This document shows, piece after piece, positions 1 to 64,000 of a stretch of DNA of 64,000 nucleotides. The notes under the pieces were generated by a model. The model saw only the letters and a list, made by a program, of their open reading frames with translations, made no database searches and was not told the origin of the DNA. Both the position numbers and the translations under genes were made by a program. The stretch is taken from the sequence record PV231354.1; one strand, given 5' to 3'. How positions within the stretch are numbered: position 1 is the first letter of the stretch; every line of letters starts with the position of its first letter.

Positions 1-558
1 CCCGGCGTCGATCCAGGCGTTGCAGTTGGCCGTGCGGTCGTCGATCAGGATTTGGTGGTCCGAGTGCTTGCGGTGCATGAACAACTGCTTGCGCGAGGAG
101 GTCGTGCAGATGAAGCGCTCGTCGGCGATGCGCTGGCGACGATGGACATAGCCGTCGCGCTCGTTCATCCCCACCGGAACCTTGAAGACCTCTGCAAGCA
201 GCGTCTCCTCGATCCACCGCCGCTTGGCGTAGGCCGCGCCCTGGAAGAACGGCGCCGTCAGATAGTCGTCCTCGCTCGCACCGAACTTCGGCGACGCGGT
301 CAGGATGATCGGATCGGCCTCGGCGACGGCCTTGTAGAGATCGACGGCGCCCGGCATGAACGGCAGGGTCTCGAAGAAGGTCGTGCCCTTGATGACGTCG
401 TACATGCCTTGCTTCCACAGGTTCGCCTCGTCGTCCATGGCGTGGCTCGACTGGTTGAACAGCGGATCGGGCTTGAAGCCCAGGCGGCGGATGCCTTCGT
501 CGAAATCGGCGAGCACCCCGTCCATGTCGAGGTAGATGGCGTAGTTCTTCAGGTCCAT
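1..558 (-). CDS. HAD-family 5'(3')-deoxyribonucleotidase (NT5C-like), runs off the window
   Basis: Manual translation MDLKNYAIYLDMDGVLADF (DxD motif I) ... ILTASP ... ILIDDR. Confidence 0.85.
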   Translation of the reverse strand, partial: MDLKNYAIYLDMDGVLADFDEGIRRLGFKPDPLFNQSSHAMDDEANLWKQGMYDVIKGTTFFETLPFMPGAVDLYKAVAEADPIILTASPKFGASEDDYLTAPFFQGAAYAKRRWIEETLLAEVFKVPVGMNERDGYVHRRQRIADERFICTTSSRKQLFMHRKHSDHQILIDDRTANCNAWIDAG

Positions 559-560
559 GA

Positions 561-926
561 TCAGTTGCACTCCCGCAGTTCGCCCAGGCCGCCGACCTGG
601 ACGTCGCACTCGGCCAGGGCCTGCTCGCGCCGCTCGCACATGCCGATCAGGTCTTCGATGCAGTCGACCAGCATGCCCACCCCGTCATAGAGGTCGATCT
701 CCTGGTCCTCGGTCAAGGTCCCGCCCACCTCGGCGATGTTGCCGATGGCGCGGAACTTGGCCAGCTTGCCGCCCGGCTCCAGCAGCGCCTTGAACGCGGC
801 GAGGTTGGGGCTGGGCACCTGGGCGCCGGCCGTGACGAAGCCCGACAGCCGCGAGGCCACCCGCGCCATAGCCTCGTCGCGCAGGTCCCCGACCGGGCCT
901 TTGAGGGTCATGTTGACGACTTCCAT
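561..926 (-). CDS. hypothetical protein
   Basis: ORF tightly packed in the leftward operon. Confidence 0.75.
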   Translation of the reverse strand: MEVVNMTLKGPVGDLRDEAMARVASRLSGFVTAGAQVPSPNLAAFKALLEPGGKLAKFRAIGNIAEVGGTLTEDQEIDLYDGVGMLVDCIEDLIGMCERREQALAECDVQVGGLGELRECN

Positions 927-928
927 GT

Positions 929-1126
929 CTACTCCGGAAATTGGGCGTGCAGGCTCATGGCGATGCGCGCCAGTTCATAGGCGGTCTTGGTTTCCAACTC
1001 GGCGGTCGGCGTGCGCGCGATCTTGAGTTGGTCGCTCATCATGTGGATGGCGTGGATGATGTCGCTCTTGCGCCGCTTCTCGTAGTAGCGGTGCGAGACG
1101 GTGGCGCGGACCTCGACAATCGCCAC
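929..1126 (-). CDS. hypothetical protein
   Basis: ORF in operon. Confidence 0.65.
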   Translation of the reverse strand: MAIVEVRATVSHRYYEKRRKSDIIHAIHMMSDQLKIARTPTAELETKTAYELARIAMSLHAQFPE

Positions 1127-1513
1127 CTAGTCCCCCAGGCCCTGCATGGCGTTGTCGCGGCTGTCCTCGGCGTCGGGCCGCACCGCCAGTTCCGCCAAGA
1201 GGTCGACGTCGAGGTGGCGGTTGTAGATCGCCGCGCCCCGGTACTTGAAGAGTTCGCTGGCCTCATGCAGCAGCGCCCGCTCCACCGCCGCCCAGGCCGT
1301 CTGCACGATCTCGGTGTCGGTGGCGTAGTAGGAGAGCTTCCACTTGCGACCCTTCCAGGCCTCGGGCTCGCCCGTGACGGTGTTGACGCCGTCCTTGCAC
1401 GAGACCTGGAGCCAGACTTCCGCATGGCTCGTGTTCAGCAGGAACTCAAAGCCCGGATAGCTGATCTTGTCGACGACGTCGCGGATCGACTGCGGGGTGC
1501 GCATGTTCGCCAT
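1127..1513 (-). CDS. hypothetical protein
   Basis: ORF in operon. Confidence 0.75.
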   Translation of the reverse strand: MANMRTPQSIRDVVDKISYPGFEFLLNTSHAEVWLQVSCKDGVNTVTGEPEAWKGRKWKLSYYATDTEIVQTAWAAVERALLHEASELFKYRGAAIYNRHLDVDLLAELAVRPDAEDSRDNAMQGLGD

Positions 1514-1977
1514 CAGGGCCTCGACTTGATCAGTCGGCGCGGCTTGCGCCGGGGCGACTTGAAGGACATCAGCGGATAGCCACTACCCGCGTACACGGGT
1601 TCCGGCGGCGGGTCGGGCAGGTCTTTTGGGCGCTCCAGCGTGAAGCCGTCCAGGTCGAGGTCGTAGATCGACAGGCGCTCGCTGTAGCCGTAGCGGTTGT
1701 TGGCGAAGGTGATCCCGACATCGCCCATCGACGAGACCATGATCACCCGACAGGCCTTGCCGCCCTTGCGGCCGTAGAGGGCCGGCATGAAGCCCGCCTC
1801 CTCGATCGCCAGGGTCTCGGTGGCGTTGCCGGCGTTGAGCGCCAGGAAGCCCCGGACGATGGCCGGCAGCTTGTAGTCGCAGATCGCCCGGCCGTTGCTG
1901 ACCTCGTAGGGCATGCCGATCTTGCCTTCGATCACCGCGCCCAGGATTTCGGCGTCCGACATCGTCTCAGCGGTCAT
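1513..1977 (-). CDS. hypothetical protein
   Basis: Start reassigned to ATG at 1977, overlapping the upstream gene end. Confidence 0.7.
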   Translation of the reverse strand: MTAETMSDAEILGAVIEGKIGMPYEVSNGRAICDYKLPAIVRGFLALNAGNATETLAIEEAGFMPALYGRKGGKACRVIMVSSMGDVGITFANNRYGYSERLSIYDLDLDGFTLERPKDLPDPPPEPVYAGSGYPLMSFKSPRRKPRRLIKSRP

Positions 1978-2224
1978 AGGTGATCCTGTAGGGCAGGCCG
2001 CCGACGCAAATCTTGCCCCGGAGCCCGCTGGCGGTGGTGAAGGAAAAGCCCTGGCGGCCTTTGGTCCCGGCGCAGCCGAACCAGCGGCGATGGAAGCTGA
2101 CGATCTGAGAGCCGGTGTCGCGCTCGACAAGCCGCCGGGCGTGGTTGCCTTCCCAGCCGAGCGCCATCATCCCGATCGTCAGGAAGAAAACGCCCAGCGC
2201 GAACGTAGCCCAGACGGACCTCAC
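1967..2224 (-). CDS. small membrane protein
   Basis: N-terminal hydrophobic helix. Confidence 0.7.
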   Translation of the reverse strand: MRSVWATFALGVFFLTIGMMALGWEGNHARRLVERDTGSQIVSFHRRWFGCAGTKGRQGFSFTTASGLRGKICVGGLPYRITYDR

Positions 2225-2601
2225 GCGGCGACGAACCCGGCGATCACGTCGGCGACGACGCGGCGCTTCTCGACCGGCATGCTGGCCAGGGCCAGGATCG
2301 TGCCGGCGCCGATCTGGGCGACGGCGCTTTCCAGGTCGGCGCGACCGTCGGTCATGAAGGTCGGATCATCGACCGGCGGATAGAAGCTCTCGATCGGCTG
2401 CTTGAGGAAGCGGGCCGCGTCGTAGAGCTTGGAGGACGAGATGCGGTTGTCGCCGCGCTCGTACTTCTGGACCTGCTGGAACGTGATGCCCAGGGCGTTG
2501 GCCAGATCGCCTTGCGAATAGCCGGCGGCCTTGCGGGTGTTGCGCAGCTTCTGACCGACGTACTTGTCGACCGGGTGCGGGGTCTTGTCTTCGTCAGCCA
2601 T
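2221..2601 (-). CDS. XRE-family HTH transcriptional regulator
   Basis: VGQKLRNTRKAAGYSQGDLANALGITFQQVQKYERGDNRIS; start MADEDK at 2601. Confidence 0.9.
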   Translation of the reverse strand: MADEDKTPHPVDKYVGQKLRNTRKAAGYSQGDLANALGITFQQVQKYERGDNRISSSKLYDAARFLKQPIESFYPPVDDPTFMTDGRADLESAVAQIGAGTILALASMPVEKRRVVADVIAGFVAA

Positions 2602-3577
2602 TGGCGGCTTCCTCCTTCTTTTGCTGGCGGGCCTTGCGGCGGTGCGTGTAGGCCGCGCGCAGGGCCTGGGTGGTGTCGTCGTGCGCGCCCAGGTCAATCC
2701 CATCGGGCGCGACGACGCTGTTCTTCAGGCCGAACCGGTAGCCCTCGGCCTCCAGTTCGTAGAGCGCCTGCTCTTCGTGCATCTGGGCGAGGTGGCGGTA
2801 GTATTCCGCCAGGGCCAGTTCGTAGTCGCCCAGGAAGAGCCGCGCATTGCGCTCGGTCCCGGCGACCTCGGCGCGGAAGGTGAGCAGGAACCGACCAGGA
2901 CCGACATGCGTCAGCTTGTAGCCGGTCTCGGCCAGGACCTCCTCGACGGTCTTGACGACCTCGTAGATGTGGAAGGTCCACACCGACTCGATGTGGGTGT
3001 CGTGGTAGAGGTACTCGTGCTCGGGCTTCTGCTCGCCGATGTAGGGACCCCACTTGTGGTAGCGCCAGCCGCCGCGATCGGGCTGGTGCTCGCGGCGCAC
3101 CTCGACCATCGAGATGAAGTAGTTGGTGTCGGGGTCGTCGATCAAATCCGGGATCAGCGCCAGCAGTTGCTCGGGGCCGTCACAGACGCCGTAGCTGTCG
3201 ATAGGCTCGGCGATGCGCTTGTAGCCCTCGGCCACCGGCGGCAGGTCCTCGTTCTCCAGGTCGCCGACGACCTCGATCTTGTACTTGTCGTGCAGGAGCT
3301 TGATGCGCGCCTCGCGGCGCTCACCATCGGCCTTGATCCAGGCGCGGAACGCATCGGTGCGCTCCTCCTCGGTCTGGCCGGCCTTGTACTCAGGCCCCCA
3401 GCGGCCCCACTTGTCCTCGATCTTCTCGACGATCTCGTACTCGGGGTTCCAGGAGCCGAGGGCGAAGACGCCCTGGGCCAGCCGCTTGGGAAAGCCCGAG
3501 CGCTTGGTGCTCTCGGCGATCATGCGGGCGATGGGATCGACGGCCGAGGCCGGGCGCGGGGTGATGTCGTAGAGCAT
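2594..3577 (-). CDS. hypothetical protein
   Basis: 327-aa ORF with typical codon bias. Confidence 0.8.
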   Translation of the reverse strand: MLYDITPRPASAVDPIARMIAESTKRSGFPKRLAQGVFALGSWNPEYEIVEKIEDKWGRWGPEYKAGQTEEERTDAFRAWIKADGERREARIKLLHDKYKIEVVGDLENEDLPPVAEGYKRIAEPIDSYGVCDGPEQLLALIPDLIDDPDTNYFISMVEVRREHQPDRGGWRYHKWGPYIGEQKPEHEYLYHDTHIESVWTFHIYEVVKTVEEVLAETGYKLTHVGPGRFLLTFRAEVAGTERNARLFLGDYELALAEYYRHLAQMHEEQALYELEAEGYRFGLKNSVVAPDGIDLGAHDDTTQALRAAYTHRRKARQQKKEEAANG

Positions 3578-3876
3578 CAGGCGGTGCCCTGGGCGATTTC
3601 GTAGACGATCTTGGAGATGCCGCCCAGGTCCACGGTGAAGCGGTCCTCCGAGCCGTCGAAGATGTACTTCCCGACGCAGCCGATCGGCAGCATCTTGCCG
3701 TTGTCCAGGTAGATGGCGTGCGGGGTGGCCTCGACCACGCCCCGGATCGCGCCCTGCTCCTCGGTTGGCGCCATGTCGACGAAGGTATCCTTCGCGCCCT
3801 TGATGCGGACCACCGCCACGCGCAGACGCGCGCCGGGCTGGTTGAGCTTGGTGATCAGGTCTTGAACGGTCTGCAC
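3577..3876 (-). CDS. hypothetical protein
   Basis: First gene after the promoter at 3934; GAGGAG SD. Confidence 0.75.
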   Translation of the reverse strand: MQTVQDLITKLNQPGARLRVAVVRIKGAKDTFVDMAPTEEQGAIRGVVEATPHAIYLDNGKMLPIGCVGKYIFDGSEDRFTVDLGGISKIVYEIAQGTA

Positions 3877-3879
3877 GGG

Positions 3880-3934
3880 AACTCCTCTATGTCGTCGTCT
3901 CGACCCTTCTAGGTGGAGGTTCCCGTTCTGTCAA
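3880..3934 (-). promoter_or_regulatory. sigma70-type promoter with CGACGACA leader
   Basis: TTGACA(3934-3929)-N17-TAGAAG, then CGACGACATAGAGGAG. Confidence 0.8.
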
Positions 3935-3952
3935 CACACAACCGCCAACGAG

Positions 3953-3987
3953 GCAAAAAGAAACCGCCGACCCGAAGGCCGGCGGTT
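3953..3987 (-). terminator. intrinsic terminator
   Basis: AACCGCCG/CGGCGGTT GC stem around a TTCG loop, followed by TCTTTTT on the minus strand. Confidence 0.8.
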
Positions 3988-4007
3988 GGGAGGTGTGGGC
4001 TCGGGAA

Positions 4008-5867
4008 CTAGACGTCGAGGATGAAGAAGCGCTCGCTGGACGGGCCGTCGACCTCGACGATGAAGCCCGCCTCCAGCAGCGCCTCGATCGCCTTGCCGGT
4101 GTGGTAGAGCGACAGGTCGGACGCTTCGCTGATCCGGGCCAGCGAGAAGCCGACGTTCTGACCAACCTTGAGGTCTTGCAGCGACAGTTCGTTCAGGGTG
4201 GTGATCACCGCCCCGGCCGGGGCCAGTTCATACGCGCCTTCGAAGTCGCGATCCTCCGACAGACGCACGAGGCCTTCCTGCTCGATATTGTCGAGCAGCG
4301 AGGCCAGGAACTCGGGATCGACGAAGCCGACGTGGCTGCGGATTTCGCTCAGGTAGGCCGGGCCGTCGACGTCGACGGCGTTGAGGACCGCCAGCAGGGC
4401 GATGCCCGGCATGACCGCCACGACTTGCTCGGCCTTCTCCTCCTCGGAGATGTCGATCGGCACGCCCCCGCCGTTCGACAGAGGCACGATGGCTTCGTCC
4501 GGATGCAGGAGGATGAAGTCCTTGATCGCCCGCAGCGCCGCCAGGAAATGGTCCTTGGGGATTTCGTCGAGCTTGAAGGTGATGCGATCGTCGATGCCCA
4601 TGGGATAGAGCGCCCGCAGATTGGCGACGATGTCCTCGGGCCACGCGGCGAGCACCGTGTCCCAGAGAACCTTGGGCATCTGGAAGGCCCCGAAAGACAG
4701 GAACTGGTCGGGGGTGGCGGCTTCGACCGCAGCGATGGACTCGTCGATGCTGGCGGGCGTGTAGCCGCCCACGACGCCGTTTTGCGTCGCGTGGAGCACC
4801 TCGGCGGCTTCCTCGGCGCTCAGCCCCGTGATGACCTTTTCCACGCCCTCCTCGGGCTCCTGGAGCGGCTCCAGGGTCTTGAGGCGATCGCTCAGGCCCT
4901 GGATCGACTCGTAGGCGTCGGTCGTGTCGACGGCGAGCTTCAGGGTCAGGCGCTCGGGGCGGGCGCTGAACTCCTCGCCCGTGATGGTGTAGACGCCCTC
5001 GCGCTCCAGGATTTCCAGGTTCAGGAAGCGCCCCGTGTCGTTGAGGGCGCGGAAGCGCGCGTAGAGCATGTCCTGCTCAGTCAGATCGGTGAAGATGCCC
5101 TTGTCGAGCGCGAACAGCAGTTCGCTGCTGGAGAGGGTCTGCTCGCCCATGCCGGAGACCTCCTCGGGCTGGTCCTTCGTGAACCTCAGGCCCGGCCCGG
5201 TGGTCTCGGTTTCTTGAGGGATGATGGGGTCTTCGATCACGGGGGCTTTCTCCTTGAAAACGATGGAGGTCAGTTCGCTCAGCGAGACCGACCAGTTGGT
5301 GTCGACCTGGGCGGCGTAGCGGCCCGACATGGGGTTCCAGGCGACCTTGCCGATCTCGCCGCTGACCATCTTGTCCTCCCAGGCCGAGCGGAACATCACG
5401 TCGGCGCCGCCGAAGTAGTCCGTCAGGTGGCCCGCGAAGGTCTCGATGTCCTCGCGGGACGCCGGGCGCACCTCGCGCAGCGGGTAGGAATGGTGGACGC
5501 CGGGGCGCGCGTCTTCGATCTCGACGAAGATCGGCCCGTGGTCGGTGTGGAAGCGCTCGGTGTAGCCGATCATCTCGCCTTGCGGGGTCATGACCATCAC
5601 CGGCAGGGCCGAGAACTTGTGGTTCAGGCGGTCCACGTAGTCGCTGGGATAGGCGGTGGTGGTGTAGATGAGGTTGTCGCCCCGGCGCACGCCGCTGTAG
5701 TCGACGACGCAGAGCGGCGTGGCCACCGCACCGCTCGGGAAGCGCGGCCGATCAACGAACACTTGCCCGTCCGCCACCGGCGGGGAGACGCCGTGAACGT
5801 AGGGGACCACCTCGCTGTAGGTGGCGATCCAGGCGGGCTTGACCCGGTCAAGGAAGGTTTCGGTCAA
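4008..5867 (-). CDS. large acidic hypothetical protein, possible C-terminal winged helices
   Basis: 619 aa; LARISEASDLSLYHTGKAIEALLEAGFI is HTH-like. Confidence 0.75.
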   Translation of the reverse strand: MTETFLDRVKPAWIATYSEVVPYVHGVSPPVADGQVFVDRPRFPSGAVATPLCVVDYSGVRRGDNLIYTTTAYPSDYVDRLNHKFSALPVMVMTPQGEMIGYTERFHTDHGPIFVEIEDARPGVHHSYPLREVRPASREDIETFAGHLTDYFGGADVMFRSAWEDKMVSGEIGKVAWNPMSGRYAAQVDTNWSVSLSELTSIVFKEKAPVIEDPIIPQETETTGPGLRFTKDQPEEVSGMGEQTLSSSELLFALDKGIFTDLTEQDMLYARFRALNDTGRFLNLEILEREGVYTITGEEFSARPERLTLKLAVDTTDAYESIQGLSDRLKTLEPLQEPEEGVEKVITGLSAEEAAEVLHATQNGVVGGYTPASIDESIAAVEAATPDQFLSFGAFQMPKVLWDTVLAAWPEDIVANLRALYPMGIDDRITFKLDEIPKDHFLAALRAIKDFILLHPDEAIVPLSNGGGVPIDISEEEKAEQVVAVMPGIALLAVLNAVDVDGPAYLSEIRSHVGFVDPEFLASLLDNIEQEGLVRLSEDRDFEGAYELAPAGAVITTLNELSLQDLKVGQNVGFSLARISEASDLSLYHTGKAIEALLEAGFIVEVDGPSSERFFILDV

Positions 5868-5876
5868 GGCGGTCCC

Positions 5877-6341
5877 CTATTCGTTTGGAATGACGGACGC
5901 CGGGGCGTCCAGGTCGAAATTCTCGCCCTCATCGGTGAGGGCGAAGGTGGCGTAGCCGTCAGGGCTCTTGACCATGGTCAGCAGCTTGATCAGGCCGTGC
6001 TTCTCCAGCGCCTGGGCGGCGGGATAGTCGGCGTGCTTGTAGAAGACGTTGAGTTGCCCGCCTCGGCCCAGGATGCGCACGCTGCGCAGCAGCATGGCCT
6101 CCTGTTCGCTCAGCCCCAGCGCGCCCTTGATCCGCACGCGGGCGAGATGGACGTCGATCACGTGCGTCTGGCCCTGGTGCTCGAACTCGATGATCGCCAG
6201 CGGGCCGAACGATCCGTTGGTCACCGCCAGGACGACGCCCTCGAACTCGGTCGTTTTCCGCGCCGTGATGGGCACATAGTAGTCGAAGAAGACCGTCTTG
6301 CCCTTCATCACGTGGTGGGCCTGGGGCGCGACCGTGCTCAT
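5877..6341 (-). CDS. hypothetical protein with C-terminal wHTH-like motif
   Basis: ALEKHGLIKL...FALTDEG. Confidence 0.7.
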   Translation of the reverse strand: MSTVAPQAHHVMKGKTVFFDYYVPITARKTTEFEGVVLAVTNGSFGPLAIIEFEHQGQTHVIDVHLARVRIKGALGLSEQEAMLLRSVRILGRGGQLNVFYKHADYPAAQALEKHGLIKLLTMVKSPDGYATFALTDEGENFDLDAPASVIPNE

Positions 6342-6589
6342 GCCGTGGGGTCCTTCTTGCGGGCGGTGTAGTGGAACTCGTCGTGCATGCGCCCGTCCAG
6401 GGTGACCTCGTAGCCGGGACCCAGTTCAGCCAGGATGCGCGCCTCGATCTCGGAGAAGTCGATGTTGGCCATTGCGCGCTCGGCCGCCGCCGCCTGCTCC
6501 AGGAAGCTGCTCCTGATCTTGGCGCCGGCCTCGGTGCGGATCGGGATGTTCTGGATGGGCGGCTCGGACTTGGACAGACGCTCGCTCAT
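6338..6589 (-). CDS. 83-aa family-A DNA polymerase palm-like mini-protein
   Basis: RLSKSEPPIQNIPIRTEAGAKIRSSF, DFSEIEARILA and MHDEF resemble PolA motifs; start overlaps the gcrA stop. Confidence 0.75.
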   Translation of the reverse strand: MSERLSKSEPPIQNIPIRTEAGAKIRSSFLEQAAAAERAMANIDFSEIEARILAELGPGYEVTLDGRMHDEFHYTARKKDPTA

Positions 6590-7137
6590 CAGGCCCTCTT
6601 GATCTTGCCGACGTGCGAGGGGCGCGTGGCGGCCTTGTAGACGAACGGGCGATAGGCCACGCGGTGGTGCTCGATGCAGTAGACGCCCTGCTCGGTGCGG
6701 CACCCGCAATGGCCGAAGTTCTGGTCGGTCGGATCGCCGTAGGGCCAGCGGCACATGCCGCGCGTCAGCTTCAGCGTCGGGACCACGGTCTCGGGGCGCA
6801 CCGGGATCGGCGCCTGACCCTCGGGGACCAGTTCGATCTTCGGCTTCGACGGCTTCTCGGCCTTGGGCTTGGTGACCTTCTTGGGCTTGGCGACCTTGAC
6901 CTTCTTGATCTGGATGCCGTAGCCGCGCGTCTTCTTGCGGCGCTCCTGGAGCGGCAGGACCTTCTCGCCCAGTTCGCCCTTCTGGCGCAGGCGATCGCCC
7001 ATGCCGCAGACGGCGCTCTTGCTGCGCGGCTCGCTCAGCATTTCCCCGATCTGCTTGGTCCCGACAGGCTCTGCCCAGAGCTTCTTCAGCAGGGCGATGT
7101 CCTCGGCCAGCCAATCCGACTTACGCTTCTTCACCAC
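6589..7137 (-). CDS. gcrA: GcrA cell-cycle regulator homologue
   Basis: N-terminal W..EDIALLKKLW...QIGEML...SKSAVCG...RL; C-terminal L...MCRWPYGDP...FGHCG...YCIEH. Confidence 0.9.
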   Translation of the reverse strand: MVKKRKSDWLAEDIALLKKLWAEPVGTKQIGEMLSEPRSKSAVCGMGDRLRQKGELGEKVLPLQERRKKTRGYGIQIKKVKVAKPKKVTKPKAEKPSKPKIELVPEGQAPIPVRPETVVPTLKLTRGMCRWPYGDPTDQNFGHCGCRTEQGVYCIEHHRVAYRPFVYKAATRPSHVGKIKRA

Positions 7138-7145
7138 CTTGTACG

Positions 7146-7331
7146 CTACTCCTGTTCTGCTTTGGCGGGACGCCGGCTTCTGGACTGACGCGGGACGAAC
7201 ACCAGGGCGACGGTCGAGCCGCCGGTGTACTTGGTGCGGCGGCTATAGAGCCAACCGCCCTCGATTTCCAGGCGCTCGGTCACCTGACCATCGCCCTCGT
7301 CGATCTTTTCCCATTTCGTCTTCTTGGCCAT
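7146..7331 (-). CDS. small hypothetical protein (GGWLY...FVP type)
   Basis: GAGGAG SD; resembles 14253..14549. Confidence 0.75.
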   Translation of the reverse strand: MAKKTKWEKIDEGDGQVTERLEIEGGWLYSRRTKYTGGSTVALVFVPRQSRSRRPAKAEQE

Positions 7332-7333
7332 GA

Positions 7334-7383
7334 CGCTCCTCGATTTTCGCCGGCACCCTAGAGGAGCGCCGATGTGTTGACAA
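7334..7383 (-). promoter_or_regulatory. leftward sigma70-type promoter
   Basis: TTGTCA(7383-7378)-N17-TAGGGT(7360-7355). Confidence 0.6.
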
Positions 7384-7410
7384 GCGCCAAATGGCTCTGG
7401 CTGGCGAGTG

Positions 7411-7463
7411 TTGACAAGGCGGCGGTGGTCCCTTAGAAGGGCGGCGACGACAACGAAAGGAGG
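7411..7463 (+). promoter_or_regulatory. sigma70-type promoter + CGACGACAACG leader + SD
   Basis: TTGACA-N17-TAGAAG; motif at 7445. Confidence 0.85.
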
Positions 7464-7468
7464 CGCCG

Positions 7469-7768
7469 ATGCGCTACGTTCTGGAGTACATGGACTGCGA
7501 CGACCAGATCGTCCAGGTCGACTTCGAAGCCCCCACCCGCGCCTCGGCGATCGCCAAGGCCAAGCGCCTCTTCGTGAAGGCGGTCGAGGCCAGCGGCCGG
7601 TCGATCTTCACCGGCTACATGTTCGAGGACCACTCGATCACCATGAAGGTGAAGCTGGTCCCGTTCGGCACCCTGAGCCGCTACCTGGGCCTGGGCAAGG
7701 TCACCGCCGCTAACATCTCGTTCGACGACCGCGACGCCAAGATCGCCCGCCAGGACATGGCCGCATGA
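7469..7768 (+). CDS. hypothetical protein
   Basis: AGGAGG SD. Confidence 0.8.
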   Translation: MRYVLEYMDCDDQIVQVDFEAPTRASAIAKAKRLFVKAVEASGRSIFTGYMFEDHSITMKVKLVPFGTLSRYLGLGKVTAANISFDDRDAKIARQDMAA

Positions 7769-7977
7769 TCCGGGTCGAGGACGTTCAGCCCGGCTTCATC
7801 TATCGCGGCGGCAAGAGCGGCGCACTGCGTCAAGTGGTCAGCTACGGCGCCAACGAGAGCTTCGTCTGCTGGGCCAACCCGCACGATCGCCTGCCCTATG
7901 GCGGCTTCCTCAACACCACCTGCACCAGCCGGGCGTCCTTCGCTCGCTGGGCCGACAAGATCGAGGAAGAGGTTTGA
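7765..7977 (+). CDS. hypothetical protein
   Basis: ATGA overlap with upstream gene. Confidence 0.75.
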   Translation: MIRVEDVQPGFIYRGGKSGALRQVVSYGANESFVCWANPHDRLPYGGFLNTTCTSRASFARWADKIEEEV

Positions 7978-8261
7978 TCACCACCTTCCTGCGCTGCACC
8001 CATCGCGACGAGGCCGGCCGCCGGTACTTCGAGTTCCGCGAGCCCGACCTCGTCCAGCGCCTCTATGTCCGCAAGCCGCAGACCGAATGGGAAGAAGGCT
8101 TCCCGATCATCCTGGAGGACTTCTACAACGGCTCCTCTGGCGGCAAGACCCTGTACCGCGCCGGCAAGACCCAGGGCCTGGGGATCAGCGCGTTCTTCCG
8201 CGCCTTCCCCGAGGTCTTCACCCTGATCGTCCTGCCTCAGGAGGTGCTCGATGCCGCGTAA
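7974..8261 (+). CDS. hypothetical protein
   Basis: Overlapping start/stop. Confidence 0.7.
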   Translation: MITTFLRCTHRDEAGRRYFEFREPDLVQRLYVRKPQTEWEEGFPIILEDFYNGSSGGKTLYRAGKTQGLGISAFFRAFPEVFTLIVLPQEVLDAA

Positions 8262-8514
8262 GAAACGCCCCGACCTGCCCGTCACCGTCGCCGACCTCAA
8301 GGCGTACCTGGACAAGTTCCCGGACGACATGAAGGTCGGCATCCGCAGCGGCGGTGGTCGCTTCACCGGCTTCACCGAGGTCGAGGTGTACAACCTCACC
8401 ACCTATGGCTCGGCGAGCGATCGCCTGACCATGGAGACCTCGCGTGGGGCCACCATCTTCAAAGGCTACAAGGGTAAGATTTCCGCGCCCTTCGACGCCC
8501 TCATTTTCGACTAG
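8251..8514 (+). CDS. hypothetical protein
   Basis: GGAGG SD. Confidence 0.75.
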   Translation: MPRKKRPDLPVTVADLKAYLDKFPDDMKVGIRSGGGRFTGFTEVEVYNLTTYGSASDRLTMETSRGATIFKGYKGKISAPFDALIFD

Positions 8515-8522
8515 GAGGGACC

Positions 8523-8777
8523 ATGAGCAACCGCGTTTGGATCGAACTGGAAAAGCCCAAGACGGCCGAAGAAGGCAAGGCGCGCGCCGCGCTGCTCTGC
8601 AAGATGCTCGCCCGCCTGGGCGTCGAGTACGGCCGCTATCCCGCCGTCTTCTGGAGCGAGCGCGACGGCAACTACGCCTTCACCCTCGACGGCGCCGGCA
8701 GCTACGCCGTCTGCGAGGGCGCCGAGCCCGGCCACTGGTACAACCTGGACTCCATCATCGAGGCGTTCGAGGCGTGA
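8523..8777 (+). CDS. hypothetical protein
   Basis: GGAGG SD. Confidence 0.75.
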   Translation: MSNRVWIELEKPKTAEEGKARAALLCKMLARLGVEYGRYPAVFWSERDGNYAFTLDGAGSYAVCEGAEPGHWYNLDSIIEAFEA

Positions 8778-9172
8778 CCCAGGACACCTTCCCGCCGATC
8801 CGCCCCCGCGACGCCAGGGACGAGGAAGTCCATGGCTTCGTCGTCCGCTACGGCTGGTTCTGGAACGTGACCCTGCTCAACGGCACGATCCTGGCCTTCG
8901 ATCCTGACGACGTCGACCCGTGCCGCTACGGCGTCACCGACAAGGACGCCTTCCGCAACCTCGCCGGCCCGGTCGAGACCATCGTCTCCTACGAGTGCGT
9001 CCAGGGCTGGCACGCCAAGGCCAAGCACCTGTCGGGCTGGACCGAGAAGCACGACGACCGGCTCGAAGCCCTGCGCACGGCCTACCGGCGCCTGGAGGAG
9101 CAGCGCGAACGCAACAGCCGGGCGCTCGAAGAGCACGGCGGCATCTTCCAGTTCCTGGAGAAGCAGGACTGA
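8774..9172 (+). CDS. hypothetical protein
   Basis: GTGA overlap; start reassigned. Confidence 0.7.
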   Translation: MTQDTFPPIRPRDARDEEVHGFVVRYGWFWNVTLLNGTILAFDPDDVDPCRYGVTDKDAFRNLAGPVETIVSYECVQGWHAKAKHLSGWTEKHDDRLEALRTAYRRLEEQRERNSRALEEHGGIFQFLEKQD

Positions 9173-9173
9173 C

Positions 9174-9362
9174 GTGACCAACGAGGAGATCACCTTCGCG
9201 GGCCTGATCAAGGCCATGGAGGACGCCCGCCGTGAAGCCCGCGCGGTGGGCGATCTCCTCAAGGCCGCCGAGATCGACGGCTGGTTCAAGGAGCACGCCC
9301 GGATCATCCGGGTGATCCGCGACAAGGCCGAGGCCGAAGAATTCGACAATCCGTTGGCGTGA
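9174..9362 (+). CDS. hypothetical protein
   Basis: ORF in operon. Confidence 0.7.
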   Translation: MTNEEITFAGLIKAMEDARREARAVGDLLKAAEIDGWFKEHARIIRVIRDKAEAEEFDNPLA

Positions 9363-9367
9363 GAGTG

Positions 9368-9420
9368 TTGACAGTCTCGCCGCGCCCGGCTACAAGCCTC
9401 CTCGACGACAACGCAAGGAG
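9368..9420 (+). promoter_or_regulatory. sigma70-type promoter + conserved leader
   Basis: TTGACA-N17-TACAAG; CGACGACAACG at 9403. Confidence 0.8.
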
Positions 9421-9426
9421 CCTGTC

Positions 9427-10590
9427 TTGACCGATTTCCCGATCATCCGCGCCGCCATTGAAGGCCGCCGCGCCGCTGGTTTCGACACCGTCCTGGCCAA
9501 CGCCGACGCCTTCGCTGCCGAGGGCGTGCTGATCAAGGCCGAGTTCGAGGACATCAAGGGCGTCTTCAGCCGCTGCCTCTCCGACGCCTGGGAAGTCGTG
9601 CGCAAGCGCCACTTCTTCATCGACCACGCCCTGCGCTCCAAGGAAGTCGAGGACCTCTTCTGGAGCTTCTCGATCCCCTATCCGCACGTCATGCCGGGCT
9701 TCCTGAAGAAGACCCTGGCGGCCAAGAACATCCCGGCCAACGTCCGCGAAGACCTCGTGGCCCTGTTCAACGAGGGCATCGCCCTCAACGACAAGCTGGT
9801 GGCACTCAAGCCTCTGATCGGCAAGCGCGCGCCCAAGAAGACCAAGGTCGAGATCGAGCGCGAGGGCAAGGAACGCACCTGCCAAATCTGCGGTCGCGGC
9901 ATCCTGGCCGAGGGCGGCATCATCGCCCACCACGGCTACACCCGCCCCTACGAGGGCTGGCAGACCGCCTCCTGCTCTGGCGCCCGCGAGGTTCCGTTCG
10001 AACTGAGCCGCGACGAACTGGGCAAAGAGATCGCCGCCCTGAAGGCGTGGCGCGTGCGCAAGGTGAACGAGCGCGCGGCGATCGAAGCCGAGACCGTCAA
10101 GCTGATCCTGAAGTATCAGGTCTCCGAGCAGGACCCGCGCAAGGCGCAGGGCTTCAAGCTGACCGTCGATCGCCAGATCGAAGTCACCCGCGACACCTTC
10201 GAGGCCCTGAAGGTCTCCACGCCCGAGGCCTTCTCGGGCAAGTACAACCCCCGCAAGGAGGGCAAGTACACCTACGAGGCCCTGACCTTCGACGGCCTGA
10301 AAGAGCAGGCCCTGGGCATGGTCGACATCGAGATCGGCCGCCTGGACAACGACATCCTGCGCCAGCAGGCCCGCTATGACGCCTGGAGCCAGAAGGCGAT
10401 CTTCGCCAAGGGCCGCTATTGGTTCATCGGTGATGAGGTCCAGACCGCCGACGGCGCGGTGGGCAGCATCAAGGGCTTCTACCAGCACTATCCGCCGCAG
10501 CCGGGCGACGTCGCGGGCGGCGTGCGTCTCGGGGCCGAGACCAGCGGTTTCGTCTCCTGGAACGTCGAGAGCCTGGAGCCGGTGGCCTGA
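9427..10590 (+). CDS. hypothetical protein with a possible Zn-binding C-x2-C/H/C motif
   Basis: 387 aa; TCQICGR...HHGY...SC. Confidence 0.8.
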   Translation: MTDFPIIRAAIEGRRAAGFDTVLANADAFAAEGVLIKAEFEDIKGVFSRCLSDAWEVVRKRHFFIDHALRSKEVEDLFWSFSIPYPHVMPGFLKKTLAAKNIPANVREDLVALFNEGIALNDKLVALKPLIGKRAPKKTKVEIEREGKERTCQICGRGILAEGGIIAHHGYTRPYEGWQTASCSGAREVPFELSRDELGKEIAALKAWRVRKVNERAAIEAETVKLILKYQVSEQDPRKAQGFKLTVDRQIEVTRDTFEALKVSTPEAFSGKYNPRKEGKYTYEALTFDGLKEQALGMVDIEIGRLDNDILRQQARYDAWSQKAIFAKGRYWFIGDEVQTADGAVGSIKGFYQHYPPQPGDVAGGVRLGAETSGFVSWNVESLEPVA

Positions 10591-10991
10591 TGCGCTTCGT
10601 CTCCCCAAACCAACCCTACTGCCGCTGCTGCGGCAAGCCGATCAAGAAGTTCACGCTCCGGCACTCGTTTGGCAAGAGCGAGTACAAGGACCATGGCTGG
10701 TCGATCTCGCGCACCGAGAAACCGATGTCCAAGGAGGAACTCCAGCGCGCGGTCAACGGCCGGATCATCTCGTTCACCTGGGACCACGAGACGACCTACG
10801 ACGCCAACTACGAGCCGATCCGCACGAAGACCTTCATCGGCGAGGCCAACGTCTGGGACGGCGAGACCTACGAGGCGCAGTTCTTCTGCACCATGCGGTG
10901 CGCCGCCGCGTTCGGGGAAATGGCCGCCCGTGAATATCCGGGCCTCCACACCCAGACCTACGCTGACGCCATGAAAAAGAGGGAGGGCTAA
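10590..10991 (+). CDS. Cys-rich hypothetical protein
   Basis: CRCCG...FCTMRC. Confidence 0.75.
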   Translation: MRFVSPNQPYCRCCGKPIKKFTLRHSFGKSEYKDHGWSISRTEKPMSKEELQRAVNGRIISFTWDHETTYDANYEPIRTKTFIGEANVWDGETYEAQFFCTMRCAAAFGEMAAREYPGLHTQTYADAMKKREG

Positions 10992-11713
10992 TGTCCGACG
11001 AGATCAGGAAGACCCACGAAGCCTTCGGCGTGATCGGCTACAGCCACACCCAGGGCGACACCGATCTGGTCGGCGTCGACTACGCCCAGGGGCACTACGT
11101 GTCCCTGACGATCAAGACGGCGATCGCCTACGAGGGCGAGACGCACGATCGCTTCCACGGCGACAAGTACATCTGCAAGGTGTCGATGAGCGAGGTCCAG
11201 TGGGCCTCCTTCATCGCCAACCCCAACCGGGGTGACGGCGTGCCCTGCACCTTGCAGTTCTACCGTGACCCGCTGACCGGCGAGCCCAAGCAGCCGAGAT
11301 ACCTGCGCGAGCGCCTGACCCGCATCGACCGCACCCGCGAGGCCGTCACCGCCCGCGCCAAGGGCCTGTCGACCAAGGTCAAGGAAGCCCAGGCCGAACT
11401 CCAGCGGCTGATGGACGGCGGCCCGATCAAGAAGGGCGATCTGAAGGCGCTCAAGGACCTGCTCTACTTCGCCAACCAGGACATGGACATGAACCTGGGC
11501 TACTTCGTCGAGCGGGTCGAGGAGACCATCGACAAGGCGGTGGTCGACGCCAAGGCCCAGGTCGACGCCCACGTCGACTTCGTGGTCCGGGAACTGGGCG
11601 TGCGCGCCCTGGGCTCGCGGCTGCAAGCGGCGATCGACGCGGGCCATGAGCCGGGCGCGGTCGGTCAAGCCCTGCTCGACGCGATAGCCCCACCCCAGGA
11701 GCCGCCGACGTGA
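10991..11713 (+). CDS. hypothetical protein
   Basis: TAATG overlap, SD present. Confidence 0.8.
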   Translation: MSDEIRKTHEAFGVIGYSHTQGDTDLVGVDYAQGHYVSLTIKTAIAYEGETHDRFHGDKYICKVSMSEVQWASFIANPNRGDGVPCTLQFYRDPLTGEPKQPRYLRERLTRIDRTREAVTARAKGLSTKVKEAQAELQRLMDGGPIKKGDLKALKDLLYFANQDMDMNLGYFVERVEETIDKAVVDAKAQVDAHVDFVVRELGVRALGSRLQAAIDAGHEPGAVGQALLDAIAPPQEPPT

Positions 11714-11952
11714 GGACGCCCCGCTTCCTGAACCGCTGGCGCGACCGCGACCTCGCCGAGGAGAAGGCCTTCCAGACCAAGGGTCTGGCCTTCGCCCACG
11801 CCGCGCGCATCGCCAGCCGCCTGGGCGAGATCGTTCGTGTCGAGCATCAGGAACCCATCAGCCAAGCCTCCCCGAACTGGGCGGTGGTCGAGAAGTGGAG
11901 CTTCCACCCCGACGGCCGCATGACCCGTGACCTCAAGAAGGAAGTCCTATGA
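11710..11952 (+). CDS. hypothetical protein
   Basis: GTGA overlap. Confidence 0.7.
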   Translation: MRTPRFLNRWRDRDLAEEKAFQTKGLAFAHAARIASRLGEIVRVEHQEPISQASPNWAVVEKWSFHPDGRMTRDLKKEVL

Positions 11953-12443
11953 CCCGCAGCACCACCGAGATCATCGCCCGCATCAAGTCCCTGGAGAACG
12001 ACACGTCGGACTTCTTCGGCTTCCAGACGGGCGATCTCGTCTGCTATCTCCCCTTCGCCGACGCCAAGCCCTGGCTGAACGAGAACGCGACGGCCGAGGC
12101 CTGGACGCCCAGCGTCAACACGCCCGAGGCGATCAAGTCGACCATCCACGACTACATGTCGTTCGCCTGGGACAAGGCCAACAACTGCCGGGGCCTGTCG
12201 GCCGGCCGCTCACTAGACCACATGAAGGCTTGGCTCTGGCTCTACGGCGCCGACGAAGCCTGGATCGAGGCCCTGCGCCTGGACAACTACACCATGTACG
12301 GCAAGCCCCAGCTTCGCGCGATCTGCGAGCACTTCGGCTGGGACTGGACCCAGTGGGATGACGGCTGCTGGACCAACAACGAGGGCGCGGCCGGCTACAG
12401 CCCGGACGAGGTCGAGCGCGTCGGCGTCCTGGCTGACGCCTAG
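11949..12443 (+). CDS. hypothetical protein
   Basis: ATGA overlap. Confidence 0.8.
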   Translation: MTRSTTEIIARIKSLENDTSDFFGFQTGDLVCYLPFADAKPWLNENATAEAWTPSVNTPEAIKSTIHDYMSFAWDKANNCRGLSAGRSLDHMKAWLWLYGADEAWIEALRLDNYTMYGKPQLRAICEHFGWDWTQWDDGCWTNNEGAAGYSPDEVERVGVLADA

Positions 12444-12457
12444 TTGGCGTTAGAGTG

Positions 12458-12513
12458 TTGACAGTCATTGGGGCCTCCTCTATATCCACCCTCGACGACA
12501 ACGAGGAGGCCCC
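12458..12513 (+). promoter_or_regulatory. sigma70-type promoter + conserved leader
   Basis: TTGACA-N17-TATATC; motif at 12493; 11-bp inverted repeat 12470-80/12503-13. Confidence 0.85.
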
Positions 12514-12514
12514 G

Positions 12515-14263
12515 ATGACGACCGAGACCATGACCCTGAGCTTCCGTATCGAAGGCGCCGCCCTGGTGGAGCGCGCCCGCGACCGGGTCATCGAAGGCGC
12601 CTGGGAGCATGGCCTGCGCATCCTCGTCGAGGGTCTGCACGGCATGACCTACGAGATCGCCATCGACATCCTGATGGGCAAGTACACCCTGGGCGGCTGG
12701 TCCTCGGACCCCGAGGGCGTCTACCTCACCGAGCAAGACCCCGAGGACGAGACCTTCAAGCGCTACAAGGAGACGTTCGACTTCCAGTTCGCCGGCGTCT
12801 TCAAGGACGAGACGGGCCGCATCATGCGCCCCTACGCCATCGTCGACAGCTACGGCAAGAAGGACTTCGACTCCAAGTACCGCTACGACCACGCCCGCGC
12901 GCGCGGCTCGGACGAGTTCCTGTCGCGCCCGGTGCGCTACCACGACATCCTGGGCAAGGACCCGATCGACTGGGCCTATCGCGCCCTGCATTACGCCAAC
13001 CTGCCGCAGCAAGACATCGTCAAGCGGGTCAAGAACCCCGGCGAATACCACGGCACGATCCAGGAGATGGCCGCGCTATTCGAGGTCATCCACGACTACC
13101 CCAAGCTCCTGCTGCCCTACGTCACCAACAGCGCCCAGGAGGCCGTCGACAAAGCGGTCGCCTCCGGCCGCCGGATGGAGAAGCGCGGCTATGTCCACGA
13201 GTACGGCCCCAATGATCCGTTCGCTGAGTTCCACGCCGTGACGACCACGGCGATCGACAACTTGCCGCCCCAGTGGGTGATCGAGAACCAAGCCTATGAG
13301 CCCCCGGCGCCGGTCAAGGCCCTGGAGGACTTCAAGCAGGGCGTCGCGAGCGCCCCTGATGAGGTCTCGGCGATGAACCGGATGATCGTCAAGGAGGTCA
13401 ACGCCGGCACGAGCATGTCGACCGCCATCGCCCTGGCCCGCGCCAAGATGGCGCTGATGGGTGGCATGGCCGAGGACCCTGAAGAGCGCATGTCGGCGAT
13501 TAACGCCCACTTGGCGGCGGAGGCCGAGCGCGCCGAAGGCAAGTCCAACGAGACCTACCGCAAGGCGATCCAGGAGCAGGCCGCCGGCGACTACTTCGAT
13601 CTCGTGTACACGGGTAAGGGTGGCGAGGAGGTGACCCTGAAGGTCCCGACCGCGCCGTTCGAGAAGTGGTGCCTGTGGCGCACCGCCGGCGCTCACCTCG
13701 CCAAGCCGTGGAAGCGCGTCACCTATTCGGGTCTGAAGTGCTTCGGCGACGACCCCTATCACACCGACTGGGTCATCGGCGCGGGCCTGGAGCCCGAGGA
13801 TTGGCCGACCCGCAGCGACGACCCGCTGCACAAGGCCGCCTGGGACAAGCGCTTCGAGGTCGCCCAGAGCAAGATGGGCGGCAATCTGGTGGTCCTGCTG
13901 GGCACGGGCTTCGTGACCGGCAAGATCAAGCACCTCAAGCCGGGCGAGACCCTGGAGCGGGGGCAGATCGGCGTGATCCGCAACGCTGGCCCCGACTACG
14001 TCCAGGCCGCCGTCAGCGCGATCGACAACAACGCCGCCCTGATCACCGAGAACGGCGGCAACGTCGCCCACCTCGTCACCGAGTTCCGGGACAAGCCGCT
14101 GCGTCTGGTGCGCATCGCCGACGCCCGCAAGATTTTCAAGGACGGCATGGAGGTCGACCTCGACCTGGATAAGGCATGGCGCCGTATCTACGAAGGCTCG
14201 CGCGGTCCCGCGCCGGGTGACCTCTACCTGCCGCCGGAATGGGAGATTCAAGATGACGCATGA
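12515..14263 (+). CDS. protein with C-terminal PEP-utiliser phosphohistidine swivel domain
   Basis: GQIGVIRNAGPDY...ALITENGGNVAHLVTEFR...FKDGMEVDLD; start reassigned to the ATG after the SD. Confidence 0.8.
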   Translation: MTTETMTLSFRIEGAALVERARDRVIEGAWEHGLRILVEGLHGMTYEIAIDILMGKYTLGGWSSDPEGVYLTEQDPEDETFKRYKETFDFQFAGVFKDETGRIMRPYAIVDSYGKKDFDSKYRYDHARARGSDEFLSRPVRYHDILGKDPIDWAYRALHYANLPQQDIVKRVKNPGEYHGTIQEMAALFEVIHDYPKLLLPYVTNSAQEAVDKAVASGRRMEKRGYVHEYGPNDPFAEFHAVTTTAIDNLPPQWVIENQAYEPPAPVKALEDFKQGVASAPDEVSAMNRMIVKEVNAGTSMSTAIALARAKMALMGGMAEDPEERMSAINAHLAAEAERAEGKSNETYRKAIQEQAAGDYFDLVYTGKGGEEVTLKVPTAPFEKWCLWRTAGAHLAKPWKRVTYSGLKCFGDDPYHTDWVIGAGLEPEDWPTRSDDPLHKAAWDKRFEVAQSKMGGNLVVLLGTGFVTGKIKHLKPGETLERGQIGVIRNAGPDYVQAAVSAIDNNAALITENGGNVAHLVTEFRDKPLRLVRIADARKIFKDGMEVDLDLDKAWRRIYEGSRGPAPGDLYLPPEWEIQDDA

Positions 14264-14549
14264 ACTGATTATGGTCCAGGTGGGTGGGCAAGCCCATTCG
14301 CACTTCTCGATCGAGACGCGCGAGGCCGAGGTGCCGGGCGGAAAGCTCTACATCACCACGGCGCATGCCGGCGAGAACTGCGAGGCCATATCGGTCGCCC
14401 AGACCTTCGTGCCGACGCCGCCGCCGTCTAAGGTCGTGACCATCCCCGACGAGGTGCTGCGCGACCTGATGAGCCGCAAGGACGTCGCCAGCGGGCGCTC
14501 GCTGCTCAAGAAGTGGCTGTTCGCCCACGGCCTGGAGCTTGAGGCCTGA
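14253..14549 (+). CDS. hypothetical protein (GGKLY...FVP type)
   Basis: Resembles 7146..7331. Confidence 0.7.
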   Translation: MTHELIMVQVGGQAHSHFSIETREAEVPGGKLYITTAHAGENCEAISVAQTFVPTPPPSKVVTIPDEVLRDLMSRKDVASGRSLLKKWLFAHGLELEA

Positions 14550-14728
14550 TGCCGCTCTTCAGCTTCAAGGCTACGGTCACCTACCACGACGACGTCGTGA
14601 TCGACGCCGAGGACGAGGACCACGCCCGCGAACTGGTGGCTGAGTCTGGCTTCACCGGAAGCCACATCGTCAGCCACGACGCCGACCTTGACCCCGAGAT
14701 CAAGCTCCACCTGGACGAGGAGGACTGA
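14549..14728 (+). CDS. 59-aa acidic hypothetical protein
   Basis: Manual ORF MPLFSFKATV..., fills the gap, TGATG overlap. Confidence 0.7.
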   Translation: MPLFSFKATVTYHDDVVIDAEDEDHARELVAESGFTGSHIVSHDADLDPEIKLHLDEED

Positions 14729-14729
14729 C

Positions 14730-15236
14730 ATGGCCGATTTCAGTGAGGCCCGGCGTGCGGTCGCGACCGAGGAACTGATCACGCGCCTGAAGGCCCTCAA
14801 GGACCTGGAGGACGCCCGCGACATCCCGGACGAGGAGACCAAGTCGGCGCTGGCGGCGGCGATCCTGCGCCTTGGTGAGTACGAGGATGAGGTCCAAAGC
14901 AACAAGGCCACGATCGCGCGCCTTATGGGAGCCATCCATGCCTGGAGGACGATGGTCACCCAGGACCAGGGCGCGCCCGACTTCAAGCGCGCCGCCGCCC
15001 ATCTGCACGTCTTCTCCACCTTCTACGACCGCATGTGGGCGATCGTTCGCACCTTCGAGAAGGCCGTGGATGAGACGGGCCTGCTGAACAAGACTGGTCC
15101 TGATCCGATCCGCCGGCTGATCTGGAAGTACATCCGCCACGATCTGGCCGGCGAACTGGGCTCGTCCATGCTCTGGTCGCACCGCAACGCCGTCGCCGCC
15201 CTCAAGGGCCTGGAAGATGCGGAGCCGAAGGTTTGA
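14730..15236 (+). CDS. hypothetical protein
   Basis: GAGGAGG SD. Confidence 0.75.
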   Translation: MADFSEARRAVATEELITRLKALKDLEDARDIPDEETKSALAAAILRLGEYEDEVQSNKATIARLMGAIHAWRTMVTQDQGAPDFKRAAAHLHVFSTFYDRMWAIVRTFEKAVDETGLLNKTGPDPIRRLIWKYIRHDLAGELGSSMLWSHRNAVAALKGLEDAEPKV

Positions 15237-15445
15237 GCCGCCGCTACACCGGCCCGCGCTTCTGGGTCTCCGAGGACGGCCACGTCCACCAAATCCAGGA
15301 CGGCGTCACCAACGTCGTCGCCACCCTCTCCCCGGACGAGATGAAACGGCTGCGCAAGTGCGGTTGGAACATCGGCTCGTCCACCCGCCGCTACGCCTAC
15401 AACCCCGCCTCAATTCTCCGCAACGCCCTGGGAGCCGCCCGATGA
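15233..15445 (+). CDS. hypothetical protein
   Basis: Overlapping start/stop. Confidence 0.65.
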   Translation: MSRRYTGPRFWVSEDGHVHQIQDGVTNVVATLSPDEMKRLRKCGWNIGSSTRRYAYNPASILRNALGAAR

Positions 15446-16014
15446 TCGACCCGAAAGCCACGCTCGCCCAGCAGACCGAGTCGTTCCTCGGCGACGGCCG
15501 GGCGCTCGCCGAGGTCTGCCAGCGGGAGGGCACCTATAATCTCGCCGACCAGACCCTGGCCTACATCGCTGACGCCGAGGCAATCATCGAGGCCCAGCGC
15601 GCGCGGATCGTCCAGTTTCAGGAAGAGAAGCTGCGCAACTGGGGGACCAACAACGCCTACCTGCGCGTGATCCAGGAGTTCATCGCCGGCCGCGCAAACC
15701 CGCATCTCAAAGCGCTGCAAGACCTCGGCGGCATGACGATCGTCCAGGGACGGCAACTCCAGCAGACCATCGACAAGTTCAACGCTACGCTGCGTGCCGA
15801 GGGCATCTCCGGGAAAGAGTTGACCGGCAAAGGCAAGCGGCTGATGGACCTTGTCGAGTTCTTCGTCTTCCATGAACTTCATCGCGTGGCGTGGTACATC
15901 GAGAAGTTCGTCGGCCGCGACATCCATTTAGCCGTCGCCGGCCTGACGCCGGCCGACATCAAGGACCTTCCCAACCCCGACCCGCCAGCGCAGGCCCAGG
16001 AGATGCCCTCGTGA
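15442..16014 (+). CDS. hypothetical protein
   Basis: ATGA overlap. Confidence 0.75.
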   Translation: MIDPKATLAQQTESFLGDGRALAEVCQREGTYNLADQTLAYIADAEAIIEAQRARIVQFQEEKLRNWGTNNAYLRVIQEFIAGRANPHLKALQDLGGMTIVQGRQLQQTIDKFNATLRAEGISGKELTGKGKRLMDLVEFFVFHELHRVAWYIEKFVGRDIHLAVAGLTPADIKDLPNPDPPAQAQEMPS

Positions 16015-16238
16015 TCGACTACGTCTACCGCAAAGACCCGCGCGGCAGCGACTACGGCGCCCAGCGGATGGACCTGAGTGAAGCCCTGGCGGTGGTCGCG
16101 GCCGAGAAGCAGGACTTCCTCATTCGCTTGGTCGAGGTCCTGCACGAGAACAACCTCCTGCGCGACGCCGACGTGCTGGAGTTGCTCGGCAAGGGCTGGG
16201 GCCTGGAGGCCTACGACGTCCTGTACGTAGACGATTGA
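16011..16238 (+). CDS. hypothetical protein
   Basis: GTGA overlap. Confidence 0.7.
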   Translation: MIDYVYRKDPRGSDYGAQRMDLSEALAVVAAEKQDFLIRLVEVLHENNLLRDADVLELLGKGWGLEAYDVLYVDD

Positions 16239-16290
16239 CAACACTCTCGCGCCAGCATAGAAGCCTTCTCGACGACAACGAAGGAGGCTT
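16235..16290 (+). promoter_or_regulatory. sigma70-type promoter + conserved leader
   Basis: TTGACA-N17-TAGAAG; motif at 16270. Confidence 0.85.
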
Positions 16291-16292
16291 CC

Positions 16293-16664
16293 GTGAAGCT
16301 CGCGACCCAAGACCGGACCGATCCCCGCCTGAACGCCGACTACCGCCTGATCAAGGCGGTCTTCTACTACGGCGGCCCGGCCGAGTACCCGATCCACCTG
16401 GACGAACGCTGGAGTGCGGTGACGCCGGCCCAGGTCGAGGACCAGATTTCGGTCCTCTGCCGCGACCTCGCCAAATGCGCGGGCAACACCCTGGCGCCGG
16501 CGACCTTCTACGAGCGCGCCAAGCTGAGCTTCGCCGAGGTGCCGCCGGTGTCCGACGAGTTCTGGGGCCTGATCTCCGAGACCACCAAGCAGAACATCCT
16601 CGCCCTGAAGGATCGCTTCACCGTCCACGGCAGCGGCTTCATGCTCTCGTGGGCCAAGGTCTGA
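16293..16664 (+). CDS. hypothetical protein
   Basis: AGGAGG SD. Confidence 0.8.
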   Translation: MKLATQDRTDPRLNADYRLIKAVFYYGGPAEYPIHLDERWSAVTPAQVEDQISVLCRDLAKCAGNTLAPATFYERAKLSFAEVPPVSDEFWGLISETTKQNILALKDRFTVHGSGFMLSWAKV

Positions 16665-17002
16665 TGTGCCATCTGGCTCACACCCAGGGATGCCGCGAGT
16701 GCCCGTTCAAGCGCACCGCCGCGCCCGGCTGGCTCGGCGCCGACACCCCCGAGGGCTTCCTGCGCGCGACCATGTCGGGTAGCGTCCAGATGCCCTGCCA
16801 CATGACCGTCGACTACGACGCCGACGACTGGCGCGAGCAGGCGGCCGACGCGCCGTTCTGCGCCGGCGCGCTGATCTTCCTCAAGAACATCTGCAACCTG
16901 CCGCATGATCCGAAGATCGTCGCGGCCCGCGCGCAGGTCGAACCCAACCGCGAGGACTACTTCGCCCGTCCGGACGAGTTCCTGGCCCATCACGGAGGCT
17001 GA
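16664..17002 (+). CDS. Cys/His-rich hypothetical protein (DUF6283-like pattern)
   Basis: CRECPF...PCH...CAGAL. Confidence 0.7.
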   Translation: MCHLAHTQGCRECPFKRTAAPGWLGADTPEGFLRATMSGSVQMPCHMTVDYDADDWREQAADAPFCAGALIFLKNICNLPHDPKIVAARAQVEPNREDYFARPDEFLAHHGG

Positions 17003-17003
17003 C

Positions 17004-17282
17004 ATGACCAAGCCCGCCCAGTACCGCGTCCGCGCCTTCACGCGCCGCCTGCCGCCCCAGCGTGGCTATCTCGACCACGACATCGTCCACATGCAGGTCC
17101 TGGAACTCAAGCGGTGGTTCGGCTGGCAGACCATCGACGAGGAGGTCGTGCCCGACCACGTCAAGATCAGCAGCGGCGCCCTGGGCGACACCGGCGGCTG
17201 GGTCTCGAAGTTCACCAAGCTGGGGACCTTCGGCCGCGACGGCGTCTTCACCCTGCACCCGCACGTGGAGGCCAAGCTCTGA
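17004..17282 (+). CDS. hypothetical protein
   Basis: GGAGG SD. Confidence 0.7.
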   Translation: MTKPAQYRVRAFTRRLPPQRGYLDHDIVHMQVLELKRWFGWQTIDEEVVPDHVKISSGALGDTGGWVSKFTKLGTFGRDGVFTLHPHVEAKL

Positions 17283-17704
17283 TGCGCCTGTTCCTGATCA
17301 TCTTGGCGACGATCCTGTGGCTGGGCGACACCGCCCGCGCCCAGTCCTTCCGCCTGTCCCAGCCGCTCAACTACGGCAGCGATCTCCACTACACCGAGAC
17401 GCGCGACGCCTCGGCCTCACGTGATCCGCTCAAGCGGGTGATCGCCGACCTGTCGCGCTCGCCGACGGTGACGATCGAGCGGGCCTGGACCTATGCCGAA
17501 CTCGCCGGCGCCCAGACCACCTGCGGCGAGATCATCCTCAACGGCCGCCACCAGAAGTTCGTCCTCCAGCAGGGGCCGAAGACCGCCGTGATCGGCCCCG
17601 CCATGCCCACCGAGTTCTGGAGCCTGGATGTCCAGGACTACCAGTTCCGCAACGCCGGGTGCCTGCGCGACCGCGCCGCCCAGATCATCCCGCCGCGCTT
17701 CTGA
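17282..17704 (+). CDS. putative secreted protein (Sec signal peptide)
   Basis: MRLFLIILATILWLGDTARA|QS. Confidence 0.7.
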   Translation: MRLFLIILATILWLGDTARAQSFRLSQPLNYGSDLHYTETRDASASRDPLKRVIADLSRSPTVTIERAWTYAELAGAQTTCGEIILNGRHQKFVLQQGPKTAVIGPAMPTEFWSLDVQDYQFRNAGCLRDRAAQIIPPRF

Positions 17705-17721
17705 TCCTTGGCCGTCTTGTG

Positions 17722-17775
17722 TTGACAAAGGCAGGTTCGCCGGCCTAGAACGTCATCGACGACAACAAAGGAGGC
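17722..17775 (+). promoter_or_regulatory. sigma70-type promoter + conserved leader
   Basis: TTGACA-N18-TAGAAC; CGACGACAACAAAGGAGG. Confidence 0.8.
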
Positions 17776-17778
17776 CCC

Positions 17779-18135
17779 ATGCCGCTGTATGATTTCCCGA
17801 CCGGCCCGACCACGATGGAAGACATCGAAGCGTTCGTCGCCGGCGCCCAGGCGGTGGTCAACGCCCAGATGGCGAAGACCTTCCCGAACGTGAGCCCGCC
17901 GGTCCTGACGATCGAGCCGGTGCGCGCCAACAGCCAGTTCGCCAAGATCGTGGCAAGCGACCGCGCCCAGCGCTCGGTCTGGGCGTTCGTTCGCCTGGAG
18001 AACGGCCTGATCTACAAGCCTTCCTCCTGGAAGGTCCCGGCCAAGCACGCGCGCGGCACCATCCACTCCGCTGGCCACGGCGCCGAGTACGTCGACTGGA
18101 CCGGCCCGCGCTACATCAAGGACATGCGCCCGTGA
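17779..18135 (+). CDS. conserved phage hypothetical protein
   Basis: SVWAFV...GLIYKPSSWKVPAKHARG. Confidence 0.8.
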   Translation: MPLYDFPTGPTTMEDIEAFVAGAQAVVNAQMAKTFPNVSPPVLTIEPVRANSQFAKIVASDRAQRSVWAFVRLENGLIYKPSSWKVPAKHARGTIHSAGHGAEYVDWTGPRYIKDMRP

Positions 18136-18401
18136 GCATCTTCACCGTGATCTTGTCGCAGTACGATGAGCAGCGCGTCTACATCGTCGAAGCCGGCAAC
18201 AACATCAACGCCCTGGCGCACGCCAAGCGCGTGGCGGAGTCGCACGACGAGAAGGGCTCGACCTGGAACCTCAACGTGATGTTTGTCGGCGCGTCCGACA
18301 TCGCCATGAAGAGCCAGGGGCTGAAGGTCATCGACCTGCGGGTCGACGAGACCGTCGCACCCATACGCCTGCCCACGGCCGAACGCGTCGGGGGCTGCTG
18401 A
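18132..18401 (+). CDS. hypothetical protein
   Basis: GTGA overlap. Confidence 0.7.
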   Translation: MSIFTVILSQYDEQRVYIVEAGNNINALAHAKRVAESHDEKGSTWNLNVMFVGASDIAMKSQGLKVIDLRVDETVAPIRLPTAERVGGC

Positions 18402-18943
18402 TGCCGGACCTGATCGACGCCCGCGCCATCAACGTCGACCCCTTCGCGATCGTCACCGATCGCCTGGAGGGCTCGATCACCCTGGTGCGGCTGGCCGAGG
18501 CCGGCCGCTACCGCCACGGCGGCGCGCTCCTCTACTTCCGGGGTCGCCAGATCGACACGGGTCTGAAGGGCGTCTCCTACGTCTACGATGACGAGACCAA
18601 CGCCAGCCACCTCGAATACTGGGGCGGCTACGAGGATCGCATCCTCGCCCGCTTCGCCTCCAAGGACGACGCCATGAAGGCCCTGCACGATGGGCTGGCG
18701 GCGCGCGCCGAGGTCGACATCCTGGTCAAGCAGGCCCAGGCCATGCTCCAGGCCCTGACCGACCTGCGCGACCGGCGGTTCAAGGAGACCGTCCAGGCCC
18801 AGGAACGCGACGGCGTCCAGCGCGATGGTTGCGAGGTCTGCAACGGCTCGCGCGGTGGTGTGCCCGGCAACGAGAACGTCGTCGACGGCAAGGTGGTCTG
18901 CGACTACTGCCACGTCGACATCATGGACGCGAGGAAGGGCTGA
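18401..18943 (+). CDS. hypothetical protein with C-terminal Zn ribbon
   Basis: CEVC...CDYC. Confidence 0.75.
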   Translation: MPDLIDARAINVDPFAIVTDRLEGSITLVRLAEAGRYRHGGALLYFRGRQIDTGLKGVSYVYDDETNASHLEYWGGYEDRILARFASKDDAMKALHDGLAARAEVDILVKQAQAMLQALTDLRDRRFKETVQAQERDGVQRDGCEVCNGSRGGVPGNENVVDGKVVCDYCHVDIMDARKG

Positions 18944-19164
18944 TGGGCTCCTACACCTACTGCCCCAACCGCACGTGCGGCGCCGGCCTCGGGCCGCCCT
19001 CGATCCGTGAGGTCGTGGAGAACGAGCGCAAGTGCCCGCACTGCGGCGGCGACGTGCCGGTCTACGACTCCCTGGCCGACGTGCTGGAGCGCATGGAGGG
19101 CAAGATCGAGGAACTCCAGGAGGAGGTCCGCGTGCTGCGCGAAGGAGACGACCTTGGGTCTTAG
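18943..19164 (+). CDS. Zn-ribbon/coiled-coil small protein
   Basis: CPNRTC...CPHC. Confidence 0.75.
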   Translation: MGSYTYCPNRTCGAGLGPPSIREVVENERKCPHCGGDVPVYDSLADVLERMEGKIEELQEEVRVLREGDDLGS

Positions 19165-19510
19165 AAAAATCCCGCCCGCCCATTCGTGGTTCTCGGCGAT
19201 GGCCTTCCGGACGGCGTTCAAGAAGCCGGGCCACGAAGAGCGTCTCAAGCGCCTTCAGGCGGTCCAGGCCGCCCGGCTCTCGGGCTCGGAACTGCGCGAC
19301 CCGCTGATGAAGAAGCTGGTGCGCGAGGGCCTCGTGCGCCTGCACCGGCCGGCCAACGCCGAGTTCTACAGGCAGTCCAAGGGCGGCTTCATGAAGCGCA
19401 CCCAGGCCTTCCTTACGCCCGCTGGCGAAGCCTATCTGGCGGACCCGGCGCATCATCCCGTTCCGAAGTCGGAGCGCACCGAGAAAGCCAAAGGGGTTCG
19501 CGGCAAATGA
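19154..19510 (+). CDS. wHTH-like hypothetical protein
   Basis: KLVREGLV...FLTPAG. Confidence 0.65.
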   Translation: MGLRKIPPAHSWFSAMAFRTAFKKPGHEERLKRLQAVQAARLSGSELRDPLMKKLVREGLVRLHRPANAEFYRQSKGGFMKRTQAFLTPAGEAYLADPAHHPVPKSERTEKAKGVRGK

Positions 19511-19956
19511 TCAACTGGAAGGACCCCTTCGGCTTCGAAGCCCGCCGCCTCGCGCGTGAAGCGCTCTGGGCAGAGCAGGCCAAGGAGACGCGGGCGCGCA
19601 ACCTCAAGCGCGCCCAGGAGACCGGCACGCACTGCATCAAACAAGTCGCCGCCGATCGGTTCTTCGTGCTGTTGCGCGACACGAACGGGCGGTATCGGAC
19701 GATCCAGCGGGACGGCAAGGTCGCGTCGCAATACCCCTGCAACGCCCACGTCATCCGCACCCTGGAGCAGGCCAAGGACTTCGGGCGCATCGCCGAGCGC
19801 AACTTCCGCGAGGAGGTGGCCGAGGAGGTCGAGCGCCTGACCAGCCACGAGAACTTCTACCACCCGACCGAGTACGAGCCCGTGCCGGCCAAGGAGGCGC
19901 GCGCCGAGGACATCGTCTTCGTCGAGGCGGTCTCCACGTGCTGGAGCCGCCGCTGA
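19507..19956 (+). CDS. hypothetical protein
   Basis: ATGA overlap. Confidence 0.7.
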   Translation: MINWKDPFGFEARRLAREALWAEQAKETRARNLKRAQETGTHCIKQVAADRFFVLLRDTNGRYRTIQRDGKVASQYPCNAHVIRTLEQAKDFGRIAERNFREEVAEEVERLTSHENFYHPTEYEPVPAKEARAEDIVFVEAVSTCWSRR

Positions 19957-20153
19957 TGGAGACCCGCGCAGACGCCGTCCAGGCCGTCGCCAAGGCCCTC
20001 TACGAGCGTCAGTGGGCGCGCGGCGGACAAGTCGTCCCGCCGCCCTGGGAGACCTTGCCGCCTCGGTTCAAAACGCCGTTCCTGGAGACGGCCGAGCTTT
20101 GCGTCGACATCATCATCGAACACGTCAGGAACACCAGCCATGAACCGTCGTAA
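19956..20153 (+). CDS. hypothetical protein
   Basis: TGATG overlap. Confidence 0.65.
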   Translation: METRADAVQAVAKALYERQWARGGQVVPPPWETLPPRFKTPFLETAELCVDIIIEHVRNTSHEPS

Positions 20154-20781
20154 TCTCCTGCTGGGCGCCGGCGCGGCCGTCATCGCCGCCGGGGTCGCCC
20201 AGGCCCAACCGGTCCACGTGTCGGAGGTCAAGCCGACGGCCTATTCGTGGTACTCCAGCTACGAGACGGGCATCCGCCAGCGCGACACCCACGACACCCG
20301 CTACACGATCCGCTGGGAGCAGGGCGCGATGCAGCACCCGCATGCCGCGCTCGTCAGGAAGTGGGTCCGCGAGACCATCGACAGCGGCTACCTCTACTGC
20401 TTCGGCGACATCCACTGGATGGATCGCAAGGTCCGCCTGGAAGACGTCCACATCGTCATCCGGCCGGGCAAGAAGGTCTGGAACCACGTCACCGGCTACA
20501 CCGACGAGGAGGGCCTCCAGATCGAGGTCAACGAGGCTGGTGCGGTCTTCGCGCCGTTCGGCCTCGCCTCGACCCATGGCCTGACCTACGTCCGCGAGTC
20601 GATGCGCGACACCTACTATGTCCGCAAGCCGTACCTGCGCTACGACGAGGAGCGCGAGCTTCGCTTCGCCCTGGGCGACGACCCGCAAGGCTACCGCGCG
20701 CCGAACTCCAAGGTCGGCTTTGACGACCGGATGTGGACCGAGGTCCTGAAGGACCTGGAAGCCAAGAAGGCCCAGGCCTGA
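20140..20781 (+). CDS. protein with twin-arginine (Tat)-like signal peptide
   Basis: MNRRNLLLGAGAAVIAAGVAQA|QP. Confidence 0.75.
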   Translation: MNRRNLLLGAGAAVIAAGVAQAQPVHVSEVKPTAYSWYSSYETGIRQRDTHDTRYTIRWEQGAMQHPHAALVRKWVRETIDSGYLYCFGDIHWMDRKVRLEDVHIVIRPGKKVWNHVTGYTDEEGLQIEVNEAGAVFAPFGLASTHGLTYVRESMRDTYYVRKPYLRYDEERELRFALGDDPQGYRAPNSKVGFDDRMWTEVLKDLEAKKAQA

Positions 20782-21278
20782 TGATCCGCTCCCGCAACGA
20801 GCCGCCCGAGGTCACCGCCGGCAAGATGCAGGAGCGGTGGGCCGCCCAGAGAGCGAGCATCCATGGGATGCTCTGCCTACCACACACCCTGAACGCCAAC
20901 TGGCAGCAGGTCAGCGCGATGATCTGGGCGCACTGCGACGGGCGGGTGGTCGGCGAGTGGCAGGACCGCCCGGTGCCGGGTTGGACAGCCGAGCATATCC
21001 AGGCGCCGTTCGACATCTGCATGGTTCAGGACCCGAACGCCAAGACCCTCCAGGACGCCGATCTGGCGCTGCGGATGATCACCACCCTCCTGCCCGACGC
21101 GGCCCTTGAGATCAAGAAGTGCAAGGGGCGGGACGGCGAGTGGGAGACGCTGATTGACACCCGTTGCGCCCAGGTCGCCAAGCATCGGGGGATGATCTGG
21201 GGCTTTGGTCCTGGCATCGCCCTGGCGACGTGGCGCGCCTACTTCAGCTACCTTCAGAAGGAGCCCACCTATGACTGA
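20781..21278 (+). CDS. hypothetical protein
   Basis: TGATG overlap. Confidence 0.7.
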   Translation: MIRSRNEPPEVTAGKMQERWAAQRASIHGMLCLPHTLNANWQQVSAMIWAHCDGRVVGEWQDRPVPGWTAEHIQAPFDICMVQDPNAKTLQDADLALRMITTLLPDAALEIKKCKGRDGEWETLIDTRCAQVAKHRGMIWGFGPGIALATWRAYFSYLQKEPTYD

Positions 21279-21492
21279 CATCTTCGACGAGGTCGAGCGC
21301 CGGCTGAACCGCAAGCGTCCGACCTTCTGGCTTCACCGGATCGCGATCGTGATCATCGTCGTCATCGGCCTGCTGGTCGTCGCCGGCGCCGCCATCCAGG
21401 TCTTCAATCCGACCCTGGCGACCCAGTGGCAAGCTCGTCAGGACGCGGCCTACGACCGCGCCTACGAGGAAGCCCGGCGGCGGGGCGAGTAA
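21271..21492 (+). CDS. small single-TM protein
   Basis: AAGGAG SD; hydrophobic helix. Confidence 0.75.
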   Translation: MTDIFDEVERRLNRKRPTFWLHRIAIVIIVVIGLLVVAGAAIQVFNPTLATQWQARQDAAYDRAYEEARRRGE

Positions 21493-21974
21493 TGGCCGGC
21501 CCGCAGTACAACTGGGAGCCGGCTTCGACCGCCGACGGCGTCAAGCTGACCGAGCACGTGATCCGGGGCGAGATCGTCCCGATCTGCGTCGGCGCGTCGC
21601 TGCACGCGATCGAGATGCACGCCATCATGGGCGAGCGGCTCTACCGGGCCTTTGGGACCATGTCCGGCGACGCCGACTGGACCCAGGCCGAGATCGGGAC
21701 GCCCCAGACCCATCCGCTCGACGGGCAGGACCTCAACGCGCTGGATTACCACACCAGGGTCCGCGAGGAGTACCGCCGCGACATCGCCACGGCCGGCGGC
21801 CGGCACCTGATGATCTGCCGCAAGACCGACGATCTCCAGGAACTGCTCGCCCTGATCCCGATGGACCTGCGACGGCGTCACGAGATGGCCAACCTGATCA
21901 CCCTGGTGGCGCGGATGCTGCTCATCGAGAACACGCCGCGCACGCTCTCCGACTCCAAACTGAAGCGCTTCTGA
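21492..21974 (+). CDS. hypothetical protein
   Basis: TAATG overlap. Confidence 0.75.
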   Translation: MAGPQYNWEPASTADGVKLTEHVIRGEIVPICVGASLHAIEMHAIMGERLYRAFGTMSGDADWTQAEIGTPQTHPLDGQDLNALDYHTRVREEYRRDIATAGGRHLMICRKTDDLQELLALIPMDLRRRHEMANLITLVARMLLIENTPRTLSDSKLKRF

Positions 21975-21975
21975 C

Positions 21976-22515
21976 ATGATCTCCAACCGCCTCGACTTCA
22001 CCAGCAACGATCTCTGGCCGCCCAAGGTCGACTACGAGATGAAGAAGCTGCGCTACGACACCGCGCTCGACGCGCTGGAGATCGTCCATCCCAAGAACCG
22101 CCTGGGCAACCGGGTCGACGTCTCCCACATCTGCTCCTACCTGATGAACGGCCGCGTCAAGGGCGTGCTCGACCACATCGCCAGCACCGGCGTCGAGGAC
22201 CCGCGCGAGCAGACCTTCAAAATCCTGCGCATCCTGGAGAGCCAGGAGTTCGTCACCAATGACGGTGGCGATTGGTCGCTGACCGCCACGGGCGCGATCT
22301 GGCATCTGGTCGCTGACAACCACCCTTCCGGCTGGGCCGAACTGGGCGCCCTGCTCCAGGACATCCGCCTGCAATGGTGGTCGCGCGCCGCGATCACCAA
22401 GGCCATCCAGGAAACCCGCTATTTTTCGCTGCGTCCGGGGCATGATGTGCTGAGCGTCGCCTTTGATCTCACGGCGCTTCAACAGCCGCTCGACGGGTGG
22501 AACGGATGGCGCTGA
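21976..22515 (+). CDS. wHTH-like hypothetical protein
   Basis: ILRILESQEFV...WSLTATG. Confidence 0.7.
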   Translation: MISNRLDFTSNDLWPPKVDYEMKKLRYDTALDALEIVHPKNRLGNRVDVSHICSYLMNGRVKGVLDHIASTGVEDPREQTFKILRILESQEFVTNDGGDWSLTATGAIWHLVADNHPSGWAELGALLQDIRLQWWSRAAITKAIQETRYFSLRPGHDVLSVAFDLTALQQPLDGWNGWR

Positions 22516-23045
22516 GCGAGGAGGCCTGGGACAGCCTGATCCTCGACCTGCGCAACGCTGTCGAGGCCGAGGATCGCGAGGCCTGGGACGAGGCGATCCA
22601 GGCCCTGGAGAACGCCTTCGACGAGCATGTCGACGGCCCGCTGGAGACCCACCCCAACACCCTGGCCTGGAAGAAGAGCGCCGACGAACGCAAGCGCTTC
22701 CTGGCGGGCTGGTCGTACTGGGGTAGCGGCGCCCGCGATGTGCCGGCCGAGTACAAGGGCGACATGATCTTCAATCGGGGCCGCAGCGCCGCCGCCACCG
22801 CCCAGGACATGAGCGGCCTGCACCGGACCCTGGCGTCCTGCAAGCATCCGCAGTCCTACCGGATCGAAGGCGGCGACAATCTCCACCTGCCGCGCTACCC
22901 GGCGGTCTATGGCTCCTACGAGGTCCACATCTGCCGCCTCTGTCGCGGGTGGAAGACGATCGGCCACGGCGAGCGCCAATGGCACGAGGGGCCGTATTTC
23001 GACGCCTACGAGAAGGCGATGCGTGAGGAAGAGGAGCGCTGCTGA
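22506..23045 (+). CDS. hypothetical protein
   Basis: ORF in operon. Confidence 0.75.
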   Translation: MALSEEAWDSLILDLRNAVEAEDREAWDEAIQALENAFDEHVDGPLETHPNTLAWKKSADERKRFLAGWSYWGSGARDVPAEYKGDMIFNRGRSAAATAQDMSGLHRTLASCKHPQSYRIEGGDNLHLPRYPAVYGSYEVHICRLCRGWKTIGHGERQWHEGPYFDAYEKAMREEEERC

Positions 23046-23737
23046 TGCTCTACGTGTTCGGGGACATCCACGGCCGCATGGACCTGCTGGAGAAAGCGCG
23101 CCACGTCATCCGTGTACGCGGCGACGCCACCCGCCTGATCTTCCTGGGCGACTATGTCGATCGCGGTCCGCAGAGCCGCGAGGTGGTCGAGGCCGTGATG
23201 GAGCTTCACCGCCAGGGCGAGATCGCCCTCAAAGGCAACCACGAGCAGATGATGGTCGATAGCTGGCGGATCGCCAACTACGGCGCGCTCTCCAAGATGT
23301 GGGTCAGCAATGGCGGCAAGCAGACCCTGAAGTCCTACGGCGCCGGCGACAACGCCTGGAACGCCCAGTGGGACATGATCCCCCAGGAGCATATCGACTG
23401 GATGGACGGCCTGCCGACCATGCACGTCGCGCCCGGCCGGGTCTTCGTGCATGCCGGGCTGATGCCGGGCATCCCGCTTGATCAGCAGGACGAGGAGTGG
23501 ACCCTGTGGATCAGAGACCGCTTCCTGCTGGGCAAGCCGGGCGACTTCACCCACCACGTGATCCACGGCCACACCCACACCGTGCCGGTCTTCAAGGAGG
23601 AGCCGTCCGAGCCGGAGCTTCTGCCCCACCGGACCAACCTCGACACCGGCGCGTTCTTCACCGGCGTCCTGGGCGTGGGCGTTTTCGATCCGAACGAGAC
23701 CGCCGGCCCGGTCGAGGTGCTCAAGATCACGGTGTGA
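23045..23737 (+). CDS. Ser/Thr protein phosphatase (PPP/metallophosphoesterase, lambda NinI-like)
   Basis: GDIHG, GDYVDRG, GNHE, HAG, HGHT and DTG motifs. Confidence 0.92.
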   Translation: MLYVFGDIHGRMDLLEKARHVIRVRGDATRLIFLGDYVDRGPQSREVVEAVMELHRQGEIALKGNHEQMMVDSWRIANYGALSKMWVSNGGKQTLKSYGAGDNAWNAQWDMIPQEHIDWMDGLPTMHVAPGRVFVHAGLMPGIPLDQQDEEWTLWIRDRFLLGKPGDFTHHVIHGHTHTVPVFKEEPSEPELLPHRTNLDTGAFFTGVLGVGVFDPNETAGPVEVLKITV

Positions 23738-23739
23738 CG

Positions 23740-24354
23740 ATGTCGTTTCTGGACCGCATGCGCGAGTACATCACGGCCGACCTGAAGATCGTGGAGCACC
23801 TCACCCGCCGGTTCAGCCGGAAGCCGGAGGAGCCCGTGACCGGGATCGCGCCCCAGCCGATGACGCCGAACTGGGGCAACGTTCTTCCGCAATTGCCTCA
23901 GGCCGGCGTCGGCGGTGGTGGTGGGGCATCGCACTTCTACTACCCCGGCGTCGGCGGTGGTGGCGGCTATGTGAGTGGCGGCTCCGGCGGTGGGGCCAGC
24001 GGCACATCGGGGCAGGTCCTGGCCTACGACGGCCAGAACGCGGCCTGGAGGCCCGCCCCAGTCCCCACGAAGGTGAAGGCCAACAAGCCGGCGGGGAGCT
24101 TCAAGGACCTCAACGCGACCGAGGAGGCGGTGGTCCACAATGTTGCCCAGTACGAGGGGACAGAACTCGTGCGCGAGAAGGACGGGATGTTCTCCTATTG
24201 TCGCAACGGCGTGGCCCTGGCCCAGGACCGCGTCCGCTCCCGCACGGTCAACGTGTTGATCAAAAAGAAGTTTCTGGACGTGATCGAGTTCGGGGAGCGC
24301 GGCGAGGCCCTGGTCTGCGGGCTCGACTCCAACATCATGGTCCACGGCCGCTAG
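23740..24354 (+). CDS. Gly-rich protein with C-terminal domain related to the 41517-46141 family
   Basis: LVREKDG...RSRTVNVLIKKKFLDVIEFGERG. Confidence 0.7.
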   Translation: MSFLDRMREYITADLKIVEHLTRRFSRKPEEPVTGIAPQPMTPNWGNVLPQLPQAGVGGGGGASHFYYPGVGGGGGYVSGGSGGGASGTSGQVLAYDGQNAAWRPAPVPTKVKANKPAGSFKDLNATEEAVVHNVAQYEGTELVREKDGMFSYCRNGVALAQDRVRSRTVNVLIKKKFLDVIEFGERGEALVCGLDSNIMVHGR

Positions 24355-24361
24355 AAAGTGT

Positions 24362-24414
24362 TTGACAACACTCTCACGCCAACATAGAACCCTCCTCGAC
24401 GACAACGAGGAGGG
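24362..24414 (+). promoter_or_regulatory. sigma70-type promoter + conserved leader hairpin
   Basis: TTGACA-N17-TAGAAC; CCCTCCTCG-ACGACAA-CGAGGAGGG. Confidence 0.85.
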
Positions 24415-24418
24415 CCGC

Positions 24419-24838
24419 ATGGCTTACGTAATTCCCGACCTGAGCACCTTCACCTTCACCGACCCGTCGGTGGAAAGCTTCGCCAGGGCCATGGTCTCGG
24501 CGATCGAGGCCAACCAAGCGATCATCGACGAGTTCGCCAAGAGCCTGATCGAGAGCCCGGTGCGCGCGCTGGAGCGCAGCCTGTCGGTCAAGCTGGCCGC
24601 CGTCCGTCAGAACGCGGCGAAGGAAGCCCTCGAACAGACCCTGGACACGCTCCTGCACGGGACCGACAAGACCTGGGCGGTGATCAAGCTGGAACTCCAG
24701 CAAGCGCTCCTGCATCTCGTGGTCTACCACGCGTCGCGGTCGACGCGCTCGACCAACGCCGAGGCCAACGACATGGAGCGCTTCGACCTGCAAGCCAAGG
24801 CCGAGTTGCTCGACCGCGTCATGAAGGGCCGCTTCTAA
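24419..24838 (+). CDS. hypothetical protein
   Basis: ATG after the SD. Confidence 0.75.
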   Translation: MAYVIPDLSTFTFTDPSVESFARAMVSAIEANQAIIDEFAKSLIESPVRALERSLSVKLAAVRQNAAKEALEQTLDTLLHGTDKTWAVIKLELQQALLHLVVYHASRSTRSTNAEANDMERFDLQAKAELLDRVMKGRF

Positions 24839-25080
24839 TGCGCGGCGTCGAGGTCAACGAGAGCTATCAGACCGAGCAGCGCTCGTTTGATGGCCAACTC
24901 GCCGGCAAGTACGGCGCTGCCTCGGGCGGCCCGGACCTGACCCGTGAACAGTGGCAGGCGATGCAGCGGGCCGACCGCAAGCGCTTCGCCGGCTTCATCA
25001 TGGGCGCCTTCGTGTTCATCTTCTGCCTGACCTGGGTGATCAACGATCTGACCCACTTCGGCGCGGCCCTGCCCTTCTAA
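24838..25080 (+). CDS. small single-TM protein
   Basis: FAGFIMGAFVFIFCLTWVI. Confidence 0.7.
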   Translation: MRGVEVNESYQTEQRSFDGQLAGKYGAASGGPDLTREQWQAMQRADRKRFAGFIMGAFVFIFCLTWVINDLTHFGAALPF

Positions 25081-25090
25081 GCGAGGACCC

Positions 25091-25396
25091 ATGACCCAGG
25101 CGCTGACCTTCGAAACCACGTCGTCCCGGCTCGCCGTCGAGGTCAGCAGGGACGACTTCCTGGCCCTGACCGTCGCCGAGGAAATCCTGGCCAAGGGCAA
25201 CTACCTGTCGCCCCATCTCAGCGCCCGGCTGGAGAACATCAACGGCGTCTGGGAGGTCGAGTACAACGGCCACTTCGGGGCCTACATCCACCTGACCCTG
25301 GACACCGAGGACGACACGCCCGAGGTGCGCCAGCAGATCGCCGACATCATCACCGACCAACTGGCCAAGGCCAGGGTCTGGAAGCGGGAGCGCTAG
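25091..25396 (+). CDS. hypothetical protein
   Basis: GAGG SD. Confidence 0.75.
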   Translation: MTQALTFETTSSRLAVEVSRDDFLALTVAEEILAKGNYLSPHLSARLENINGVWEVEYNGHFGAYIHLTLDTEDDTPEVRQQIADIITDQLAKARVWKRER

Positions 25397-25397
25397 G

Positions 25398-25781
25398 ATG
25401 CAGAGCCACGATCAGCGCCTCGCCGAGGCCCTCGCCATCACCACCCAGCGCCCGGCCTGGATCGAGAAGAAGGGTGATCGCTACCACGTCATCACCAAGG
25501 GCGTGCTGTTCCCCAACACGCGCAATGCCATCCACAAGACCTGGAGCCGCCGCGCCGGCGCCCTGGCCTGCATCCAGCAGGACGGCTACACCCTCCTCGA
25601 CGGCGACTGCCCGCTGCCGGAGGTGACCCAGGCCCAGCGCGACGCCTACCAGTTCCAGGGCGCCGAGCGGCGCGAGGCCGTCGAGATGCTGAGCCGCGAA
25701 CTGGGCATCCACCAGGACGAAATCCGCCGCGCGTTGCGCAACCTCGAAGGCAAGGGCCTCATCCAGTTCGGCGGGCGCTGA
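25398..25781 (+). CDS. protein with C-terminal HTH
   Basis: LSRELGIHQDEIRRALRNLEGKGLI. Confidence 0.75.
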   Translation: MQSHDQRLAEALAITTQRPAWIEKKGDRYHVITKGVLFPNTRNAIHKTWSRRAGALACIQQDGYTLLDGDCPLPEVTQAQRDAYQFQGAERREAVEMLSRELGIHQDEIRRALRNLEGKGLIQFGGR

Positions 25782-25802
25782 TAGCAGCTTGGCGTTTGTG
25801 TG

Positions 25803-25855
25803 TTGACAGGCCCAGTCCGGTTCTGTAGACCTCTGCTCGACGACAACGAGGAGGC
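25803..25855 (+). promoter_or_regulatory. sigma70-type promoter + conserved leader
   Basis: TTGACA-N17-TAGACC; motif at 25838. Confidence 0.85.
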
Positions 25856-25859
25856 CCCC

Positions 25860-26066
25860 ATGCCGCATCTGAGCAAACAGTCCTACAGCTTCGACTACAC
25901 CAGCGACGCCCTGGCGGCGGCCGGCGAGTTCGAGGCCCTGACGACCGAGTTCTATCGCTACGAGACGCGCTACCTCTACGACGCGGCGCGCGCGATCGTC
26001 GGCGTCGAGGTCCGCGTCATGGACGAGGACGGCTTCTTCGTTGGCTACGTGGCGGGCGAGGCCTAA
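25860..26066 (+). CDS. hypothetical protein
   Basis: ATG after the SD. Confidence 0.75.
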   Translation: MPHLSKQSYSFDYTSDALAAAGEFEALTTEFYRYETRYLYDAARAIVGVEVRVMDEDGFFVGYVAGEA

Positions 26067-26069
26067 GCC

Positions 26070-26465
26070 ATGATCAGCCACAACATCGATCCGCGCATCG
26101 GCGTCCTCAACTCGGGCGTCTACTATGCCTACGTCAACGGCTATCACCAGCCCGAGACGCGCGGCACGCTCGAAGAGGTCGAGATCGCCCTGGGCGTTCG
26201 CAAGCCCAAGCCCGCGCCGGCTCCCCTGGTGGAAGTCCAGGGCCGGGGCGGTCGCGTCTCGGTGCAGTTCGGCACCATCAACGGCAAGCCCCTGACCCTG
26301 ACGATCAGCGAGGCCGACAGCGTCTGCGCCGACGTCGAGTGCGGGCGCCACGGCTGCTCGCTGTCGCTGCTGGACGACTTCGGCACCATCGGCGAGGACG
26401 GCCCCAAGGTGTCCCAGAAGACCATCGACAAGATGATCGACTGGGCGCTGACGAAGGGCTGGTGA
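26070..26465 (+). CDS. hypothetical protein
   Basis: ORF in operon. Confidence 0.75.
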   Translation: MISHNIDPRIGVLNSGVYYAYVNGYHQPETRGTLEEVEIALGVRKPKPAPAPLVEVQGRGGRVSVQFGTINGKPLTLTISEADSVCADVECGRHGCSLSLLDDFGTIGEDGPKVSQKTIDKMIDWALTKGW

Positions 26466-26674
26466 TGAGCAGCACGCGCATCGCCGCCGAGGTCCTGGAG
26501 GCCATGAAGAGCACCAACGACCCGGCCCTCCAGGAGCGCCGCGTCGGCGCGGTCCTGGCCGAATATGCTGGCGATCCCGACACCTTCGATCTCGAAGGGC
26601 TGAGCCCGACGTCTCGGCGGATCGTCCACGAAACCACGCTGCACTGGCGGGCGCACCTGCGCCTCCGTGCATGA
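26465..26674 (+). CDS. hypothetical protein
   Basis: TGATG overlap. Confidence 0.65.
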   Translation: MSSTRIAAEVLEAMKSTNDPALQERRVGAVLAEYAGDPDTFDLEGLSPTSRRIVHETTLHWRAHLRLRA

Positions 26675-26700
26675 AATTTTAATCTGGAGAGGGCCTTAAG

Positions 26701-28737
26701 TTGCTGAATTTCCAACCGTTTAAGACGGCCGTCGCGGCGCAGTTCGCCAAGATGTCCAAGGGCCAACTCTACCGCGTCGAGGTCGACAAGGACCTCCTGT
26801 GGCAGACCTACCTCGCCGCCTTCCCGCCGGGCACGGACCCGATGTTCCGCGCGCGCACCGAGCACAACTGCTCGTGCTGCCGCGCCTTCGTGCGCCAGGG
26901 CGGCGACGTCGTGGCCATCGTCGACAACAAGATCGTCACCCTGTGGGACATCACCGTTCCGGGCGAGCCGGCCTACCAGCAGGTCGCCAACAGCCTCGCG
27001 GGCCTGATCCGCTCGCGGCCGATCGCCGACGTCTTCCTGCACGACCAGAAGTCGATCGGCACCGACCGCAGCGTCGAGTCGCTGCTGGGCGGCGATGACG
27101 TGGTCTGGAACCACTTCTACTGCGACGTGCCCCAGCAGTTCGTCAAGAAGCGCACCGACATCCCCACGGCGCTGCACGGCCCGCGCATGGCGGCCGAGAC
27201 GCTGCTGCGCGCGGTGACCGACATCAGCCGCGAGGCGGTCGAGACCGTGCTCGAACTGGTCGCCCAGAAGTCGGTCTACCGAATCGAGGAGCACAAGGCG
27301 ACCGTCGAGGCCTTCCGGGCGATGCAGAACAGCTTCGCCGGCAAGACGGGCCTGGACGCGACGCTGCACGCCTGGACCACGGCCACCAAGGGCGAGGTCT
27401 GGGGCTCGGTGATCGGCATCAAGAACACCGTGATCGGCTCGCTGCTGCTCGACCTGTCGGGCGACATGGAGATCGAGGACGCGGTCAAGAAGTACGAGAC
27501 CAAGGTCGCGCCGCAGAACTACAAGCGCACCTCGACGATCGCCACCAAGCGCCAGATCGAGGCCGCCAAGAAGACGCTGGAGGACCTGGGTCTGACCTCG
27601 GCCCTGGAGCGCCGCTATGCCGTCCTGACGGACGTGTCGATCAACGACGTCCTGTTCGCCGATCGCTCGGCCAAGGCGGCGCTGAGCGCGGACGTGTTCT
27701 CGGAGATGGCGGCCGAGGTGGGCGAGAAGACCAAGTCGTTCGACAAGGTCGAGGAGGTCCCGATCGACCGCTTCCTGAGCGACATCCTGCCCAAGGTCAC
27801 GTCGATCGAGGCCCTGGTCGAGAACCGTCTGGCGGGCAACTTCGTCAGCCTGATCGCGCCCAAGAACCCGACGGCCGGCAACCTCTTCAAGTGGGGCAAC
27901 AACTTCTCCTGGTCCTATGCCGGCGAGGTCGCGGACTCCATCAAGCAGCGCGTCAAGGCCGCTGGCGGTAACGTCTCGGGCGACCTCTGCTGCCGCCTGG
28001 GCTGGTTCAACCACGACGACCTCGACTTCCACATGTACGAGCCGGGCGGTGGTCACATCTTCTTCCGCGAGAAGGTCTCCGAGCGCACGCGTGGTCAACT
28101 CGACGTCGACATGAACGCCGGGCGCGGCACCACGCGCTCGCCGGTCGAGAACATCTTCTATGGCGACCGCAAGCGGATGAAGGAGGGCGTCTACGAACTG
28201 AAGGTCCACCAGTTCGATAACCGCGACGCCTCGCGCGATCCGGGCTTCGAGGTCGAGATCGACTACCTGGGCGCGGTGACCAAGTTCGCCTACGCCAAGG
28301 CCCTGCGCTACCAGGAATACGTCACGGTCGCCAAGTTCGAGTACAGCCACGCCGGCGGGATCAAAATCCTGTCGTCGCTGCCGTCGTCCTCGGCGAGCAA
28401 GGACGTCTGGGGCGTGAAGACCGAGACCTTCCGCAAGGTCAACGTCGTCATGCTGTCGCCCAACTTCTGGGACGGCGAGCCGGGCGTCGGCAACAAGCAC
28501 TTCTTCTTCATGCTGGAGGGCGGCATCAACGAGGACGGCGCGCGCGGCTTCTACAACGAGTTCCTCAAGGACTCGCTGAGCCCGCACCGCCGCGTCTTCG
28601 AGATGCTGGGCTCCAAGCTGAAGCCCGCGCCGGCCGCCGAGCAACTCTCGGGCCTGGGCTTCTCGTCGTCCAAGCCTGACACCCTGACCGTCAAGGTCTC
28701 GGGCGCCTTCACCCGCGTTCTGAAAATCAAGTTCTAG
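26701..28737 (+). CDS. large conserved phage protein with YfaP/DUF2135-like segment
   Basis: EHNCSCCRAF; DLDFHMYEP...GQLDVDMNAG...PVENIFY. Confidence 0.75.
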   Translation: MLNFQPFKTAVAAQFAKMSKGQLYRVEVDKDLLWQTYLAAFPPGTDPMFRARTEHNCSCCRAFVRQGGDVVAIVDNKIVTLWDITVPGEPAYQQVANSLAGLIRSRPIADVFLHDQKSIGTDRSVESLLGGDDVVWNHFYCDVPQQFVKKRTDIPTALHGPRMAAETLLRAVTDISREAVETVLELVAQKSVYRIEEHKATVEAFRAMQNSFAGKTGLDATLHAWTTATKGEVWGSVIGIKNTVIGSLLLDLSGDMEIEDAVKKYETKVAPQNYKRTSTIATKRQIEAAKKTLEDLGLTSALERRYAVLTDVSINDVLFADRSAKAALSADVFSEMAAEVGEKTKSFDKVEEVPIDRFLSDILPKVTSIEALVENRLAGNFVSLIAPKNPTAGNLFKWGNNFSWSYAGEVADSIKQRVKAAGGNVSGDLCCRLGWFNHDDLDFHMYEPGGGHIFFREKVSERTRGQLDVDMNAGRGTTRSPVENIFYGDRKRMKEGVYELKVHQFDNRDASRDPGFEVEIDYLGAVTKFAYAKALRYQEYVTVAKFEYSHAGGIKILSSLPSSSASKDVWGVKTETFRKVNVVMLSPNFWDGEPGVGNKHFFFMLEGGINEDGARGFYNEFLKDSLSPHRRVFEMLGSKLKPAPAAEQLSGLGFSSSKPDTLTVKVSGAFTRVLKIKF

Positions 28738-28749
28738 GAAAGGAAGACC

Positions 28750-29166
28750 ATGGAAAACATCTTCGAAGTCGCCTCGCGCGAAAAGTACCGCTACGAGTCC
28801 GCCAAGGGCCTCATCTCGACCGAGGACCTGTGGGACCTGCCGCTGACCAGCGACACGGGCAAGGCCAACCTGAACGACATCGCCGTGGCCCTGTTCAAGC
28901 AGGTCAAGGACCTGGACGACATCTCGTTCGTCAAGCCCAAGACGCTCGACAAGACCGTCGCCCCGCGCCTGGAGATCGTCAAGGCGGTGATCGCCTACCG
29001 CCAGGACGAGAACCGCAAGAAGCTGGAAGCCAACACCAAGCGCGAGACCGCCCGCATCCTGCAAGAAGCCATCAGCGCCAAGCGCTCCGAGAAGATCGCC
29101 GGCACCCCGCTGGAAGAACTCGAAGCGCAACTGGCCGCGCTGAAGGCCGAGGGCGTCGAGGCCTAA
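28750..29166 (+). CDS. conserved phage hypothetical protein (coiled coil)
   Basis: GLISTEDLWDLPLT. Confidence 0.8.
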   Translation: MENIFEVASREKYRYESAKGLISTEDLWDLPLTSDTGKANLNDIAVALFKQVKDLDDISFVKPKTLDKTVAPRLEIVKAVIAYRQDENRKKLEANTKRETARILQEAISAKRSEKIAGTPLEELEAQLAALKAEGVEA

Positions 29167-29173
29167 TCGGCTG

Positions 29174-29230
29174 TTGACAACACTCTAACGCCAACATAGA
29201 AGGGCCTCCGACGACAACGCCGGAGGCCCT
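29174..29230 (+). promoter_or_regulatory. sigma70-type promoter + conserved leader hairpin
   Basis: TTGACA-N17-TAGAAG; AGGGCCTCCG/CGGAGGCCCT 10-bp stem. Confidence 0.85.
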
Positions 29231-29234
29231 TTTC

Positions 29235-29573
29235 ATGCAAGCCGAGAACTACACGCAGAACCTGAGCGACTGGTCCCAGTATCGCAACAATGGTCGCGGG
29301 GGCTGCGGCCTCAAGCGTGCCGAGGGCACGATCTCCAAGCGCGCCTATGAGCGCCTGATCCGCGAGGCCAAGCGCGACTTCCTGGCCGGCTTCGACATCG
29401 ACTGGTCCAAGTACGGCGAGCCGACCGTCACCTTCTACGACATGCTGACCGCCCAGATCGAGTGGCCTAACCTGAAATCGGGTCAGTTGATCACGCTGAC
29501 CCAAATCTGGTTCGAGCGAAAGACCGGCGAAATTCTCCAGGCCGGCTCCAACCACGGGAGCCTGACCCTGTGA
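29235..29573 (+). CDS. hypothetical protein
   Basis: ATG after the SD. Confidence 0.75.
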   Translation: MQAENYTQNLSDWSQYRNNGRGGCGLKRAEGTISKRAYERLIREAKRDFLAGFDIDWSKYGEPTVTFYDMLTAQIEWPNLKSGQLITLTQIWFERKTGEILQAGSNHGSLTL

Positions 29574-30046
29574 GCGACACCGCCAAGACCCCCAAGACCT
29601 TCACCGCCGACGAGATCGCCACCGCCATGGCGGCCCAGAACCGCGCCTTCCGCCGCATGGAAGCGCGGGCGGTCGAGAATGAGCGCGAGGCCGGCGAGCG
29701 CCGCCAGCAAATCGCCCTGGACGACCTGCGCCGCGAGATGATGGCCGGCGCCCGTGCCAACGTGGAGCGTGGCGTGTACACGCTGTCGACCCTGGAGTGC
29801 GACGAGTACCGCCACACCAATGTCGTGCTGGCCGAGGTCCGCACCCGCGTCTTCGCCGCCCGCCTGTCGTTCTCGGACGAGGACGCGGCCTGGACGATCG
29901 AGGCGATCATCCGCCGCTACCCCGGCGGCCCGGCCCGCGTCCTGGAGAAGGAAGTCCTGACCCAGCAGGCGGCCTGGGACTTCTTCAACGAGGTCGTCGA
30001 GCGCTTCTACAACACCGCCGGCTTCATCTGCCGCGTCGACTACTAG
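29570..30046 (+). CDS. hypothetical protein
   Basis: GTGA overlap. Confidence 0.75.
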   Translation: MSDTAKTPKTFTADEIATAMAAQNRAFRRMEARAVENEREAGERRQQIALDDLRREMMAGARANVERGVYTLSTLECDEYRHTNVVLAEVRTRVFAARLSFSDEDAAWTIEAIIRRYPGGPARVLEKEVLTQQAAWDFFNEVVERFYNTAGFICRVDY

Positions 30047-30059
30047 GGAGGACCCCGAC

Positions 30060-30524
30060 ATGATGGCTCACCTGATCCTGAACACCGCCCAGCAGCGCAC
30101 CATGAACGAGGTGTCCGACGCGCTGGCCTACCTGATCCGCAACGACGGCGACCCCAACAGCGCCGGCGAGGGCTACTACAACATGCTCCACCTGGACCGG
30201 ATCGCCGACGACGTCACGGGCCTGTTCGCCCCCATCGGCGAGCGTCCCCTGGCCAGGACGCTGTTCGACGTCCAGGCGACCTTCCGGGGCTACTGGAAGG
30301 GCCAATACCCCAAGGTCGAGACCCTGAAGACCTGGGCCGCCGAGTTCCGGCCGCACTACAAGAACCTGGAGCAGGTCCGCTACATCAACCGCCCGCCGGT
30401 CGAGCCCAAGACGGTGCGCGAGGAGGTCATGGCCAAGCTCTCGAAGAGCTACACCCAGGCCGAGATCAGCGTCTTCCTGGGGAACCTCGAACAGCACGGC
30501 TTCGCGGTGATCAAGGCCGGCTAA
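30060..30524 (+). CDS. hypothetical protein
   Basis: GGAGG SD. Confidence 0.75.
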   Translation: MMAHLILNTAQQRTMNEVSDALAYLIRNDGDPNSAGEGYYNMLHLDRIADDVTGLFAPIGERPLARTLFDVQATFRGYWKGQYPKVETLKTWAAEFRPHYKNLEQVRYINRPPVEPKTVREEVMAKLSKSYTQAEISVFLGNLEQHGFAVIKAG

Positions 30525-30544
30525 ACTTTGTTGGCGCGAGAGTG

Positions 30545-30598
30545 TTGACAGCAGCGTCCTGACGCCATAGAACCCTCTCGACGACAACGAAGGAGGCC
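30545..30598 (+). promoter_or_regulatory. sigma70-type promoter + conserved leader
   Basis: TTGACA-N17-TAGAAC; motif at 30579. Confidence 0.85.
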
Positions 30599-30601
30599 CC
30601 G

Positions 30602-30988
30602 ATGGGCGCGCAACTGGAAATCAAGGAAGTCTTCGCCGCCTCGCAGGACGCCGTCTATTCCTGGCGTGGCGAGGAAGGTGACGAGTACCGCGTGATGAGC
30701 CTCGTCCACGTCCAGACGATGGACGGCCGCTGGTTCCTGATGCCGGCCATGCGCCCCTACTCGGACGTCGAGCGCTTCGACTTCGAGATGGCCTGCGAGG
30801 GCGAGCCCCTGTTCGGCATGGCGACCGTCTACTGGGACGCCGAAGCCTTCGCCGCCAAGGTCCGCGCGCGCGGCGTGATCCGCCCGGAGTTCTGGGTCGA
30901 GTATCAGCCCGACACCCGCACGACCGAGCAGCGCTTCGAGGACATGTGGATCGAAGAGCAGTACGACCGCATGGGGTACGCCGCATGA
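30602..30988 (+). CDS. hypothetical protein
   Basis: ATG after the SD. Confidence 0.8.
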   Translation: MGAQLEIKEVFAASQDAVYSWRGEEGDEYRVMSLVHVQTMDGRWFLMPAMRPYSDVERFDFEMACEGEPLFGMATVYWDAEAFAAKVRARGVIRPEFWVEYQPDTRTTEQRFEDMWIEEQYDRMGYAA

Positions 30989-31227
30989 GCGCCCGCCAGA
31001 AGCAGACCGTGATCGACAAGCTGGAGAAGACCTACAAGTCGATCCAGGCCCAGCAGGCGCGCGGCATCAACTGGGGCACCAAGGCGTGCCTCGAACTGGT
31101 CGACCGCTACAACGACCTGAAGGCCGAAGCCACCCGCGTCGGCGGCCATAGCAACCCCGAGTGGAAGGCCTACTGCGAGCGCCACGGCTCCAGCGTCTCC
31201 CACGACGGCTACGATCTGTGGGCGTGA
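30985..31227 (+). CDS. hypothetical protein
   Basis: ATGA overlap. Confidence 0.7.
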   Translation: MSARQKQTVIDKLEKTYKSIQAQQARGINWGTKACLELVDRYNDLKAEATRVGGHSNPEWKAYCERHGSSVSHDGYDLWA

Positions 31228-31229
31228 TC

Positions 31230-31472
31230 ATGTCCCGCACCGTCAAAGTCGAGCGGGGCACGACGACCTACTACGTCACCATCGACGAGGCCGGCGAGGT
31301 CATCGCGATCTCGGGCATGGCGGTGGTCGGCAAGGTCCCGCGCCACAAGGGCGGCAAGCGCCGCGTGCCCTGGAGCGGCGCGCACTGGCACGCCGGCTAC
31401 AAGACTCCGATCCCGCAACAACTGCGTCCCATCGCCGAGGACGCCATCCGACAGAAGGAGACCAACCCTTGA
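31230..31472 (+). CDS. hypothetical protein
   Basis: ORF in operon. Confidence 0.7.
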   Translation: MSRTVKVERGTTTYYVTIDEAGEVIAISGMAVVGKVPRHKGGKRRVPWSGAHWHAGYKTPIPQQLRPIAEDAIRQKETNP

Positions 31473-31864
31473 GCCTGCAACAGATGCACCCATTCCTGAA
31501 CCCGGCCCTACCCTACAGCGAGGAGGAGCAAAAACTCCTCGCGGGCTTCAAGGCCGGCGGTGGTCCGGCCGAGGATATCCCCCTGGTCGTCGCTGTTCCC
31601 CGGTTGAGGGCCAAGCTGCTCGAAACGGTGACCTACGACCACGAGGTCCTCGAAGACAACAATGCCGCGCCGCGTGACTTCTGGCACGTCCGCGCCCGCC
31701 TGGGCGGCGACGAGGGCCTGACCACCGACTGGATGAAGTACGGCGAACTGGGCGATCACAAGAAGCGCCTGCCCGACGACATTATCCGCCGCGTCGAGGC
31801 GCAGGTCTTCACGGACCTCTTCTACGCGCTGCTGCAAGGCCTGGGCCTGGAGGACTTCTATTGA
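31469..31864 (+). CDS. hypothetical protein
   Basis: AAGGAG SD. Confidence 0.7.
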   Translation: MSLQQMHPFLNPALPYSEEEQKLLAGFKAGGGPAEDIPLVVAVPRLRAKLLETVTYDHEVLEDNNAAPRDFWHVRARLGGDEGLTTDWMKYGELGDHKKRLPDDIIRRVEAQVFTDLFYALLQGLGLEDFY

Positions 31865-32208
31865 CCGCCCTGATCTCCAAGGAGGAGGCGTTGCAACTGA
31901 TCGACGACCTCCAGACCACGTTCTCGACCCTGCGGATGCAGGTCGGGCCGGCGAACGACGACATATCCCAGGAGCGCCTCAAGCGCCTGCTGGCCTATGT
32001 CGAGCAGGACCCCGACGTCCCGCCGATCGAGGCCTACGCCAAGCGGCCCATCAGCCCGCAGTTCCGGGCCGAGATGGTCAAGCACGCTGAGCGCTGCGAC
32101 GGCGAGGTCGACCTCATGAAGGGCGGCCCCTACACCCGCACGACCTGGGTCCACAGGCGTTCGGCCGACATCCTGCGCAAGCTCGTCACCTTCCTGGACA
32201 AGGACTGA
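31861..32208 (+). CDS. hypothetical protein
   Basis: Overlapping start/stop. Confidence 0.7.
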   Translation: MTALISKEEALQLIDDLQTTFSTLRMQVGPANDDISQERLKRLLAYVEQDPDVPPIEAYAKRPISPQFRAEMVKHAERCDGEVDLMKGGPYTRTTWVHRRSADILRKLVTFLDKD

Positions 32209-32210
32209 TC

Positions 32211-32666
32211 ATGCCCGGAACCCTTCTCTGCCTCAATCCCGACGGCGCCAACTTCCAGGCCCAGGCCGTGCTCGCGGTGGTCCGCGACATGCTGGGCGAG
32301 GACTTCGAGCCCTCCTGGAGCACCGACCTGGGCGAATACCTCGCCGAGCCGCGTCTGGCCCGCTTCGATAACAACCGCGTCGCCGGCTACGTGATCTGGA
32401 TGCCCGACAGCCGGGCGTGCGCCTGGATGGGTCCCGAAGGCTGGCGCCAGATCAACATCACCTTCTACCAGCACGGCGTCAGCGACCAGATCGTCGTCAA
32501 CGGCTGGCGCAAAGCCTATCGTGAAGACCTGCCGCCCACTCGCCACGACATGCCCGACGTCGAGGAGATGCACCGCCGGCAAATCTTCGAGCAGCACGAG
32601 ATCGTGCCGGCCGCCGAGTACATCATCCACCTGCTGACCGAGTTCTGGGAGGAAGGCAATACGTGA
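32211..32666 (+). CDS. hypothetical protein
   Basis: ORF in operon. Confidence 0.75.
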   Translation: MPGTLLCLNPDGANFQAQAVLAVVRDMLGEDFEPSWSTDLGEYLAEPRLARFDNNRVAGYVIWMPDSRACAWMGPEGWRQINITFYQHGVSDQIVVNGWRKAYREDLPPTRHDMPDVEEMHRRQIFEQHEIVPAAEYIIHLLTEFWEEGNT

Positions 32667-32998
32667 CCGACTATGACGCCTGCCTGACCAACTGGGTCAT
32701 CTGCCTGACGCCGATCCCGGTCATCGTCCGGGGCGACGCCGTGCCCGAGCCGGGCGTGGTGCTCGTCGGCGAGATCATGCAGGACCGCAAGAAGCGCTGG
32801 CCGGACGGGCGTCTCGTCCACACCTCGGTGCTTCTGAGCGCGCGGGAGTTGATCAAGCCGGGCGAGGTCGTGCGCACCCTGCGCAGCCACTACCTCCTGG
32901 GCCGACCCGCCGAGGAGATCACCCTGCGCCATAGCCTGGGCGCGATGTTCGCCCAGGTCGTCATTCAACCGCTTGACAACACTCTCGCGCCAACCTAG
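32663..32998 (+). CDS. hypothetical protein
   Basis: GTGA overlap. Confidence 0.7.
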   Translation: MTDYDACLTNWVICLTPIPVIVRGDAVPEPGVVLVGEIMQDRKKRWPDGRLVHTSVLLSARELIKPGEVVRTLRSHYLLGRPAEEITLRHSLGAMFAQVVIQPLDNTLAPT

Positions 32999-33060
32999 AA
33001 GGGTCGTCGACGACAACGCCTGTCCGAAATTTGTACACAGATTTCGGACATAATAGGAGG
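32973..33060 (+). promoter_or_regulatory. sigma70-type promoter + leader with an extra hairpin
   Basis: TTGACA-N17-TAGAAG; motif at 33008; TGTCCGAAAT/ATTTCGGACA inverted repeat. Confidence 0.85.
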
Positions 33061-33065
33061 TCCAG

Positions 33066-33497
33066 ATGTCCTACACCGAAGCCCACATGGAAGCGCTGGT
33101 CGCCTTCCACCAGAACGAGATGGACGTCGGCGACGGCGCCTGGGGGCGCTACGTCAAGACGCTGGAGCAGCGCACCGGGATCGAAGACCTGGACGGCGAC
33201 AACTCCGAAGAGGCCCGCGCCTACTTCTGCGACATGGGCTACTCGCTCGACGACACCTTCGACATGTTCCAGAAGGGCGTGTCGCTGGCCGACGCCGAGA
33301 CCGCGATCCTGCGTTCGTGCTATGAGGCCGCCACCCGCGCGGCGCTCGCCGGCGTCAAGGGCCTGACCGAGGCCCAGGAGCGCGCCCAGGCGGCCGGCAA
33401 GACCGACTATGTCGCGCAACTTCAGAAGCAGATCGACAGCCTGATCGACGGCGAGAGCGCCGAGGCCTCGGCGGTCGAACGCGCGGCGGGGTGCTGA
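33066..33497 (+). CDS. hypothetical protein
   Basis: AGGAGG SD. Confidence 0.8.
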   Translation: MSYTEAHMEALVAFHQNEMDVGDGAWGRYVKTLEQRTGIEDLDGDNSEEARAYFCDMGYSLDDTFDMFQKGVSLADAETAILRSCYEAATRAALAGVKGLTEAQERAQAAGKTDYVAQLQKQIDSLIDGESAEASAVERAAGC

Positions 33498-33499
33498 CC

Positions 33500-33718
33500 A
33501 TGAGCTTCCACCGCAGCCCCCTTCCTGGCCCGCCGGAGCAGGCCGACGAGCGCTACAAGTTCATCGACATCGATGGCCGGCGCTACAAGGTCTACCGCTC
33601 GGGTCACGTCTCGGTCCTGATCCAGGGCACGGGCAAGCGGGCCGGCTACACCCGCTCGCTGACCCACAACAGCATCATCGCCGCGCGCGTGCGCTTCGCC
33701 TCGGGGTGGTTCGCATGA
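33500..33718 (+). CDS. hypothetical protein
   Basis: ORF in operon. Confidence 0.65.
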   Translation: MSFHRSPLPGPPEQADERYKFIDIDGRRYKVYRSGHVSVLIQGTGKRAGYTRSLTHNSIIAARVRFASGWFA

Positions 33719-34107
33719 GCAAGCCGTCGATCGCGGTGGTGGGGTTCGTCTCCTCCACGCCCAACTTCTTCGAGATCGTCGACCTCAAGGTCGTCGACGA
33801 CAGCCGCCGGCCCGGCGACGGGCGCATGTTCGCCCGCGACGCCGACACGGTGAACCCGTGCCCGCCCTGGGTCGAGTTCCAGATCGTGCTCGGCGTCTTC
33901 GACACCTACGAGCAGGCGGCGGCGGCGCGCGAGAAGTCCCGCGCCGACTACAAGGCCGCCGGCGCCGAGGTCGAGAAGACCAACGGCGAACTGATGCGCG
34001 CGACCCGCGCCTATGAAGCCGCCATCCTCGCCCACAACGAGGCCAAGACCGAGCAGCGGCGCGCCAGCCGGCAGGCCTTCCTCGGCACCCCCACCGACTA
34101 CCGCTAG
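33715..34107 (+). CDS. hypothetical protein, paralogue of 34793..35161
   Basis: GF...PNFFEIVDL; coiled-coil C-terminus. Confidence 0.75.
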   Translation: MSKPSIAVVGFVSSTPNFFEIVDLKVVDDSRRPGDGRMFARDADTVNPCPPWVEFQIVLGVFDTYEQAAAAREKSRADYKAAGAEVEKTNGELMRATRAYEAAILAHNEAKTEQRRASRQAFLGTPTDYR

Positions 34108-34115
34108 GAGGTCCC

Positions 34116-34319
34116 ATGACCAAGTACGTCATCCCCATTCAGGTCGACTTCCTGATCGCGCCCGCCAGGGGCGATGTGATGCAAACCCTGCTGTCGCGGA
34201 TCGAGGCGATCCTGGACGAAGAACTCAGCATCATGCTGAGCGACGCGCCCGACCGGGTCATCGCCCTGAGCCCCGTCAAGGGTCTGCACCAGCGGACCAC
34301 GACGACGGAGGAGACCTGA
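34116..34319 (+). CDS. hypothetical protein
   Basis: GGAGG SD. Confidence 0.7.
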   Translation: MTKYVIPIQVDFLIAPARGDVMQTLLSRIEAILDEELSIMLSDAPDRVIALSPVKGLHQRTTTTEET

Positions 34320-34320
34320 C

Positions 34321-34812
34321 ATGGCCCAGGAATACCAGACCTACACCGTCAAGGGCTCCTGGCCCTTCCCGACCGACATGCTGCGCTACGACGACGCCAA
34401 GCCGGCGACCGTCTTTGCCAGCGAGACGATCAACCGCCTGTCGGGCGACTACGCCCCGTCGCGCGAGAGCATCCGCGACGAGGTCGAAATCAGGCTGATC
34501 CGGATCAAGCGCGGCCTGCCGGCGATCGACCGCTGGGAGTCGTTTGGCTGGAAGGTCGTCAACGGCGACGAGGACACCCAGTACGCGATCGCGGTGCGCA
34601 ACCCGCCGCCGCTGGAACCCACGCCCTACGAGAAGCTGCGCGCGGCGGTCAAGGACGTGATCGCCGAACTCGACTACACGCCCAAGTACGTCTACGCCCG
34701 CGAGGACGACCTGGGCAAGCCCCTACCACCGCGCCTGATGTGCGCGCTGAACGAACTCACCAACACCTACAACGAAACTCCGGAGGCCCGACATGGCAAT
34801 GACCACCCCTGA
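34321..34812 (+). CDS. hypothetical protein
   Basis: GAGGAG SD. Confidence 0.75.
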   Translation: MAQEYQTYTVKGSWPFPTDMLRYDDAKPATVFASETINRLSGDYAPSRESIRDEVEIRLIRIKRGLPAIDRWESFGWKVVNGDEDTQYAIAVRNPPPLEPTPYEKLRAAVKDVIAELDYTPKYVYAREDDLGKPLPPRLMCALNELTNTYNETPEARHGNDHP

Positions 34813-35161
34813 CGGGCGCTACGCCATCGCCGGCTTCACCGGCTGGTCGCCCCAGCACTTCAAGGTCGTCGACCTGGACACCAAGTCCGTCAACGTCAGC
34901 GGCTGGGAAGACGAGGAGCAGGACTTCGCCCTGACGCTGGACGGCGAGCGCTTCTACTACGACGTCATCAAGGCGCGCTTCGCGACCGCCGAGGACGCCG
35001 TGGGCAACCTCACCGCCGCCCAGGAAGCCTACGCGCTCCACGACAAGGAGGTCGAGGCCTTGAGCGAGGAACTGGAAACCCTCAAGCGCAAGCTCGAACT
35101 GGCCGTCTCGGCGCGGGGCCGGGCCTACCGCAAGGCCATGAAGGGCGTCGACCTCGGATGA
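34793..35161 (+). CDS. hypothetical protein, paralogue of 33715..34107
   Basis: GF...PQHFKVVDL. Confidence 0.75.
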   Translation: MAMTTPDGRYAIAGFTGWSPQHFKVVDLDTKSVNVSGWEDEEQDFALTLDGERFYYDVIKARFATAEDAVGNLTAAQEAYALHDKEVEALSEELETLKRKLELAVSARGRAYRKAMKGVDLG

Positions 35162-35433
35162 TCGTCTTCCTGCTCTGCGCCATCCCCTACGTCCTGGTCG
35201 GCGGCTGCATCTACGCGGCCCTGATCGACCGCTACGTCACGCGCGAGACCACCGGAAGCTCGGACGATGAAGTGGGCGCCCGGCTGATCTACGCGATCTT
35301 CTGGATGATCGCCATCCCCCTCCACCTCCTCGCAATCCTGTTCGACATCCTGCGGCATCGCGCCTTCCGTCAGCGCCATAAGCTCCGGACCGGCCACGAC
35401 ATCGGCCCCTGGACCTATACCGGCTGGCTCTGA
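35158..35433 (+). CDS. small 2-TM membrane protein
   Basis: Two hydrophobic helices. Confidence 0.7.
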   Translation: MIVFLLCAIPYVLVGGCIYAALIDRYVTRETTGSSDDEVGARLIYAIFWMIAIPLHLLAILFDILRHRAFRQRHKLRTGHDIGPWTYTGWL

Positions 35434-35450
35434 GCCTTGGCTGCGATGTG

Positions 35451-35503
35451 TTGACAAGGCTGCGCGGCCTCCTGTAGAAGACCCTCGACGACAACAGGAG
35501 GCC
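35451..35503 (+). promoter_or_regulatory. sigma70-type promoter + conserved leader
   Basis: TTGACA-N18-TAGAAG; inverted repeat GGCCTCCTGT/ACAGGAGGCC. Confidence 0.85.
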
Positions 35504-35506
35504 CTC

Positions 35507-35989
35507 ATGCCTGACAACTCGAACTTCGACGCCGCCGTCCTCGTGGGCGTGGAGATCATCAAGACCAAGCCGGAAGGGCTGACCGCCCTGGAGGCCGTCC
35601 AGCGGTTCCAGCACCAGTCGCCGGACTTCGTCGACCTCGTCACCCGCTTCAACAAGCTGACGGCCGCCTTGCCGGCGGTGGTCAACGGCCATCACCTCCA
35701 GTCGACCTGCGCCGAGTGGGTCCTCAACGAGTCCCAGCAGCGCATCACGCTGCCGTTCGAGACCATCGCCCAGCGCGTGGAATTCTACGCCCAGCAGATG
35801 ACGATCCCGGCCTACGGCTACCTGATGGATCGCTACAAGGAAAACCTCGACAGCAAGATCGCCACGGTGCGCGGCTGTCTGACGGACCAGAACTATCTCG
35901 GGGCCAGCTACAACCTCCTCGACCTGGAGGAGACCTTCCAGGAGATGGTCGACCGTCACGACGATCTGGTCTCGGACGGCTACCCCTGA
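35507..35989 (+). CDS. hypothetical protein
   Basis: ATG after the SD. Confidence 0.8.
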   Translation: MPDNSNFDAAVLVGVEIIKTKPEGLTALEAVQRFQHQSPDFVDLVTRFNKLTAALPAVVNGHHLQSTCAEWVLNESQQRITLPFETIAQRVEFYAQQMTIPAYGYLMDRYKENLDSKIATVRGCLTDQNYLGASYNLLDLEETFQEMVDRHDDLVSDGYP

Positions 35990-36061
35990 TGAGCGCTTGC
36001 GCCGCTCCAGGCCCCGGCCTAGCTTCCCCGCGCCGCGCTGTTGCGGCTCAGAGGATTCGTT

Positions 36062-36322
36062 ATGGACAGGCTCAAGGTCAAACTCTTCGCCAGGGGCGTG
36101 CAGACCGCCGCCGAGGCGCTGGTGAACGCGATCGACGCCCTGCCGGCTGGCCCGGAGAAGGATGCGGTGGTCGCGGCCGAGAAGACGCTGCATGCGCGGC
36201 TGAACTACGGCGCCGTGCGCGCGGGCGACTTCTTCGGCGACGAGTCGATCACCTTGATCGGCACGCGCCGCACCGGCGGCGAGGACAAGCCGGACGCGCC
36301 GGAAGTTCCGCCCGGCGGCTGA
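36062..36322 (+). CDS. small protein with GG + Pro-rich C-terminal tail
   Basis: ...TRRTGGEDKPDAPEVPPGG. Confidence 0.7.
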   Translation: MDRLKVKLFARGVQTAAEALVNAIDALPAGPEKDAVVAAEKTLHARLNYGAVRAGDFFGDESITLIGTRRTGGEDKPDAPEVPPGG

Positions 36323-36332
36323 CGGGTGCATC

Positions 36333-36857
36333 ATGGGCCTGACGGGGTGCAGCTTTGCGCTCCTGACGGCCGGCTCGGTCGCCTTCGCGGTTGACCGTGG
36401 GGGCAGGGCGCTCAAGGCGAGCGGCCTGCTCCTCCTGGCGACCTGGGCGTTCTCGGTGACCGTCGGCAAGGTGCTGGTCGCCGCCTACAAGCCCTACATC
36501 TACGCCTGGGTCGACGGCATGTTCGCCGGCGCCATGGGCGTCATGATCTCCGCCCGCTACCAGCGCTGGCGCGCCGGGCTCTTCGCCCTGGCGATCCTCC
36601 AGATGGGGCTCCATCTGGCCATGCTCGGCTACTGGGATTTCACCCTGGCGGCCCGCCGGCTGCACGTGCTGTCGCTCAACATCACCTACGCCCTGGAACT
36701 CTTCGTGCTCACGATCGGCGCGGTGGTCTACCGCCCTGGCGCGGACGACGATATGCCGGTGATCATGGAGGTCCAGCACCACCTCGTGGGGCAGGACGAC
36801 GGCACGCTGCTCGATTGGCTTGAGTGTGTTGACAAAGCCGGACGGCCCGTCCTATAA
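36333..36857 (+). CDS. multi-pass (~5 TM) membrane protein
   Basis: Several ~20-aa hydrophobic segments. Confidence 0.75.
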   Translation: MGLTGCSFALLTAGSVAFAVDRGGRALKASGLLLLATWAFSVTVGKVLVAAYKPYIYAWVDGMFAGAMGVMISARYQRWRAGLFALAILQMGLHLAMLGYWDFTLAARRLHVLSLNITYALELFVLTIGAVVYRPGADDDMPVIMEVQHHLVGQDDGTLLDWLECVDKAGRPVL

Positions 36858-36882
36858 CCCCCTCGACGACAACGAGGAGGCC
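36829..36882 (+). promoter_or_regulatory. sigma70-type promoter + conserved leader
   Basis: TTGACA-N18-TATAAC; motif at 36864. Confidence 0.85.
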
Positions 36883-36885
36883 CCC

Positions 36886-37314
36886 ATGCCGCAGCCCAAG
36901 ACCGCCACGATCTCCCGCGCGCTCGCCTACTTGGCGATCACGGGCGGCACCAACTGCCTCACGATCAACACCCGGATCGCCCTGCACCCCTATCACAAGC
37001 TGGTCCCGGTCACGTACAAGATCGGTGACACCGAACTGACCCGCCACGTCTACAAGCTCACCGACGAGGGCCAAGCCCTGGCCGAGAAGAGCAAGCTCTG
37101 GAAGGGCCACCAGAAGCTCGTCGAGATGGGCTTCAAGTTCCAGGCGCGCCGGCGTCAGTCCTCGCGCTTCCTGTCCTACGATCACGCGACCGACGACTGC
37201 CGCAAGGATCGTCGCGGCGCGTTCATCTCCGGCGACAGCCCCTACGCCCAGCCGGCGCCGGGGCAGACGCCCGAGGGCAAGAAGGACTGGGACTACATCA
37301 AGGTGGAGGTCTAA
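36886..37314 (+). CDS. hypothetical protein
   Basis: Start reassigned to the ATG after the SD. Confidence 0.75.
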   Translation: MPQPKTATISRALAYLAITGGTNCLTINTRIALHPYHKLVPVTYKIGDTELTRHVYKLTDEGQALAEKSKLWKGHQKLVEMGFKFQARRRQSSRFLSYDHATDDCRKDRRGAFISGDSPYAQPAPGQTPEGKKDWDYIKVEV

Positions 37315-37317
37315 GCC

Positions 37318-37704
37318 ATGGCTACCCGCACCGCGTTCGACATCCTCACCGACGCCGCCCACCTGATCGAGCGCAACGGCTGGGCTCAAGGCAAAGCAGT
37401 CCAGGCCGGCCCCGCCGCCGCCGACTGCCCAACCTGCGCCAATCTGGCCCTGGGCGACGCCGCGCGCTTCCGCAGCGAGGTCCTCGGCGCCAACTACCAC
37501 GCCTACCTGGAAGCCCAGGTGGCGCTCCTCAAGTACCTGAAGATCAGCATCGCCCCGGCCCTGCTGAACCAGACCACCAAGGGCTCCCTGATCGTCGACT
37601 GGAACGACGCGCCCGAGCGCACGGCCGCCGAGGTCGTCGCCGCCCTGCGTGGCGCGGCCTACGCCCTGGTGGGTGACGGTCTGGTGGAGGCCAGCCTCGC
37701 ATGA
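37318..37704 (+). CDS. DUF6197-like protein (WNDAPERT motif)
   Basis: LIERNGWAQG...WNDAPERTAAEV. Confidence 0.7.
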   Translation: MATRTAFDILTDAAHLIERNGWAQGKAVQAGPAAADCPTCANLALGDAARFRSEVLGANYHAYLEAQVALLKYLKISIAPALLNQTTKGSLIVDWNDAPERTAAEVVAALRGAAYALVGDGLVEASLA

Positions 37705-37997
37705 TCTGGCAAGGAAGAGCCCTGCGTGTTTCGTTCGGCGACAATCTCGTCGCCGAACTGACCAAGCTGCGCGTACCGCCTTCGACGTTCGGCCTGTCCG
37801 AGACGCCCTCGAAGGACCAGCCGCACATGAAGCTCTACGACGTCTGGGACGTCATGGGCGAGCGTCAATTCCGTGACCTGGGCGTGCCGGCCAATCCTCA
37901 GTACGGGCGCGATGTCAGCGGGATGTGGACGAACGGCGACATGTGGATCACGCCGCAGGAAGCCGCCCAGATCATCGAGCAGAGGAAGCAATCGTGA
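37701..37997 (+). CDS. hypothetical protein
   Basis: ATGA overlap. Confidence 0.7.
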   Translation: MIWQGRALRVSFGDNLVAELTKLRVPPSTFGLSETPSKDQPHMKLYDVWDVMGERQFRDLGVPANPQYGRDVSGMWTNGDMWITPQEAAQIIEQRKQS

Positions 37998-38389
37998 CCG
38001 TCGCTCATGACCTCGCCCGCGCCTGCCGGCTGATCGAAGTCCATGGCTGGGCGCAGGCCCGCCCGGCGGCCGAGCGCAATCCGACCGCCGCGCCGGACGG
38101 CACGATGGCCTACTGCACCACCACGGCGATCCACGAGTCCTGCAAGTTCGAGGGCCGTTCGGACGATCCGCGCTTCGTGATCGGCTACAGCAACCGCGTG
38201 CGCGACTGCTTCGCGGCCGTGCTCGACATCGTCAAGCCCGAGCGCGATCACCTCTTCGACCGCAGCAATCCGATGCTGATCTGGGCCTGGAACGATGCGC
38301 CCGAGCGCACCGCCGACGAGGTCATGGAGACGCTGCACCAAGCCGCCGTCACGATGGCCGACAAACTGGGACTGGGAGACGACGACTGA
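37994..38389 (+). CDS. DUF6197-like protein, paralogue of 37318
   Basis: LIEVHGWAQ...WNDAPERTADEV. Confidence 0.7.
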   Translation: MTVAHDLARACRLIEVHGWAQARPAAERNPTAAPDGTMAYCTTTAIHESCKFEGRSDDPRFVIGYSNRVRDCFAAVLDIVKPERDHLFDRSNPMLIWAWNDAPERTADEVMETLHQAAVTMADKLGLGDDD

Positions 38390-39045
38390 TGACCAGCTAT
38401 GTGACCAACGATTCCGATGGGCGGGCCTACGTGGTCAGTTCGCGCGGGGTGATCCGCAACGGCACGACCGTCGTCATCGTCGCCAAGGACAACCGCGACA
38501 TCGACGGACTGATCGGCGTGCTGGCGGTCGAGCGCGACCGCGAGACCGTCACGGTTCAGGCCGGATGCCGCCACATCCAGGTCGAGCCGGGCATGGTCAG
38601 CGAACTCAAGATGGGCCAGCGCATCGGCGATCCCGAGGCCAACGAGCACCTCGCCCACATCGCCGAGATGGTCGGCGAGGGCGATGACGTGGGCGCGGCC
38701 TGGGAGAGCGTCCAGGCGATCATCACCGAGCGCGACACCCTCAAGGCCGCGATCGATACGGCCCTGGTCCAGATCAGCGGTGGTCTCTGCTACTTCACGG
38801 CCGACGCCAAGCACGCCCAGTTGAAGGACGCCGAGAAGACCCTGGAGCGGGCGCTGAACGGCGGGCAGGCCCCGATCGAAAAGCGCCTCTACGCCGAAGA
38901 ACCGGGCGATGACTGGAGCCTGGAGCTTCACGTCTTCCACGCCGCCAACAACCCCAACCTGCCGGCCGCCACGCGGGAGCTTCTCAAGACCCTGTGGAAG
39001 GCCTATTGCGCCCTGGAACAACGCTGCGAAGGAGCCGCCACGTGA
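38389..39045 (+). CDS. hypothetical protein
   Basis: TGATG overlap. Confidence 0.75.
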   Translation: MTSYVTNDSDGRAYVVSSRGVIRNGTTVVIVAKDNRDIDGLIGVLAVERDRETVTVQAGCRHIQVEPGMVSELKMGQRIGDPEANEHLAHIAEMVGEGDDVGAAWESVQAIITERDTLKAAIDTALVQISGGLCYFTADAKHAQLKDAEKTLERALNGGQAPIEKRLYAEEPGDDWSLELHVFHAANNPNLPAATRELLKTLWKAYCALEQRCEGAAT

Positions 39046-39590
39046 ACATCCTGCAAGACCTCCTCGCCCAGCCCGAGCACATGACCGACGCCTATGCGTC
39101 CTGCATCTCGATGCGCATCGGCGACACCCTGGCCAGCCCCAAGCGCCAGGACCTCTTCGACCTCGCCACCACGCTGACGAGCATCTCCCACGCCATGCTG
39201 GCCCAGGCCCCGCAGGCGACCCGCGACGCCATCATCCACGACAAGGCCGACATGGGCGATCCGATCATGGCCGCCTTCCGCCTGGGGCAACTCTCGATGG
39301 CCGGCGAGATCATGGGCTACGAGGCGACCCGCCGCGCGGACGACGACATAATCGACGTGGTGAAGGCCAACCTCGGCGTGCTCTCCGACATCCGCGAGGG
39401 CCGCAACACGCCGTCGGAACTGGCGATGCAGTTTGGCATGACCGGCAAGGAACTGAAGGTGCTGGTCCGGGTGCTGGAGCACAAGGGCCTCGTCGTTACC
39501 GTCACCAGCAGCACGCCGGGCGTCTACGAGGCGCGCCTGACGCCGCTCGCCCATTCGATCCTCGACATGCTGAAAGAGAAGGCCGCATGA
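39042..39590 (+). CDS. wHTH (MarR/ArsR-like) protein
   Basis: TPSELAMQFGMTGKELKVLVRVLEHKGLV...RLTP. Confidence 0.75.
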   Translation: MNILQDLLAQPEHMTDAYASCISMRIGDTLASPKRQDLFDLATTLTSISHAMLAQAPQATRDAIIHDKADMGDPIMAAFRLGQLSMAGEIMGYEATRRADDDIIDVVKANLGVLSDIREGRNTPSELAMQFGMTGKELKVLVRVLEHKGLVVTVTSSTPGVYEARLTPLAHSILDMLKEKAA

Positions 39591-40192
39591 AGCCGCTCGT
39601 CACCCTTCGCGCCTGCCCGCCGGGCGTCTTCCGCTACGACGGCCTGCTCTTCTGCAAGACCGAGTACGGCACGATCATCGGCCGCAAGGACGCCGTGGAC
39701 AAGCCGCACGTCTACGAGATGACCGACCGCTCGGACGTCTACTGCCTGGGCTCTGGCGAGTATTTCTGGGGCGGCGTCGAGACCGCCGAGGATCGCGAGA
39801 ATCTGATGGTCGAGCCGATCGACATCGCGGCGCTCGACTCCATTGCCGAGACCGACAAGATGGTCCAGGCAATCATGGAGGCGGTGGGCTTTGCCTCGCT
39901 CTACGACAACGGCGCGGGCATGTACGCCCGCAACGTCCTGCGCGCCATCCAGTCGGGCAAGTACGCGGCGTTCGAGGCCCTGCTGCCGCCGCATGTTCCC
40001 AGGGATGGAACGGTGGTCCGCGAGGACCCGCTGAAGATCACCCAGGAGACGCGCGACATCGTCGGCGACGCCTTCGGCACCGTGGCGCTGATCCAGGTCG
40101 AGGACCCCGAGGCCGCGCCCATCACCTTCACCCTGGCCGAGGTCGACGCCCTGCTGACCGCCCAGCGCCGCAAGCTGGAGGCCGACCTGTGA
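39587..40192 (+). CDS. hypothetical protein
   Basis: ATGA overlap. Confidence 0.75.
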   Translation: MKPLVTLRACPPGVFRYDGLLFCKTEYGTIIGRKDAVDKPHVYEMTDRSDVYCLGSGEYFWGGVETAEDRENLMVEPIDIAALDSIAETDKMVQAIMEAVGFASLYDNGAGMYARNVLRAIQSGKYAAFEALLPPHVPRDGTVVREDPLKITQETRDIVGDAFGTVALIQVEDPEAAPITFTLAEVDALLTAQRRKLEADL

Positions 40193-40779
40193 AGCTGGAT
40201 CGCACCCTTTCCGAGGTCGAGTTCCGCGTCCTGACCTATCTGGGTCTGCGCAAGGGCAAGGCCACGACCGTCGGCCAAGTCGCCGCCAATGTGCCGGGGG
40301 CGGGCGGCAAGGCCGGTGAGGTGCTTGAAAGCCTGCGCGATCTGCGCGTGGTGTCCAAGATCGACGCCGAGCACTTCTGGAGCTTCGTGATCCACGAGCG
40401 CGGCGTGGCCTATCTGAAGGGCAAGACCTCCAACGGCGCCAAGAAGCGCAAGAAGGCCCTGCCCCCGACGCCGCTGCTGCATGAGCGGCTCCAGACGATC
40501 CTCGACGAGAGCATCGCCGGCATCGAGCATCCCTCGCAGGTGGCGATCAACGTCTGCGTGCCTCGCGCCGACCTCCAGGAGGCCGTCAGGGGCCTCAAAG
40601 CCCGCGAGGTGTCCACCGGCCTGCCCGAGGACTTCCTGGCCGGCTGGGACGATCTGAGGCGGGCGATCACCGCGATCGAGACGGCGACCCTCCACTCGAT
40701 TGGCGAGGCCACCCGCTGGCTCGAAGAGGAACGCCAGAAGTTTGACACCCTGGTCCGCGACACGGCAAGGAACGCATGA
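40189..40779 (+). CDS. N-terminal wHTH protein
   Basis: LSEVEFRVLTYL...TVGQVA...LESLRDLRVV. Confidence 0.7.
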   Translation: MKLDRTLSEVEFRVLTYLGLRKGKATTVGQVAANVPGAGGKAGEVLESLRDLRVVSKIDAEHFWSFVIHERGVAYLKGKTSNGAKKRKKALPPTPLLHERLQTILDESIAGIEHPSQVAINVCVPRADLQEAVRGLKAREVSTGLPEDFLAGWDDLRRAITAIETATLHSIGEATRWLEEERQKFDTLVRDTARNA

Positions 40780-41102
40780 CCCCCAAGACCTTCATCGATA
40801 AGCTGCGCGTGGGCGCCCAGAAGGCGCTCGCCCGCTCCAAGGCCTGGACGCCCGAGGAGAACATCATTCTCCAGACCCTGGTCTGGGCGCCGGCCAACAT
40901 CCAGAAGCGCTCGGACCTCTACGTAGCCGGCGTCATGCGGGGCATGCTGGCCCTGATCTCGACCATGAGTGGCAAGGTCTCCGAGGAGATCAAGACGCTG
41001 CTCTGGATGGCCGGCGAGGCGACCGAGATCGAAGCGCCCGTCCCGGACGATCAGGTCCAGGCGGCCTTGACCGCGCTCGACGCCCTGCACGCAAGGGGCT
41101 GA
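40776..41102 (+). CDS. hypothetical protein
   Basis: ATGA overlap. Confidence 0.75.
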   Translation: MTPKTFIDKLRVGAQKALARSKAWTPEENIILQTLVWAPANIQKRSDLYVAGVMRGMLALISTMSGKVSEEIKTLLWMAGEATEIEAPVPDDQVQAALTALDALHARG

Positions 41103-41103
41103 C

Positions 41104-41517
41104 ATGCTGTCGCGTTCGGCGCGCCACGCGCAGATGACCGGCAAGACCGACACGCCCGACCTGATTGCGCGAGGCTACTGGCACAAGGGCCAGTGGGTGC
41201 GCAACACCATGGCCAGCCGGCTCAAGGCCTATATCGACCGCGTGCCCGACGTGCGGTTCTTCGAGGACGAGAAGGGCTACTATCCGGGTATCATGCTCGA
41301 CCTGGGCGGCGATCGCTGGAGCATCACGCCGATCACCGGGCGGTTCAAGCGGGACGGCGAGGAAATCCCCGCCCCGCCGTTCTCCGACGTCTCGGCCCGG
41401 CAGTTCAGCCTCGCCCTGATGCGCAAGCTGGAGAAGGAGGGCGCGCTGGTCGCCGCCGTGCTCGACGTGCGCTATGACGGCAAGACGACTGTAGCGCGCT
41501 TTGATCCCGTGACCTGA
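41104..41517 (+). CDS. hypothetical protein, possible member of the wHTH-like array
   Basis: KLEKEGALV. Confidence 0.7.
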   Translation: MLSRSARHAQMTGKTDTPDLIARGYWHKGQWVRNTMASRLKAYIDRVPDVRFFEDEKGYYPGIMLDLGGDRWSITPITGRFKRDGEEIPAPPFSDVSARQFSLALMRKLEKEGALVAAVLDVRYDGKTTVARFDPVT

Positions 41518-41801
41518 TGCCCAAGCTCTGGAACAAGCCCGTCCCGCTGAAGGCCCAGCCGATCCCCTACCAGATCGAGCGCTATCTGCTCAACCACCGC
41601 GACGTGCGGCTGGTGCGCGGACGCGACGGCTGGTTCCGACTCCAGGGCCGCACGGGGGTCAACCACTTCCGCAGCGTGCCAGGGTCGGGGCGCTACTCGG
41701 CGCGCACCGCCATGCTCTGCGTCGACAGCCTGTGTACGGTCGAGTCGTTCGACGAGTGCAATCGGCCCGACGTGATCGGCCTGCATCGGGACGTCATCTG
41801 A
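41517..41801 (+). CDS. wHTH-like array member
   Basis: LCTVESFDECNRP. Confidence 0.7.
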   Translation: MPKLWNKPVPLKAQPIPYQIERYLLNHRDVRLVRGRDGWFRLQGRTGVNHFRSVPGSGRYSARTAMLCVDSLCTVESFDECNRPDVIGLHRDVI

Positions 41802-42166
41802 TGTGGTGCGATCCCAAGGTCCGCGCCCGGCGCCTGATGCTGCCGCGCAACGACGGCAAGGTGCGCTTCAACGGCACCGACTTCCCGTCGCTGATCTGCG
41901 CGGCGACGGCCTCGGTCCTGCTCGACAAGATGTGGAAGAGCTTTGACCAGCACCCGATCCTGCTGCGGCGGTCCGACGGCGATTTCGACCTCGACTGCGA
42001 TCCCATCGGCCTGGAGGAGGACCGGCTGACGTTCGAGGCCGACATCGTGATCTCCCGGCGCATCGCCATGAACTTGGTCGAACTGGGCTACCTACTCGTC
42101 GTGACGAGCACCGAGCGCGGCGCGCCCCAGCGCCTGGAAGTGGCCGACGTGCCGAGGCGGACCTGA
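41801..42166 (+). CDS. wHTH-like array member
   Basis: LVELGYLLVVTSTERGAP. Confidence 0.7.
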   Translation: MWCDPKVRARRLMLPRNDGKVRFNGTDFPSLICAATASVLLDKMWKSFDQHPILLRRSDGDFDLDCDPIGLEEDRLTFEADIVISRRIAMNLVELGYLLVVTSTERGAPQRLEVADVPRRT

Positions 42167-42447
42167 TGGCGAGGTCCCGTGTACGCGTCAGGATCACCCA
42201 GCTTCGCTACCTGGAGGTGCGTGCGAAACTCCAGCGCGGGCCGTGGAAGCATCTGATCCGCGCCTATCGCGGCTGGCGCTGCTACAATCCCGCCACCGGC
42301 ACGACCGATATGGCCGAGCGCTACAGCGACGACACGGTGCGGCGCATGGTCGCAAGCGGGACGCTGGACGTCCACGAGTTCGACGAGGACGGCGTGGTCC
42401 AGGTCTATCGCCTGGGCAAGGCCTTCGACGGCTGGAGGTCGTCATGA
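42166..42447 (+). CDS. wHTH-like array member
   Basis: MVASGTLDVHEFDEDGVVQVYRL. Confidence 0.7.
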   Translation: MARSRVRVRITQLRYLEVRAKLQRGPWKHLIRAYRGWRCYNPATGTTDMAERYSDDTVRRMVASGTLDVHEFDEDGVVQVYRLGKAFDGWRSS

Positions 42448-42797
42448 AGTACAAGTGGATGGCCAACCCCTACTACGCCCAGATAGGGTTCTCGCCCCAT
42501 CAGGCGCGCTACTGGGACGTCGAGAAAGCCATGGTCCTCAACCTGTGGGACGACATCGGCCGCGTCGGCGGGCTCGAAGACCCCAGCCACTGGAAGCTTG
42601 TCTGGAGGCCCTTGCAAGTGGGCCGCGAAGGGCGATATGTCCTGGTCACCGCCCAGGCTGGAATCGCCTACCCCATGGCGTACCCAAAGGGCTATCGCGG
42701 CGCGATCGTGGAGATCGCCGCCGATGAGGACTGCCGGCTGCGGCCGACGGTGCGGGACGAGACCGGGCGGATTCTGGAGTATCGGGGCGTCCAGTGA
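42444..42797 (+). CDS. wHTH-like array member
   Basis: LRPTVRDETGRILEYR. Confidence 0.7.
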   Translation: MKYKWMANPYYAQIGFSPHQARYWDVEKAMVLNLWDDIGRVGGLEDPSHWKLVWRPLQVGREGRYVLVTAQAGIAYPMAYPKGYRGAIVEIAADEDCRLRPTVRDETGRILEYRGVQ

Positions 42798-43417
42798 AGA
42801 GCGATTGGCGCGAGACCTTGGCGGCGGCGTTCGACCGGCCCCTCCCCGTGGAGGAGCCGGTGGCGGACCCCTATGCCTTCGATCCCAACGCGCCGCCGCT
42901 GATCCTCGACCTCACCCCGGACGAGAAGCTGTCGCTGACCGAGTACCGCTGGGCGGCGCTGGACGCGTCGGGCGCGGTCATGGGCGAATTCTGGGCGATC
43001 TCCCAGGCGGCCGAGGCGCTCGCCACCTTCCTCTACCCAGGCTTGGCCAGCTACGCGCGCGGCGGGCACACCGGCCGGCTCAAGGCCAACCGCCTGCGCC
43101 GGCTGAGCGAGGCCCAGAACTGGCGCTGCTGCTACTGCCATGGGCAGATGCGCATGCCCCACGACTGCGACGGCCCCAACGAGCCGGACATGGCGACGCT
43201 GGAGCACGTCACCCGCGTCACCGATGGCGGTGGTAGCACCTGGGACAACCTGATCGCCGCCTGCCAGACCTGCAACTCCCATCGCGGGAGCGTCATGCCC
43301 CTGAAGTGGTGGAAGCTGCGCCAGAAGCTCCTCCCCGATTGGCCGGCCTGCTCGCCGATCACCGACGCGGCCCGCTACGCCCTGCGCGGCTATGGGCTCT
43401 TGCGGCGCGGGTGGTGA
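42794..43417 (+). CDS. HNH endonuclease
   Basis: CCYC...TLEHV...GG...NLIAACQTCNSHRG. Confidence 0.88.
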   Translation: MKSDWRETLAAAFDRPLPVEEPVADPYAFDPNAPPLILDLTPDEKLSLTEYRWAALDASGAVMGEFWAISQAAEALATFLYPGLASYARGGHTGRLKANRLRRLSEAQNWRCCYCHGQMRMPHDCDGPNEPDMATLEHVTRVTDGGGSTWDNLIAACQTCNSHRGSVMPLKWWKLRQKLLPDWPACSPITDAARYALRGYGLLRRGW

Positions 43418-43463
43418 CAACCGTTTTTGGTTGTAAAGTGAGTTCACAACCTTTTTCGGTTGT
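43417..43463. promoter_or_regulatory. two 18-bp palindromic operator-like sites
   Basis: ACAACC-N6-GGTTGT at 43417-43434 and 43446-43463. Confidence 0.65.
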
Positions 43464-43475
43464 AGCGCGACTGTG

Positions 43476-43530
43476 TTGACGAGGTAACGAAAGCGGACTA
43501 AATGTAGGGCCTCGACGACAACGAAGGAGA
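43476..43530 (+). promoter_or_regulatory. sigma70-type promoter + conserved leader
   Basis: TTGACG-N17-TAAATG; motif at 43513. Confidence 0.75.
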
Positions 43531-43536
43531 CCCCGC

Positions 43537-43725
43537 ATGCCTAAGACCTGCGTCAAGATGGGCGATCTTGGCCTCGGCTGGTACGCCAGCAGCTACAGCG
43601 ACGACTCGATGACCGTGCGCAATCCCGAGAAGGGCCTGCGCATCGACCTGGAGTCCGAGAGCGTCGAGCGCCTGCGCCAGTTCTTCGCCCAGGCCAAGGC
43701 CGAAGCCGCCGGGCGCGCCGCATGA
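43537..43725 (+). CDS. hypothetical protein
   Basis: AAGGAG SD. Confidence 0.75.
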   Translation: MPKTCVKMGDLGLGWYASSYSDDSMTVRNPEKGLRIDLESESVERLRQFFAQAKAEAAGRAA

Positions 43726-43931
43726 CGGCGATCGGCGCGGTCTTCACCTACTTCATGTTCTTCTGCTTCCTGCTGGTCCTGGCCTGCCTGATCGAGCGCG
43801 ACGGCGACTACACGCCGCCCGACAAGGCCGAGAAGCTGTCGCTGCCGGTGATCGTCCTGCTGGCGATCGTCGCGGGCGCCGCCACCATGGGGCTGGCCTG
43901 GGCGATCCGCTATCATCGGGGCTTTTGGTGA
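43722..43931 (+). CDS. small 2-TM membrane protein
   Basis: Two hydrophobic helices. Confidence 0.7.
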   Translation: MTAIGAVFTYFMFFCFLLVLACLIERDGDYTPPDKAEKLSLPVIVLLAIVAGAATMGLAWAIRYHRGFW

Positions 43932-44392
43932 CCTCGCACGTCTCGCTCAAGAAGGTGACCACCGGCTTTGGCCTGACGCCCTCGGCGATCCCCGGTGTGA
44001 CGATCGTCCTGCCGACGATTTCGCAGGTCATCCACCCGCGCATCCAGGCCCGCATCGACAAGCTGACCCTCCAGTACAAGCAGGCCAAGGACCGCGCCCG
44101 CCGGCGCCAGAGCTTCAAGCTCCAGGCCCTGCTTGACGAGACGCTGCCGGGCAAGGTGGTCTTCCACCGCACCGCCGGGGGTTTCTACAAGGCCGACTTC
44201 ACCGGCACGGTGGAAGAATTTCAGGCCATGAGCCGGCTGCTGCTGCATCCGCTCTTCCTCCACGCCTGGGGCATCCGCTCGCTCAAGCCGCTGATCGCCG
44301 ACGGCGCCCTGGTGGTCGAGGCGATGGACGAATACTGCCGGCCGTTGACCGTGCGCTTCGTCGACAACATCTGGACCTATGATGACGCGTAA
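43928..44392 (+). CDS. wHTH-like array member
   Basis: LIADGALVVEAMDEYCRP. Confidence 0.7.
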   Translation: MTSHVSLKKVTTGFGLTPSAIPGVTIVLPTISQVIHPRIQARIDKLTLQYKQAKDRARRRQSFKLQALLDETLPGKVVFHRTAGGFYKADFTGTVEEFQAMSRLLLHPLFLHAWGIRSLKPLIADGALVVEAMDEYCRPLTVRFVDNIWTYDDA

Positions 44393-44762
44393 GCGCAAGT
44401 TGACGGTGATCAAGAAGGGCCGGCGCCTCACCGAAGTGGAGAGCGGGGTCACGGTCACCGAGGCCGAGGCCACGGTGATCGGCCTGCTCGCGCGCGGCAC
44501 GCGCCTGAAGTTCGTCGACCTGGGCGACGACGGCTATTATCGGGTCCACTCGCTCTGCACGGCCGATCTCCAGAAGATGATGCAGGGCGAGCGATCCGGT
44601 GCCCGTGTCTACTGCTACACCACGCGCTTTGCCCGGCCCACGATCGACAGCCTCGTCGCCACCGGCTGGCTGGCGCCGGTGCTCTCCGACGAGAACGGCC
44701 GGCCGCAGATGCTGGTCGCGCCGGGGCTGGCCGGCGCGTTTCTCCAGGAGATGTTCGCTTGA
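44379..44762 (+). CDS. wHTH-like array member
   Basis: LVATGWLAPVLSDENGRP. Confidence 0.7.
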   Translation: MMTRKRKLTVIKKGRRLTEVESGVTVTEAEATVIGLLARGTRLKFVDLGDDGYYRVHSLCTADLQKMMQGERSGARVYCYTTRFARPTIDSLVATGWLAPVLSDENGRPQMLVAPGLAGAFLQEMFA

Positions 44763-45073
44763 AGCGACTCCAGCCTCACGTCCGTCTCGTCCTGCTGGTC
44801 CAGAAGATGGGCTACGCCACCACCGAGCCGCTGCTGCGTCGCGAGGCGCGCGGCTGGATCGTCACCTCGGCCGCCCGCGTGGTCGGGCGCTTCCGGGCCT
44901 ATGACGCCGAGCCGGGCCTGACGTTTAACCCGCTGGAAGCCACGGGCTTTGCGTTCTCCACGATCGAGCAGGCGATCCGGTACGAGCGGCTGAAGATCGA
45001 GCCCAGCGCCTGGAACCAGCACAAGCGGCCGATCGAGTACCGCATCACCGACTACTTTGGGTCCGGCCGATGA
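44759..45073 (+). CDS. wHTH-like array member
   Basis: IEPSAWNQHKRPIEYRI. Confidence 0.7.
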   Translation: MKRLQPHVRLVLLVQKMGYATTEPLLRREARGWIVTSAARVVGRFRAYDAEPGLTFNPLEATGFAFSTIEQAIRYERLKIEPSAWNQHKRPIEYRITDYFGSGR

Positions 45074-45402
45074 GCAGCGCCATCCACAAGCTTCGCTCCC
45101 TGTTCGACCTGATCCAGAAGAGCTACCCGACGGCCGAGATCAGGCTGGAGCAGCAGGGCGGCGACGCCTACCGCGTGAAGATCGTCGAGTATGACGGCGC
45201 CGCGCGCGTCGGCTTCTACAGCGACCGCCTCGGCCAAGCCTTCACCCGCGAACTCGTCACGCCCGGCTTGCAGCGCCAGGGCGCGCGCTATCGCATCGGC
45301 ACGGTGCGCGAGGCGCTCAAGCGCTGGCCCACCGCCGTGCTCACGCCGACGGCCTGGAACGAGTCGCTCAAGCCCATCGACTACCGGCTGCTGCTCGCAT
45401 GA
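45070..45402 (+). CDS. wHTH-like array member
   Basis: LTPTAWNESLKPIDYRL. Confidence 0.7.
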   Translation: MSSAIHKLRSLFDLIQKSYPTAEIRLEQQGGDAYRVKIVEYDGAARVGFYSDRLGQAFTRELVTPGLQRQGARYRIGTVREALKRWPTAVLTPTAWNESLKPIDYRLLLA

Positions 45403-45731
45403 GATCGGCCGGCGCCCAGTTCCTCGACGTGATCAACGCGATCGGGCTCTACCCGTCTGAGACGGCCAAGCTGCTCCACGTCGAGGGCGACCGCTTCGTC
45501 CTGGAGGTCCCGCGCCGCGAGCGCTGGACGATCGGGGGCGACTACGGCTATGTCGCCCTGAACCCGCAGGGGCGTGTCGTGTACGCGGCACACCCTGCGC
45601 TGGCCAAGCCCTGGCGCCGGCGCACGTTCGAAGAGGCGGTGCGCACCTCGCCCGGCTGGCTGGCCCTGGAGGTCACCGCGCGCGATCAGAACCTCACCCC
45701 GGTCGGCTACACGTTGAGGGCGGTGCGATGA
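45399..45731 (+). CDS. wHTH-like array member
   Basis: LEVTARDQNLTPVGYTL. Confidence 0.7.
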   Translation: MRSAGAQFLDVINAIGLYPSETAKLLHVEGDRFVLEVPRRERWTIGGDYGYVALNPQGRVVYAAHPALAKPWRRRTFEEAVRTSPGWLALEVTARDQNLTPVGYTLRAVR

Positions 45732-46141
45732 AGCGCAAGATCAAGGTCCCCAGGTACACCCAATTCGAGCGCGCCTATCGGGCGCTCCTGATCCTGTCCC
45801 AGGACTATGCCGACCAGCCCTGTGACGGGTTCCCCGGCCGCGTCACGCTGGAGCGCCGCGAGTTCGGGCGCTGGGTGTTCCTTTGGGACAACCTGCCGAT
45901 GTGGGTCAACAACGACGCGGGCATGGTGCTGGTCGCGCGCGCCGAATTCGGCAAGCCGATCGCCCACTTCACCACCAAGACCGTGCGGACCATGATCCTG
46001 GCCTCGCGCGGTACGGTGCGCGCCTACGACGGCGACGCCTATTCCACGCGCCAGCCGCTGGGGCTGCTGCTGCCCGAGGCCTGGGACCAACAGGCGCGCG
46101 TGATCTGCTATCGGGTCTTGCCCCTCTCGGTGACTCTCTAG
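45728..46141 (+). CDS. wHTH-like array member
   Basis: LLPEAWDQQARVICYRV. Confidence 0.7.
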   Translation: MKRKIKVPRYTQFERAYRALLILSQDYADQPCDGFPGRVTLERREFGRWVFLWDNLPMWVNNDAGMVLVARAEFGKPIAHFTTKTVRTMILASRGTVRAYDGDAYSTRQPLGLLLPEAWDQQARVICYRVLPLSVTL

Positions 46142-46153
46142 TAAGGCTTCATT

Positions 46154-46507
46154 ATGAGCCTGAAAACCCTCCGCCCCGATCCTGAAGAGCGCGCCGCGCT
46201 CACCGAATTCTTCCGCACCACGCGCCTGTCGTGGATCATCCTGCCTGCCTCGGCCAAGCACTTCGTGGTGCGCCGCCTGGGCAAGGACGACGACATCAAG
46301 CGGTTCCTGAAGTTCATCGGCCACAAGGTGGTCGAGACTGGCGAGGGCCGGCCGACGTGGTTCCACATCGAAGACCTGGGCGACGCGCTGATGACGAACG
46401 CCGCGCGCGGCGACCTGACCGACCGCATCGGCGCCAACGGCTGGGGCTACGCAATCTTCGCGCCCGTGCCGCACGATGACGCGATTGACGACCGTCGTGA
46501 CGCTTGA
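46154..46507 (+). CDS. hypothetical protein
   Basis: ORF in operon. Confidence 0.7.
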   Translation: MSLKTLRPDPEERAALTEFFRTTRLSWIILPASAKHFVVRRLGKDDDIKRFLKFIGHKVVETGEGRPTWFHIEDLGDALMTNAARGDLTDRIGANGWGYAIFAPVPHDDAIDDRRDA

Positions 46508-46688
46508 CATCCGCAGGGCGGTCTATTAACCCTCTTCCCCGACATTAACAGTATGCGAGAAATTGAGGTCTAGGGCGCCGCTTACCCGGCTCCCCGCCTG
46601 CGCAGCCCCCAGACCCTGGAAGGGTGTCGCCCGGAGGCGCCGTAGGCGAACGCCGAAAATTTTTCGATACAAGAGGGGAAATATACCA

Positions 46689-47807
46689 ATGCCCAAGGGT
46701 CCCGTGCTCGACAAGTTCGTCAAGGGCAAGCGCTACAGCCAGCGGGAGTTCCTGCGCCTCGTCCTGGACACCGTCACGGCCATCACCGCCCTGCCGACCT
46801 ACGAGCGGGGATGCCGCGCCCGCGACGTCGCCGAGCGCTTTGGTGATCCGGCCTGGGGCGAGCGCGATAATCTCCAGATCATCGCCGTCACCCTCAACAA
46901 CCTGAAGAACCGCAACTACGTCCGCTCCCCCGAGCGCGGCCTGTTCCTGGTCAACGAGGGCAAGGCCAGCCTGGGCCTGGACGTGCAGGAGCAGATCGAG
47001 ATCGCCGTCGCCGACGTGCTCACCGCGCAGGGCGGCTACGGCCGGCGCAAGGTGATCGACGTCGCCATGGGGGCCGAGCGGTGGTCCAAGGAGCAGGTGA
47101 CGATCAACCGCGTCATCAACCAGAACGACCGCATCCGCCGCGACTACAAGGGCATGGCCTACGCGCTCTACAACCTCGCGCCCGAGGAACTCGCCCTGCT
47201 GCCCCAGCAGGGTCGGTGGCTGCATCTCCAGTCGGCCGCCGGCCTGCGGATGATCACCGGCAAGCCCACCCACGACATCTACAATCTGATCGAGAAGGCC
47301 GCCCGCCAGCAGTACCGCAACATCGGGGCGATCTTCCGGCTGGTGCTCGACCACATCGACGAGGAGTTCGTCGACGGCCTGGAGAACGACGACGACCTGC
47401 ACGACGCCATGAAGGCCTACACGCGCGCCTTCTCCGACATCGACTCGGCCGCGAAGCGGCTTATCGAGGAGCGCTACGGCCCGGCCGGCGACAAGTTCAC
47501 CGCCCTCCAGCAGAAGGGCTGGTCGCTCGACGAGATCGACACCGCCCGGCGCGACGCCCTGCTCGACTACGATCGCGACGCCCCGCTGCGGCTGATCGAC
47601 CTCTTCTGTGAGGGGGACGCCCATGCGCACGAGCGCGCGCCGATCGCCTTCTATGAGGCCTTCGCCAAATGGGCCGGGCTGGACGCGCCGGCGCTCAGCC
47701 GGGGCATCATCATGGCCGACCTGTCGCGGATCAAGCGGATGAGCAAGCTGGACGCCCTCGAAGACGGGCCGCTGCCTGGGTATGAGGACGCCGCGCCGGC
47801 CGAGTAG
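46689..47807 (+). CDS. protein with tandem wHTH-like N-terminus (possible replication initiator)
   Basis: RARDVAERF...LNNLKNRNYV...GLF; GAGGGG SD; start reassigned. Confidence 0.65.
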   Translation: MPKGPVLDKFVKGKRYSQREFLRLVLDTVTAITALPTYERGCRARDVAERFGDPAWGERDNLQIIAVTLNNLKNRNYVRSPERGLFLVNEGKASLGLDVQEQIEIAVADVLTAQGGYGRRKVIDVAMGAERWSKEQVTINRVINQNDRIRRDYKGMAYALYNLAPEELALLPQQGRWLHLQSAAGLRMITGKPTHDIYNLIEKAARQQYRNIGAIFRLVLDHIDEEFVDGLENDDDLHDAMKAYTRAFSDIDSAAKRLIEERYGPAGDKFTALQQKGWSLDEIDTARRDALLDYDRDAPLRLIDLFCEGDAHAHERAPIAFYEAFAKWAGLDAPALSRGIIMADLSRIKRMSKLDALEDGPLPGYEDAAPAE

Positions 47808-47820
47808 GGCTGGCCGGCCC

Positions 47821-48060
47821 CTACTCACTATAGGTCAAATGTGTACCCATATGTGTAAGCATGTTAATATACCTGTATGGGCATGCCACCCCTCCTATAC
47901 TTCTCCCTAGTCATTTGTGTATAACTATATAATACACTCTTATTATAACACACCATCTACTCACATTAATAACCAACTTTTAGATATATAGATACTTCTC
48001 CTTAGATGGGGGGTATAGAGAGGAGAAAATGAGCAGGATTGAGGGCTAGAAGTTTAATAG
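47821..48060. other. AT-rich non-coding island (candidate origin unwinding element)
   Basis: Hand count 88/240 G+C (~37%) in an otherwise high-GC window. Confidence 0.6.
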
Positions 48061-48125
48061 TCCTACTTTCTGCCGCCGGCAGGATCGAAACCAGCCGCGT
48101 CGGTCCTACCCGGCACTACCTGCCG

Positions 48126-48200
48126 GCCATACCCGACCGAAATCATCGCCCTACCTGACCGATCCCCGTCGCCAGCCATACCCGACCGATCCCCGTCGCC
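48126..48200 (+). repeat. interleaved direct repeats (iteron-like)
   Basis: GCCATACCCGACCGA at 48126 and 48175; GACCGATCCCCGTCGCC at 48157 and 48184. Confidence 0.7.
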
Positions 48201-48298
48201 GGCCGAAACCACCGCCCAACCCGGTAGCCGATAGCTGGTGACGCGCGTTCAGGTCCCGGAGGGAGAGCGCAGCGTTTCCAGGCCGCGTCGGCGGGGAG

Positions 48299-48327
48299 TT
48301 GACAGTCGTGGTTAACGACGCTAGATG
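48299..48327 (+). promoter_or_regulatory. sigma70-type promoter without the conserved leader
   Basis: TTGACA-N17-TAGATG. Confidence 0.6.
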
Positions 48328-48407
48328 TCGTGAATCTTGACATGCGGTGGTCTGCATGAGAGACATGGTTAACGAGATGGACCCACTTGGTCCCTCGGGA
48401 GCCGCTC

Positions 48408-49118
48408 ATGATCACCGCCCCCACCCTGCGTTCGACCAACCCCCAAGACCCGCGCCCGACCCATGTCGACCGCGACGTCCAGGTGCTGGCCATCAGCACG
48501 GCCCTGCCGGCGATCCTCGACTGGGCGCGCCTGCACCAGCCGGGCTTTGATGAGACCCACGCCGAGCACGCCCTGATCATCGCCCTGGAACTGGGCGGCG
48601 CGGACGCCTTCCGCATGGGGGTGGTGCTGGGCACCAAGTTCAACTGGCCGGTCGACTACACCTTGGTGCGGGCGATGAGCGCGGTGGTCGAGGCCCTGCC
48701 CACCGCCTACCGGGCGGTGACCGGCCGCTGGGCCGCCCGCACCGGCATCCGCTTCCCCGCCAAGGAAGGCGACACCATCGAGTTCCTCTCGGCCGCCGGC
48801 AAGCGCCTCGTCGGCAAGGTGGTGGGCGTCAGCGCCCTGACCGCCACCGCCTACGTCCAGCCCTCGAACGGGACCGAGTTCACCGATCCGCCGATCGAGA
48901 TCGCCGCCGAGGCGGTGGTCGCCAACGTCACCCAAAACCGCTTCACCCCTGAGACCCCGATCCTGGGCGCGCGCTACGACGATGCGCCGGCCCTGGGTGC
49001 GGCGGCCGAAGCCGCCAGGGTCAAGACGGCCGCCGGCGCGGCTTCGCCGCAGACCCCGGCGCCCTTCCCTCATCTCACTGACTTCCGCCCGGACCCCGAC
49101 GGGCCGGCCATCGCCTAG
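48408..49118 (+). CDS. hypothetical protein (KOW/SH3-like segment)
   Basis: KEGDTIEF...GKVVGV; start uncertain (48387 or 48408). Confidence 0.7.
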   Translation: MITAPTLRSTNPQDPRPTHVDRDVQVLAISTALPAILDWARLHQPGFDETHAEHALIIALELGGADAFRMGVVLGTKFNWPVDYTLVRAMSAVVEALPTAYRAVTGRWAARTGIRFPAKEGDTIEFLSAAGKRLVGKVVGVSALTATAYVQPSNGTEFTDPPIEIAAEAVVANVTQNRFTPETPILGARYDDAPALGAAAEAARVKTAAGAASPQTPAPFPHLTDFRPDPDGPAIA

Positions 49119-49127
49119 AGCAGGACC

Positions 49128-49304
49128 ATGAGCCTTTCCTACATCGACGATCCCGAGGAGTGCATCAAGGACGCGCTCGACCTCGATTTGCACGAGGTGG
49201 CGGTGGTTTGCCGCGACGCGTCGGGCGAACTCTACGTCCTGACCAATGTCAAGGGCCGGCGCCTGGAGCGCCTGATGGCCGACGGCGTGGACGTGACCGA
49301 ATGA
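49128..49304 (+). CDS. 58-aa hypothetical protein
   Basis: Manual ORF MSLSYIDDPEE..., AGGA SD. Confidence 0.65.
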   Translation: MSLSYIDDPEECIKDALDLDLHEVAVVCRDASGELYVLTNVKGRRLERLMADGVDVTE

Positions 49305-49582
49305 TCGCCGCCCACCAGCGCCCCTGCATGACGCCCGGCTGTCACTACCACATCCATGACAGCCCCGGCCGCATCCAGATCACCATCGACCTGCCGGCCG
49401 GCGTGTCGCTGAAGACCAACCAGCACGAGGTGCTGCACCTGATGGCCGAGATGGGCGTCGCCGCTGCCCTGGCCAATGACGGACAGGTCGAGCGCATCGA
49501 TCTGGCGAGCATGAAGCTCTACCAGGGCGCGTTCGAGAAGATGGCCGCCGAGCCCGATGACGACGCTGGCGGTGGTGCATGA
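49301..49582 (+). CDS. hypothetical protein
   Basis: ATGA overlap. Confidence 0.7.
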   Translation: MIAAHQRPCMTPGCHYHIHDSPGRIQITIDLPAGVSLKTNQHEVLHLMAEMGVAAALANDGQVERIDLASMKLYQGAFEKMAAEPDDDAGGGA

Positions 49583-50094
49583 AGATCATCGGCGTCGACC
49601 CCGGCATCTCCGGCGGCGTGGTGCTGCTCGACACCGAGGCCTGCTCGCTGACGGTCGCCGACATGCCCACCGAGCCCTCGACCAAGGGCCGCAGGCTCGC
49701 CTCCTCGGCCCTGCTCACCGTCTTCCTGCATGACGTCCAGCCCGATCACATCTTCCTCGAAGAGGTCGGGGTTCGTCCTGGCGAGGGCGCGGTCGGGGCC
49801 TTCTCGTTTGGTCGGGGCCTGGGGCGCCTGGAGGGCGTGGCGGCCGGCACCCGCACGGCGCTGACCACCGTCACCCCGCAGGAGTGGAAGCGCGTCACCA
49901 AGACGCCGGCCGACAAGAAGCGCGCCATCGCCCGCGCCTACCAACTCTTCCCCCGCTGCGTGAAGCTCTTCCAGGGGCCGCGCGGCGGTGAAAAGGACGG
50001 GCGCGCCGAAGCCGCCCTGATCGCCTTCTACGGGGCGATGAAGCTCGGCGTCGTCCCCAAAGCCCCCATCGAACCGGCGGAGTTCCCGGCTTGA
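49579..50094 (+). CDS. RuvC-like Holliday junction resolvase
   Basis: IIGVDPG, FLEEV, FSFG..LG, PQEWK, DGRAEAALIA. Confidence 0.88.
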   Translation: MKIIGVDPGISGGVVLLDTEACSLTVADMPTEPSTKGRRLASSALLTVFLHDVQPDHIFLEEVGVRPGEGAVGAFSFGRGLGRLEGVAAGTRTALTTVTPQEWKRVTKTPADKKRAIARAYQLFPRCVKLFQGPRGGEKDGRAEAALIAFYGAMKLGVVPKAPIEPAEFPA

Positions 50095-50744
50095 CCCAGC
50101 CCCAGTACCTGACGCGCGCGCAGCTTCCTCGCCAGCGCCTCCCGCTTCGCCGGTTGTCGCCCGCCGATCGCTCCGGCCCGATCCCGACCTATGACGGCGA
50201 CTACTCGTTCACCGCCGACCACCTGATCGACGATCCACGCGAGCCCAACATCGTGCCGATCGGTCTGCTGGACGAGCGCGGCGAGATGCTCCTGAAGGTC
50301 CACATGCCCATCAAGGTCAAGATGGGTTTCGCCCTGCCGCCGTCCGATCGTGACGACGCCGACGAGGTGGTCGCCTACGTGCCCGAGAGCCAGCTTATCG
50401 TCTCCGACATCGGCCTGGGTCAGGGCTTCGTCACGCCCAAGGAAGCCGACGAGGCCGAAGACCTGGACCCCGAGGACGACGAGGATGAGGGCGAGACCAC
50501 CGTGTCGATCCGCATCCCCGCCACCGAGTCGGTCATCGCCGCCCATGGCGCTATGCAGGAGGCGGCCGAGGCCGTCGCTGATCAGGTCACCGCCATGCAC
50601 GTGGCGCTCACTCCTGAGGGTCTCATCGTCCTGCGCGGTCTGGCCTCGGCCCAGACTGACGCGCTGATCGCTTTCCTCCAGGCCGCTCATGCCGCGCGCC
50701 AGGAGGTCACCCAGGAAAAGGTCGATGGCGGACAAGCAGCCTGA
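50091..50744 (+). CDS. acidic hypothetical protein
   Basis: ORF in the packaging operon. Confidence 0.7.
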   Translation: MTQPQYLTRAQLPRQRLPLRRLSPADRSGPIPTYDGDYSFTADHLIDDPREPNIVPIGLLDERGEMLLKVHMPIKVKMGFALPPSDRDDADEVVAYVPESQLIVSDIGLGQGFVTPKEADEAEDLDPEDDEDEGETTVSIRIPATESVIAAHGAMQEAAEAVADQVTAMHVALTPEGLIVLRGLASAQTDALIAFLQAAHAARQEVTQEKVDGGQAA

Positions 50745-51021
50745 TCTCTCCACCCGCGTGGGCGCGGCGCGCCATCACCGTGCCCACGATGCGGCGCTCG
50801 ACGCCTCGGTCTGCGCCTTCCACGACGCGGTGCGGATGTACACGGGCCTGACCGCCCAGGTCGACCTCAAGAAGGTCCGCCCCGCCATTGTCGAGGACTA
50901 CCGCCTCAATGCGATCGCCGCGTTCGAGGCCCTGCTCGACAACATGAAGAACGCCAGCGACGCGCTGGCCATCCTCAACGCAGTGCGCGCGGCCGATCCG
51001 CCCAAGCGCCCGGAACTCTGA
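50725..51021 (+). CDS. hypothetical protein
   Basis: Start reassigned to ATG 50725. Confidence 0.65.
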   Translation: MADKQPDLSTRVGAARHHRAHDAALDASVCAFHDAVRMYTGLTAQVDLKKVRPAIVEDYRLNAIAAFEALLDNMKNASDALAILNAVRAADPPKRPEL

Positions 51022-51025
51022 TCCC

Positions 51026-51832
51026 ATGCCTCGCCTCGCCAACGACCGCCAAGAAACCTACGCCATCATGCGCGCCAAGGGCATGAAGCCTCCCCAGGCG
51101 GCGGCGGCGGCCGGCTATGTCGCGGGCTCGGCCGTCTACAGCGAACTGGAGAAGGACCCCGACATCAAGGCCCGCGCCCAGGAACTGCTCGACGAGAACA
51201 ACCTCAAGCGCGACCAGATGCGCACGGCCGCCACCGAGGCGGCCAAGGTCGTCGGGCAGATGAGCGGCGTGTCCAAATCCTGGGTGCTCCAGAAGCTGGC
51301 CGAGAACGCCCAGATGGCGGCCCAGGACGGCGACTACAAGGAGAGCAACGCGGCTCTGAAGCTGATCGGCGATGAGTTCGGCATGTTCACCGGCGCGTCC
51401 GGCGAGGGCACCGACCAGGGTGACGGTAAGCGCGCCTACGACCTCGACACCATGAGCGCCCTGCTCGACAAGGCCGCCGAGAGCCTGCCCGCGCCGGCGC
51501 CCAAGGTTGACCCCAACGTCGCCTTCGACCTGATCGCTGGCCAGGGCGAGGCCGCCAAGCGCGCCCGCCAGAGCCGCGCCTTCTCCGACGGCGAGGAAGC
51601 CGACATGGCCTTCACCGAGGCGGCCGACATCGACGCCGTGCCCGACGGCCCCTGGTCGGGTCCCGCGCCGGAAGACTTCCTGAGCGACGAGGAGCCCGAG
51701 GCGATGGTCGGGGAATCCTTCGAGCGCATCGATCCCAAGACCTCTCCCGAAGAGATCATGGCCCGCATCACGCAGGCCGACCAATCCCCGACTTCCAGCG
51801 ACGATCGGCCCAAGCGCCGGTCCTCGCGCTGA
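51026..51832 (+). CDS. terS: terminase small subunit
   Basis: N-terminal RQETY...QAAAAAGY HTH pattern; directly upstream of terL. Confidence 0.75.
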   Translation: MPRLANDRQETYAIMRAKGMKPPQAAAAAGYVAGSAVYSELEKDPDIKARAQELLDENNLKRDQMRTAATEAAKVVGQMSGVSKSWVLQKLAENAQMAAQDGDYKESNAALKLIGDEFGMFTGASGEGTDQGDGKRAYDLDTMSALLDKAAESLPAPAPKVDPNVAFDLIAGQGEAAKRARQSRAFSDGEEADMAFTEAADIDAVPDGPWSGPAPEDFLSDEEPEAMVGESFERIDPKTSPEEIMARITQADQSPTSSDDRPKRRSSR

Positions 51833-51845
51833 CCACTGATCGTCT

Positions 51846-54578
51846 ATGACCTTCTATCCCATGGAGGACCGGGCCAAGGCTCGCTCCGTCGTCACCAACC
51901 TGCTGGACCTCCAGCGCGAAGCCGTCAAGGTGGGCCGTCAAGGGCTGATCCTGCCGCCCGAGCGCAAGCAGTTGATCACCCAGTTGACCGAGACCGAGGA
52001 TCACACCCGCTGGGTGGACCTCTTGGGTCAGTTCGCCGATCGCGTCCAGACCGATCACCTCTCGCGCCTGAAGCCGATCGCCAAGGACGACTTCAACGCC
52101 TTCTGCGAGTACGTCAACCCCGACGAGCCGCCGGCCTCCAAGTGGCACGTCTTCCTGACCGGCACGCTCCAGGAGATCGAGAACAACCCCGAGCTTGAGC
52201 GCTTCGTGCTCAACTGCCCGCCGGGCCACGCCAAGCCGCTGGACGTCGACACCGAAGTGCTGATGGCTGATGGCGCCTGGAAGCGTCTGGGCGACATCCA
52301 GGTGGGCGACTACGTGGTGGGCGAGAGCGGCGCGCGCTGCAAGGTCACCGCCGTCCATGAGCAGGGCGACCTCGACACCCTGAAGATCACCACCGCCCAC
52401 GGCCGGCAGATCATCGCCGCGCCCGACCACTCGTTCCGGGTCGGTGACGGCTGGAAGCCGGCCGACAAGCTGCGCCCCGGTGACGCCCTGTCCGTCGTCG
52501 GCGCCGCCAACCTCAACTACGACGCCAGCGGCAAGTCGATCGACCACTTCGAGCTTGCCGCCTACCTCCAGGCCAAGGGCGGGCGCTCCTACTTCCACCG
52601 CGTCCACAAGAGCGGGCCGAAGACCTACCGCAACGTCTATCTGTGGACGTCCGACCACCGCGAGGCCAGCCAGATCAGCACGTGCCTCAAGCGCATGGGC
52701 GTGGCCTTCAAGGGGCGGCTGGCCAAGACCGAGAAGGTCTGGAAGATGCGCCTCTCGACCGAGTGGGGCGACGCCCTGGCCGAGGAGTACGGCCTGGACG
52801 CCAAGATCGACGCGCGTCGTGTTCCGGCCTTTGTCACGAAAGGCGACGAGGAGCAGATCGGCCGCTACCTGTCGACCCTGACCTCGCTGGCCGGCGAAGC
52901 TCCCGAGCGCTACACCATCCCGCGTCTGGTGCTCTACTTCAAGAACCCCGACTTCGCCACCGACGTCCAGCGCCTGTTCGCCGCCGTCGGCGTCAACGCG
53001 CGCATCGAGCCGCGCAAGACCGGTCGCACCCGGCTGCACATCTCCGGCGCCGATCTCGAAGCCTACTTCGCCGCCGGCCTGACCTACACCGGCCCCAACG
53101 CCGACAAGCTGCCGGCCAAGCGCGCGGCGTTCCCGACCGCGCCCTCGACGCTGGCCGATCACGTCACCTGGATCGAGCCGCATGGGGTGCGCCCCTGCCG
53201 CTGCCTGACGGTCGAGAACGAGCACACCTTCATCGCCCAGGGCGTGGTGGTCCACAACTCGACCTACGCCTCGCGCCTGTTCGTGGCGTGGCGCCTGGGC
53301 CGCGATCCGCGCCAGAAGATCATCGGCGGCGGCCACTCCCAGCGCTTCGTCGAGAACGAGTTCAGCGGCAAGATTCGCAACCTCGTGCGCACGCCCCAGT
53401 TCAAGGACGTCTTCCCCGGCGTGGTCATCGACCATGCCACCTCGGCTAAGGACATGTGGGCGATCGCCGGGCACGGCGGGCAGTACGCCGCCAAGGGCGC
53501 CGGTCAGGCCATCCACGGTCTGCGCGCCAACTTCGTCTGCGTCGATGACCCCTATCCGTCGATCCAGAAGGCCGAGAGCGGGGCCTACCGCGAGGAAGTC
53601 CGCACGTGGTTCTTCGGTGACGTTGGCTCGCGTCTGTTGCCGCTCGCTAAAGTATTCCTCATCATGACGCGCTTTCATGAGGAAGATTTGACGGGTACCA
53701 TCCTCAAGTACAACCAAGACGCACTTGTGGAGTCTGACCGTTACCACATCGTCGAAGCGCCTGCTCTGTGTTACGACCCCGAGAACGACGTCCTCGGCAG
53801 GGCGCTCGGCGAAGTTTTGTGGGACTACTATGACTTGCATTACTTCAAACGGAAGCGCTCCGAGTGGAAGTACCAAAGATTTGCTTTGGTTTATCAACAA
53901 CTTGCGGACGCGGCCTCGGACACGTCGATCGCGTCCAAGTTCCAGACCTACCAGCACCTGCCGCACCTGGACCCGAAGGTCCTCAAGGCGCGCATGGACG
54001 CGGGGCATGTTGACGATCGCGGCCGGCCGATCCCGGACCGCAAGGAGCACTTCCGCCGCATCGTGACCTCGGTCGACGCGGCCCAGAAAAAGGGCGCGCG
54101 CAACGACTACACGGTCGTCCAGGTGTGGGGCGAGACCCACGATCGCAAGCACTACCTGATCTACCAGGAGCGCAAGAAGGTCGAGATCAACGACCTGATC
54201 GAGATGGTCGAGCGCATCTCCAAGCGCTTCGACGTCGACTCCATCCTGGTCGAGGACAAGGGCAACGGCACGGCCTACATCCAGGCGCGGGGCCAGACCG
54301 ACAACCAGCGGCGGCTCGCGCCGGCCCCGATCGAGGCGATCCAGGTCCCCAGCACCTACTCCAAGGAGTTCCGCTTCAACGAGGTCATCCCGATGATCGA
54401 GGCCCAGGAGGTCTACCTGCCCGACAAGGCGCCGTGGCTCGACCTCTTCATCCGCGAAGTCGGGCAGTTCCCCGAAGGCGCCCACGATGACCAAGTCGAC
54501 GCCATGACGCAGTACCTCCGCTGGGCCAAGTCCAAGCGCACGCGGTTCGGCGCGCGCAAGGTCGGCTCGATGGGCTGA
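51846..54578 (+). CDS. terL: terminase large subunit (intein-interrupted)
   Basis: Walker A PPGHAK|ST split by the intein; Walker B-like VCVDDP; nuclease SVDAA..., NDYT, VEDK, HDDQVDAMTQ. Confidence 0.93.
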   Translation: MTFYPMEDRAKARSVVTNLLDLQREAVKVGRQGLILPPERKQLITQLTETEDHTRWVDLLGQFADRVQTDHLSRLKPIAKDDFNAFCEYVNPDEPPASKWHVFLTGTLQEIENNPELERFVLNCPPGHAKPLDVDTEVLMADGAWKRLGDIQVGDYVVGESGARCKVTAVHEQGDLDTLKITTAHGRQIIAAPDHSFRVGDGWKPADKLRPGDALSVVGAANLNYDASGKSIDHFELAAYLQAKGGRSYFHRVHKSGPKTYRNVYLWTSDHREASQISTCLKRMGVAFKGRLAKTEKVWKMRLSTEWGDALAEEYGLDAKIDARRVPAFVTKGDEEQIGRYLSTLTSLAGEAPERYTIPRLVLYFKNPDFATDVQRLFAAVGVNARIEPRKTGRTRLHISGADLEAYFAAGLTYTGPNADKLPAKRAAFPTAPSTLADHVTWIEPHGVRPCRCLTVENEHTFIAQGVVVHNSTYASRLFVAWRLGRDPRQKIIGGGHSQRFVENEFSGKIRNLVRTPQFKDVFPGVVIDHATSAKDMWAIAGHGGQYAAKGAGQAIHGLRANFVCVDDPYPSIQKAESGAYREEVRTWFFGDVGSRLLPLAKVFLIMTRFHEEDLTGTILKYNQDALVESDRYHIVEAPALCYDPENDVLGRALGEVLWDYYDLHYFKRKRSEWKYQRFALVYQQLADAASDTSIASKFQTYQHLPHLDPKVLKARMDAGHVDDRGRPIPDRKEHFRRIVTSVDAAQKKGARNDYTVVQVWGETHDRKHYLIYQERKKVEINDLIEMVERISKRFDVDSILVEDKGNGTAYIQARGQTDNQRRLAPAPIEAIQVPSTYSKEFRFNEVIPMIEAQEVYLPDKAPWLDLFIREVGQFPEGAHDDQVDAMTQYLRWAKSKRTRFGARKVGSMG
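52236..53258 (+). mobile_element. 341-aa intein with degenerate LAGLIDADG domain
   Basis: PLDVDTEVLMADG...APDH...RCLTV..HTFIAQGVVVHN|S. Confidence 0.9.
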
Positions 54579-54641
54579 TTAACCATCTTCGTTCACCCTG
54601 TCCGGGCCTGTTAACCTTAACACACCGAGGGTTAACAGGCC

Positions 54642-54785
54642 AGGGACCCATCGAAATTAACCCTTGGGGACCCAGGGAAATCATCAGCCGGGGACCCTGC
54701 CAAATTCAACGCTGGGGACCCACCGAAATCATCCCTCGGGGACCCTAGCAAATCGTGGCTCGGGGACCCTGGCAAATCAAGGAGC
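54642..54785 (+). repeat. 6 x 24-bp tandem array GGGGACCC-N4-AAATY-N7
   Basis: GGGACCC at 54643, 54667, 54691, 54715, 54739, 54763. Confidence 0.9.
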
Positions 54786-54790
54786 CGGCG

Positions 54791-55024
54791 ATGGCCGAAC
54801 TCATGAGCCTGCTGTTCAACCTCGCCCCGTTCCTGCTGGCGGCGATCATCGTCTACCACGTCCTGGAGGCCTTCTGGGCGGTCTGCCTGTGGGTCTACGG
54901 CCTGCGCACCCTGTGGAAGGTCCACCGCGACGACCTGTGGGAGGCGCTGAGCCTGGAGCGCGCCCTGAGCCCGTTCACCCATCACCGGGACATGAACGGC
55001 AACCTGCCGCGCCCGCCGACCTGA
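54791..55024 (+). CDS. small membrane protein
   Basis: AAGGAG SD in the last repeat; hydrophobic N-terminus. Confidence 0.7.
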   Translation: MAELMSLLFNLAPFLLAAIIVYHVLEAFWAVCLWVYGLRTLWKVHRDDLWEALSLERALSPFTHHRDMNGNLPRPPT

Positions 55025-55032
55025 TGCCCTAA

Positions 55033-55056
55033 GTCACGGACTGTAGGTTTCATGAC
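55033..55056 (+). promoter_or_regulatory. 24-bp dyad site (GTCAY-N14-RTGAC), copy 1
   Basis: GTCACGGACTGTAGGTTTCATGAC. Confidence 0.5.
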
Positions 55057-55338
55057 AAGGTGGATTATTCCACAACGATTTCAAGGGCTTATCGCCATGT
55101 CGCTCCGCCGTCTCGTCCACGATCTGGCCGTCCGCTTCGTCGTTTTGGGGTGGATTTTTGCTCAAAAGCCCCAGAAATGGGCTCCAAAAGGGCATAATTT
55201 TCAGCCCAATCCGCCGGCCGAGGTCGTCCAGGACTGGCGCTTCATCGCCCTAGCCGTCGGCGCCAGCACCGCCGTGCTCTGGGCCGCATGCACAAGACGG
55301 TCGATCCGTCAATACCTCGCGTGGCGCAACCCCCGCAT

Positions 55339-55362
55339 GTCATAGACTAGGGCTTTCGTGAC
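55339..55362 (+). promoter_or_regulatory. 24-bp dyad site, copy 2
   Basis: GTCATAGACTAGGGCTTTCGTGAC. Confidence 0.5.
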
Positions 55363-55392
55363 GACCTCACGTTTACGTTACTGGATAAACCC

Positions 55393-55548
55393 ATGCCCCA
55401 CCTCGGTTTCTGGCTCTCTGCCGCCTGCATAGCTCTGGCCTGGGTGATCTGGGCCGCCGCCCGGCTGATCCGCCGCGATCGCCAGCGTCGCGCCGCTGGA
55501 GCGCGCCTGGGCCGGCGCACCGCAGCCGCCCATATGCGCCATATCTGA
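55393..55548 (+). CDS. 51-aa TM/basic peptide
   Basis: Manual ORF MPHLGFWLSAACIALAWVIW...; weak SD. Confidence 0.4.
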   Translation: MPHLGFWLSAACIALAWVIWAAARLIRRDRQRRAAGARLGRRTAAAHMRHI

Positions 55549-55594
55549 GCCCTTATCGCCCTTTAGGGCTCAGATACGCGACATTACGGCCCTC

Positions 55595-55751
55595 TTGACG
55601 CCCTCGTGTTCCTCTGAACGCGGGGGCGTTTTGACGTCGGCGCATTTCCCTCTTGACGCGCGAGCATTTCAACGCCGGAGCGTTTTGACGCGGGCGCATT
55701 TTCGATTCAACGCGCGAGCGTTTTGACGTCCGAACGTTTTTCAACTTGACG
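55595..55751 (+). repeat. degenerate TTGACG/TTCAACG repeat tract
   Basis: TTGACG x6; GCGTTTTGACG at 55626, 55680, 55718. Confidence 0.65.
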
Positions 55752-55779
55752 TCGTTTCATTTACCACGAGCGCCTTAGG

Positions 55780-56005
55780 GTTAACCGCCGAGCCTGGGAA
55801 TGGTTAAGGCCCGTTAACCATGTTTGTTAACCCTCAAGGCGTTAACCTATCACCCGTTAAGGTTAACGCACCCCGGCCATTAACCCTGAGCGTGTTAAGG
55901 TTAACGCCCCATTAAGGTTAACAATTAAGGTTAACGCGCCCGGTAACCCTGCCGTCGTTAAGGTTAACAAACATGGTTAACGGGCCAGACCGGCGTTAAC
56001 CTTAA
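55780..56005. repeat. GTTAAC/TTAA-dense tract (CtrA half-site-like)
   Basis: 19 TTAA and 11 GTTAAC counted. Confidence 0.8.
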
Positions 56006-56022
56006 CGGCGCGCGTCCCAGGC

Positions 56023-56058
56023 CATACCCGGTAGGGCCGTCAGGCCCTACCGGGTATG
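56023..56058. repeat. perfect 16-bp inverted repeat
   Basis: CATACCCGGTAGGGCC-GTCA-GGCCCTACCGGGTATG. Confidence 0.85.
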
Positions 56059-56110
56059 ACTCCGCTGGCCAGCGCCAGCCGGCGAGCCCGGCGCCGATTT
56101 TCTTTCGGCG

Positions 56111-56125
56111 TTTACTTTTTGTTAA
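56111..56125 (+). promoter_or_regulatory. CtrA box promoter
   Basis: TTTA-N7-TTAA, CTA 10 nt downstream. Confidence 0.7.
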
Positions 56126-56190
56126 GAATTGGCGTCTAGTGTCCTCCTTGTCGGGGCCAGCCCCGGCGCTCTTTGACATTGTGAGGCAAC

Positions 56191-56379
56191 ATGATTCCCT
56201 CTGAAGTTCTGAATCCGCGCGAGCACTGGACTCCCGTCGCCTCGCGCGAGGAAGCCGAAAAGATCGCCGCGCGCTGCACTGAAGGCGACCCCGTCGGCCG
56301 CTACTACGTCGAGGAAAAGGGCGCGGCCTACGCTGTCGCCTATGACGACGAGGCGGGCGAATTCGTCGCCTACCTGTAA
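56191..56379 (+). CDS. hypothetical protein
   Basis: GAGG SD. Confidence 0.7.
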   Translation: MIPSEVLNPREHWTPVASREEAEKIAARCTEGDPVGRYYVEEKGAAYAVAYDDEAGEFVAYL

Positions 56380-56391
56380 ACCTTTTGTTAA
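56377..56391 (+). promoter_or_regulatory. CtrA box promoter
   Basis: TAAA-N7-TTAA. Confidence 0.7.
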
Positions 56392-56441
56392 GACCTGACC
56401 TCTAAACAGGGGTCAGGTTCAACCCCTGGAGGCCCTGCCCC

Positions 56442-56828
56442 ATGCCCAACCCCGGACTCTTTCGCGCCATGGCCAAAGTCGCCAAGCCGGTGATTAAGGC
56501 CTATCACGCCGATTTTGAGATTCACGACGCCAAGGTGATTCACGGCCTAAAGGACGGCGATGTCATCTTGTGGGCGCCGGATGCGCACGGAACGACTCTT
56601 ATCGTCCTGGCGCGGGCTGGACGGCCCAACCATCGCGCCGCCGAACACTTCGAAGCCGCCAAGGCCCGCAACGCCCCCGCGTGGTTTGTCGCGTCGCTGT
56701 ACCATGACGGCGAGTCGGGTCACTGGAGCCTTTCGCCGGCGCCGGACGCGCCCGAAATCGTCGCCCGCTTCGCCGAACAAGCCGCCCGCGACACCGCCCC
56801 GGACCCGGTGCGCGAGCTACACCTTTAA
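56442..56828 (+). CDS. hypothetical protein
   Basis: GGAGG SD. Confidence 0.75.
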   Translation: MPNPGLFRAMAKVAKPVIKAYHADFEIHDAKVIHGLKDGDVILWAPDAHGTTLIVLARAGRPNHRAAEHFEAAKARNAPAWFVASLYHDGESGHWSLSPAPDAPEIVARFAEQAARDTAPDPVRELHL

Positions 56829-56839
56829 CCTTTTGTTAA
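56825..56839 (+). promoter_or_regulatory. CtrA box promoter
   Basis: TTAACCTTTTGTTAA. Confidence 0.85.
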
Positions 56840-56890
56840 GACTTGACCTCTAAACAGGGGTCAAGTCCAACCCCCTGGAGGCCCTGCCCC

Positions 56891-57430
56891 ATGTCTGCAA
56901 TCGAAACCGTCAACCTCTCGCGCGGCCGTGTTCTCACGGTCGAAATCGACGACTGCGCGCAAGAGCCCTACGCGGGCGACAAGGGCGTGCGAATCGTCGT
57001 CCTGCATCGCCAGTGGACGAATCCCGCCGCCGGCCTGCTGGACTCGGTCGAGGACGTCCAAGCCTTCGAGGCGGAGAACGCCGCGCCCGACTCGCCTTGG
57101 GCGATCTTCGCGCTATGGGTTATGGACCATAGCGGCCGGACCTTCAAAGCCGGCGCGCTGGGCGCCGGAAACCCGTTCGGCGCCGGACCCTATGCCCAGT
57201 GGGATAGCGGCCGGGTCGGAGTCATCGCCCTGGCGCGCGACGAGTGGCCCGCCGCCGACCTGACCACGGCGCAAAGCGTCGCCTCCACCTATCAGGCATG
57301 GGCCGAAGGGGAGGTTTACGAATACGTCATTTCGAACAAGCGGGGCGACGTGCTCGACTCGTGCGGCGGGTTCTACAGCGTCGAGGAAGCCTTGACCGAA
57401 GGGCGCACCGCCGCGCGGGTGAAGGCGTGA
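56891..57430 (+). CDS. conserved phage hypothetical protein
   Basis: WDSG..., WAEGEVY...DSCGGFY; start at the ATG after the SD. Confidence 0.75.
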   Translation: MSAIETVNLSRGRVLTVEIDDCAQEPYAGDKGVRIVVLHRQWTNPAAGLLDSVEDVQAFEAENAAPDSPWAIFALWVMDHSGRTFKAGALGAGNPFGAGPYAQWDSGRVGVIALARDEWPAADLTTAQSVASTYQAWAEGEVYEYVISNKRGDVLDSCGGFYSVEEALTEGRTAARVKA

Positions 57431-57621
57431 GGGTCGCCCGCGACGCCTTCGCCGTGTTCTGGACCCTCCCCGCCGGGGGCGTCCAGTTTCACGCCGACAT
57501 GAAGCGGGCGCTATACCCGACCGCCAAGGCCGCCGCCGACGCCTTCGCCGCCATGTTCCCCGGTGATCGCGTCCAGAGCGTGCGCGACGGCTCCGGCCGC
57601 TTCCTGCCCTTCAAGGCCTGA
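57427..57621 (+). CDS. hypothetical protein
   Basis: GTGA overlap. Confidence 0.6.
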   Translation: MRVARDAFAVFWTLPAGGVQFHADMKRALYPTAKAAADAFAAMFPGDRVQSVRDGSGRFLPFKA

Positions 57622-57626
57622 CAGAA

Positions 57627-57661
57627 CGCCCCGGAATCTTTTTCCGGGGCGTTTACTTTTT
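57627..57661 (+). terminator. intrinsic terminator overlapping the next CtrA box
   Basis: CGCCCCGGAA/TTCCGGGGCG stem + TTTACTTTTT. Confidence 0.8.
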
Positions 57662-57666
57662 GTTAA
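57652..57666 (+). promoter_or_regulatory. CtrA box promoter
   Basis: TTTA-N7-TTAA. Confidence 0.7.
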
Positions 57667-57730
57667 GGAATGGCGTCTAATGTCCTCTTGCGGCCGGGCA
57701 ATCCCGCCCCGCCGCCCTGGATCAAGTCCG

Positions 57731-58078
57731 ATGCAAACCGTTCCCACTGGTCACCGCTTCACCCGCTACGGGCAAACCTACGTTGTCCGCCCTGGCCTTC
57801 GCTATGTGCCGGAGGCGCAAGCCGCCGACGTTTCGCGCCGGGGCTGGACCCTGCAAAATTCCGACCTTAAGGCCCTGCTGGGCTGGGCGCCAAAACTCCC
57901 CCGCGAAGCCGTCGCCCCGGTCATGATTGGTGACGTGTCGGTCTACGTCATGAGCGCGGCCGAAGCCGCCGCCCGCAAGCCGAAGAACAACCGGCCGCAC
58001 CGCGTGACGGCGGTTTGCCCCGGATGCGCCGCCCATGTCCCCGCCGGGCGCCTCTCGCAACACAAGTGCAAGCTTTAA
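57731..58078 (+). CDS. hypothetical protein with C-terminal C2H-type Zn motif
   Basis: CPGC...LSQHKC. Confidence 0.7.
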   Translation: MQTVPTGHRFTRYGQTYVVRPGLRYVPEAQAADVSRRGWTLQNSDLKALLGWAPKLPREAVAPVMIGDVSVYVMSAAEAAARKPKNNRPHRVTAVCPGCAAHVPAGRLSQHKCKL

Positions 58079-58089
58079 CCTTTTGTTAA
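58075..58089 (+). promoter_or_regulatory. CtrA box promoter
   Basis: TTAACCTTTTGTTAA. Confidence 0.85.
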
Positions 58090-58137
58090 GACCCGGCCGC
58101 TAGAGTGGCCGGGTCAAACCCCTCTGGAGCCCCTCCC

Positions 58138-58659
58138 ATGCCGGAATTTATCCTTGACCAGTCGGGCGCGGTTGAACTGCCCGCGCCGACCCCCAACGCC
58201 GCGCCCGCCGCCTATGAATTCGGCGACCTCGACGACTTCACCCAAGGCTATATCGAGGCCCTGTTTTTCACCGAGTCGTCGCCGGCCTTCATGCGCGCCG
58301 AATGGTTCGGCGCCGAGTGTCAAGAGGCCTTGGAGGAAGGCACGGCGGACGGGAACATTCCGGGCGATGTCGGATTCGCCGACCTCGCGCCCGCCACCCT
58401 GGCGCGCATCGTCGCCGATTGCGCCGACTTCCAACGCGACCACGCCGACACCCTGGCTAAGGCCTATGACCACGGCGGCGCGTCGGGCGACTATGACGAC
58501 GCCGCCGCCGGCCGTGATTATTGGTACACCCGCAACGGCCATGGCGTCGGGTTCTGGGATCGCGGACTCGGCGAGATCGGCGAGGCCCTGAGCAAGGCCG
58601 CCCGCTACAGCGAGCAAAACGCCTCTTTCGAGGATGACGAAAAGGTCTATCTCTCTTAA
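58138..58659 (+). CDS. conserved phage hypothetical protein
   Basis: YIEALFF...TRNGHGVGFWDR. Confidence 0.8.
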   Translation: MPEFILDQSGAVELPAPTPNAAPAAYEFGDLDDFTQGYIEALFFTESSPAFMRAEWFGAECQEALEEGTADGNIPGDVGFADLAPATLARIVADCADFQRDHADTLAKAYDHGGASGDYDDAAAGRDYWYTRNGHGVGFWDRGLGEIGEALSKAARYSEQNASFEDDEKVYLS

Positions 58660-58670
58660 CCTTTTGTTAA
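58656..58670 (+). promoter_or_regulatory. CtrA box promoter
   Basis: TTAACCTTTTGTTAA. Confidence 0.85.
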
Positions 58671-58751
58671 GACTTGGCCTCTAGGGTCAGGTTGTCCCGG
58701 CGCCGGGGCTGGAACCCCCGGCGCATCCATTCCGTGAAAGGAATCCATACC

Positions 58752-59498
58752 GTGTCTTTTGGTCAATTCTCCGCCGACGCCCGCGCCCCGCTGTCGAAAG
58801 CCGCCATGCTGGACGCCCTCCCCGCCGCGCGCCGTGACGCTCTGGTCAAGTCCAGCAAGCCGGCGCGAAACACGCTCGATTACACAACCGCCGACGGCGT
58901 GCGCCGCGTGCGCTTGCATGACACCGACGTCCTGACGTTCCACGTTGGCGGCGCCGTCGAGATCAACACGGGCGGCTGGAATACCCTAACCACGCGCGAC
59001 CGAATCAACACGTTCGCCCCGCCTCACGTGCGCGTCTACAGCGACAAGGGCCGCGCCGTGGTTCACGCCTTGCCGGCCGGTGACGGCGCCGTCACGTGGT
59101 CCAGCCCCGCCGCGTCCAAGCCGTTCGCCAAGCGCGCCACCGTTCACCCGGACGGCCGAATCGAAGTGGACGCGACCGTCAAGGAACTGGAGGCGATTCC
59201 TAGCCTCATCCGCCGCTATCTGGAGGCCTTCAAGGCCGGTTTCCCGTTCAACTCGTCGGGTGACCCGTGGATGACGCCCGGCGCCCTTGTCGCCCCGGAA
59301 ACCGCCCTTGACTGGCTGGGCGCCGACACCGGCAAGCCGTACCTGTTCGACTCGATCCTGTTTCACGCCCATGTCGCGGCCGGCCTGACCGAAGAGGGCG
59401 CGGCGTTCTACATGCGCGAGGCCGCCCGGCGCGGCGTCGACAAATTCAATCTCGGCCGCATCCGGCGCTATCTGAAGCGTTGCCTTCGCGAAGCCTAG
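58752..59498 (+). CDS. conserved phage hypothetical protein
   Basis: LHDTDV...INTGGW..LTTRDRIN. Confidence 0.75.
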   Translation: MSFGQFSADARAPLSKAAMLDALPAARRDALVKSSKPARNTLDYTTADGVRRVRLHDTDVLTFHVGGAVEINTGGWNTLTTRDRINTFAPPHVRVYSDKGRAVVHALPAGDGAVTWSSPAASKPFAKRATVHPDGRIEVDATVKELEAIPSLIRRYLEAFKAGFPFNSSGDPWMTPGALVAPETALDWLGADTGKPYLFDSILFHAHVAAGLTEEGAAFYMREAARRGVDKFNLGRIRRYLKRCLREA

Positions 59499-59507
59499 AC
59501 CCTGCCC

Positions 59508-59540
59508 GGCCGCGCCTCCCCTGGCGCGGCCTTTCTTTTC
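59508..59540 (+). terminator. intrinsic terminator
   Basis: GGCCGCGCC/GGCGCGGCC stem + TTTCTTTT. Confidence 0.8.
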
Positions 59541-59550
59541 CGTGTACGCG

Positions 59551-59565
59551 TTAACTTCTTGTTAA
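59551..59565 (+). promoter_or_regulatory. CtrA box promoter
   Basis: TTAACTTCTTGTTAA. Confidence 0.85.
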
Positions 59566-59635
59566 GACTTTACGCGCTAATGTCCCCTTGCCGCCGGGCA
59601 ATCCCGCCCCGCCGCCTCTCAAAGGATCGCCACCC

Positions 59636-60256
59636 ATGGCCCGCCTGATCAAAGCCAAGTCCACCGCCGAACAAGCCGAAGCCCTGGCCAGCCTGCAAAA
59701 AATGCTCAAGCCGGGCGACACGGTTTATCCCGTGCTGCGCCACGTCTCGACCTCCGGCATGATGCGAGTCATTGACCTGATTATCCCGGTCACGGTCGAG
59801 ACGTCGCAAACCCTGCCGGCCGGCGCGCGCGGCTTCAAGATCGGCGTTCAAGCCTATGCGACCCCGCCGGAGCGCAACGCCCCGCGCGCCTTCTCAACCG
59901 GCGCCGTGACGGCTTTCGACGCCGACACCGTGACCATTGCCTATCAGGCCACCGCCGACGGCCGGGGCGTGGCGGAGTCGGTGACGTGGCCCCGTGGTCA
60001 GGTCAAGTTCTACGCCAAGAGCAAGCGCCCCGGCGTCCGCTCGATCGGCTGGCTTGCCGCGAAGGCCATGGGCGACACTTTCGACGCCGACCGCCAAGGA
60101 ATCAAGGTCGGCGGGTGCGGAATGGATATGGGCTTTCACCTCGTTTACAGCCTGGGCCGCACGCTCTGGCCGAAGGGAACGAAAAAGCCGCACGGCTCGC
60201 GCAATGGCGAGCCCGACCGCGACGGCGGTTATGCGCTGAAACATTCCTGGCTTTAA
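59636..60256 (+). CDS. conserved phage hypothetical protein
   Basis: RHVSTSGMMR...GCGMDMGFHLVYSL. Confidence 0.8.
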   Translation: MARLIKAKSTAEQAEALASLQKMLKPGDTVYPVLRHVSTSGMMRVIDLIIPVTVETSQTLPAGARGFKIGVQAYATPPERNAPRAFSTGAVTAFDADTVTIAYQATADGRGVAESVTWPRGQVKFYAKSKRPGVRSIGWLAAKAMGDTFDADRQGIKVGGCGMDMGFHLVYSLGRTLWPKGTKKPHGSRNGEPDRDGGYALKHSWL

Positions 60257-60267
60257 CTTTTTGTTAA
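60253..60267 (+). promoter_or_regulatory. CtrA box promoter
   Basis: TTAACTTTTTGTTAA. Confidence 0.85.
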
Positions 60268-60333
60268 GAGTTTAGCCGCTAATGTCTCCTTGCGGCCGGG
60301 CAATCCCGCCCGGCCGCACCCGGAACCAAGCCC

Positions 60334-60606
60334 ATGACCCGCGCTCAAGTCCTCGCCGAAATCGCCGCCCTTGAAGGCGTCCAAGCCCGTTTCGTCACCG
60401 AAACCAAGGAATTCCGCGTCACCCTGACCTTTGGCCCGCTTCCCATGGGGCGCGGCTCGCAAGCCTGGATGAACGCCCGCCGGGAAGCCGTCGCCTACTA
60501 CACCGAAGACAAGGCCGACGCCCTGGCCACCGCCCGCGACATGTCGGCCCGTTGGGTCGCCATGACCCCCGCGCAACGTGATCACCTGTACCGCAACGCC
60601 GCGTAA
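60334..60606 (+). CDS. hypothetical protein
   Basis: AYYTEDKADAL. Confidence 0.75.
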   Translation: MTRAQVLAEIAALEGVQARFVTETKEFRVTLTFGPLPMGRGSQAWMNARREAVAYYTEDKADALATARDMSARWVAMTPAQRDHLYRNAA

Positions 60607-60617
60607 CCCTTCGTTAA
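60603..60617 (+). promoter_or_regulatory. CtrA box promoter
   Basis: GTAA-N7-TTAA. Confidence 0.7.
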
Positions 60618-60670
60618 GACCCGGCCGCTAGAGTGGCCGGGTCATCAACCCCCCGCAAGGATCGCCCGAC

Positions 60671-60949
60671 ATGCGCAAGCCCCTGACCCAAGAGCAAAAG
60701 GCCCGCCGCCGCGCGCAACGCCGCGCCGCCCGCCTGACCTGGAGCGACGAACGCCGCGCGGCCGAATACGCCCGCCAATCGCGCTTTTTCCTGATGATCG
60801 CCGAACGCGCCCAAGTCGCGGGCGACCGCACCGAAGCCGCCCGCCTCGCCACCGTCGCGCAACGCAAGGTAACGAACTGGCGCATGGCTCAAGCGTGCGC
60901 CCGCATCAACGCCCTTTCCGTCCACGCCTGGGCCGCTGTCGCGGCCTAA
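60671..60949 (+). CDS. basic hypothetical protein
   Basis: AAGGA SD; Arg-rich. Confidence 0.75.
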   Translation: MRKPLTQEQKARRRAQRRAARLTWSDERRAAEYARQSRFFLMIAERAQVAGDRTEAARLATVAQRKVTNWRMAQACARINALSVHAWAAVAA

Positions 60950-60966
60950 CCGGAGAACCCCGCCCC

Positions 60967-61290
60967 ATGCCCCCGATGACTCACCCTCACGCCCTGGCCT
61001 TGATCGCGCTCGCTGAAAAGGTCTTGCCCCTGACCCGGCTGGACCCGCTGAATCAGCGCGCCGCCGCTGTCGATCTTATCGGCGACCTCTACAGCCTCGC
61101 CGACTCCATCGACGCCACCGCCGGCCACTTGGTCGCCGCTGTCAACGGCGCCTTGCGCGACGGCTGCGAGGGTTACGCGCCCAAGAGCCGCGCCGCCGCC
61201 GCTGTCGCCAGCGTCCGCGCCGACGAACTGCGCGCCGCCCTGGAAGCCTACACCGAAGCCGCCGCCCTGGCCCTGCCGAAAGTCGCCTGA
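60967..61290 (+). CDS. Ala-rich hypothetical protein
   Basis: GGAG SD. Confidence 0.7.
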   Translation: MPPMTHPHALALIALAEKVLPLTRLDPLNQRAAAVDLIGDLYSLADSIDATAGHLVAAVNGALRDGCEGYAPKSRAAAAVASVRADELRAALEAYTEAAALALPKVA

Positions 61291-61291
61291 C

Positions 61292-61876
61292 ATGACCGTC
61301 ACCCGCTACCGCCTCCCGCCCGCCGGCCGTGTCGCCCGCGAACTGTCGGAAACCCATTTCGCCGCCCATGACCTGCTAGGCCACGTCAACGGCGCCGCCC
61401 TGACGCCCGACGACGCCCGCAAGCTGGCCAAGACTCGCGACTCGCTCATGACCTTCGCCGCCGGCGCCTATACGTTCAAGGCCCCCGACTCCGTGCTCGC
61501 AACCCTGCTTTGGGTTGTCGAAATGGCGCAAGAGCGCGCCACCGACTCCGACTTCAACACGGCGCGCGAAGCGCTGGACGAACACGACGCCTTAGCGTTC
61601 GTCACCGATTGGCTAGAGGCGCACGGGCTGGACGTGGCCCGCATCCGGGGCGCCGAGTTGAGCGCCGAAGCCCGCGCTTCGTTGGTTGAGGAAGCGAACG
61701 CCGAACAAGCCAAGCTCGACGCCCTGGAAGCCGCCCAGAACCCCGAAACGGCCGCCGACGTGATCACCGAAGCCCTCGCCCCGTTCCTGGGCTCCACGGT
61801 CGCGGAAAACCACGCCGACGACGTGCTAGACGCCCTCACGCGCGCCGGCTTCACCCTGACCCGCAAGGAGGCCTGA
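61292..61876 (+). CDS. hypothetical protein
   Basis: ORF in operon. Confidence 0.75.
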   Translation: MTVTRYRLPPAGRVARELSETHFAAHDLLGHVNGAALTPDDARKLAKTRDSLMTFAAGAYTFKAPDSVLATLLWVVEMAQERATDSDFNTAREALDEHDALAFVTDWLEAHGLDVARIRGAELSAEARASLVEEANAEQAKLDALEAAQNPETAADVITEALAPFLGSTVAENHADDVLDALTRAGFTLTRKEA

Positions 61877-61880
61877 AACC

Positions 61881-62369
61881 GTGCGCACCGTGACCCGCAA
61901 CGCCGACCCCGCAAAGATCATCGGGGGCTATCTCATGAGCGCCCAACGCTCCGGCGCCCTGACCGCCTCAGACGAGGTTATCGCCACGCTTGAGGCCGCC
62001 GGCTATGTCATCGCCCGCCGCCGCGACGTGTTCACCGATACCGGCCAAAAGCTGGGCGCCGTCCTGGCGTCGCTTTATGACGCCGTGCCGAATTCGGCCG
62101 TCCGAACCCAACGCCTCGCCGACGCTCTGAAGCCGGCGCGAGATTACGTCTATCAGCCCCGGTTCCGGGTTGTGCTGGACGCCGCGCCGGGCGCTCGCCT
62201 CACCGACTGCGAAACCGGCGCATGCGTCTATTTCCAGCCGGGCGACGACGCCGACGCCTTCCGCGAAGAGTTTGGCCCGTGGGTGCGCGACGACGCCCCC
62301 GAAACGGCCGAAGGCCAGCCCCTGGCCTCGATGATGGACCCGACCGCCGAAGAGTATTTCAGCGGCTAA
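61881..62369 (+). CDS. hypothetical protein
   Basis: AAGGAGG SD. Confidence 0.75.
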   Translation: MRTVTRNADPAKIIGGYLMSAQRSGALTASDEVIATLEAAGYVIARRRDVFTDTGQKLGAVLASLYDAVPNSAVRTQRLADALKPARDYVYQPRFRVVLDAAPGARLTDCETGACVYFQPGDDADAFREEFGPWVRDDAPETAEGQPLASMMDPTAEEYFSG

Positions 62370-62393
62370 GTCATCAAACCTACCGTCTATGAC
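62370..62393 (-). promoter_or_regulatory. 24-bp dyad site, copy 3 (inverted)
   Basis: Reverse complement GTCATAGACGGTAGGTTTGATGAC. Confidence 0.5.
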
Positions 62394-62550
62394 ATGTCAC
62401 GGGCTGAATACTTGGCCCGTGACGACTTCCACTAGTAAAGCTCACGCCTGTTTTCGTGACATAGCGCAAGGAACTGAAATCGTTGGAAAAACTCCTAGAG
62501 GGTCACAAAGTTCTGGTTTGGCTGCTGCTTCTGGCTTGCCTCTGGCGCTT

Positions 62551-62565
62551 TTAACCCTTTGTTAA
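62551..62565 (+). promoter_or_regulatory. CtrA box promoter
   Basis: TTAACCCTTTGTTAA. Confidence 0.85.
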
Positions 62566-62639
62566 GACTTTACCCGCTAGGGTGACTTTGCGGCCGGGCA
62601 ATCCCGCCCCGCCGCCCTTCCTTCTCTGGAGCCGCTACC

Positions 62640-63080
62640 ATGCAAACCGCTTCCGTGATCCTCCCCGCCCAAACCCTGGCCGGCGCCGACCTTGGCCCCG
62701 TGCTGATGGTCTTCGCCCTGGAACTGTCGCAGCACTTCGGCGACGTCGCCCAAGCCCCGACCGTCGAGCGCTGGACCGATGAGGCGACGGGCGCCGAATT
62801 CGTCGCCGACTGTGTGGCGTTCACGGTGTCGGCGGACTGGACCGCCAAGGGCGGACGCATGGCGCGCCGCCTGGAGAACATGGCCGCCCGCTACGCCGCC
62901 CCGTGCGAGGCCCCGGCCCTGACCGTCCAGCACGCCGACGGCTCAACCGTCTACGTCGCCGCCCTGGAGGCCCTGGCGCGCCCTGCCCCGGTGCAAGGCC
63001 CCTCGCGCATCGCAGACCCGGCTTTCCTGCCCCGCCAGCGTGAGGACAAGGCCGCCCGCTTCGAGCGCCTGACCGCCTAG
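62640..63080 (+). CDS. hypothetical protein
   Basis: GGAG SD. Confidence 0.75.
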   Translation: MQTASVILPAQTLAGADLGPVLMVFALELSQHFGDVAQAPTVERWTDEATGAEFVADCVAFTVSADWTAKGGRMARRLENMAARYAAPCEAPALTVQHADGSTVYVAALEALARPAPVQGPSRIADPAFLPRQREDKAARFERLTA

Positions 63081-63104
63081 GCCCTGGCCTAGCCTCTCCC
63101 CTTG

Positions 63105-63137
63105 GCGCACCGCCTCGCAAGCGGTGCGCTTTTCTTT
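63105..63137 (+). terminator. intrinsic terminator
   Basis: GCGCACCGC/GCGGTGCGC stem + TTTTCTTT. Confidence 0.8.
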
Positions 63138-63142
63138 GCGTA

Positions 63143-63157
63143 TTAACTTGTTGTTAA
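63143..63157 (+). promoter_or_regulatory. CtrA box promoter
   Basis: TTAACTTGTTGTTAA. Confidence 0.85.
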
Positions 63158-63225
63158 GAGTTTAGCTGATAGTGTCTCCTTGTTGGCGGCGCATCCCGCG
63201 CCGCTCCTCTCTTGGATCGCTCGAC

Positions 63226-63618
63226 ATGGCCCGCCCTTCTGACCTGCTCAACGTCAACGCCGCCCGCGTCCTGGCTTGCCTCGAAGCCCTGGCCGGCGTC
63301 GTCAAGACCGCCCCGGAAGCCGACCGCGCCGCCTTTTCCTTCCTGCTGGACGCGGCCGAATTCGTCGCCTCCTGGCGCCGCAACCATACGGAAACCGACC
63401 GTCGCCGCGCCTACGGTGCGGCGTGCGCGGCGCAAGCCCTGGCCCTGACCAATGCCTATCAGCCCGCGACCATGCAAGGCGGGGCGGTGCGCCGCGCCCT
63501 GGGCGCCTATGCCGCCGCCCTTAAGCTGCTGCTGGACGGCGAGCCGGTGCAAGCCGTGCGCGCGGCCGAAGGCGCCGCCCAAAGCGTGCGCGGGCGCTTC
63601 GCTAACACCCGCATCTAG
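63226..63618 (+). CDS. Ala-rich hypothetical protein
   Basis: Start reassigned to ATG 63226. Confidence 0.7.
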   Translation: MARPSDLLNVNAARVLACLEALAGVVKTAPEADRAAFSFLLDAAEFVASWRRNHTETDRRRAYGAACAAQALALTNAYQPATMQGGAVRRALGAYAAALKLLLDGEPVQAVRAAEGAAQSVRGRFANTRI

Positions 63619-63632
63619 TAACCTTTTGTTAA
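63618..63632 (+). promoter_or_regulatory. CtrA box promoter
   Basis: GTAA-N7-TTAA. Confidence 0.7.
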
Positions 63633-63676
63633 GACCCCCTGGCCTATAGTCAGGGGGTCGCAAGGAGACACCCGAC

Positions 63677-63868
63677 ATGACCCGCCCCGGCCCCGCCTCG
63701 CTCCTCTCGCCCGCCGCCACCTTCTCGGCGCATAACCTGACCCTTCCGGGCGCTCGCCCTATGCCCCTGCCCAAGGCGCAAGGCCTGACCTATGGCCAGT
63801 GCATCGCCCTGGGCGCGAGCCTGGGCTTGCTGGGCTTCCTCGCCTTGCGCGTGTTCGGTCTGGTCTGA
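63677..63868 (+). CDS. small protein with C-terminal TM helix
   Basis: AAGGAG SD. Confidence 0.7.
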   Translation: MTRPGPASLLSPAATFSAHNLTLPGARPMPLPKAQGLTYGQCIALGASLGLLGFLALRVFGLV

Positions 63869-63898
63869 CCAGACCCCCGGCGCCCCCGGTCGCCTCGC

Positions 63899-63931
63899 GG
63901 TAGGGCTGTCCCATATTGAGACGGCCCTACC
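63899..63931. repeat. 12-bp hairpin related to 56023-56058
   Basis: GGTAGGGCTGTC-N9-GACGGCCCTACC. Confidence 0.7.
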
Positions 63932-64000
63932 GGGGTAGTGTTTCTTTTTGGGACGAGGGACCCAAAGGCCCCCTACGTTAACCATTTTTGGCGGCGCCCC

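Follow-up and report, generated by a model that had tools for sequence, protein, structure and literature searches.

The early region and its repeated promoter-leader module

The DNA analyzed here (the window) is a stretch of 64 kb that represents the early region of the phiCbK-like giant Caulobacter phage RBC8. Its coordinates match the last 64 kb of the RBC8 record, and the two were identical over the 8 kb that were compared. The early genes are arranged as short units, and each unit opens with a promoter joined to a short conserved leader, CGACGACAAC, which is followed by a strong SD and a start codon. This early promoter-leader module (TTGACA, 17 bases, TAGAAG/C, ~6 nt, CGACGACAAC, SD, ATG) is repeated: there are 22 copies in RBC8, 15 of them inside the window, and all 22 share the orientation of their genes. 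In every copy, the leader begins 6-7 nt after the -10 hexamer, and the loop/leader sequence is extremely conserved.

The promoters of the modules, which all belong to one class, fit the consensus of the host RpoD (sigma-73) in both boxes, with proper spacing and a gene-ward orientation (Caulobacter RpoD: -35 TTGaCgS, -10 GCtANAWC; PMC8144410). By this fit, the module contains a very good host RpoD-type promoter, and the start site referred to below is the one predicted from it. A generic E. coli-type promoter scan of the window detected none of the modules, because that scan requires a T at the last -10 position, which is absent in Caulobacter -10 boxes. An Rfam search of the window returned no family, Pfam searches with the first genes of the units revealed no functional theme, and no start-site study of phiCbK was found in the literature. 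Searching public sequencing runs with the window recovered low-share wastewater runs only; positions 30400-36300 were covered by short, low-depth contigs of relatives.

Inverted repeats in the modules

The initial annotation had described four inverted repeats in the window that straddle the -10 box and have the SD in the downstream arm. All four are present at the positions given there; at each of them the upstream arm is in the spacer between the -35 and -10 boxes and the downstream arm over the SD (Table 1). The repeat at module K, which had been given as 11 bp and perfect, exists as a pair but is part of a longer stem of 17 bp (12464-80 / 12503-19) that spans the SD, the AUG and two further bases (dG -32.2, z -7.6). 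The leftward promoter at the divergent point has no CGACGACAAC leader. We also found a second class of stem, absent from the initial annotation, in modules L (16235), N (24362) and P (29174), where the 5' arm lies between the -10 box and the leader. The SD is inside the stems of modules K, S, N, P, L, H, A and B, and the start codon is reached in K, A and P. The sequences of the arms, their spacing (loops of 7-22 nt) and their position relative to the -10 box vary between modules.

Table 1. Modules, stems and neighboring signals in the window. Arms are given as 5' / 3'.
Feature	Position	Strand	Promoter, leader and start codon	Stem or repeat	Remarks
Module H, leftward	3874..3939	-	-35 3934-3929; GTG 3876	bulged, 3926-3915 / 3887-3875	shuffle p 0.001
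Canonical intrinsic terminator	3962..3987	-		11-bp stem, then T run	just upstream of module H
Leftward promoter at divergent point	7329..7383	-	TTGTCA 7383-78; TAGGGT 7360-55; ATG 7331	8 bp, 7368-61 / 7341-34 (in ascending coordinates, CGCTCCTC 7334-41 and GAGGAGCG 7361-68)	no CGACGACAAC leader
Family modules	7411..43539	+	-35 at 7411, 9368, 17722, 25803, 30545, 36829, 43476		pairing at background
Module K	12458..12517	+	-35 12458-63; -10 TATATC 12481-86; leader CGACGACAAC 12493-502; SD; ATG 12515	GGGGCCTCCTC 12470-80 / GAGGAGGCCCC 12503-13	pair of the initial annotation
Module L	16235..16295	+	-10 16258-63; leader 16270-79; GTG 16293	bulged, about 16260-71 / 16279-91	shuffle p 0.003
Module N	24362..24421	+	-10 TAGAAC 24385-90; leader 24397-406; ATG 24419	9 bp, CCCTCCTCG 24390-98 / CGAGGAGGG 24406-14	shuffle p 0.0015
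Module P	29174..29237	+	-10 29197-202; leader 29209-18; ATG 29235	13 bp, 29198-210 / 29221-33	GC core GGGCCTCCG/CGGAGGCCC, then TTTTC; z -6.4
Module 32973		+	long leader, no nearby SD		no pairing above background
Module S	35451..35509	+	-35 35451-56; -10 TAGAAG 35475-80; leader 35486-95; ATG 35507	GGCCTCCTGT 35466-75 / ACAGGAGGCC 35494-503	shuffle p 0.0025

Pairing in excess of chance

When the upstream segment was shuffled in 17 RBC8 modules, pairing was above chance in eight (each p<=0.006; Fisher combined p = 3.6e-12) and at background in the other nine. Arms also paired better with their own partners than with arms swapped between modules, both in RBC8 (permutation p = 0.00125) and in four relatives (p 0.0016-0.023). 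CcrColossus, whose promoter and leader consensus is different, gave an own-versus-swapped p of 0.0013 and a combined p of 2.7e-5. Perfect complements of at least 7 bp were present at 5/15 promoter-preceded genes versus 1/87 other genes. Mean duplex energy did not differ significantly between promoter genes and other genes (p = 0.29); GC-rich coding sequence readily makes imperfect duplexes, and the enrichment at promoter genes is limited to long perfect stems. Stems are found in ~40% of modules (about 8 of 20 units).

Conservation and covariation in related phages

Five phiCbK-like phages of two genera were compared in full, and module K was compared across 10 phages. Six stems (A, B, K, N, P and S) are retained in all five. 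The initial annotation had proposed covariation across relatives as a check on its repeats, and this gave a different outcome from site to site. Compensatory and G.U-preserving changes were found at 12470/12503, and the repeat at 35466/35494 is conserved, with both arms of module S unchanged in 5/5 phages and a longer stem in the Shapiroviruses (-30.2). The other two repeats are RBC8-specific and degenerate in CcrBL10: that at 7334/7361 is lost in BL10, while the Shapiroviruses have 6 bp of it, including one G.U, and the stem of module H (3875/3915) has an energy of -19.5 in RBC8 and -12.0 in BL10.

Pairs in module K were counted with a script anchored on the CTCCTC/GAGGAG core, as MAFFT had misaligned the 3' arm. 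Pair +1 changes from C-G to A-T and pair +2 forms the series G-C, G.T, A-T, and the two differences between RBC8 and BL10 in the 5' arm both still pair by wobble. Exchanging the arms between lineages leads to a loss of 5 to 15 kcal/mol, depending on direction. The downstream protein is ~64% identical between lineages and the stem is nonetheless retained, with a mismatch in 2 of the 10 phages. These compensatory and G.U-preserving changes argue that the arms of module K pair as RNA. A role in RNA is also favored over a fixed DNA site because the 3' arm is always on the SD/AUG and the placement of the 5' arm varies. The homologue of the 12515 gene in Brevundimonas phage Bajun was considered for comparison and rejected, as there is no promoter module there. 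A pattern scan of viral contigs yielded mostly chance matches plus known isolates.

Stems at other modules turn over. Module L has a strong stem only in RBC8 (-19.6, compared with -12.3 in BL10 and -13.6 in the Shapiroviruses), as does H, while that of M is strong only in BL10 and that of Q only in BL57; the covarying outer pair of module N is broken in Karma and BL57. This turnover weakens the claim of generality.

Predicted folds and a possible mechanism

The contrast suggested by the initial annotation, between leaders on long read-through RNA and on short promoter-started RNA, was borne out by the predicted folds, in which the SD and AUG are closed on the long RNA and open on the short. 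The predicted unpaired fraction of the segment from SD to AUG fell from a mean of 0.50 to 0.30, with strong stems at 0.00-0.29. Long leaders were more stable than their shuffles (z -5.1 at module K, -3.0 at P, -2.5 at N, and -1.7), and short leaders were not (z -0.5 at K and 0.06 at N). The placement of the 5' arm upstream of the start site, also part of the original claim, is predicted from the position of the RpoD-type promoter.

We lean, with modest confidence, towards an interpretation in which these promoter-embedded hairpins keep read-through RNA translationally shut and leave RNA from the unit's own promoter open. In ~40% of modules, the segment from SD to AUG has its complement shortly before the predicted start site, either where the -35/-10 spacer ends on its 3' side or within the -10/discriminator. 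RNA begun at the unit's own promoter would lack the 5' arm, leaving the ribosome site open, while RNA entering from the upstream unit would have both arms and could form a stem of 9-17 bp over the SD and AUG. Read-through RNA would then be a poor template for translation of the unit's first gene. At 29174 and at RBC8 136779(-), the stem with its UUUU probably also terminates read-through transcription.

Where transcription starts, that read-through RNA exists and how translation is affected are all inferred from the sequence. Read-through is plausible because, apart from the stem at 29174, no terminator-like sites were found on the + strand between units from 7.4 to 44 kb. At least 19 nt lie between upstream stop codons and the 5' arm, and ribosomes that terminate there should therefore leave the stem intact.

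The hairpins do not, as had been suggested, tie the first gene of each unit to its own promoter as a general rule, because ~60% of modules are stemless. One of these, module 9368, has no stem though it lies downstream of a unit without a terminator. The repeat at 7334/7361 belongs to a divergent start, for which no read-through in the direction of the gene is expected, and that at 3875/3915 comes after the canonical terminator. Part of the complementarity is inherent in the module consensus, which has CCTC before the leader and GAGG after it. The gain from silencing read-through translation is also not obvious, because all of the promoters are of one class.

Alternative explanations

The hairpins could instead serve the upstream unit, as terminators, pause sites or stabilizers of 3' ends, with the cover of the SD a side effect of packing, which we consider unlikely. 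The gap between units is 55-120 bp and must also hold a promoter and an RBS, no other + strand terminators lie between units, and at 29174 a GC core is followed by TTTT, the phiCbK counterpart being annotated as a predicted rho-independent terminator. The same tail follows the stem of the paralogue at RBC8 136779(-). However, a GC-rich stem directly followed by a U tract, as in an intrinsic terminator, was found only at 29198-29233 and at that paralogue, whereas there is no U tract at K, S, N, A, L or H, and none of K, S, N, A and B carries a terminator annotation in the phiCbK record. Furthermore, the stems extend exactly over the SD and AUG, and where the phage has a canonical terminator (3962-3987) it is used.

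It is improbable that composition and module consensus produce the pairing incidentally, without selection, where the pyrimidine-rich CCTC discriminator meets the GGAGGCCCC ribosome site. The consensus alone does yield CCTCG/CGAGG, a single 5' arm can suit many modules through their common 3' context GGAGGCCC, 9/17 modules are at background, and stems turn over between close relatives. Against this are the shuffle, permutation and non-promoter controls, the compensatory and wobble changes in K, and the same excess in Colossus despite its different consensus.

We give slightly less credence again to transcription that starts 5' of the 5' arms, so that the stems repress every mRNA until a factor, or cleavage within the conserved CGACGACAAC loop, opens them. 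The extreme conservation of the loop/leader would fit a protein or RNase site. Nevertheless, every copy has a correctly spaced RpoD promoter that comes close to the ideal (TTGACA-17-TAGAAG). This promoter puts +1 where the conserved leader begins, past most or all of each 5' arm, and no other promoter motif lies upstream except a TTGGCG element.

The least probable explanation is that the inverted repeats work in DNA, as the binding site of a dimeric regulator or a cruciform controlling promoter opening: the arms do flank or overlap the -10 box, and CtrA-type promoters at 56.8-63.2 kb have covarying inverted repeats around the -10 with the 3' arm off the SD, but the module arms differ in sequence, spacing and position relative to the -10, several variants pair only via G.T, a mismatch in DNA, and the 3' arm follows the SD/AUG rather than the promoter.

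Relationship to known systems and significance

The T4 precedent invoked by the initial annotation is real: the RBS of e (lysozyme), soc, 49 and I-TevI is hidden on early read-through RNA and open on RNA from the late promoter (PMC3014915). The RBC8 stems resemble these in that the 5' strand of the helix is at or upstream of a nearby promoter and missing from its transcripts (in RBC8, by the predicted start site), the helix lies over the SD and/or AUG, and the arrangement is retained in related phages. They differ in that T4 separates early read-through from a late promoter at a few special genes, whereas in RBC8 the upstream and nearby promoters share one host-sigma class, which means that the timing logic of T4 (early/late) is not directly transferable. 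The RBC8 device is found at about 8 of 20 units, is evolutionarily labile and is known here from sequence and predicted folds.

Intrinsic terminators are a second point of comparison. The GC-rich core followed by UUUU at 29198-29233 and RBC8 136779(-) is similar to one, but in RBC8 the 5' arm overlaps the promoter -10/discriminator, which would let the transcripts of that promoter through, the RBS forms the 3' arm, and the remaining stems have no U tract.

In IS10 and IS50, the transposase RBS pairs with sequence located 5' of the point where the element's own transcripts begin, and outside transcripts alone are translationally silent. Fold-back inhibition in IS10 and the read-through structure of IS50 reportedly guard against outside transcription. 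Those are single genes of mobile elements set against host promoters, whereas in RBC8 the design is repeated between the phage's own units. The mechanism is thus already known from T4 e, soc and I-TevI and from IS10, and it is predicted in RBC8. We know of no earlier case in which a single genome uses this trick many times over; if confirmed, RBC8 would be the first, with the device as a standard component of the early promoter cassettes in phiCbK-type phages, a model group with transcription signals that are hardly described.

Confirmation would also explain how first-gene dosage is tied to the unit's own promoter in packed units without terminators, and would supply Caulobacter engineering with small, portable insulator parts that fit promoter, leader and RBS into ~60 bp. 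A broader, tentative and rather doubtful proposal is that the phiCbK-like early region has a modular insulator built into its promoters, a hairpin with the 5' arm inside the promoter, by which upstream RNA would be silenced at the first cistron and terminated at two sites, and own-promoter RNA would escape the hairpin because transcription starts inside it. Such a device, if real, would join a terminator to a translation block in a form that bypasses itself and has been reinvented repeatedly across units and lineages, including Colossus with its different promoter consensus.

The Early Promoter-Leader Module

By coordinates, the window maps to positions 159271-223270, the last 64 kb, of RBC8 (PV231354.1). 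An 8 kb piece of it (12000-20000) was 100% identical to the Caulobacter phages RBC8, RBC11 and BL64, 96.7% identical to CcrRogue, 86% to CcrBL10 and ~80% to Magneto, Karma, Swift and phiCbK. In the RBC8 annotation, small hypothetical genes lie in rows, leftward up to 7331 and rightward from 7469, with intergenic gaps of 28-120 bp that are filled by modules.

The initial annotation had described four inverted repeats straddling the -10, their downstream arms holding the SD, at 12470/12503, 35466/35494, 7334/7361 and 3875/3915. All four were present, and they were found to be members of a repeated module rather than isolated structures. The module consists of an optional TTGGCG-N6-TG, TTGACA, 17 bp, TAGAAG/C or TATAAC, 5-7 bp, CGACGACAAC, 0-3 nt, GGAGG, 5-9 nt and the start codon. 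In RBC8 the module occurs 22 times, from 116.7 to 202.7 kb, each time co-oriented with its genes, and both GTGTTGACA and CGACGACAAC are strongly over-represented within the window. Both hexamers match the Caulobacter RpoD consensus, TTGaCgS / GCtANAWC (PMC8144410). A generic E. coli-type promoter scan did not pick up the modules because it demands T at the last -10 position.

The leader CGACGACAAC (12493-12502 and in every other module) is nearly invariant, in at least 20 modules per phage and in two genera, with GACGATCA/GACGAACA in its place in Colossus. It is probably the initial transcribed sequence, with promoter escape, a ribosome standby site and an RNase or protein site as candidate roles. 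Two promoter types were observed in CcrColossus at 140-260 kb, TTGACG/A-N10-GTTTCTTTACA and GAGAGTTGACAGNCGGC...CTAA, and a GACGATCA-type leader follows both. Most modules have a ~20-bp element, TTGGCG-N6-TGTTGACA, 5' of and including the -35. In five RBC8 modules, four of them inside the window, its reverse complement, TTGACAACACTCTCGCGCCAAC, occupies the spacer instead, and the element is therefore present in both orientations around the -35. This element may bind a factor and divide the promoters into two subclasses.

The upstream (5') arm was found in two placements. In placement 1, that of the four repeats first described, it lies at the 3' end of the spacer; in placement 2 it overlaps the last -10 bases and the discriminator, and the conserved leader makes the loop. 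In both, the SD region serves as the 3' arm, which often extends into the start codon. The stem of module 12458 reaches 17 bp (12464-80/12503-19) and spans the SD, the AUG and two further bases.

Modules, elements and repeats (window positions unless marked RBC8; modules are named by their -35, (-) is leftward; pairing p is from shuffling of the upstream segment)
Feature	Position	5' arm placement	Predicted unpaired SD..AUG, long RNA	Long-leader fold z
Module, pairing p<=0.006	RBC8 116759	2		
Module, pairing p<=0.006	RBC8 136779(-)	2		
Module, pairing p<=0.006	3934(-)	1	0.17	
Module, pairing p<=0.006	12458	1	0.00	-5.1
Module, pairing p<=0.006	16235	2	0.05	
Module, pairing p<=0.006	24362	2	0.29	-2.5
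Module, pairing p<=0.006	29174	2	0.09	-3.0
Module, pairing p<=0.006	35451	1	0.16	-1.7
TTGGCG-N6-TGTTGACA, forward	12444-12463			
TTGGCG-N6-TGTTGACA, forward	30531-30550			
TTGGCG-N6-TGTTGACA, forward	9354-9373			
TTGGCG-N6-TGTTGACA, reversed	16235-16256			
TTGGCG-N6-TGTTGACA, reversed	24362-24383			
TTGGCG-N6-TGTTGACA, reversed	29174-29195			
TTGGCG-N6-TGTTGACA, reversed	32973-32994			
CtrA-promoter repeat GACTTGACC/GGTCAAGTC	56840-56868			
CtrA-promoter repeat GACCCGGCC/GGCCGGGTC	~58090-58115			

Pairing between Promoter and SD

Pairing of the -35-to-leader segment with the segment from the leader end to the start codon was tested in 17 RBC8 modules. Upstream-segment shuffling gave p<=0.006 in eight (Table) and placed the other nine at background, with a Fisher combined p of 3.6e-12 for the 17. 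Arms of the same module out-paired arms swapped among modules in RBC8 (permutation p = 0.00125) and in its relatives (p = 0.023 in BL10, 0.0016 in Magneto, 0.0037 in phiCbK and 0.023 in Swift). Among annotated window genes, a perfect complement of at least 7 bp between the SD region and the 30 nt upstream occurred in 5/15 promoter-preceded genes versus 1/87 others; mean duplex energy did not differ between these two groups. Based on the shuffle, swap and gene-set tests, the pairing feature is real in ~40% of modules and absent from the remainder. This excess was also seen in a minority of the modules of CcrColossus, a phage from another genus whose -10 context and leader (GACGATCA) differ (p = 0.0013 for own against swapped arms; p = 2.7e-5 combined).

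Conservation was followed in 100 kb from each of RBC8, CcrBL10, Magneto, phiCbK and Swift, and in further module sequences from RBC57, BL57, Ccr10, Karma and Ccr5. Six stems were strong in all five fully compared phages (orthologues of 116759, 136779(-), 12458, 24362, 29174 and 35451). The best case is module 12458, whose protein is only ~64% identical between lineages and whose stem is retained. Outward from its CTCCTC/GAGGAG core, RBC8 and BL10 have C-G at pair +1 where six Shapiroviruses have A-T, and pair +2 passes from G-C through G.T (phiCbK, Karma, Ccr5, RBC57) to A-T (Magneto, Swift, BL57, Ccr10). At two outer RBC8/BL10 differences (T.G versus C-G, A-T versus G.T) pairing is preserved in both phages, and exchanging arms between lineages cost 5 to 15 kcal/mol, depending on direction; BL57 and Ccr10 each have one mismatch. 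The G.U intermediates point to pairing that would act in RNA, not DNA.

At 35451 both arms are unchanged, the adjoining spacer and discriminator bases are variable, and the stem is longer in Shapiroviruses. The covarying outer pair of 24362 is broken in Karma and BL57. Strong stems at 16235 and 3934(-) were seen in RBC8 only and at 17722 in BL10 only, and the 30545 orthologue has a 10-bp stem in BL57 only. BL10 has lost the 7334/7361 repeat, of which 6 bp remain in Shapiroviruses. Covariation, to which the initial annotation had looked for support, was found as compensatory and G.U changes at 12458, and neither 7334/7361 nor 3875/3915 was conserved.

Predicted Folding and Read-Through

Short transcripts were modelled from the G of CGACGACAAC, the putative start site 6-7 nt past the -10. 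In these the SD..AUG region was predicted to be open (mean unpaired 0.50), and addition of 150 nt of upstream RNA lowered the predicted mean to 0.30. For the four modules with long-leader z values (Table), short-leader z ranged from -0.5 to +1.2. The proposal that the SD is hidden on read-through RNA and exposed on promoter-started RNA therefore agrees with the predicted folds. Stop codons of upstream genes lie at least 19 nt before the 5' arms, so a terminating ribosome should leave the stem closed. No + strand terminator-like sites were found between units from 7.4 to 44 kb, which makes read-through plausible.

In the stem at 29174, the GC core GGGCCTCCG/CGGAGGCCC precedes a TTTTC tail. phiCbK has the identical structure at 183509-183536, where it is annotated as a predicted rho-independent terminator; the phiCbK record has no such annotation at the other conserved stems. 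The RBC8 paralogue 136779(-) has the same leader and tail. These two hairpins probably stop read-through transcription, and RNA from the embedded promoter, starting inside the hairpin, probably escapes.

The -10-leader-ATG stretch at 29174-29237 is identical bar one base to that of 136779(-), which is leftward and 52 kb away. Behind the 29174 cassette lies one gene in RBC8/BL10, another in Magneto/phiCbK and yet another in Swift, and in Ccr5 and BL57 a similar cassette stands in place of another gene's promoter. The conserved leader appears to be a point at which promoter cassettes move or recombine.

Other Inverted Repeats

Module 32973 has no nearby SD and a leader of ~55 nt (33009-33065). 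Just 5' of the AGGAGG of gene 33066, this leader contains a perfect 10-bp inverted repeat, TGTCCGAAAT-N10-ATTTCGGACA (33022-33051). The visible portion of its 5' arm is retained in BL10 and Shapiroviruses, and in a wastewater contig the loop is altered and both arms are unaltered; the repeat may serve as an operator or form a 5' stem-loop. The 120-bp gap that precedes module 43476 contains two ACAACC-N6-GGTTGT copies with T-rich centres (43417-43470), which may act as a binding site or as a pair of weak terminators. CtrA-box promoters (TTAA-N7-TTAA) at 56825-63230 have covarying inverted repeats around the -10, two examples of which are in the Table. The -10-straddling theme is used differently there, in that the 3' arm is positioned 5' of the SD and does not cover it.

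Relation to Known Systems

In its anatomy the module is like IS10 and IS50, in which only RNA begun upstream of a nearby promoter has its RBS folded away. It is also like the device of T4 e, soc, 49 and I-TevI, for which the same arrangement has been described (PMC3014915); the initial annotation had named e, soc and I-TevI as the precedent. Read-through RNA from an upstream unit would carry both arms, and its RBS would fold away. RNA from the module's own promoter would lack the 5' arm, leaving the RBS open for translation.

Of the original sites, 12470/12503 and 35466/35494 are the conserved ones. The unconserved pair are poor examples of this arrangement: 7334/7361 because it heads the leftward arm at a divergent point, a place where read-through in the same direction is not to be expected, and 3875/3915 because a canonical terminator (3962-3987) precedes it. 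The T4 rationale of timing does not apply here, since the upstream promoters belong to the same class as the nearby ones. We speculate instead on a role in dosage or insulation, perhaps reinforced by Rho on an untranslated first cistron. The modules and stems are not described in the phiCbK genome paper or the phiCbK/CtrA papers searched. Overall, this is a known kind of mechanism that is here a recurring but optional part of the early promoter cassette in phiCbK-like phages.

Follow-up and report, generated by a model that had tools for sequence, protein, structure and literature searches.

The window analysed here, a stretch of 64,000 nucleotides, covers the final 64 kb of the phiCbK-like Caulobacter phage RBC8. 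It carries fourteen promoters with a common 10-nt motif: thirteen exact copies of CGACGACAAC, found on the plus strand only, and a fourteenth on the minus strand (3897-3888), which is, as the first-pass annotation had noted, a variant, CGACGACATA. The general form is TTGAC(A/G), 17-18 bp, TA(G)AAN, 5-8 bp, CGACGACAAC, GGAGG and a start codon. As a cassette of about 75 bp, the order is a TGGC-N6-GTG block, TTGACA, 17-18 bp, TAGAAG, 5-6 bp, the motif, GGAGG and the start codon. An independent scan with the pattern TTGAC[AG]-N17/18-TA.A.. gave -35 boxes at exactly the coordinates of the first-pass annotation (3934 on the minus strand, 7411, 9368, 12458, 16235, 17722, 24362, 25803, 29174, 30545, 32973, 35451, 36829 and 43476), and copies are named below by these positions. 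The features are as follows (SD, Shine-Dalgarno sequence).

3874-3947, minus strand: variant cassette; TGGC-N6-GTG block, -35 TTGACA 3934-3929, -10 TAGAAG 3911-3906, CGACGACATA 3897-3888, SD GAGGAG, GTG 3876
3962-3987, minus strand: canonical intrinsic terminator; 11-bp stem and T-run
7398-7471, plus strand: cassette; TGGC block, -35 7411, -10 TAGAAG 7434, motif 7445-7454, SD AGGAGG, ATG 7469
9355-9429, plus strand: cassette; -35 9368, -10 TACAAG 9391, motif 9403-9412, SD AAGGAG, TTG 9427
12445-12520, plus strand: cassette; -35 12458, -10 TATATC 12481, motif 12493-12502, ATG 12515
16235-16295, plus strand: shared-spacer cassette; -35 16235, -10 TAGAAG 16258, motif 16270-16279, GTG 16293
17709-17781, plus strand: cassette; -35 17722, 18-bp spacer, -10 TAGAAC 17746, motif 17757-17766, ATG 17779
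24362-24421, plus strand: shared-spacer cassette; -35 24362, -10 TAGAAC 24385, motif 24397-24406, ATG 24419
24390-24414, plus strand: hairpin of the 24362 copy; CCCTCCTCG 24390-24398, loop ACGACAA, CGAGGAGGG 24406-24414
25790-25862, plus strand: cassette; -35 25803, -10 TAGACC 25826, motif 25838-25847, ATG 25860
29174-29237, plus strand: shared-spacer cassette; -35 29174, motif 29209-29218 in a hairpin loop, ATG 29235
30532-30604, plus strand: cassette; -35 30545, -10 TAGAAC 30568, motif 30579-30588, ATG 30602
32973-33068, plus strand: shared-spacer cassette with long leader; -35 32973, -10 TAGAAG 32996, motif 33008-33017, 13-bp hairpin at about 33021-33050, SD AGGAGG, ATG 33066
35438-35512, plus strand: cassette; -35 35451, 18-bp spacer, -10 TAGAAG 35475, motif 35486-35495, ATG 35507
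36816-36888, plus strand: cassette; -35 36829, -10 TATAAC 36853, motif 36864-36873, ATG 36886
43476-43539, plus strand: last cassette in the window; -35 TTGACG 43476, -10 TAAATG 43499, motif 43513-43522, ATG 43537

The minus-strand cassette drives RBC8_226c-224c, which includes an XRE regulator (the tgrL orthologue), and an HTH_3 protein is encoded downstream of it (2221-2601, minus strand). The terminator at 3962-3987 ends the upstream leftward operon just before this promoter, and 3001-43000 holds no other strong terminator-like site. No plus-strand terminators were found in that region among the thirteen tandem promoters, and read-through between them is therefore expected. The first gene behind the 17722 promoter has a DUF7717 match, the 25803 cassette lies directly 3' of an HTH regulator gene (25398-25781), and the 43476 copy, where the gap between -10 and motif is 8 nt, has a hairpin and then a T-run just upstream. 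In published RNA-seq, the phiCbK tgrL (gp216) operon peaks by 15 min. As this operon stands behind a variant member of the promoter family, the assignment of the gene block as early by the first-pass annotation is supported.

The motif is far too frequent for chance, as about 0.1 exact copies per window are estimated from base composition. When one mismatch was allowed, 30 matches were found against 6.8 +/- 2.8 in shuffled sequences, none of 100 shuffles reaching 30. The remaining one-mismatch matches on the plus strand all lie within coding sequence, at Asp/Asn-type codons, and are chance matches. Across the whole of RBC8 the promoter pattern occurs 31 times, with ACGACA no more than 20 nt downstream in 21; all 21 fall in 116-203 kb of the record, where the family numbers at least 22 copies including the window's fourteen. 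The same motif is present in phiCbK, Karma, CcrBL10 and Rogue; the first-pass annotation had advised a search of relatives. The repeat is thus real and conserved in related phages, and the roles discussed below are predictions. No description of these promoters was found in the literature searched.

At orthologous promoters, RBC8 and phiCbK agree in about 100% of the motif but in 40-60% of the spacers, and phages of about 78% identity share the motif while its flanks drift. The earlier statement that spacers vary around a constant motif is borne out by these values, except that four copies share the spacer ACACTCTCGCGCCAAC. A core, (Y)GACGA, persists at the predicted +1 in Colossus and in a Brevundimonas phage; in Colossus GACGA lies at the 7th-8th nt after the -10, and ACGACA is present in Brevundimonas phage Domovoi. 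The continuation in Colossus differs (GACGATCA). These comparisons support selection that holds the motif while the spacers drift.

Another explanation for the repetition is that the motif is itself without function and belongs to a mobile promoter cassette, spread and homogenised by recombination, with the conserved ends GTGTTGACA and CGACGACAACGAGGAGG as mere homology for shuffling. In T4-type phages, cassettes of an early promoter and a stem-loop have reportedly been proposed to shuffle through homologous ends. A sub-family of four or five copies in RBC8 shares its whole spacer, the TGGC block also occurs inverted (within the spacer at 16235), and at 24362 the phiCbK orthologue has a wholly different promoter body and the same CCTCCTCGACGACAACGAGGAGG, a cassette swap between unchanged flanks. 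However, the conserved tract is only 10-20 bp and adjoins a variable discriminator and spacer, so gene conversion tracts would have to be implausibly short. The core is also kept across genera in which the -10 regions have diverged, and the pattern of conservation is that of purifying selection. We consider this explanation highly improbable.

The promoters are supported as being of the sigma70 type, and the 10-mer, as first described, has a constant position at the predicted start. Twelve copies have 5-6 nt between the -10 and the motif and two have 8 nt, where the first-pass annotation gave about 6-8 nt. The start is most likely the G at motif position 2, a purine that follows a pyrimidine and lies 7-8 nt beyond the -10. 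The motif would then occupy +1 to +9 in a 20-25-nt leader. A mapped start site for any phiCbK-like phage was not found in the literature searched, and +1 is therefore a prediction throughout. The predicted leader has no U, little structure and a strong SD at its end, and no T occurs until +19 to +25 in 12 of 13 leaders. GGAGG and the start codon follow 21-26 nt from the start of the motif in 13 of the 14 copies. The exception is 32973, which has a 57-nt structured leader instead, an arrangement also present in phiCbK. Because the motif adjoins the -10 even where the SD is 45 nt further on (32973, its phiCbK orthologue and two Colossus copies), it is anchored to the start site and not to the SD; it was never found before the SDs of internal genes.

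The best reading, to which we give somewhat less than an even chance, is that the motif acts in cis, as the initially transcribed sequence and 5' leader within an early-promoter cassette, combined with masking of the SD in read-through RNA. CGACGACAAC would be the first transcribed stretch of phage-specific early promoters read by the housekeeping RNA polymerase of the host, with sigma73 (the Caulobacter sigma70). It could fix the start site in cis, speed the exit of polymerase from a promoter that is probably limited by escape because it is near consensus, and keep the ribosome site open in the promoter's own RNA. Initially transcribed sequences have been reported to alter promoter output about 1000-fold, dependent on promoter context, and those that escape slowly have T and TG within the first 7 nt. 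The T-free leaders fit fast promoter escape.

Another possibility is that the motif is a sigma-dependent promoter-proximal pause element, in which sigma region 2 re-binds a -10-like GACAAC or GACGAC/GACGAT on the non-template strand, holding polymerase near +16 to +25 and allowing a Q-like antiterminator or the first ribosome to load. Its position tied to the start site and the long operons with no terminators between them would suit this, and the lambda pR' pause element, AACGAT at +1 to +6, resembles GACGAC and the GACGAT of Colossus. Scored with the family's own -10 matrix, GACAAC is in the top 3% of the hexamers of the window, and in the top 1% when position -12 is left out. However, the motif contains five overlapping hexamers, and one of these would reach the top 1-3% by chance in about 5-15% of cases. 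On the same matrix neither the cross-genus core GACGA (15th-21st percentile) nor the Colossus continuations are -10-like, and Q-type systems have one late promoter followed by a terminator, whereas there are about 23 early promoters here. The case for a -10-like pause is weak, and we think it very unlikely.

The first-pass annotation also described the motif as often being the loop of a hairpin with the SD in its 3' arm. This holds for read-through RNA and not for the promoter's own transcript, because the 5' arm is always in the -10, the discriminator or the spacer, upstream of the predicted +1. The prediction is accordingly that own RNA stays open and that folding is confined to read-through RNA. 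Own RNA from +1 to +45 is less structured than shuffled sequences (z > 0) in 20 of 22 copies, and the predicted probability that the SD is unpaired falls from 0.47 in own RNA to 0.20 in read-through RNA (p = 0.0014). The fall exceeds 0.3 at 11 of 20 promoter sites, against 7 of 41 control SDs. Pairing between the upstream sequence and the SD has z of about -8 against shuffles and -3.1 to -3.4 against swapped partners.

In four worked examples, read-through RNA had z between -3.8 and -7.0, and own RNA between 0 and +1.8. The 12458 copy forms a 17-bp helix between the promoter spacer (12464-12480) and the SD with the start codon (12503-12519), at -34.9 kcal/mol (z = -7.0, own RNA 0.0); its arms differ between RBC8 and phiCbK with the pairing kept (GGGGCCTCCTC/GAGGAGGCCCC vs GGGACTCCTCT/AGAGGAGTTCC). 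At 35451, GGCCTCCTGT (spacer and start of the -10) pairs with ACAGGAGGCC (z = -3.8, own RNA +0.7). Both hairpins quoted in the first-pass annotation lie where it placed them: that at 24390-24414 (z = -4.8, own RNA +0.8) and that at 29201-29230, in the 29174 copy (-27.6 kcal/mol, z = -6.9, own RNA +1.8). The latter is also terminator-like, as the stem of 29195-29210 with 29221-29233 is followed by TTTT at 29231-29234, and its phiCbK orthologue is annotated as a rho-independent terminator. In addition, GGGAACCTCC in the spacer of the 3934 copy pairs with GGAGTTCCC around the SD (-18.7 kcal/mol), GAAGCCTTCTCG pairs with CGAAGGAGGCTTC at 16235, and the predicted SD openness at 9368 is 0.72 in own RNA and 0.04, that is masked, in read-through RNA.

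The claim that the flanks pair in several copies is accurate for about half, where the hairpin is clear and strong; the rest have no clear hairpin, and SD pairing is weak at 30545. The motif is kept at 43476, 32973 and record position 143816 without any hairpin, and hairpins occur at promoters without the motif, so these are two separable features. Loop geometry also varies: in several read-through RNAs ACGACAA is predicted to form a 7-nt loop above a stem of 5-9 bp, and elsewhere the loop spans 19-26 nt or more and takes in the -10. Covariation of the stem, counted with the register fixed, lacks significance, its value being reached by 57 of 500 shuffles. The five inner pairs are invariant, and covariation among the outer ones is not significant. 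There is no preference for G-U pairs over A-C, and RNA-level selection on the stems is therefore not proven.

These observations bear on the proposal that the motif is an RNA signal of the nut/boxB or put type, read in the hairpin loop by a phage protein that modifies polymerase or switches translation. Such a signal could act only on read-through transcripts, re-arming at operon junctions, and would suit the expected read-through between tandem promoters and the 7-nt loops. The loop contains GACAA, the pentaloop of P22 boxB. However, the transcript that starts at the adjacent promoter itself lacks the 5' arm, the geometry is inconstant, motif and hairpin each occur without the other, the stem lacks significant outer covariation, and no Rfam family was matched anywhere in the window. 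By any feature that could be tested it is not a nut/boxB site, and this proposal has very little chance of being right.

In the cis-acting reading, the hairpins would be a second, separable layer. Sequence complementary to the SD is placed in the discriminator, -10 or spacer, ahead of +1, and the hairpin would fold only in RNA from a polymerase that had started at a promoter further upstream. In that RNA the SD would be masked, and where one of the few copies has a U-run, termination may follow. Against this layer, a strong hairpin is present in only about half of the copies and the covariation of the stems is not significant. Against the cis-acting role itself, ten invariant bases in about 20 copies exceed the known demands of polymerase contacts at +3 to +10. 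The strictness also exceeds that known of T7 or T4 early promoters, and a specific binding partner would produce it. Furthermore, the composite of promoter and motif is absent from all Caulobacterales genomes scanned; if this start is simply a preference of the polymerase, the host makes no use of it, at least with consensus hexamers. The different continuation in Colossus argues against a single universal optimum.

The main rival is that the motif is a docking site for a putative dedicated factor, of phage or host, on the DNA of +1 to +10 or on the 5'-terminal RNA. Such a factor would switch the whole early regulon at once, by shut-off after about 15 min, by activation, or by stabilising or destroying mRNA from the 5' end. 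The invariance of 10 nt in one fixed orientation and position, its conservation between phages with drifting flanks and the absence of the composite from the Caulobacterales scanned are as expected of it. Early transcript levels are highest by 15 min and fall afterwards, so some shut-off exists. A second conserved block, TGGC-N6-GTGTTGACA, lies over the -35 in either orientation, which would suit an occluding DNA-binding protein and hints at such a factor acting on these promoters. Candidate regulators in the same block are a GcrA-like protein, the XRE protein (TgrL orthologue) and an HTH protein, and Gill et al. suggested that a T5 A1-like protein of phiCbK possibly interacts with host RNA polymerase. 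However, the motif is asymmetric and, at 10 bp, short for a DNA-binding dimer; it is never found away from a start site, although precision of +/-1 nt is not required of a plain repressor site; and it is altered in Colossus without an obvious matching change that could be tested. The handle for a phage factor suggested in the first-pass annotation is neither supported nor excluded by our analysis, and we regard a dedicated factor as rather unlikely, but a serious contender.

An unrelated metagenomic phage contig has its own promoter family, with a different promoter body, in which CGAC(G)ACAAC stands directly before GGAGA; this speaks against a factor private to the lineage and may be a hint that leans towards a cis, host-directed role. 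The pattern resembles Cluster A stoperators and Cluster K start-associated sequences in mycobacteriophages, which would favour a dedicated factor. For the cis-acting reading, the initially transcribed sequence of T5 N25 is a precedent for the control of escape, and the T4 genes e, soc, 49 and I-TevI, in which a promoter lies inside an SD-masking hairpin, are a precedent for masking in read-through RNA.

Fourteen promoters in the window belong to one family, and a scan with the two hexamers alone returned exactly the -35 boxes listed in the first-pass annotation (3934(-), 7411, 9368, 12458, 16235, 17722, 24362, 25803, 29174, 30545, 32973, 35451, 36829 and 43476; copies are named here by these positions). 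The -35 is TTGAC(A/G) in 14/14 copies, the spacer is 17 bp in 11 and 18 bp in three, and the -10 is TA(G/T/C/A)A.., mostly (C)TAGAA(G/C), which are the hexamers and spacing of a host sigma70/sigma73-type promoter. Malakooti et al. in 1995 reportedly gave the Caulobacter promoter consensus as TTGACgS ... GCtANAWC. An E. coli-style promoter scan misses all 14 because it requires a T at the last -10 position.

The motif itself, CGACGACAAC, occurs in 13 exact copies in the window, every time on the + strand, while the fourteenth is a variant, CGACGACATA, on the - strand at 3897, as had been described for the 3934 copy. With one mismatch allowed there were 30 matches in the window against 6.8 +/- 2.8 in shuffles, the other + strand near-matches being in-frame Asp/Asn codons within genes. 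The gap between -10 and motif had been put at about 6-8 nt; it measures 8 nt in two copies and 5-6 nt in the other 12. The distance from -35 to motif is nearly constant, and from this geometry transcription is predicted to start at the G of CGAC, the 7th-8th nt after the -10. Downstream come GGAGG and a start codon, which is 21-26 nt past the motif start in all copies except 32973. The first genes behind the 14 promoters (e.g. 7469-7768, 9427-10590 and 12515-14263) resemble typical orphan early genes; a Pfam search of all 14 gave a single match, DUF7717 at 17779-18135, and no other functional clue.

Scanning the rest of the RBC8 record (PV231354.1, 223,270 bp, linear; window position = record position - 159,270) added eight copies, one on the + strand at record 116,795 and seven on the - strand at 136,743-158,846. 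The family therefore numbers at least 22 copies in RBC8, which cover record 116-203 kb and are directed away from a divergent point in window 3.9-7.4 kb. Away from promoters CGACGACAAC is found just three times in RBC8, all in coding sequence. The two-hexamer pattern matches 31 places in the genome, and at 21 of these ACGACA follows within 20 nt. The G+C content is 65% throughout the window.

The window forms the right-hand 64 kb of the genome of Caulobacter phage RBC8, to which an 8-kb piece of it is 100% identical. This piece has 92-98% identity to CcrRogue, BL64 and CcrBL10, and with phiCbK, Karma, Swift and Magneto the value is about 78%. The same promoter family is present in phiCbK, with 14 copies carrying CGACGACA and four degenerate ones. 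When 11 promoters of RBC8 are compared with their phiCbK orthologues, the motif shows ~100% identity and the spacers only 40-60%, so the earlier observation of variable spacers around a fixed motif holds across orthologues; within RBC8 it does not hold for four promoters (16235, 24362, 29174 and 32973), which have the spacer ACACTCTCGCGCCA in common. At 24362-24421 and its phiCbK counterpart, 178464-178525, the flanks are identical and the same CCTCCTCGACGACAACGAGGAGG is present, but the promoter bodies differ: the body is of the shared-spacer type in RBC8 and of the TGGC type (see below) at the orthologous position in phiCbK. On these alignments, promoter cassettes appear to be exchanged between phages as units.

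Matches to the family in IMG/VR were known phiCbK-like isolates and two metagenome contigs. Colossus has TTTCTTTACAAG as its -10 region and (C/T)GACGA(T/A)CA as its start region, and the Brevundimonas phage Domovoi has ACGACA at 3/5 promoters. The core common to these genera is GACGA preceded by a pyrimidine; the G next to the pyrimidine is the 7th-8th nt past the -10, which is the canonical start position. In a scan of one genome per species (185,579 species), the composite of promoter and motif gave 21 scattered single hits, against about 35 estimated by chance, and none in Caulobacterales; on this near-chance result, the composite is regarded as a phage feature. The motif family is thus real, bigger than first reported and under selection, and no earlier description of these promoters in RBC8 or phiCbK was found in the literature searched.

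The motif is anchored to the start site rather than to the SD. Where the SD is distant, as in 32973, its phiCbK orthologue and two Colossus promoters (locus positions 18249 and 21917), the motif still adjoins the -10, and it was never found ahead of the SDs of internal genes. The leader of 57 nt at 32973 contains, within window 33018-33065, a 13-bp hairpin of its own, TGTCCGAAATTTGT / ACAGATTTCGGACA, upstream of a free SD. This hairpin is conserved in phiCbK and CcrBL10, has no match in Rfam, and might serve RBC8_289 as a regulatory or stabilising RNA element.

TGGC-N6-GTGTTGACA forms a second conserved block, matched 13 times in the window against 0.02 expected. At nine promoters it lies forward, starting upstream of the -35 and taking in this hexamer. 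At the four shared-spacer promoters it is on the opposite strand and still overlaps the -35.

Matches to TGGC-N6-GTGTTGACA in the window
3929-3947(-), forward
7398-7416, forward
9355-9373, forward
12445-12463, forward
17709-17727, forward
25790-25808, forward
30532-30550, forward
35438-35456, forward
36816-36834, forward
16236-16254, inverted
24363-24381, inverted
29175-29193, inverted
32974-32992, inverted

The block's presence in both orientations suggests that a DNA-binding factor acts here or that an inversion took place. Two other explanations were rejected by eye: a sigma54 -24/-12 promoter (TGGC-N..-TTG) would need another spacing and a GC at -12, and an antisense promoter at the inverted block has no suitably spaced -10 in the two copies inspected.

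The strict invariance of the motif, its absence from the Caulobacterales genomes scanned and the presence of this second block at 13 promoters could all be explained if the motif were the docking site of a dedicated trans factor. The +1 to +10 block, possibly together with TGGC-N6-GTGTTGACA, would then be recognised by a putative phage or host factor, either as start-site DNA or as 5'-triphosphate RNA, and about 23 promoters, with well over 100 early and DNA-metabolism genes in phiCbK-like phages, would be switched on or off together. We regard this as rather unlikely.

A direct action of the ten bases on polymerase and ribosome, in cis, is a reading that we hold tentatively and place a little short of an even chance. 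In 12/13 copies there is no T in the leader before +19 to +25, and early T and TG (first 7 nt) in transcribed sequence have been reported to slow promoter escape. Output can vary about 1000-fold with the first 10 transcribed bases, depending on promoter context, and this dependence could result in one optimum per promoter type and another in Colossus. A repeated promoter on the - strand (2222-5518) of a metagenomic phage contig, IMGVR_UViG_3300036832_000737, consists of GACATCATTGAC...TATATCAT followed by CATCGAC(G)ACAAC-GGAGA, a leader very similar to that of RBC8, which was counted towards the cis role. The contig has 58% G+C and is not phiCbK-like, and its partial matches are mostly to phages of Alphaproteobacteria.

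Another possibility, which we consider weakly supported, is that the motif is a sigma-dependent pause element in the early transcribed non-template strand. Scored with the -10 matrix of the family itself, GACAAC is among the top 1-3% of window hexamers; however, the cross-genus core and the Colossus variants are not -10-like on that matrix, and the differences between the spacers of the copies are evidence against a common Q-binding element. A complementarity of the motif to 16S rRNA was dropped as an idea, since a match of 7 nt would be at chance level and inside a helix. The sequence fits none of the Hfq (ARN)n, CsrA GGA, rut or RNase E sites.

In many copies the SD region is predicted to pair with sequence upstream. 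The mean energy of this duplex in RBC8 is -15.4 kcal/mol; it rises to -10.6 when the upstream sequence is shuffled (z = -7.9) and to -13.5 when promoters exchange partners (z = -3.4), and phiCbK behaves likewise. As the energies beat both controls, the pairing is real and partly site-specific, and we consider the support for it to be moderate. At 12458, for example, the arms are GGGGCCTCCTC/GAGGAGGCCCC, and at its phiCbK counterpart GGGACTCCTCT/AGAGGAGTTCC. A fixed-register covariation test on the class ...CAACGAGGAGG... was not significant (57/500 shuffles reached the observed value), the inner pairs of this class being invariant and the outer ones frequently unpaired. Comparing G-U with A-C in the stems, as a means of telling sense-RNA from DNA-level pairing, gave no asymmetry at equal penalties and was uninformative.

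The 5' arm is within the discriminator and -10 in 24362, 29174 and 16235, and within the spacer in 12458, 35451 and 3934(-). All 5' arms found fall in -25 to +1 of the predicted start, the arm search having spanned only sequence upstream of +2. RNA initiated at the motif is therefore predicted to be unable to form the hairpin, because its 5' arm is upstream of +1. The motif had been presented as often forming a hairpin loop with the SD as 3' arm; such a hairpin is predicted for read-through RNA from an upstream promoter, but not for the promoter's own RNA. One of the proposals made with it, a nut/put-like antitermination signal, fails on the features tested, as the 5' arm precedes the predicted +1, loop length varies from 6 to more than 40 nt and there is no Rfam match, nothing in the window reaching the gathering threshold.

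The two kinds of RNA are also predicted to fold differently. The promoter's own RNAs are less structured than shuffles in 20/22 copies, which, on these models, would independently support the absence of the 5' arm. Across four worked pairs, the read-through RNA has z = -3.8 to -7.0 and the own RNA z = 0 to +1.8. The predicted probability that the SD is unpaired is 0.47 in the own RNA and 0.20 in the read-through RNA (p = 0.0014), a fall that exceeds 0.3 at 11/20 sites compared with 7/41 control SDs. The features of the T4 gene e type, a helix over the SD or start codon in the long transcript and an own RNA without the 5' arm, are thus both present at the level of prediction.

The terminator scan found no + strand terminator between the 13 tandem promoters, so read-through RNA is to be expected. 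Only two RBC8 copies, 29195-29234 and its twin at record 136,744, have a U-run after the hairpin and the look of a true terminator. The remaining copies have no U-run and none is reported by the scan as an intrinsic terminator; a G+C-rich stem-loop with a direct U-run is therefore not a general feature of the family. Such hairpins are annotated as terminators in phiCbK (including the orthologue of 29195-29234) and in Colossus.

Motif and hairpin are separable features. The motif is retained without a hairpin at 43476, 32973 and record 143,816, and upstream-SD pairing is seen at promoters lacking the motif, window ~7357-7385(-) and record 145351(-), which makes the hairpin independent of the motif. 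In these two, GCGCTCCTC in the spacer pairs with GAGGAGCGT, and CTCCATCA with TGATGGAG. In the unrelated Brevundimonas phage vB_BsubS-Delta (- strand, locus 11749), CATAAGGGCCTCCTGT-tcaacggc-ACAGGAGGCCCTTTTCATG forms a promoter-embedded SD hairpin with a U-run, and the motif is absent.

In published RNA-seq, 41% of phiCbK genes peak by 15 min, including tgrL (gp216). The tgrL operon of phiCbK begins at a variant member of the family (156,557-), and in RBC8 the orthologue of this promoter is 3934(-), which precedes the gene for an HTH_3 protein. By analogy with the tgrL operon, this suggests that the block belongs to the early class. Three regulators are encoded in the block.

Regulators encoded in the early block
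6589-7137, - strand, GcrA-like protein (PF07750, 8e-21)
2221-2601, - strand, XRE HTH_3 protein, orthologue of phiCbK TgrL
25398-25781, + strand, HTH/TrmB-like protein (weak match)

Directly 3' of the HTH/TrmB-like gene is a family promoter, as in Colossus. A further class of promoter-like sites has a GANTC methylation site directly beside the -35 (CGTGAATCTTGACAT).

Sites of the GANTC/-35 class
Window 48299-48345
RBC8 record 30898
RBC8 record ~56900
RBC8 record 118526

As this class is outside the early block, it may represent GcrA/CcrM-type middle or late promoters; RBC8 encodes its own GcrA homologue. Further to the right, a 910-aa ORF (window 51846-54578) matches the intein-containing large terminase of phiCbK in length and position. 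By analogy, the right terminal repeat should begin inside this ORF and run through ~54.6-64 kb to the window end, since the phiCbK repeat starts within the large terminase gene. Most of the terminator-like hairpins of the window cluster here, and CtrA-dependent promoters have been reported in the terminal repeat (PMC9437464).

The family provides a ready map of early transcription units in RBC8, phiCbK and their relatives, with about 22 units over roughly 90 kb; among these phages, phiCbK serves as the standard one for work on the Caulobacter cell cycle. It also offers compact sigma73 promoters with defined leaders, predicted to be very strong, for Caulobacter engineering. Two testable questions are raised: why a promoter for the host polymerase would need ten invariant transcribed bases, and why the ribosome site of the first gene would be masked, as predicted, in read-through RNA. 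If the motif is a factor-binding site, it would expose the switch ending early expression in phiCbK-like phages, and a virulent jumbo siphophage would have a start-site operator or 5'-end tag regulon.

From the sequence and predicted folds, the family would best be filed as phage early promoters with a conserved initially transcribed sequence and T4 e-type SD masking in read-through RNA. For the first of these features the closest likeness is T5 N25, in which a virulent phage also presents a near-consensus promoter to host RNA polymerase and the first 10-20 transcribed bases set productive output via promoter escape. The RBC8 leaders are T-free like fast-escaping sequences, and a role in escape is predicted here from sequence. 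Unlike N25, RBC8 repeats a nearly unchanged 10-mer at about 22 promoters, and across phage species; we know of no comparable identity of the start sequence among the early promoters of T5, T7 or T4. The lambda pR' pause element, AACGAT at +1 to +6, is likewise conserved in the first transcribed bases, and boxB of the lambda and P22 nut sites is a hairpin loop read by a phage protein. In RBC8, by contrast, the resemblance to a -10 is weak and not conserved across genera, the 5' arm of the hairpin is not transcribed from the adjacent promoter, and the motif is present in many copies, not in one or two.

Among repeated sites, the start-associated sequences (SAS/ESAS) of Cluster K mycobacteriophages are similar as short, asymmetric, one-orientation repeats at many non-structural genes, beside or including the SD, and like the RBC8 motif they are kept across sub-clusters and are not present in the host. 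However, the SAS includes the SD and, at many internal genes, lies 3-7 bp away from the start codon, whereas the RBC8 motif is confined to promoter starts. The stoperators of Cluster A mycobacteriophages (L5), a 13-bp asymmetric site with two to three dozen intergenic copies oriented with transcription, share the asymmetry and the single orientation; they are repressor sites of temperate phages and are not tied to start sites, while phiCbK-like phages are virulent.

For the second feature, the model is provided by the T4 genes e, soc, 49 and I-TevI, in which long upstream transcripts fold a helix over the SD or start codon, and a promoter within the 5' arm gives transcripts that lack the arm and are translated. 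RBC8 has the same geometry and the same folding contrast, known here from predicted folds. The inner promoter of T4 is late, which gives late-only timing, whereas the upstream and inner promoters of RBC8 are of the same early class, and the predicted masking device recurs at about half of the ~22 promoters.

Follow-up and report, generated by a model that had tools for sequence, protein, structure and literature searches.

The final part of the genome of Caulobacter phage RBC8 raises the question of whether ten neighboring genes, all labeled hypothetical in the database, are unrelated or are copies of one gene, and what role such copies might have. The window analyzed here consists of the last 64 kb of that genome (PV231354.1, positions 159271-223270). 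RBC8 is near-identical to CcrRogue, a phiCbK-like giant siphophage, with ~100% identity across the array region searched (window 40000-47900). The ten genes lie back-to-back on the + strand and are named here by their start positions (Table 1). The initial annotation had described them as highly diverged paralogs that share a winged-helix-like C-terminal motif. All ten motif strings were found, each at the C-terminus of its annotated + strand gene, and the positions given equal the annotated gene starts except for 43928, which should read 43925. The helix pattern described upstream of the motif and the earlier hairpin pattern were both found in the family, and the array indeed lacks an obvious DNA-level repeat, showing only weak matches of 20-30 nt.

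A multigene family of phiCbK-like Caulobacter phages

Scans of the ten proteins against Pfam, NCBIfam, and PDB sequences gave no match, and in a PHROG scan eight of them each fell into a different PHROG, with the other two unassigned. Profiles of 47 ortholog families from a syntenic 22 kb of five phages, including a candidate set of 13 families, were compared all-against-all using hhalign (1081 pairs). Fourteen of the 15 best pairs fell within the candidate set (hypergeometric, 5e-16), and the remaining pair involved 23740. Leave-one-family-out HMMs were searched against a database of 1995 entries, with real non-members and reversed or shuffled decoys as controls. Eight of 11 families (42166, 42444, 43925, 44379, 44759, 45070, 45399, and 45728) scored above every control, with E ranging from 1e-3 to 1e-8; support for 41517 and 41801 was weaker than for the other array members. 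Alignments covered 35-83 columns, so the similarity extends beyond the 16-aa motif to most of each ~100-aa protein, which corrects the initial description of a shared C-terminal motif. By hhalign enrichment and leave-one-out recovery, the array is one lineage-specific family, as hidden, expanded, and diversified as first proposed, and in RBC8/CcrRogue it comprises about 11 tandem members and one outlier. Repeated tandem duplication is its most likely origin, and the copies have since diverged too far for ordinary BLAST to recognize. It is very improbable that the motif is a chance or compositional likeness of unrelated high-GC open reading frames: within-window pairwise BLAST is weak (best cross-pair E 0.001, in a tiny database) and the family profile picks up unrelated archaeal-type Ig-repeat adhesins too, meaning that the hairpin motif alone is not specific, but this reading is largely refuted by the enrichment among profile pairs, by recovery above all three kinds of control, by the length of the alignments, and by concordant predicted folds with agreeing BFVD cross-matches.

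Table 1. Family members and neighboring features in the window, with hhalign results (probability and/or E) and leave-one-out HMM results.
Feature	Coordinates	Strand	Description	hhalign	Leave-one-out
Outlying distant member	23740..24354	+	204 aa; family domain is the C-terminal ~60 residues after a Gly-rich linker	90%, E 1.8e-6 vs 42166 family (four-ortholog profile)	
Host-type promoter-like site	36829..36857	+	heads gap-free run 36886..43417, which contains the upstream family block		
Possible member, borderline	41104..41517	+	137 aa, pI 9.5; outside the initial list	best in-set E 0.008, no better than background	not recovered
Member, subgroup B	41517..41801	+	94 aa, pI 9.8	E 1.2e-3	marginal
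Member, subgroup B, weaker support	41801..42166	+	121 aa, pI 5.8, sole acidic member	E 1.5e-3 vs 44379; 55% vs 23740 profile	marginal
Member, near-minimal domain, modeled	42166..42447	+	93 aa, pI 10.2	88%, E 2.8e-6 vs 44379	E 1e-8 to 6e-5
Member, subgroup A	42444..42797	+	117 aa, pI 8.7	84%, E 7e-6 vs 44759	most orthologs; window copy only by C-terminal 60-aa model
HNH endonuclease gene, non-member	42794..43417	+	between the blocks; Pfam HNH E 1e-7, above curated cut-off		
AT-rich palindrome, two tandem copies	43417..43463	.	directly 3′ of the HNH stop codon		
Host-type promoter-like site	43476..43503	+	heads downstream block, genes 43537..47807; key bases invariant in four phages		
Two small non-member genes	43537..43931	+	62 aa; 69 aa, hydrophobic; head the downstream operon		
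Member, subgroup B, N-terminal extension	43925..44392	+	155 aa, pI 9.7	44% vs 45399; 40% vs 44379	orthologs, E down to 1e-6; window copy about level with best non-member, E 0.01-0.03
Member, subgroup B	44379..44762	+	127 aa, pI 9.5	88% vs 42166	E 1e-5 to 2e-7
Member, subgroup A	44759..45073	+	104 aa, pI 10.3	95%, E 5e-8, 80 columns vs phiCbK slot-8 family	E 5e-6 to 3e-4
Member, subgroup A, modeled	45070..45402	+	110 aa, pI 9.9	88% vs BL57_14378 (81 columns); 74% vs 44759	E ~1e-6
Member, subgroup A	45399..45731	+	110 aa, pI 9.9	60% vs BL57_14378; 51% vs 45070 (83 columns)	E 1e-5 to 2e-7
Member, subgroup A	45728..46141	+	137 aa, pI 9.8	47% vs 42444 (72 columns)	E 7e-5 to 1e-3

BLAST added links between 41517 and the 42166 family over ~80 aa (full length; E ~3e-4) and between the phiCbK ortholog of 42444 and the BL10 slot-8 copy (E 8e-5). 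The C-terminal helix and hairpin of 41104 align with the family, and its membership is borderline. The proposal that the C-terminus of 23740 belongs here held, at the level of a distant member whose five best profile matches are all array families. Copy number differs among relatives, as anticipated, from 9 to 11 per phage, and no copy of 45399 or 45728 was found in phiCbK, Magneto, or Karma. The proteins are about 90-155 aa long. Between RBC8 and BL10, dN/dS was 0.17-0.54 in 10 of 11 members, level with neighboring genes; the family genes are real and under purifying selection. Identity between RBC8 and phiCbK was 27-69% for array genes vs. mostly 55-92% for flanking genes. At 44759, RBC8 and BL10 are 37% identical, compared to 79-91% for the other array genes of the same two phages, and this slot has been replaced or has hyper-diverged between close relatives.

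Predicted fold

AlphaFold models of 42166 (pLDDT 84, pTM 0.72) and 45070 (pLDDT 76, pTM 0.69) were built from shallow alignments of 27-29 rows, for the most part paralogs. The 42166 model consists of a helix (2-24), two strands (29-33, 36-41), a second helix (55-64), and two further strands (67-72, 78-83), and 45070 has a similar core with an extra hairpin. The common core is helix, hairpin, helix, hairpin, in identical order. Each protein is predicted to be roughly one compact α+β domain, in which a variable insert separates a long N-terminal helix and its β-hairpin from another helix-hairpin pair; the shared motif would be this second pair. Foldseek searches of PDB with both models gave no significant match among the top 50 listed for each. 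The 42166 model was the one searched against BFVD predicted viral structures, and among its top eleven matches were models assigned, by size, phage, and identity, to the 42166, 41517, 43925, 44379, 44759, and 23740 families. Matches included the CcrSwift counterpart of 41517 (E 9.6e-4, rmsd 2.1 Å; assigned by size and 27% identity), the inferred BL10 and phiCbK orthologs of 43925, K4K4Z9 and A0A385E9Z9 for 44379, and, assigned to the 23740 family, a 191-aa model (E 1.6e-3, TM 0.64) with the length of phiCbK gp153. A model assigned to the 45070 family occurred lower in the list (E 0.21).

The two models bear out a common core, and support only in part the winged-helix-like character that the initial annotation had described. 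As modeled, the domain does not form a classical winged helix-turn-helix (wHTH); its resemblance to one is confined to the last helix and hairpin, which are placed like a recognition helix and wing. That the members are canonical wHTH transcription factors, too diverged for detection by sequence, is improbable. This resemblance would suit them, as would the basic character of the proteins, short Foldseek matches to the winged-helix domains of NRC2, DnaD-N, and ORC/Cdc6 (30-46 columns, rmsd 2-5 Å), and the best non-member profile match of subgroup B, the wHTH region of neighbor 39042. However, both models lack the helix-turn-helix pair and place a β-hairpin at the expected start of helices 2 and 3, the winged-helix matches were non-significant (Foldseek E at least 0.34), the 39042 match had an hhalign E of 0.015 and 3% probability, and a Pfam scan of the members returned no wHTH family even at E <= 5. 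Of five other genes that had been called classical wHTH genes, 25398 and 39042 had sub-threshold wHTH Pfam matches, and 19154, 21976, and 40189 had none.

Gene organization and host-type promoter-like sites

From 41104 to 46141, 11 of 13 junctions are overlaps of 1-14 nt and one is a 119-nt gap; a further gap of 12 nt follows the last member. We infer that the family lies in two gap-free, translationally coupled operons. Since each operon opens at a host-type promoter-like site, early expression by the host RNA polymerase is probable. The promoter-like motif, TTGAC-N15-18-CTANAW, occurs eight times in the window vs. 0.13 expected, always in sense orientation and at or inside the few intergenic gaps; the sites at 36829 and 43476 are two of these copies. 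The HNH gene retains its position in all five phages compared. The palindrome downstream of it, ACAACC-N6-GGTTGT, is present at 43417-43434 and 43446-43463 with no other copy in the window (0 expected), does not vary among BL10, phiCbK, and Magneto, and is possibly an operator or hairpin element. The two small genes that follow showed no family signal and no Pfam match.

Putative role and comparison with known systems

In the window, pI was 8.7-10.3 for 10 of 11 members, while the median of 100 further window proteins was 5.8; medians were 9.7 across 48 members and 5.7 across 237 non-members (Mann-Whitney p 5e-12). Net charge is strongly positive in nearly every member, and Arg/Lys-rich N-termini are frequent. 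Basic charge alone is compatible with other roles, e.g., packaged internal proteins. Among the 48 sequences (42166 numbering), position 53 is aromatic in 90%, positions 58, 61, 62, and 67 are aliphatic in 90-100%, D/E/N/Q occupies 73 in 94% and 74 in 81%, and R/K occupies 77 in 62%. Conservation thus follows hydrophobic core positions and one hairpin turn, whose acidic residues are the most conserved polar positions, and no catalytic-looking residue was found among the conserved columns. The acidic 41801 and the acidic turn residues count against nucleic-acid binding.

Strong positive charge, together with a conserved core and turn devoid of catalytic residues, points to DNA or RNA binding. 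Our favored reading, held tentatively at somewhat below even confidence, is a lineage-specific family of small putative nucleic-acid-binding early proteins. These would be cytoplasmic and probably transcribed early in infection by the host RNA polymerase; each paralog may bind a distinct target set by its variable surfaces and inserts, and the family could take part in host takeover or in early phage gene regulation. Searches of Pfam, NCBIfam, PDB sequences, and PDB structures (Foldseek) gave no significant match to known nucleic-acid-binding families or structures.

Binding effectors had been proposed from the outset, and non-enzymatic binding suits the conservation as nucleic-acid binding suits the charge; for the suggested anti-defense role, nothing in the analysis is specifically favorable. 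Rather unlikely, although with several observations on its side, is that the members are protein-binding inhibitors, directed against defenses or against host proteins (RNA polymerase or cell-cycle regulators, for example), with paralogs tracking different or fast-evolving targets. The array evolves faster than its neighbors, copy number varies, slot 44759 differs sharply between otherwise ~85%-identical phages, the location is probably an early accessory region, and a match to a DNA-binding family is absent. Against this, the uniformly high pI is better suited to nucleic-acid binding, Pfam, NCBIfam, and PHROG scans gave no named family, anti-defense families included, and whole-gene dN/dS at the level of neighbors shows no sign of diversifying selection. 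We consider it unlikely that the members are basic DNA-condensing or internal proteins tied to genome packaging, packaged with the DNA or coating it. High pI would fit, as would Holliday-junction resolvase and terminase genes 2-6 kb downstream on the same strand, but a promoter-like site at 48299 and a 600-nt gap separate these from the array, bulk DNA coating would not predict eleven diverged paralogs, and gp29x, gp30x, and gp311 go unmentioned in the main text of the paper on the phiCbK genome and virion proteome, where numbering may differ from GenBank.

Returning to putative nucleic-acid-binding early proteins, the C-terminal "double-wing" domain of T4 MotA, a small DNA-binding domain from an early phage protein, alternates helices with β-hairpins and lacks a helix-turn-helix. 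Neither Foldseek search of PDB listed MotA in its top 50, so this likeness is unsupported here. In BFVD, the 42166 model matched a DUF6456 protein from Roseobacter phage RDJL Phi 1 non-significantly (TM 0.59, 87 columns, Foldseek E 0.17). GafA, a DUF6456 protein of alphaproteobacterial gene transfer agents, is a regulator that binds DNA and RNA polymerase (PMC9638019). No family member matched DUF6456 in a Pfam scan even at E <= 5, and the GafA-type likeness may serve as a lead only.

The family profile also matched 4-8 repeats in each of three adhesin-like proteins (summed E 2e-13 to 3e-5). The Ig-like repeats (Big_3_5, CarboxypepD_reg) of such bacterial and archaeal proteins share a hairpin of strand, acidic turn, Gly/Pro, and strand with the family, but are all-β sandwiches, whereas the family is predicted to be α+β with confident helices; no member matched Big_3_5 or CarboxypepD_reg in a Pfam scan. 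We read the match as a common hairpin motif whose weak scores are summed over many repeats. With wHTH domains (e.g., the MarR/HxlR-like 39042) the family shares small size, basic charge, and a helix followed by a β-hairpin "wing," with Gly and hydrophobics at the helix-strand junction; its models differ in having two helices, the first with its own hairpin.

Three other sets of paralogs are present in the same window (37318/37994, 38389/39587, and 33715/34793). Like the family, these are tandem or nearby small hypotheticals in the same co-directional block and are confined to phiCbK-like phages. They comprise 2-3 copies that BLAST detects, in contrast to the 11-12 copies of the family, which are now too divergent for BLAST or PHROG clustering to group. 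Database annotation hides the family, with all members filed as unrelated hypotheticals in a giant Caulobacter phage.

Source phage, gene order and transcription context

The window is the final 64,000 nt of Caulobacter phage RBC8 (PV231354.1), a phiCbK-like giant siphophage (subfamily Dolichocephalovirinae, genus Poindextervirus), and the array region searched (40000-47900) is ~100% identical to CcrRogue. Some three-quarters of the proteins of phiCbK match nothing beyond this group of phages (PMC3556154). The array genes, named here by their start coordinates, are small, lie on the + strand and are every one annotated as hypothetical; besides the ten genes listed in the initial annotation, we included 41104, a borderline member. 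They form two blocks, between which lie an HNH endonuclease gene and two small genes unrelated to the family. Smaller paralogue sets that BLAST still detects occur in the same co-directional block (37318/37994, BLAST E 2e-7; 38389/39587; 33715/34793). Directly downstream of the array, a 372-aa gene (46689-47807), which a TTG at 46563 would extend to 414 aa, has a counterpart in CcrBL10 (BL10; L009 15302-16432) with 38% identity and a dN/dS of ~1.1 in a global codon alignment; the low identity could be true divergence or misalignment. In CcrRogue, an intein is annotated in the large terminase gene (record 211446-214178, corresponding to roughly window 51846-54578), and the ~10.3-kb terminal repeat starts at record 213400, inside the 3′ part of that gene.

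Window coordinates of the array, related genes and promoter-like motif copies
Feature	Coordinates	Strand	Remarks
Upstream block	41104-41517, 41517-41801, 41801-42166, 42166-42447, 42444-42797	+	Family genes
HNH endonuclease gene	42794-43417	+	Follows upstream block; Pfam HNH, E 1e-7
Two small genes	43537-43725, 43722-43931	+	Unrelated to family
Downstream block	43925-44392, 44379-44762, 44759-45073, 45070-45402, 45399-45731, 45728-46141	+	Family genes
Outlying member 23740	23740-24354		N-terminal region, Gly-rich low-complexity linker, family domain
Smaller paralogue sets	37318-38389, 38389-40192, 33715-35161		BLAST
Promoter-like motif copy	3907-3934	-	
Promoter-like motif copies	9368-9395, 12458-12485, 17722-17750, 32973-33000	+	
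Promoter-like motif copies	36829-36857, 43476-43503, 48299-48326	+	

Consecutive genes abut or overlap by 1-14 nt from 36886 to 43417 and from 43537 to 46141. A promoter-like pattern derived from the invariant columns of a cross-phage alignment (TTGAC-N15-18-CTANAW) was found eight times in the window versus 0.13 copies expected by chance, and all eight were sense-oriented. Each lay in or at an intergenic gap, of which the co-directional gene block has few, and the motif appears to divide this block into operons. The copy at 43476 is kept in four phages. The HNH stop codon is immediately followed by two tandem copies (43417-43434 and 43446-43463) of the AT-rich palindrome ACAACC-N6-GGTTGT, located 12 nt ahead of the -35-like TTGACG. 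The window contains no other copy, and the palindrome does not vary among BL10, phiCbK and Magneto. It could act as an operator or as a hairpin element; its predicted RNA fold was not stronger than those of shuffled sequences (z -1.1). Our reading of the promoter-like sites is that they are host-type promoters. The two array blocks would then be parts of two operons transcribed by host RNA polymerase, in which case the family would probably be made early.

Evidence for a single paralogous family

Each of the ten C-terminal motif strings reported in the initial annotation was located at the C-terminus of the gene to which it had been assigned, and the motif is retained in the orthologues of phiCbK, Magneto, CcrBL10 and BL57 despite their being only 27-69% identical to the window copies. 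The family had been described as hidden from routine annotation, and this proved correct because almost nothing is visible to standard searches: the best cross-pair in a window-only BLAST had an E of 0.001 (database of 112 proteins), eight of ten members scanned fell into eight different PHROGs and two into none, a Pfam scan of the members matched no family, and the DNA-level repeat said to be absent was indeed limited to weak 20-30 nt matches.

Proteins from the syntenic 22 kb of RBC8 and of four other phages were grouped into 47 orthologue families, 13 of which formed the candidate set, and all 1081 pairs were compared with hhalign. The ten best pairs all lay within the set, as did 14 of the best 15 (hypergeometric p 5e-16); the 15th-best involved 23740, a gene of 204 aa lying away from the array. 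Ten families (42166, 42444, 43925, 44379, 44759, 45070, 45399, 45728 and the extra copies of phiCbK and BL57) had an in-set partner at E 5e-8 to 2.4e-4, versus a best out-of-set E of 0.0018-0.046. Individual links included 44759 with the phiCbK slot-8 family (95% probability, E 5e-8, 80 columns), 42166 with 44379 (88%), 42444 with 44759 (84%), 45070 with 45399 (51% over 83 columns) and 43925 with 44379 (40% over 69 columns). Single-linkage BLAST among the five phages gave the same network, in which array genes had no cross-family partners at E < 0.01 other than further array genes and 23740.

Leave-one-family-out HMMs were searched against 285 real proteins together with reversed and shuffled decoys. 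They placed eight of 11 families (42166, 42444, 43925, 44379, 44759, 45070, 45399 and 45728) above all controls. Recovery was marginal for 41517 and 41801, which are linked through BLAST, hhalign and structure, and 41104 was not retrieved by its leave-one-family-out HMM. A six-frame HMM scan of the whole window found no member beyond 23740 (E 0.013), all other scores being E > 0.4. The members fall loosely into subgroup A (42444, 44759, 45070, 45399, 45728) and subgroup B (41517, 41801, 42166, 43925, 44379, 23740), bridged by 43925 and 45399 (E 2.4e-4), and the closest relatives tend to be adjacent genes, as expected from tandem duplication. The resemblance of the C-terminus of 23740, also noted initially, was substantiated with a profile of four orthologues of its C-terminal domain, which matched the 42166 family at 90% probability (E 1.8e-6) and whose five best profile matches were all array families. 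In BL57 this domain appears in the annotation as its own 72-aa gene, preceded by several very short ORFs, and the 23740-type gene therefore looks fragmented.

Copy number differs among relatives and ranges from 9 to 11: RBC8 and BL10 carry 11 copies, BL57 about 10-11, and phiCbK, Magneto and Karma nine each, without the last two. BL57 has one truncated copy and another that is apparently divided between two reading frames, and the annotation of the 42166-type copy in BL10 covers only a 47-aa C-terminal piece. Between RBC8 and BL10, dN/dS was 0.17-0.54 for 10 of the 11 members, similar to neighbouring genes, and the members are therefore real constrained genes. Slot 44759 is only 37% identical to its CcrBL10 counterpart (L009 13735-14007), compared with 79-91% for other array genes, with a dN/dS of about 1.2 (saturated), a pattern that points to a swapped cassette or a hot spot of divergence.

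Members turned up only in phiCbK-like Caulobacter phages and in a small number of environmental contigs. When 1.84 billion representatives were searched with the family profile, the matches were confined to orthologues and three Ig-repeat adhesin-like proteins, and no members were present in the 18.7-kb CcrColossus region upstream of the resolvase or in two IMG/VR loci. Using the conserved neighbouring gene 40776 as an anchor in metagenome, genome and IMG/VR collections retrieved only known phages and one contig end. Searches of Pfam, PHROGs, NCBIfam, PDB and the literature yielded no description of the family or of these genes. The family is new and, judging from the models, so apparently is its unmatched fold. 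Expanded families of small early proteins are familiar from large phages, so the kind is already known. Hidden paralogy at ~20% identity was recoverable from the orthologue profiles of only five genomes.

Predicted fold and conserved positions

AlphaFold2 models, built from alignments of window paralogues and database orthologues, were obtained for one member of each subgroup. The 42166 model (pLDDT 84, pTM 0.72) consists of H2-24, E29-33, E36-41, H55-64, E67-72 and E78-83, and the 45070 model (pLDDT 76, pTM 0.69) of H2-18, E23-30, E33-40, an extra hairpin, H76-83, E90-96 and E102-108. The core common to both is a helix, a hairpin, a variable insert, a helix and a hairpin, and the models indicate that this fold is shared across the family. 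The motif described initially corresponds to the second helix and second hairpin, and the accompanying "LxRxxxG hairpin" to the first hairpin. Conserved columns among 48 sequences were mostly core positions: in 42166 numbering, position 53 is aromatic in 90% of sequences, positions 58, 61, 62 and 67 are aliphatic in 90-100%, and position 77 is basic in 62%, while an acidic/amide pair in the hairpin turn occurs in 94% and 81%. None of the conserved columns of the family alignment held catalytic-looking residues. An origin of the domain by internal duplication of a helix-plus-hairpin half was considered and rejected, the two halves scoring 6.6 in hhalign versus 5.0 +/- 0.9 for column-shuffled profiles.

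Searching the PDB with Foldseek produced no significant match for either model (best E 0.24-0.34, TM <= 0.42); the relevant matches were only short, local helix plus hairpin matches to the winged-helix domains of NRC2, DnaD-N and ORC/Cdc6, and a low-scoring global match to ScpB was also returned. Against the predicted viral structures of BFVD, where models were assigned to families by size, source phage and identity rather than by direct sequence comparison, the 42166 model matched its own orthologues and at least five other member families (E 1e-3 to 5e-2). These matches included models assigned to the 41517 family (27% identity, E 9.6e-4, rmsd 2.1 Å) and to the 43925, 44379 and 44759 families; the 45070 family matched weakly (E 0.21). 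Another match, 191 aa long, equals the phiCbK orthologue of 23740 in length, and weaker ones were small uncharacterised proteins from Brucella and Vibrio phages and from T1-like phages. Taken as a whole, the orthologue profiles and structural models show that the array is a genuine multigene family with one predicted fold. Treating a dozen unexplained genes as one family whose single fold is predicted with confidence makes them one tractable problem, and Pfam and PHROG-type resources gain a new family.

Candidate function and comparison with known domains

Ten of the 11 window members have a pI of 8.7-10.3, versus a median of 5.8 for other window proteins, and the median for 48 members and orthologues was 9.7 versus 5.7 for 237 non-members (p 5e-12). 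Several members also carry Arg/Lys-rich N-terminal stretches. We infer that the members are small nucleic-acid-binding proteins, made early and diversified in target specificity. If so, they would be candidates for the takeover of a model cell-cycle bacterium by a model phage, and the fold would join the few DNA- or RNA-binding modules that are not of the helix-turn-helix type. We consider it improbable, taken in its entirety, that the family is an undescribed nucleic-acid-binding helix, hairpin, helix, hairpin fold, the second half of which mimics a winged helix-turn-helix (wHTH) recognition helix and wing, with about a dozen specificity variants that, expressed from host-type promoters, reprogramme transcription or RNA metabolism in Caulobacter as infection begins, and with the T1-like, Brucella and Vibrio phage proteins as remote structural relatives.

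The members could instead be protein-binding inhibitors, including anti-defence proteins, which would fit their fast evolution and copy-number variation, but for this we found no positive evidence. That they are basic proteins packaged with or coating the DNA is argued against by a separate promoter-like site and by the diversity of the paralogues. The AlphaFold2 models contradict divergent canonical wHTH regulators, and chance resemblance, when set against the profile comparisons, is refuted.

Scans of the members against general libraries (Pfam, NCBIfam and PHROG) returned no named family, Pfam, NCBIfam and PDB-sequence searches with members and the family profile gave no meaningful match, and a PDB profile search of the family found nothing relevant. 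The family profile did score against three long adhesin-like proteins (P0013, P0017, P0019; E 2e-13 to 3e-5) with four to eight Big_3_5/CarboxypepD_reg repeats. This match was judged non-homologous. No member matches the Big_3_5 or CarboxypepD_reg Pfam models, and for the phage domain an alpha+beta structure with confident helices is predicted, whereas Ig-like repeats are all-beta sandwiches. A common strand, acidic turn, strand hairpin yields weak scores that are summed over the 4-8 repeats, illustrating how repeats inflate whole-sequence HMM scores. A DUF6456 (GafA-type) protein of a Roseobacter phage matched the 42166 model structurally in BFVD, albeit non-significantly (E 0.17), and no member matched the Pfam DUF6456 model at E <= 5.

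The initial description of the motif as winged-helix-like holds in part. The wHTH domain is a three-helix bundle with a helix-turn-helix, whereas the family models have two helices with a beta-hairpin after helix 1, and none of 29 members matched a wHTH family in Pfam at E <= 5. What the two do have in common is a hairpin wing directly after the last helix, formed by E67-72 and E78-83 after H55-64 in 42166 and by E90-96 and E102-108 after H76-83 in 45070.
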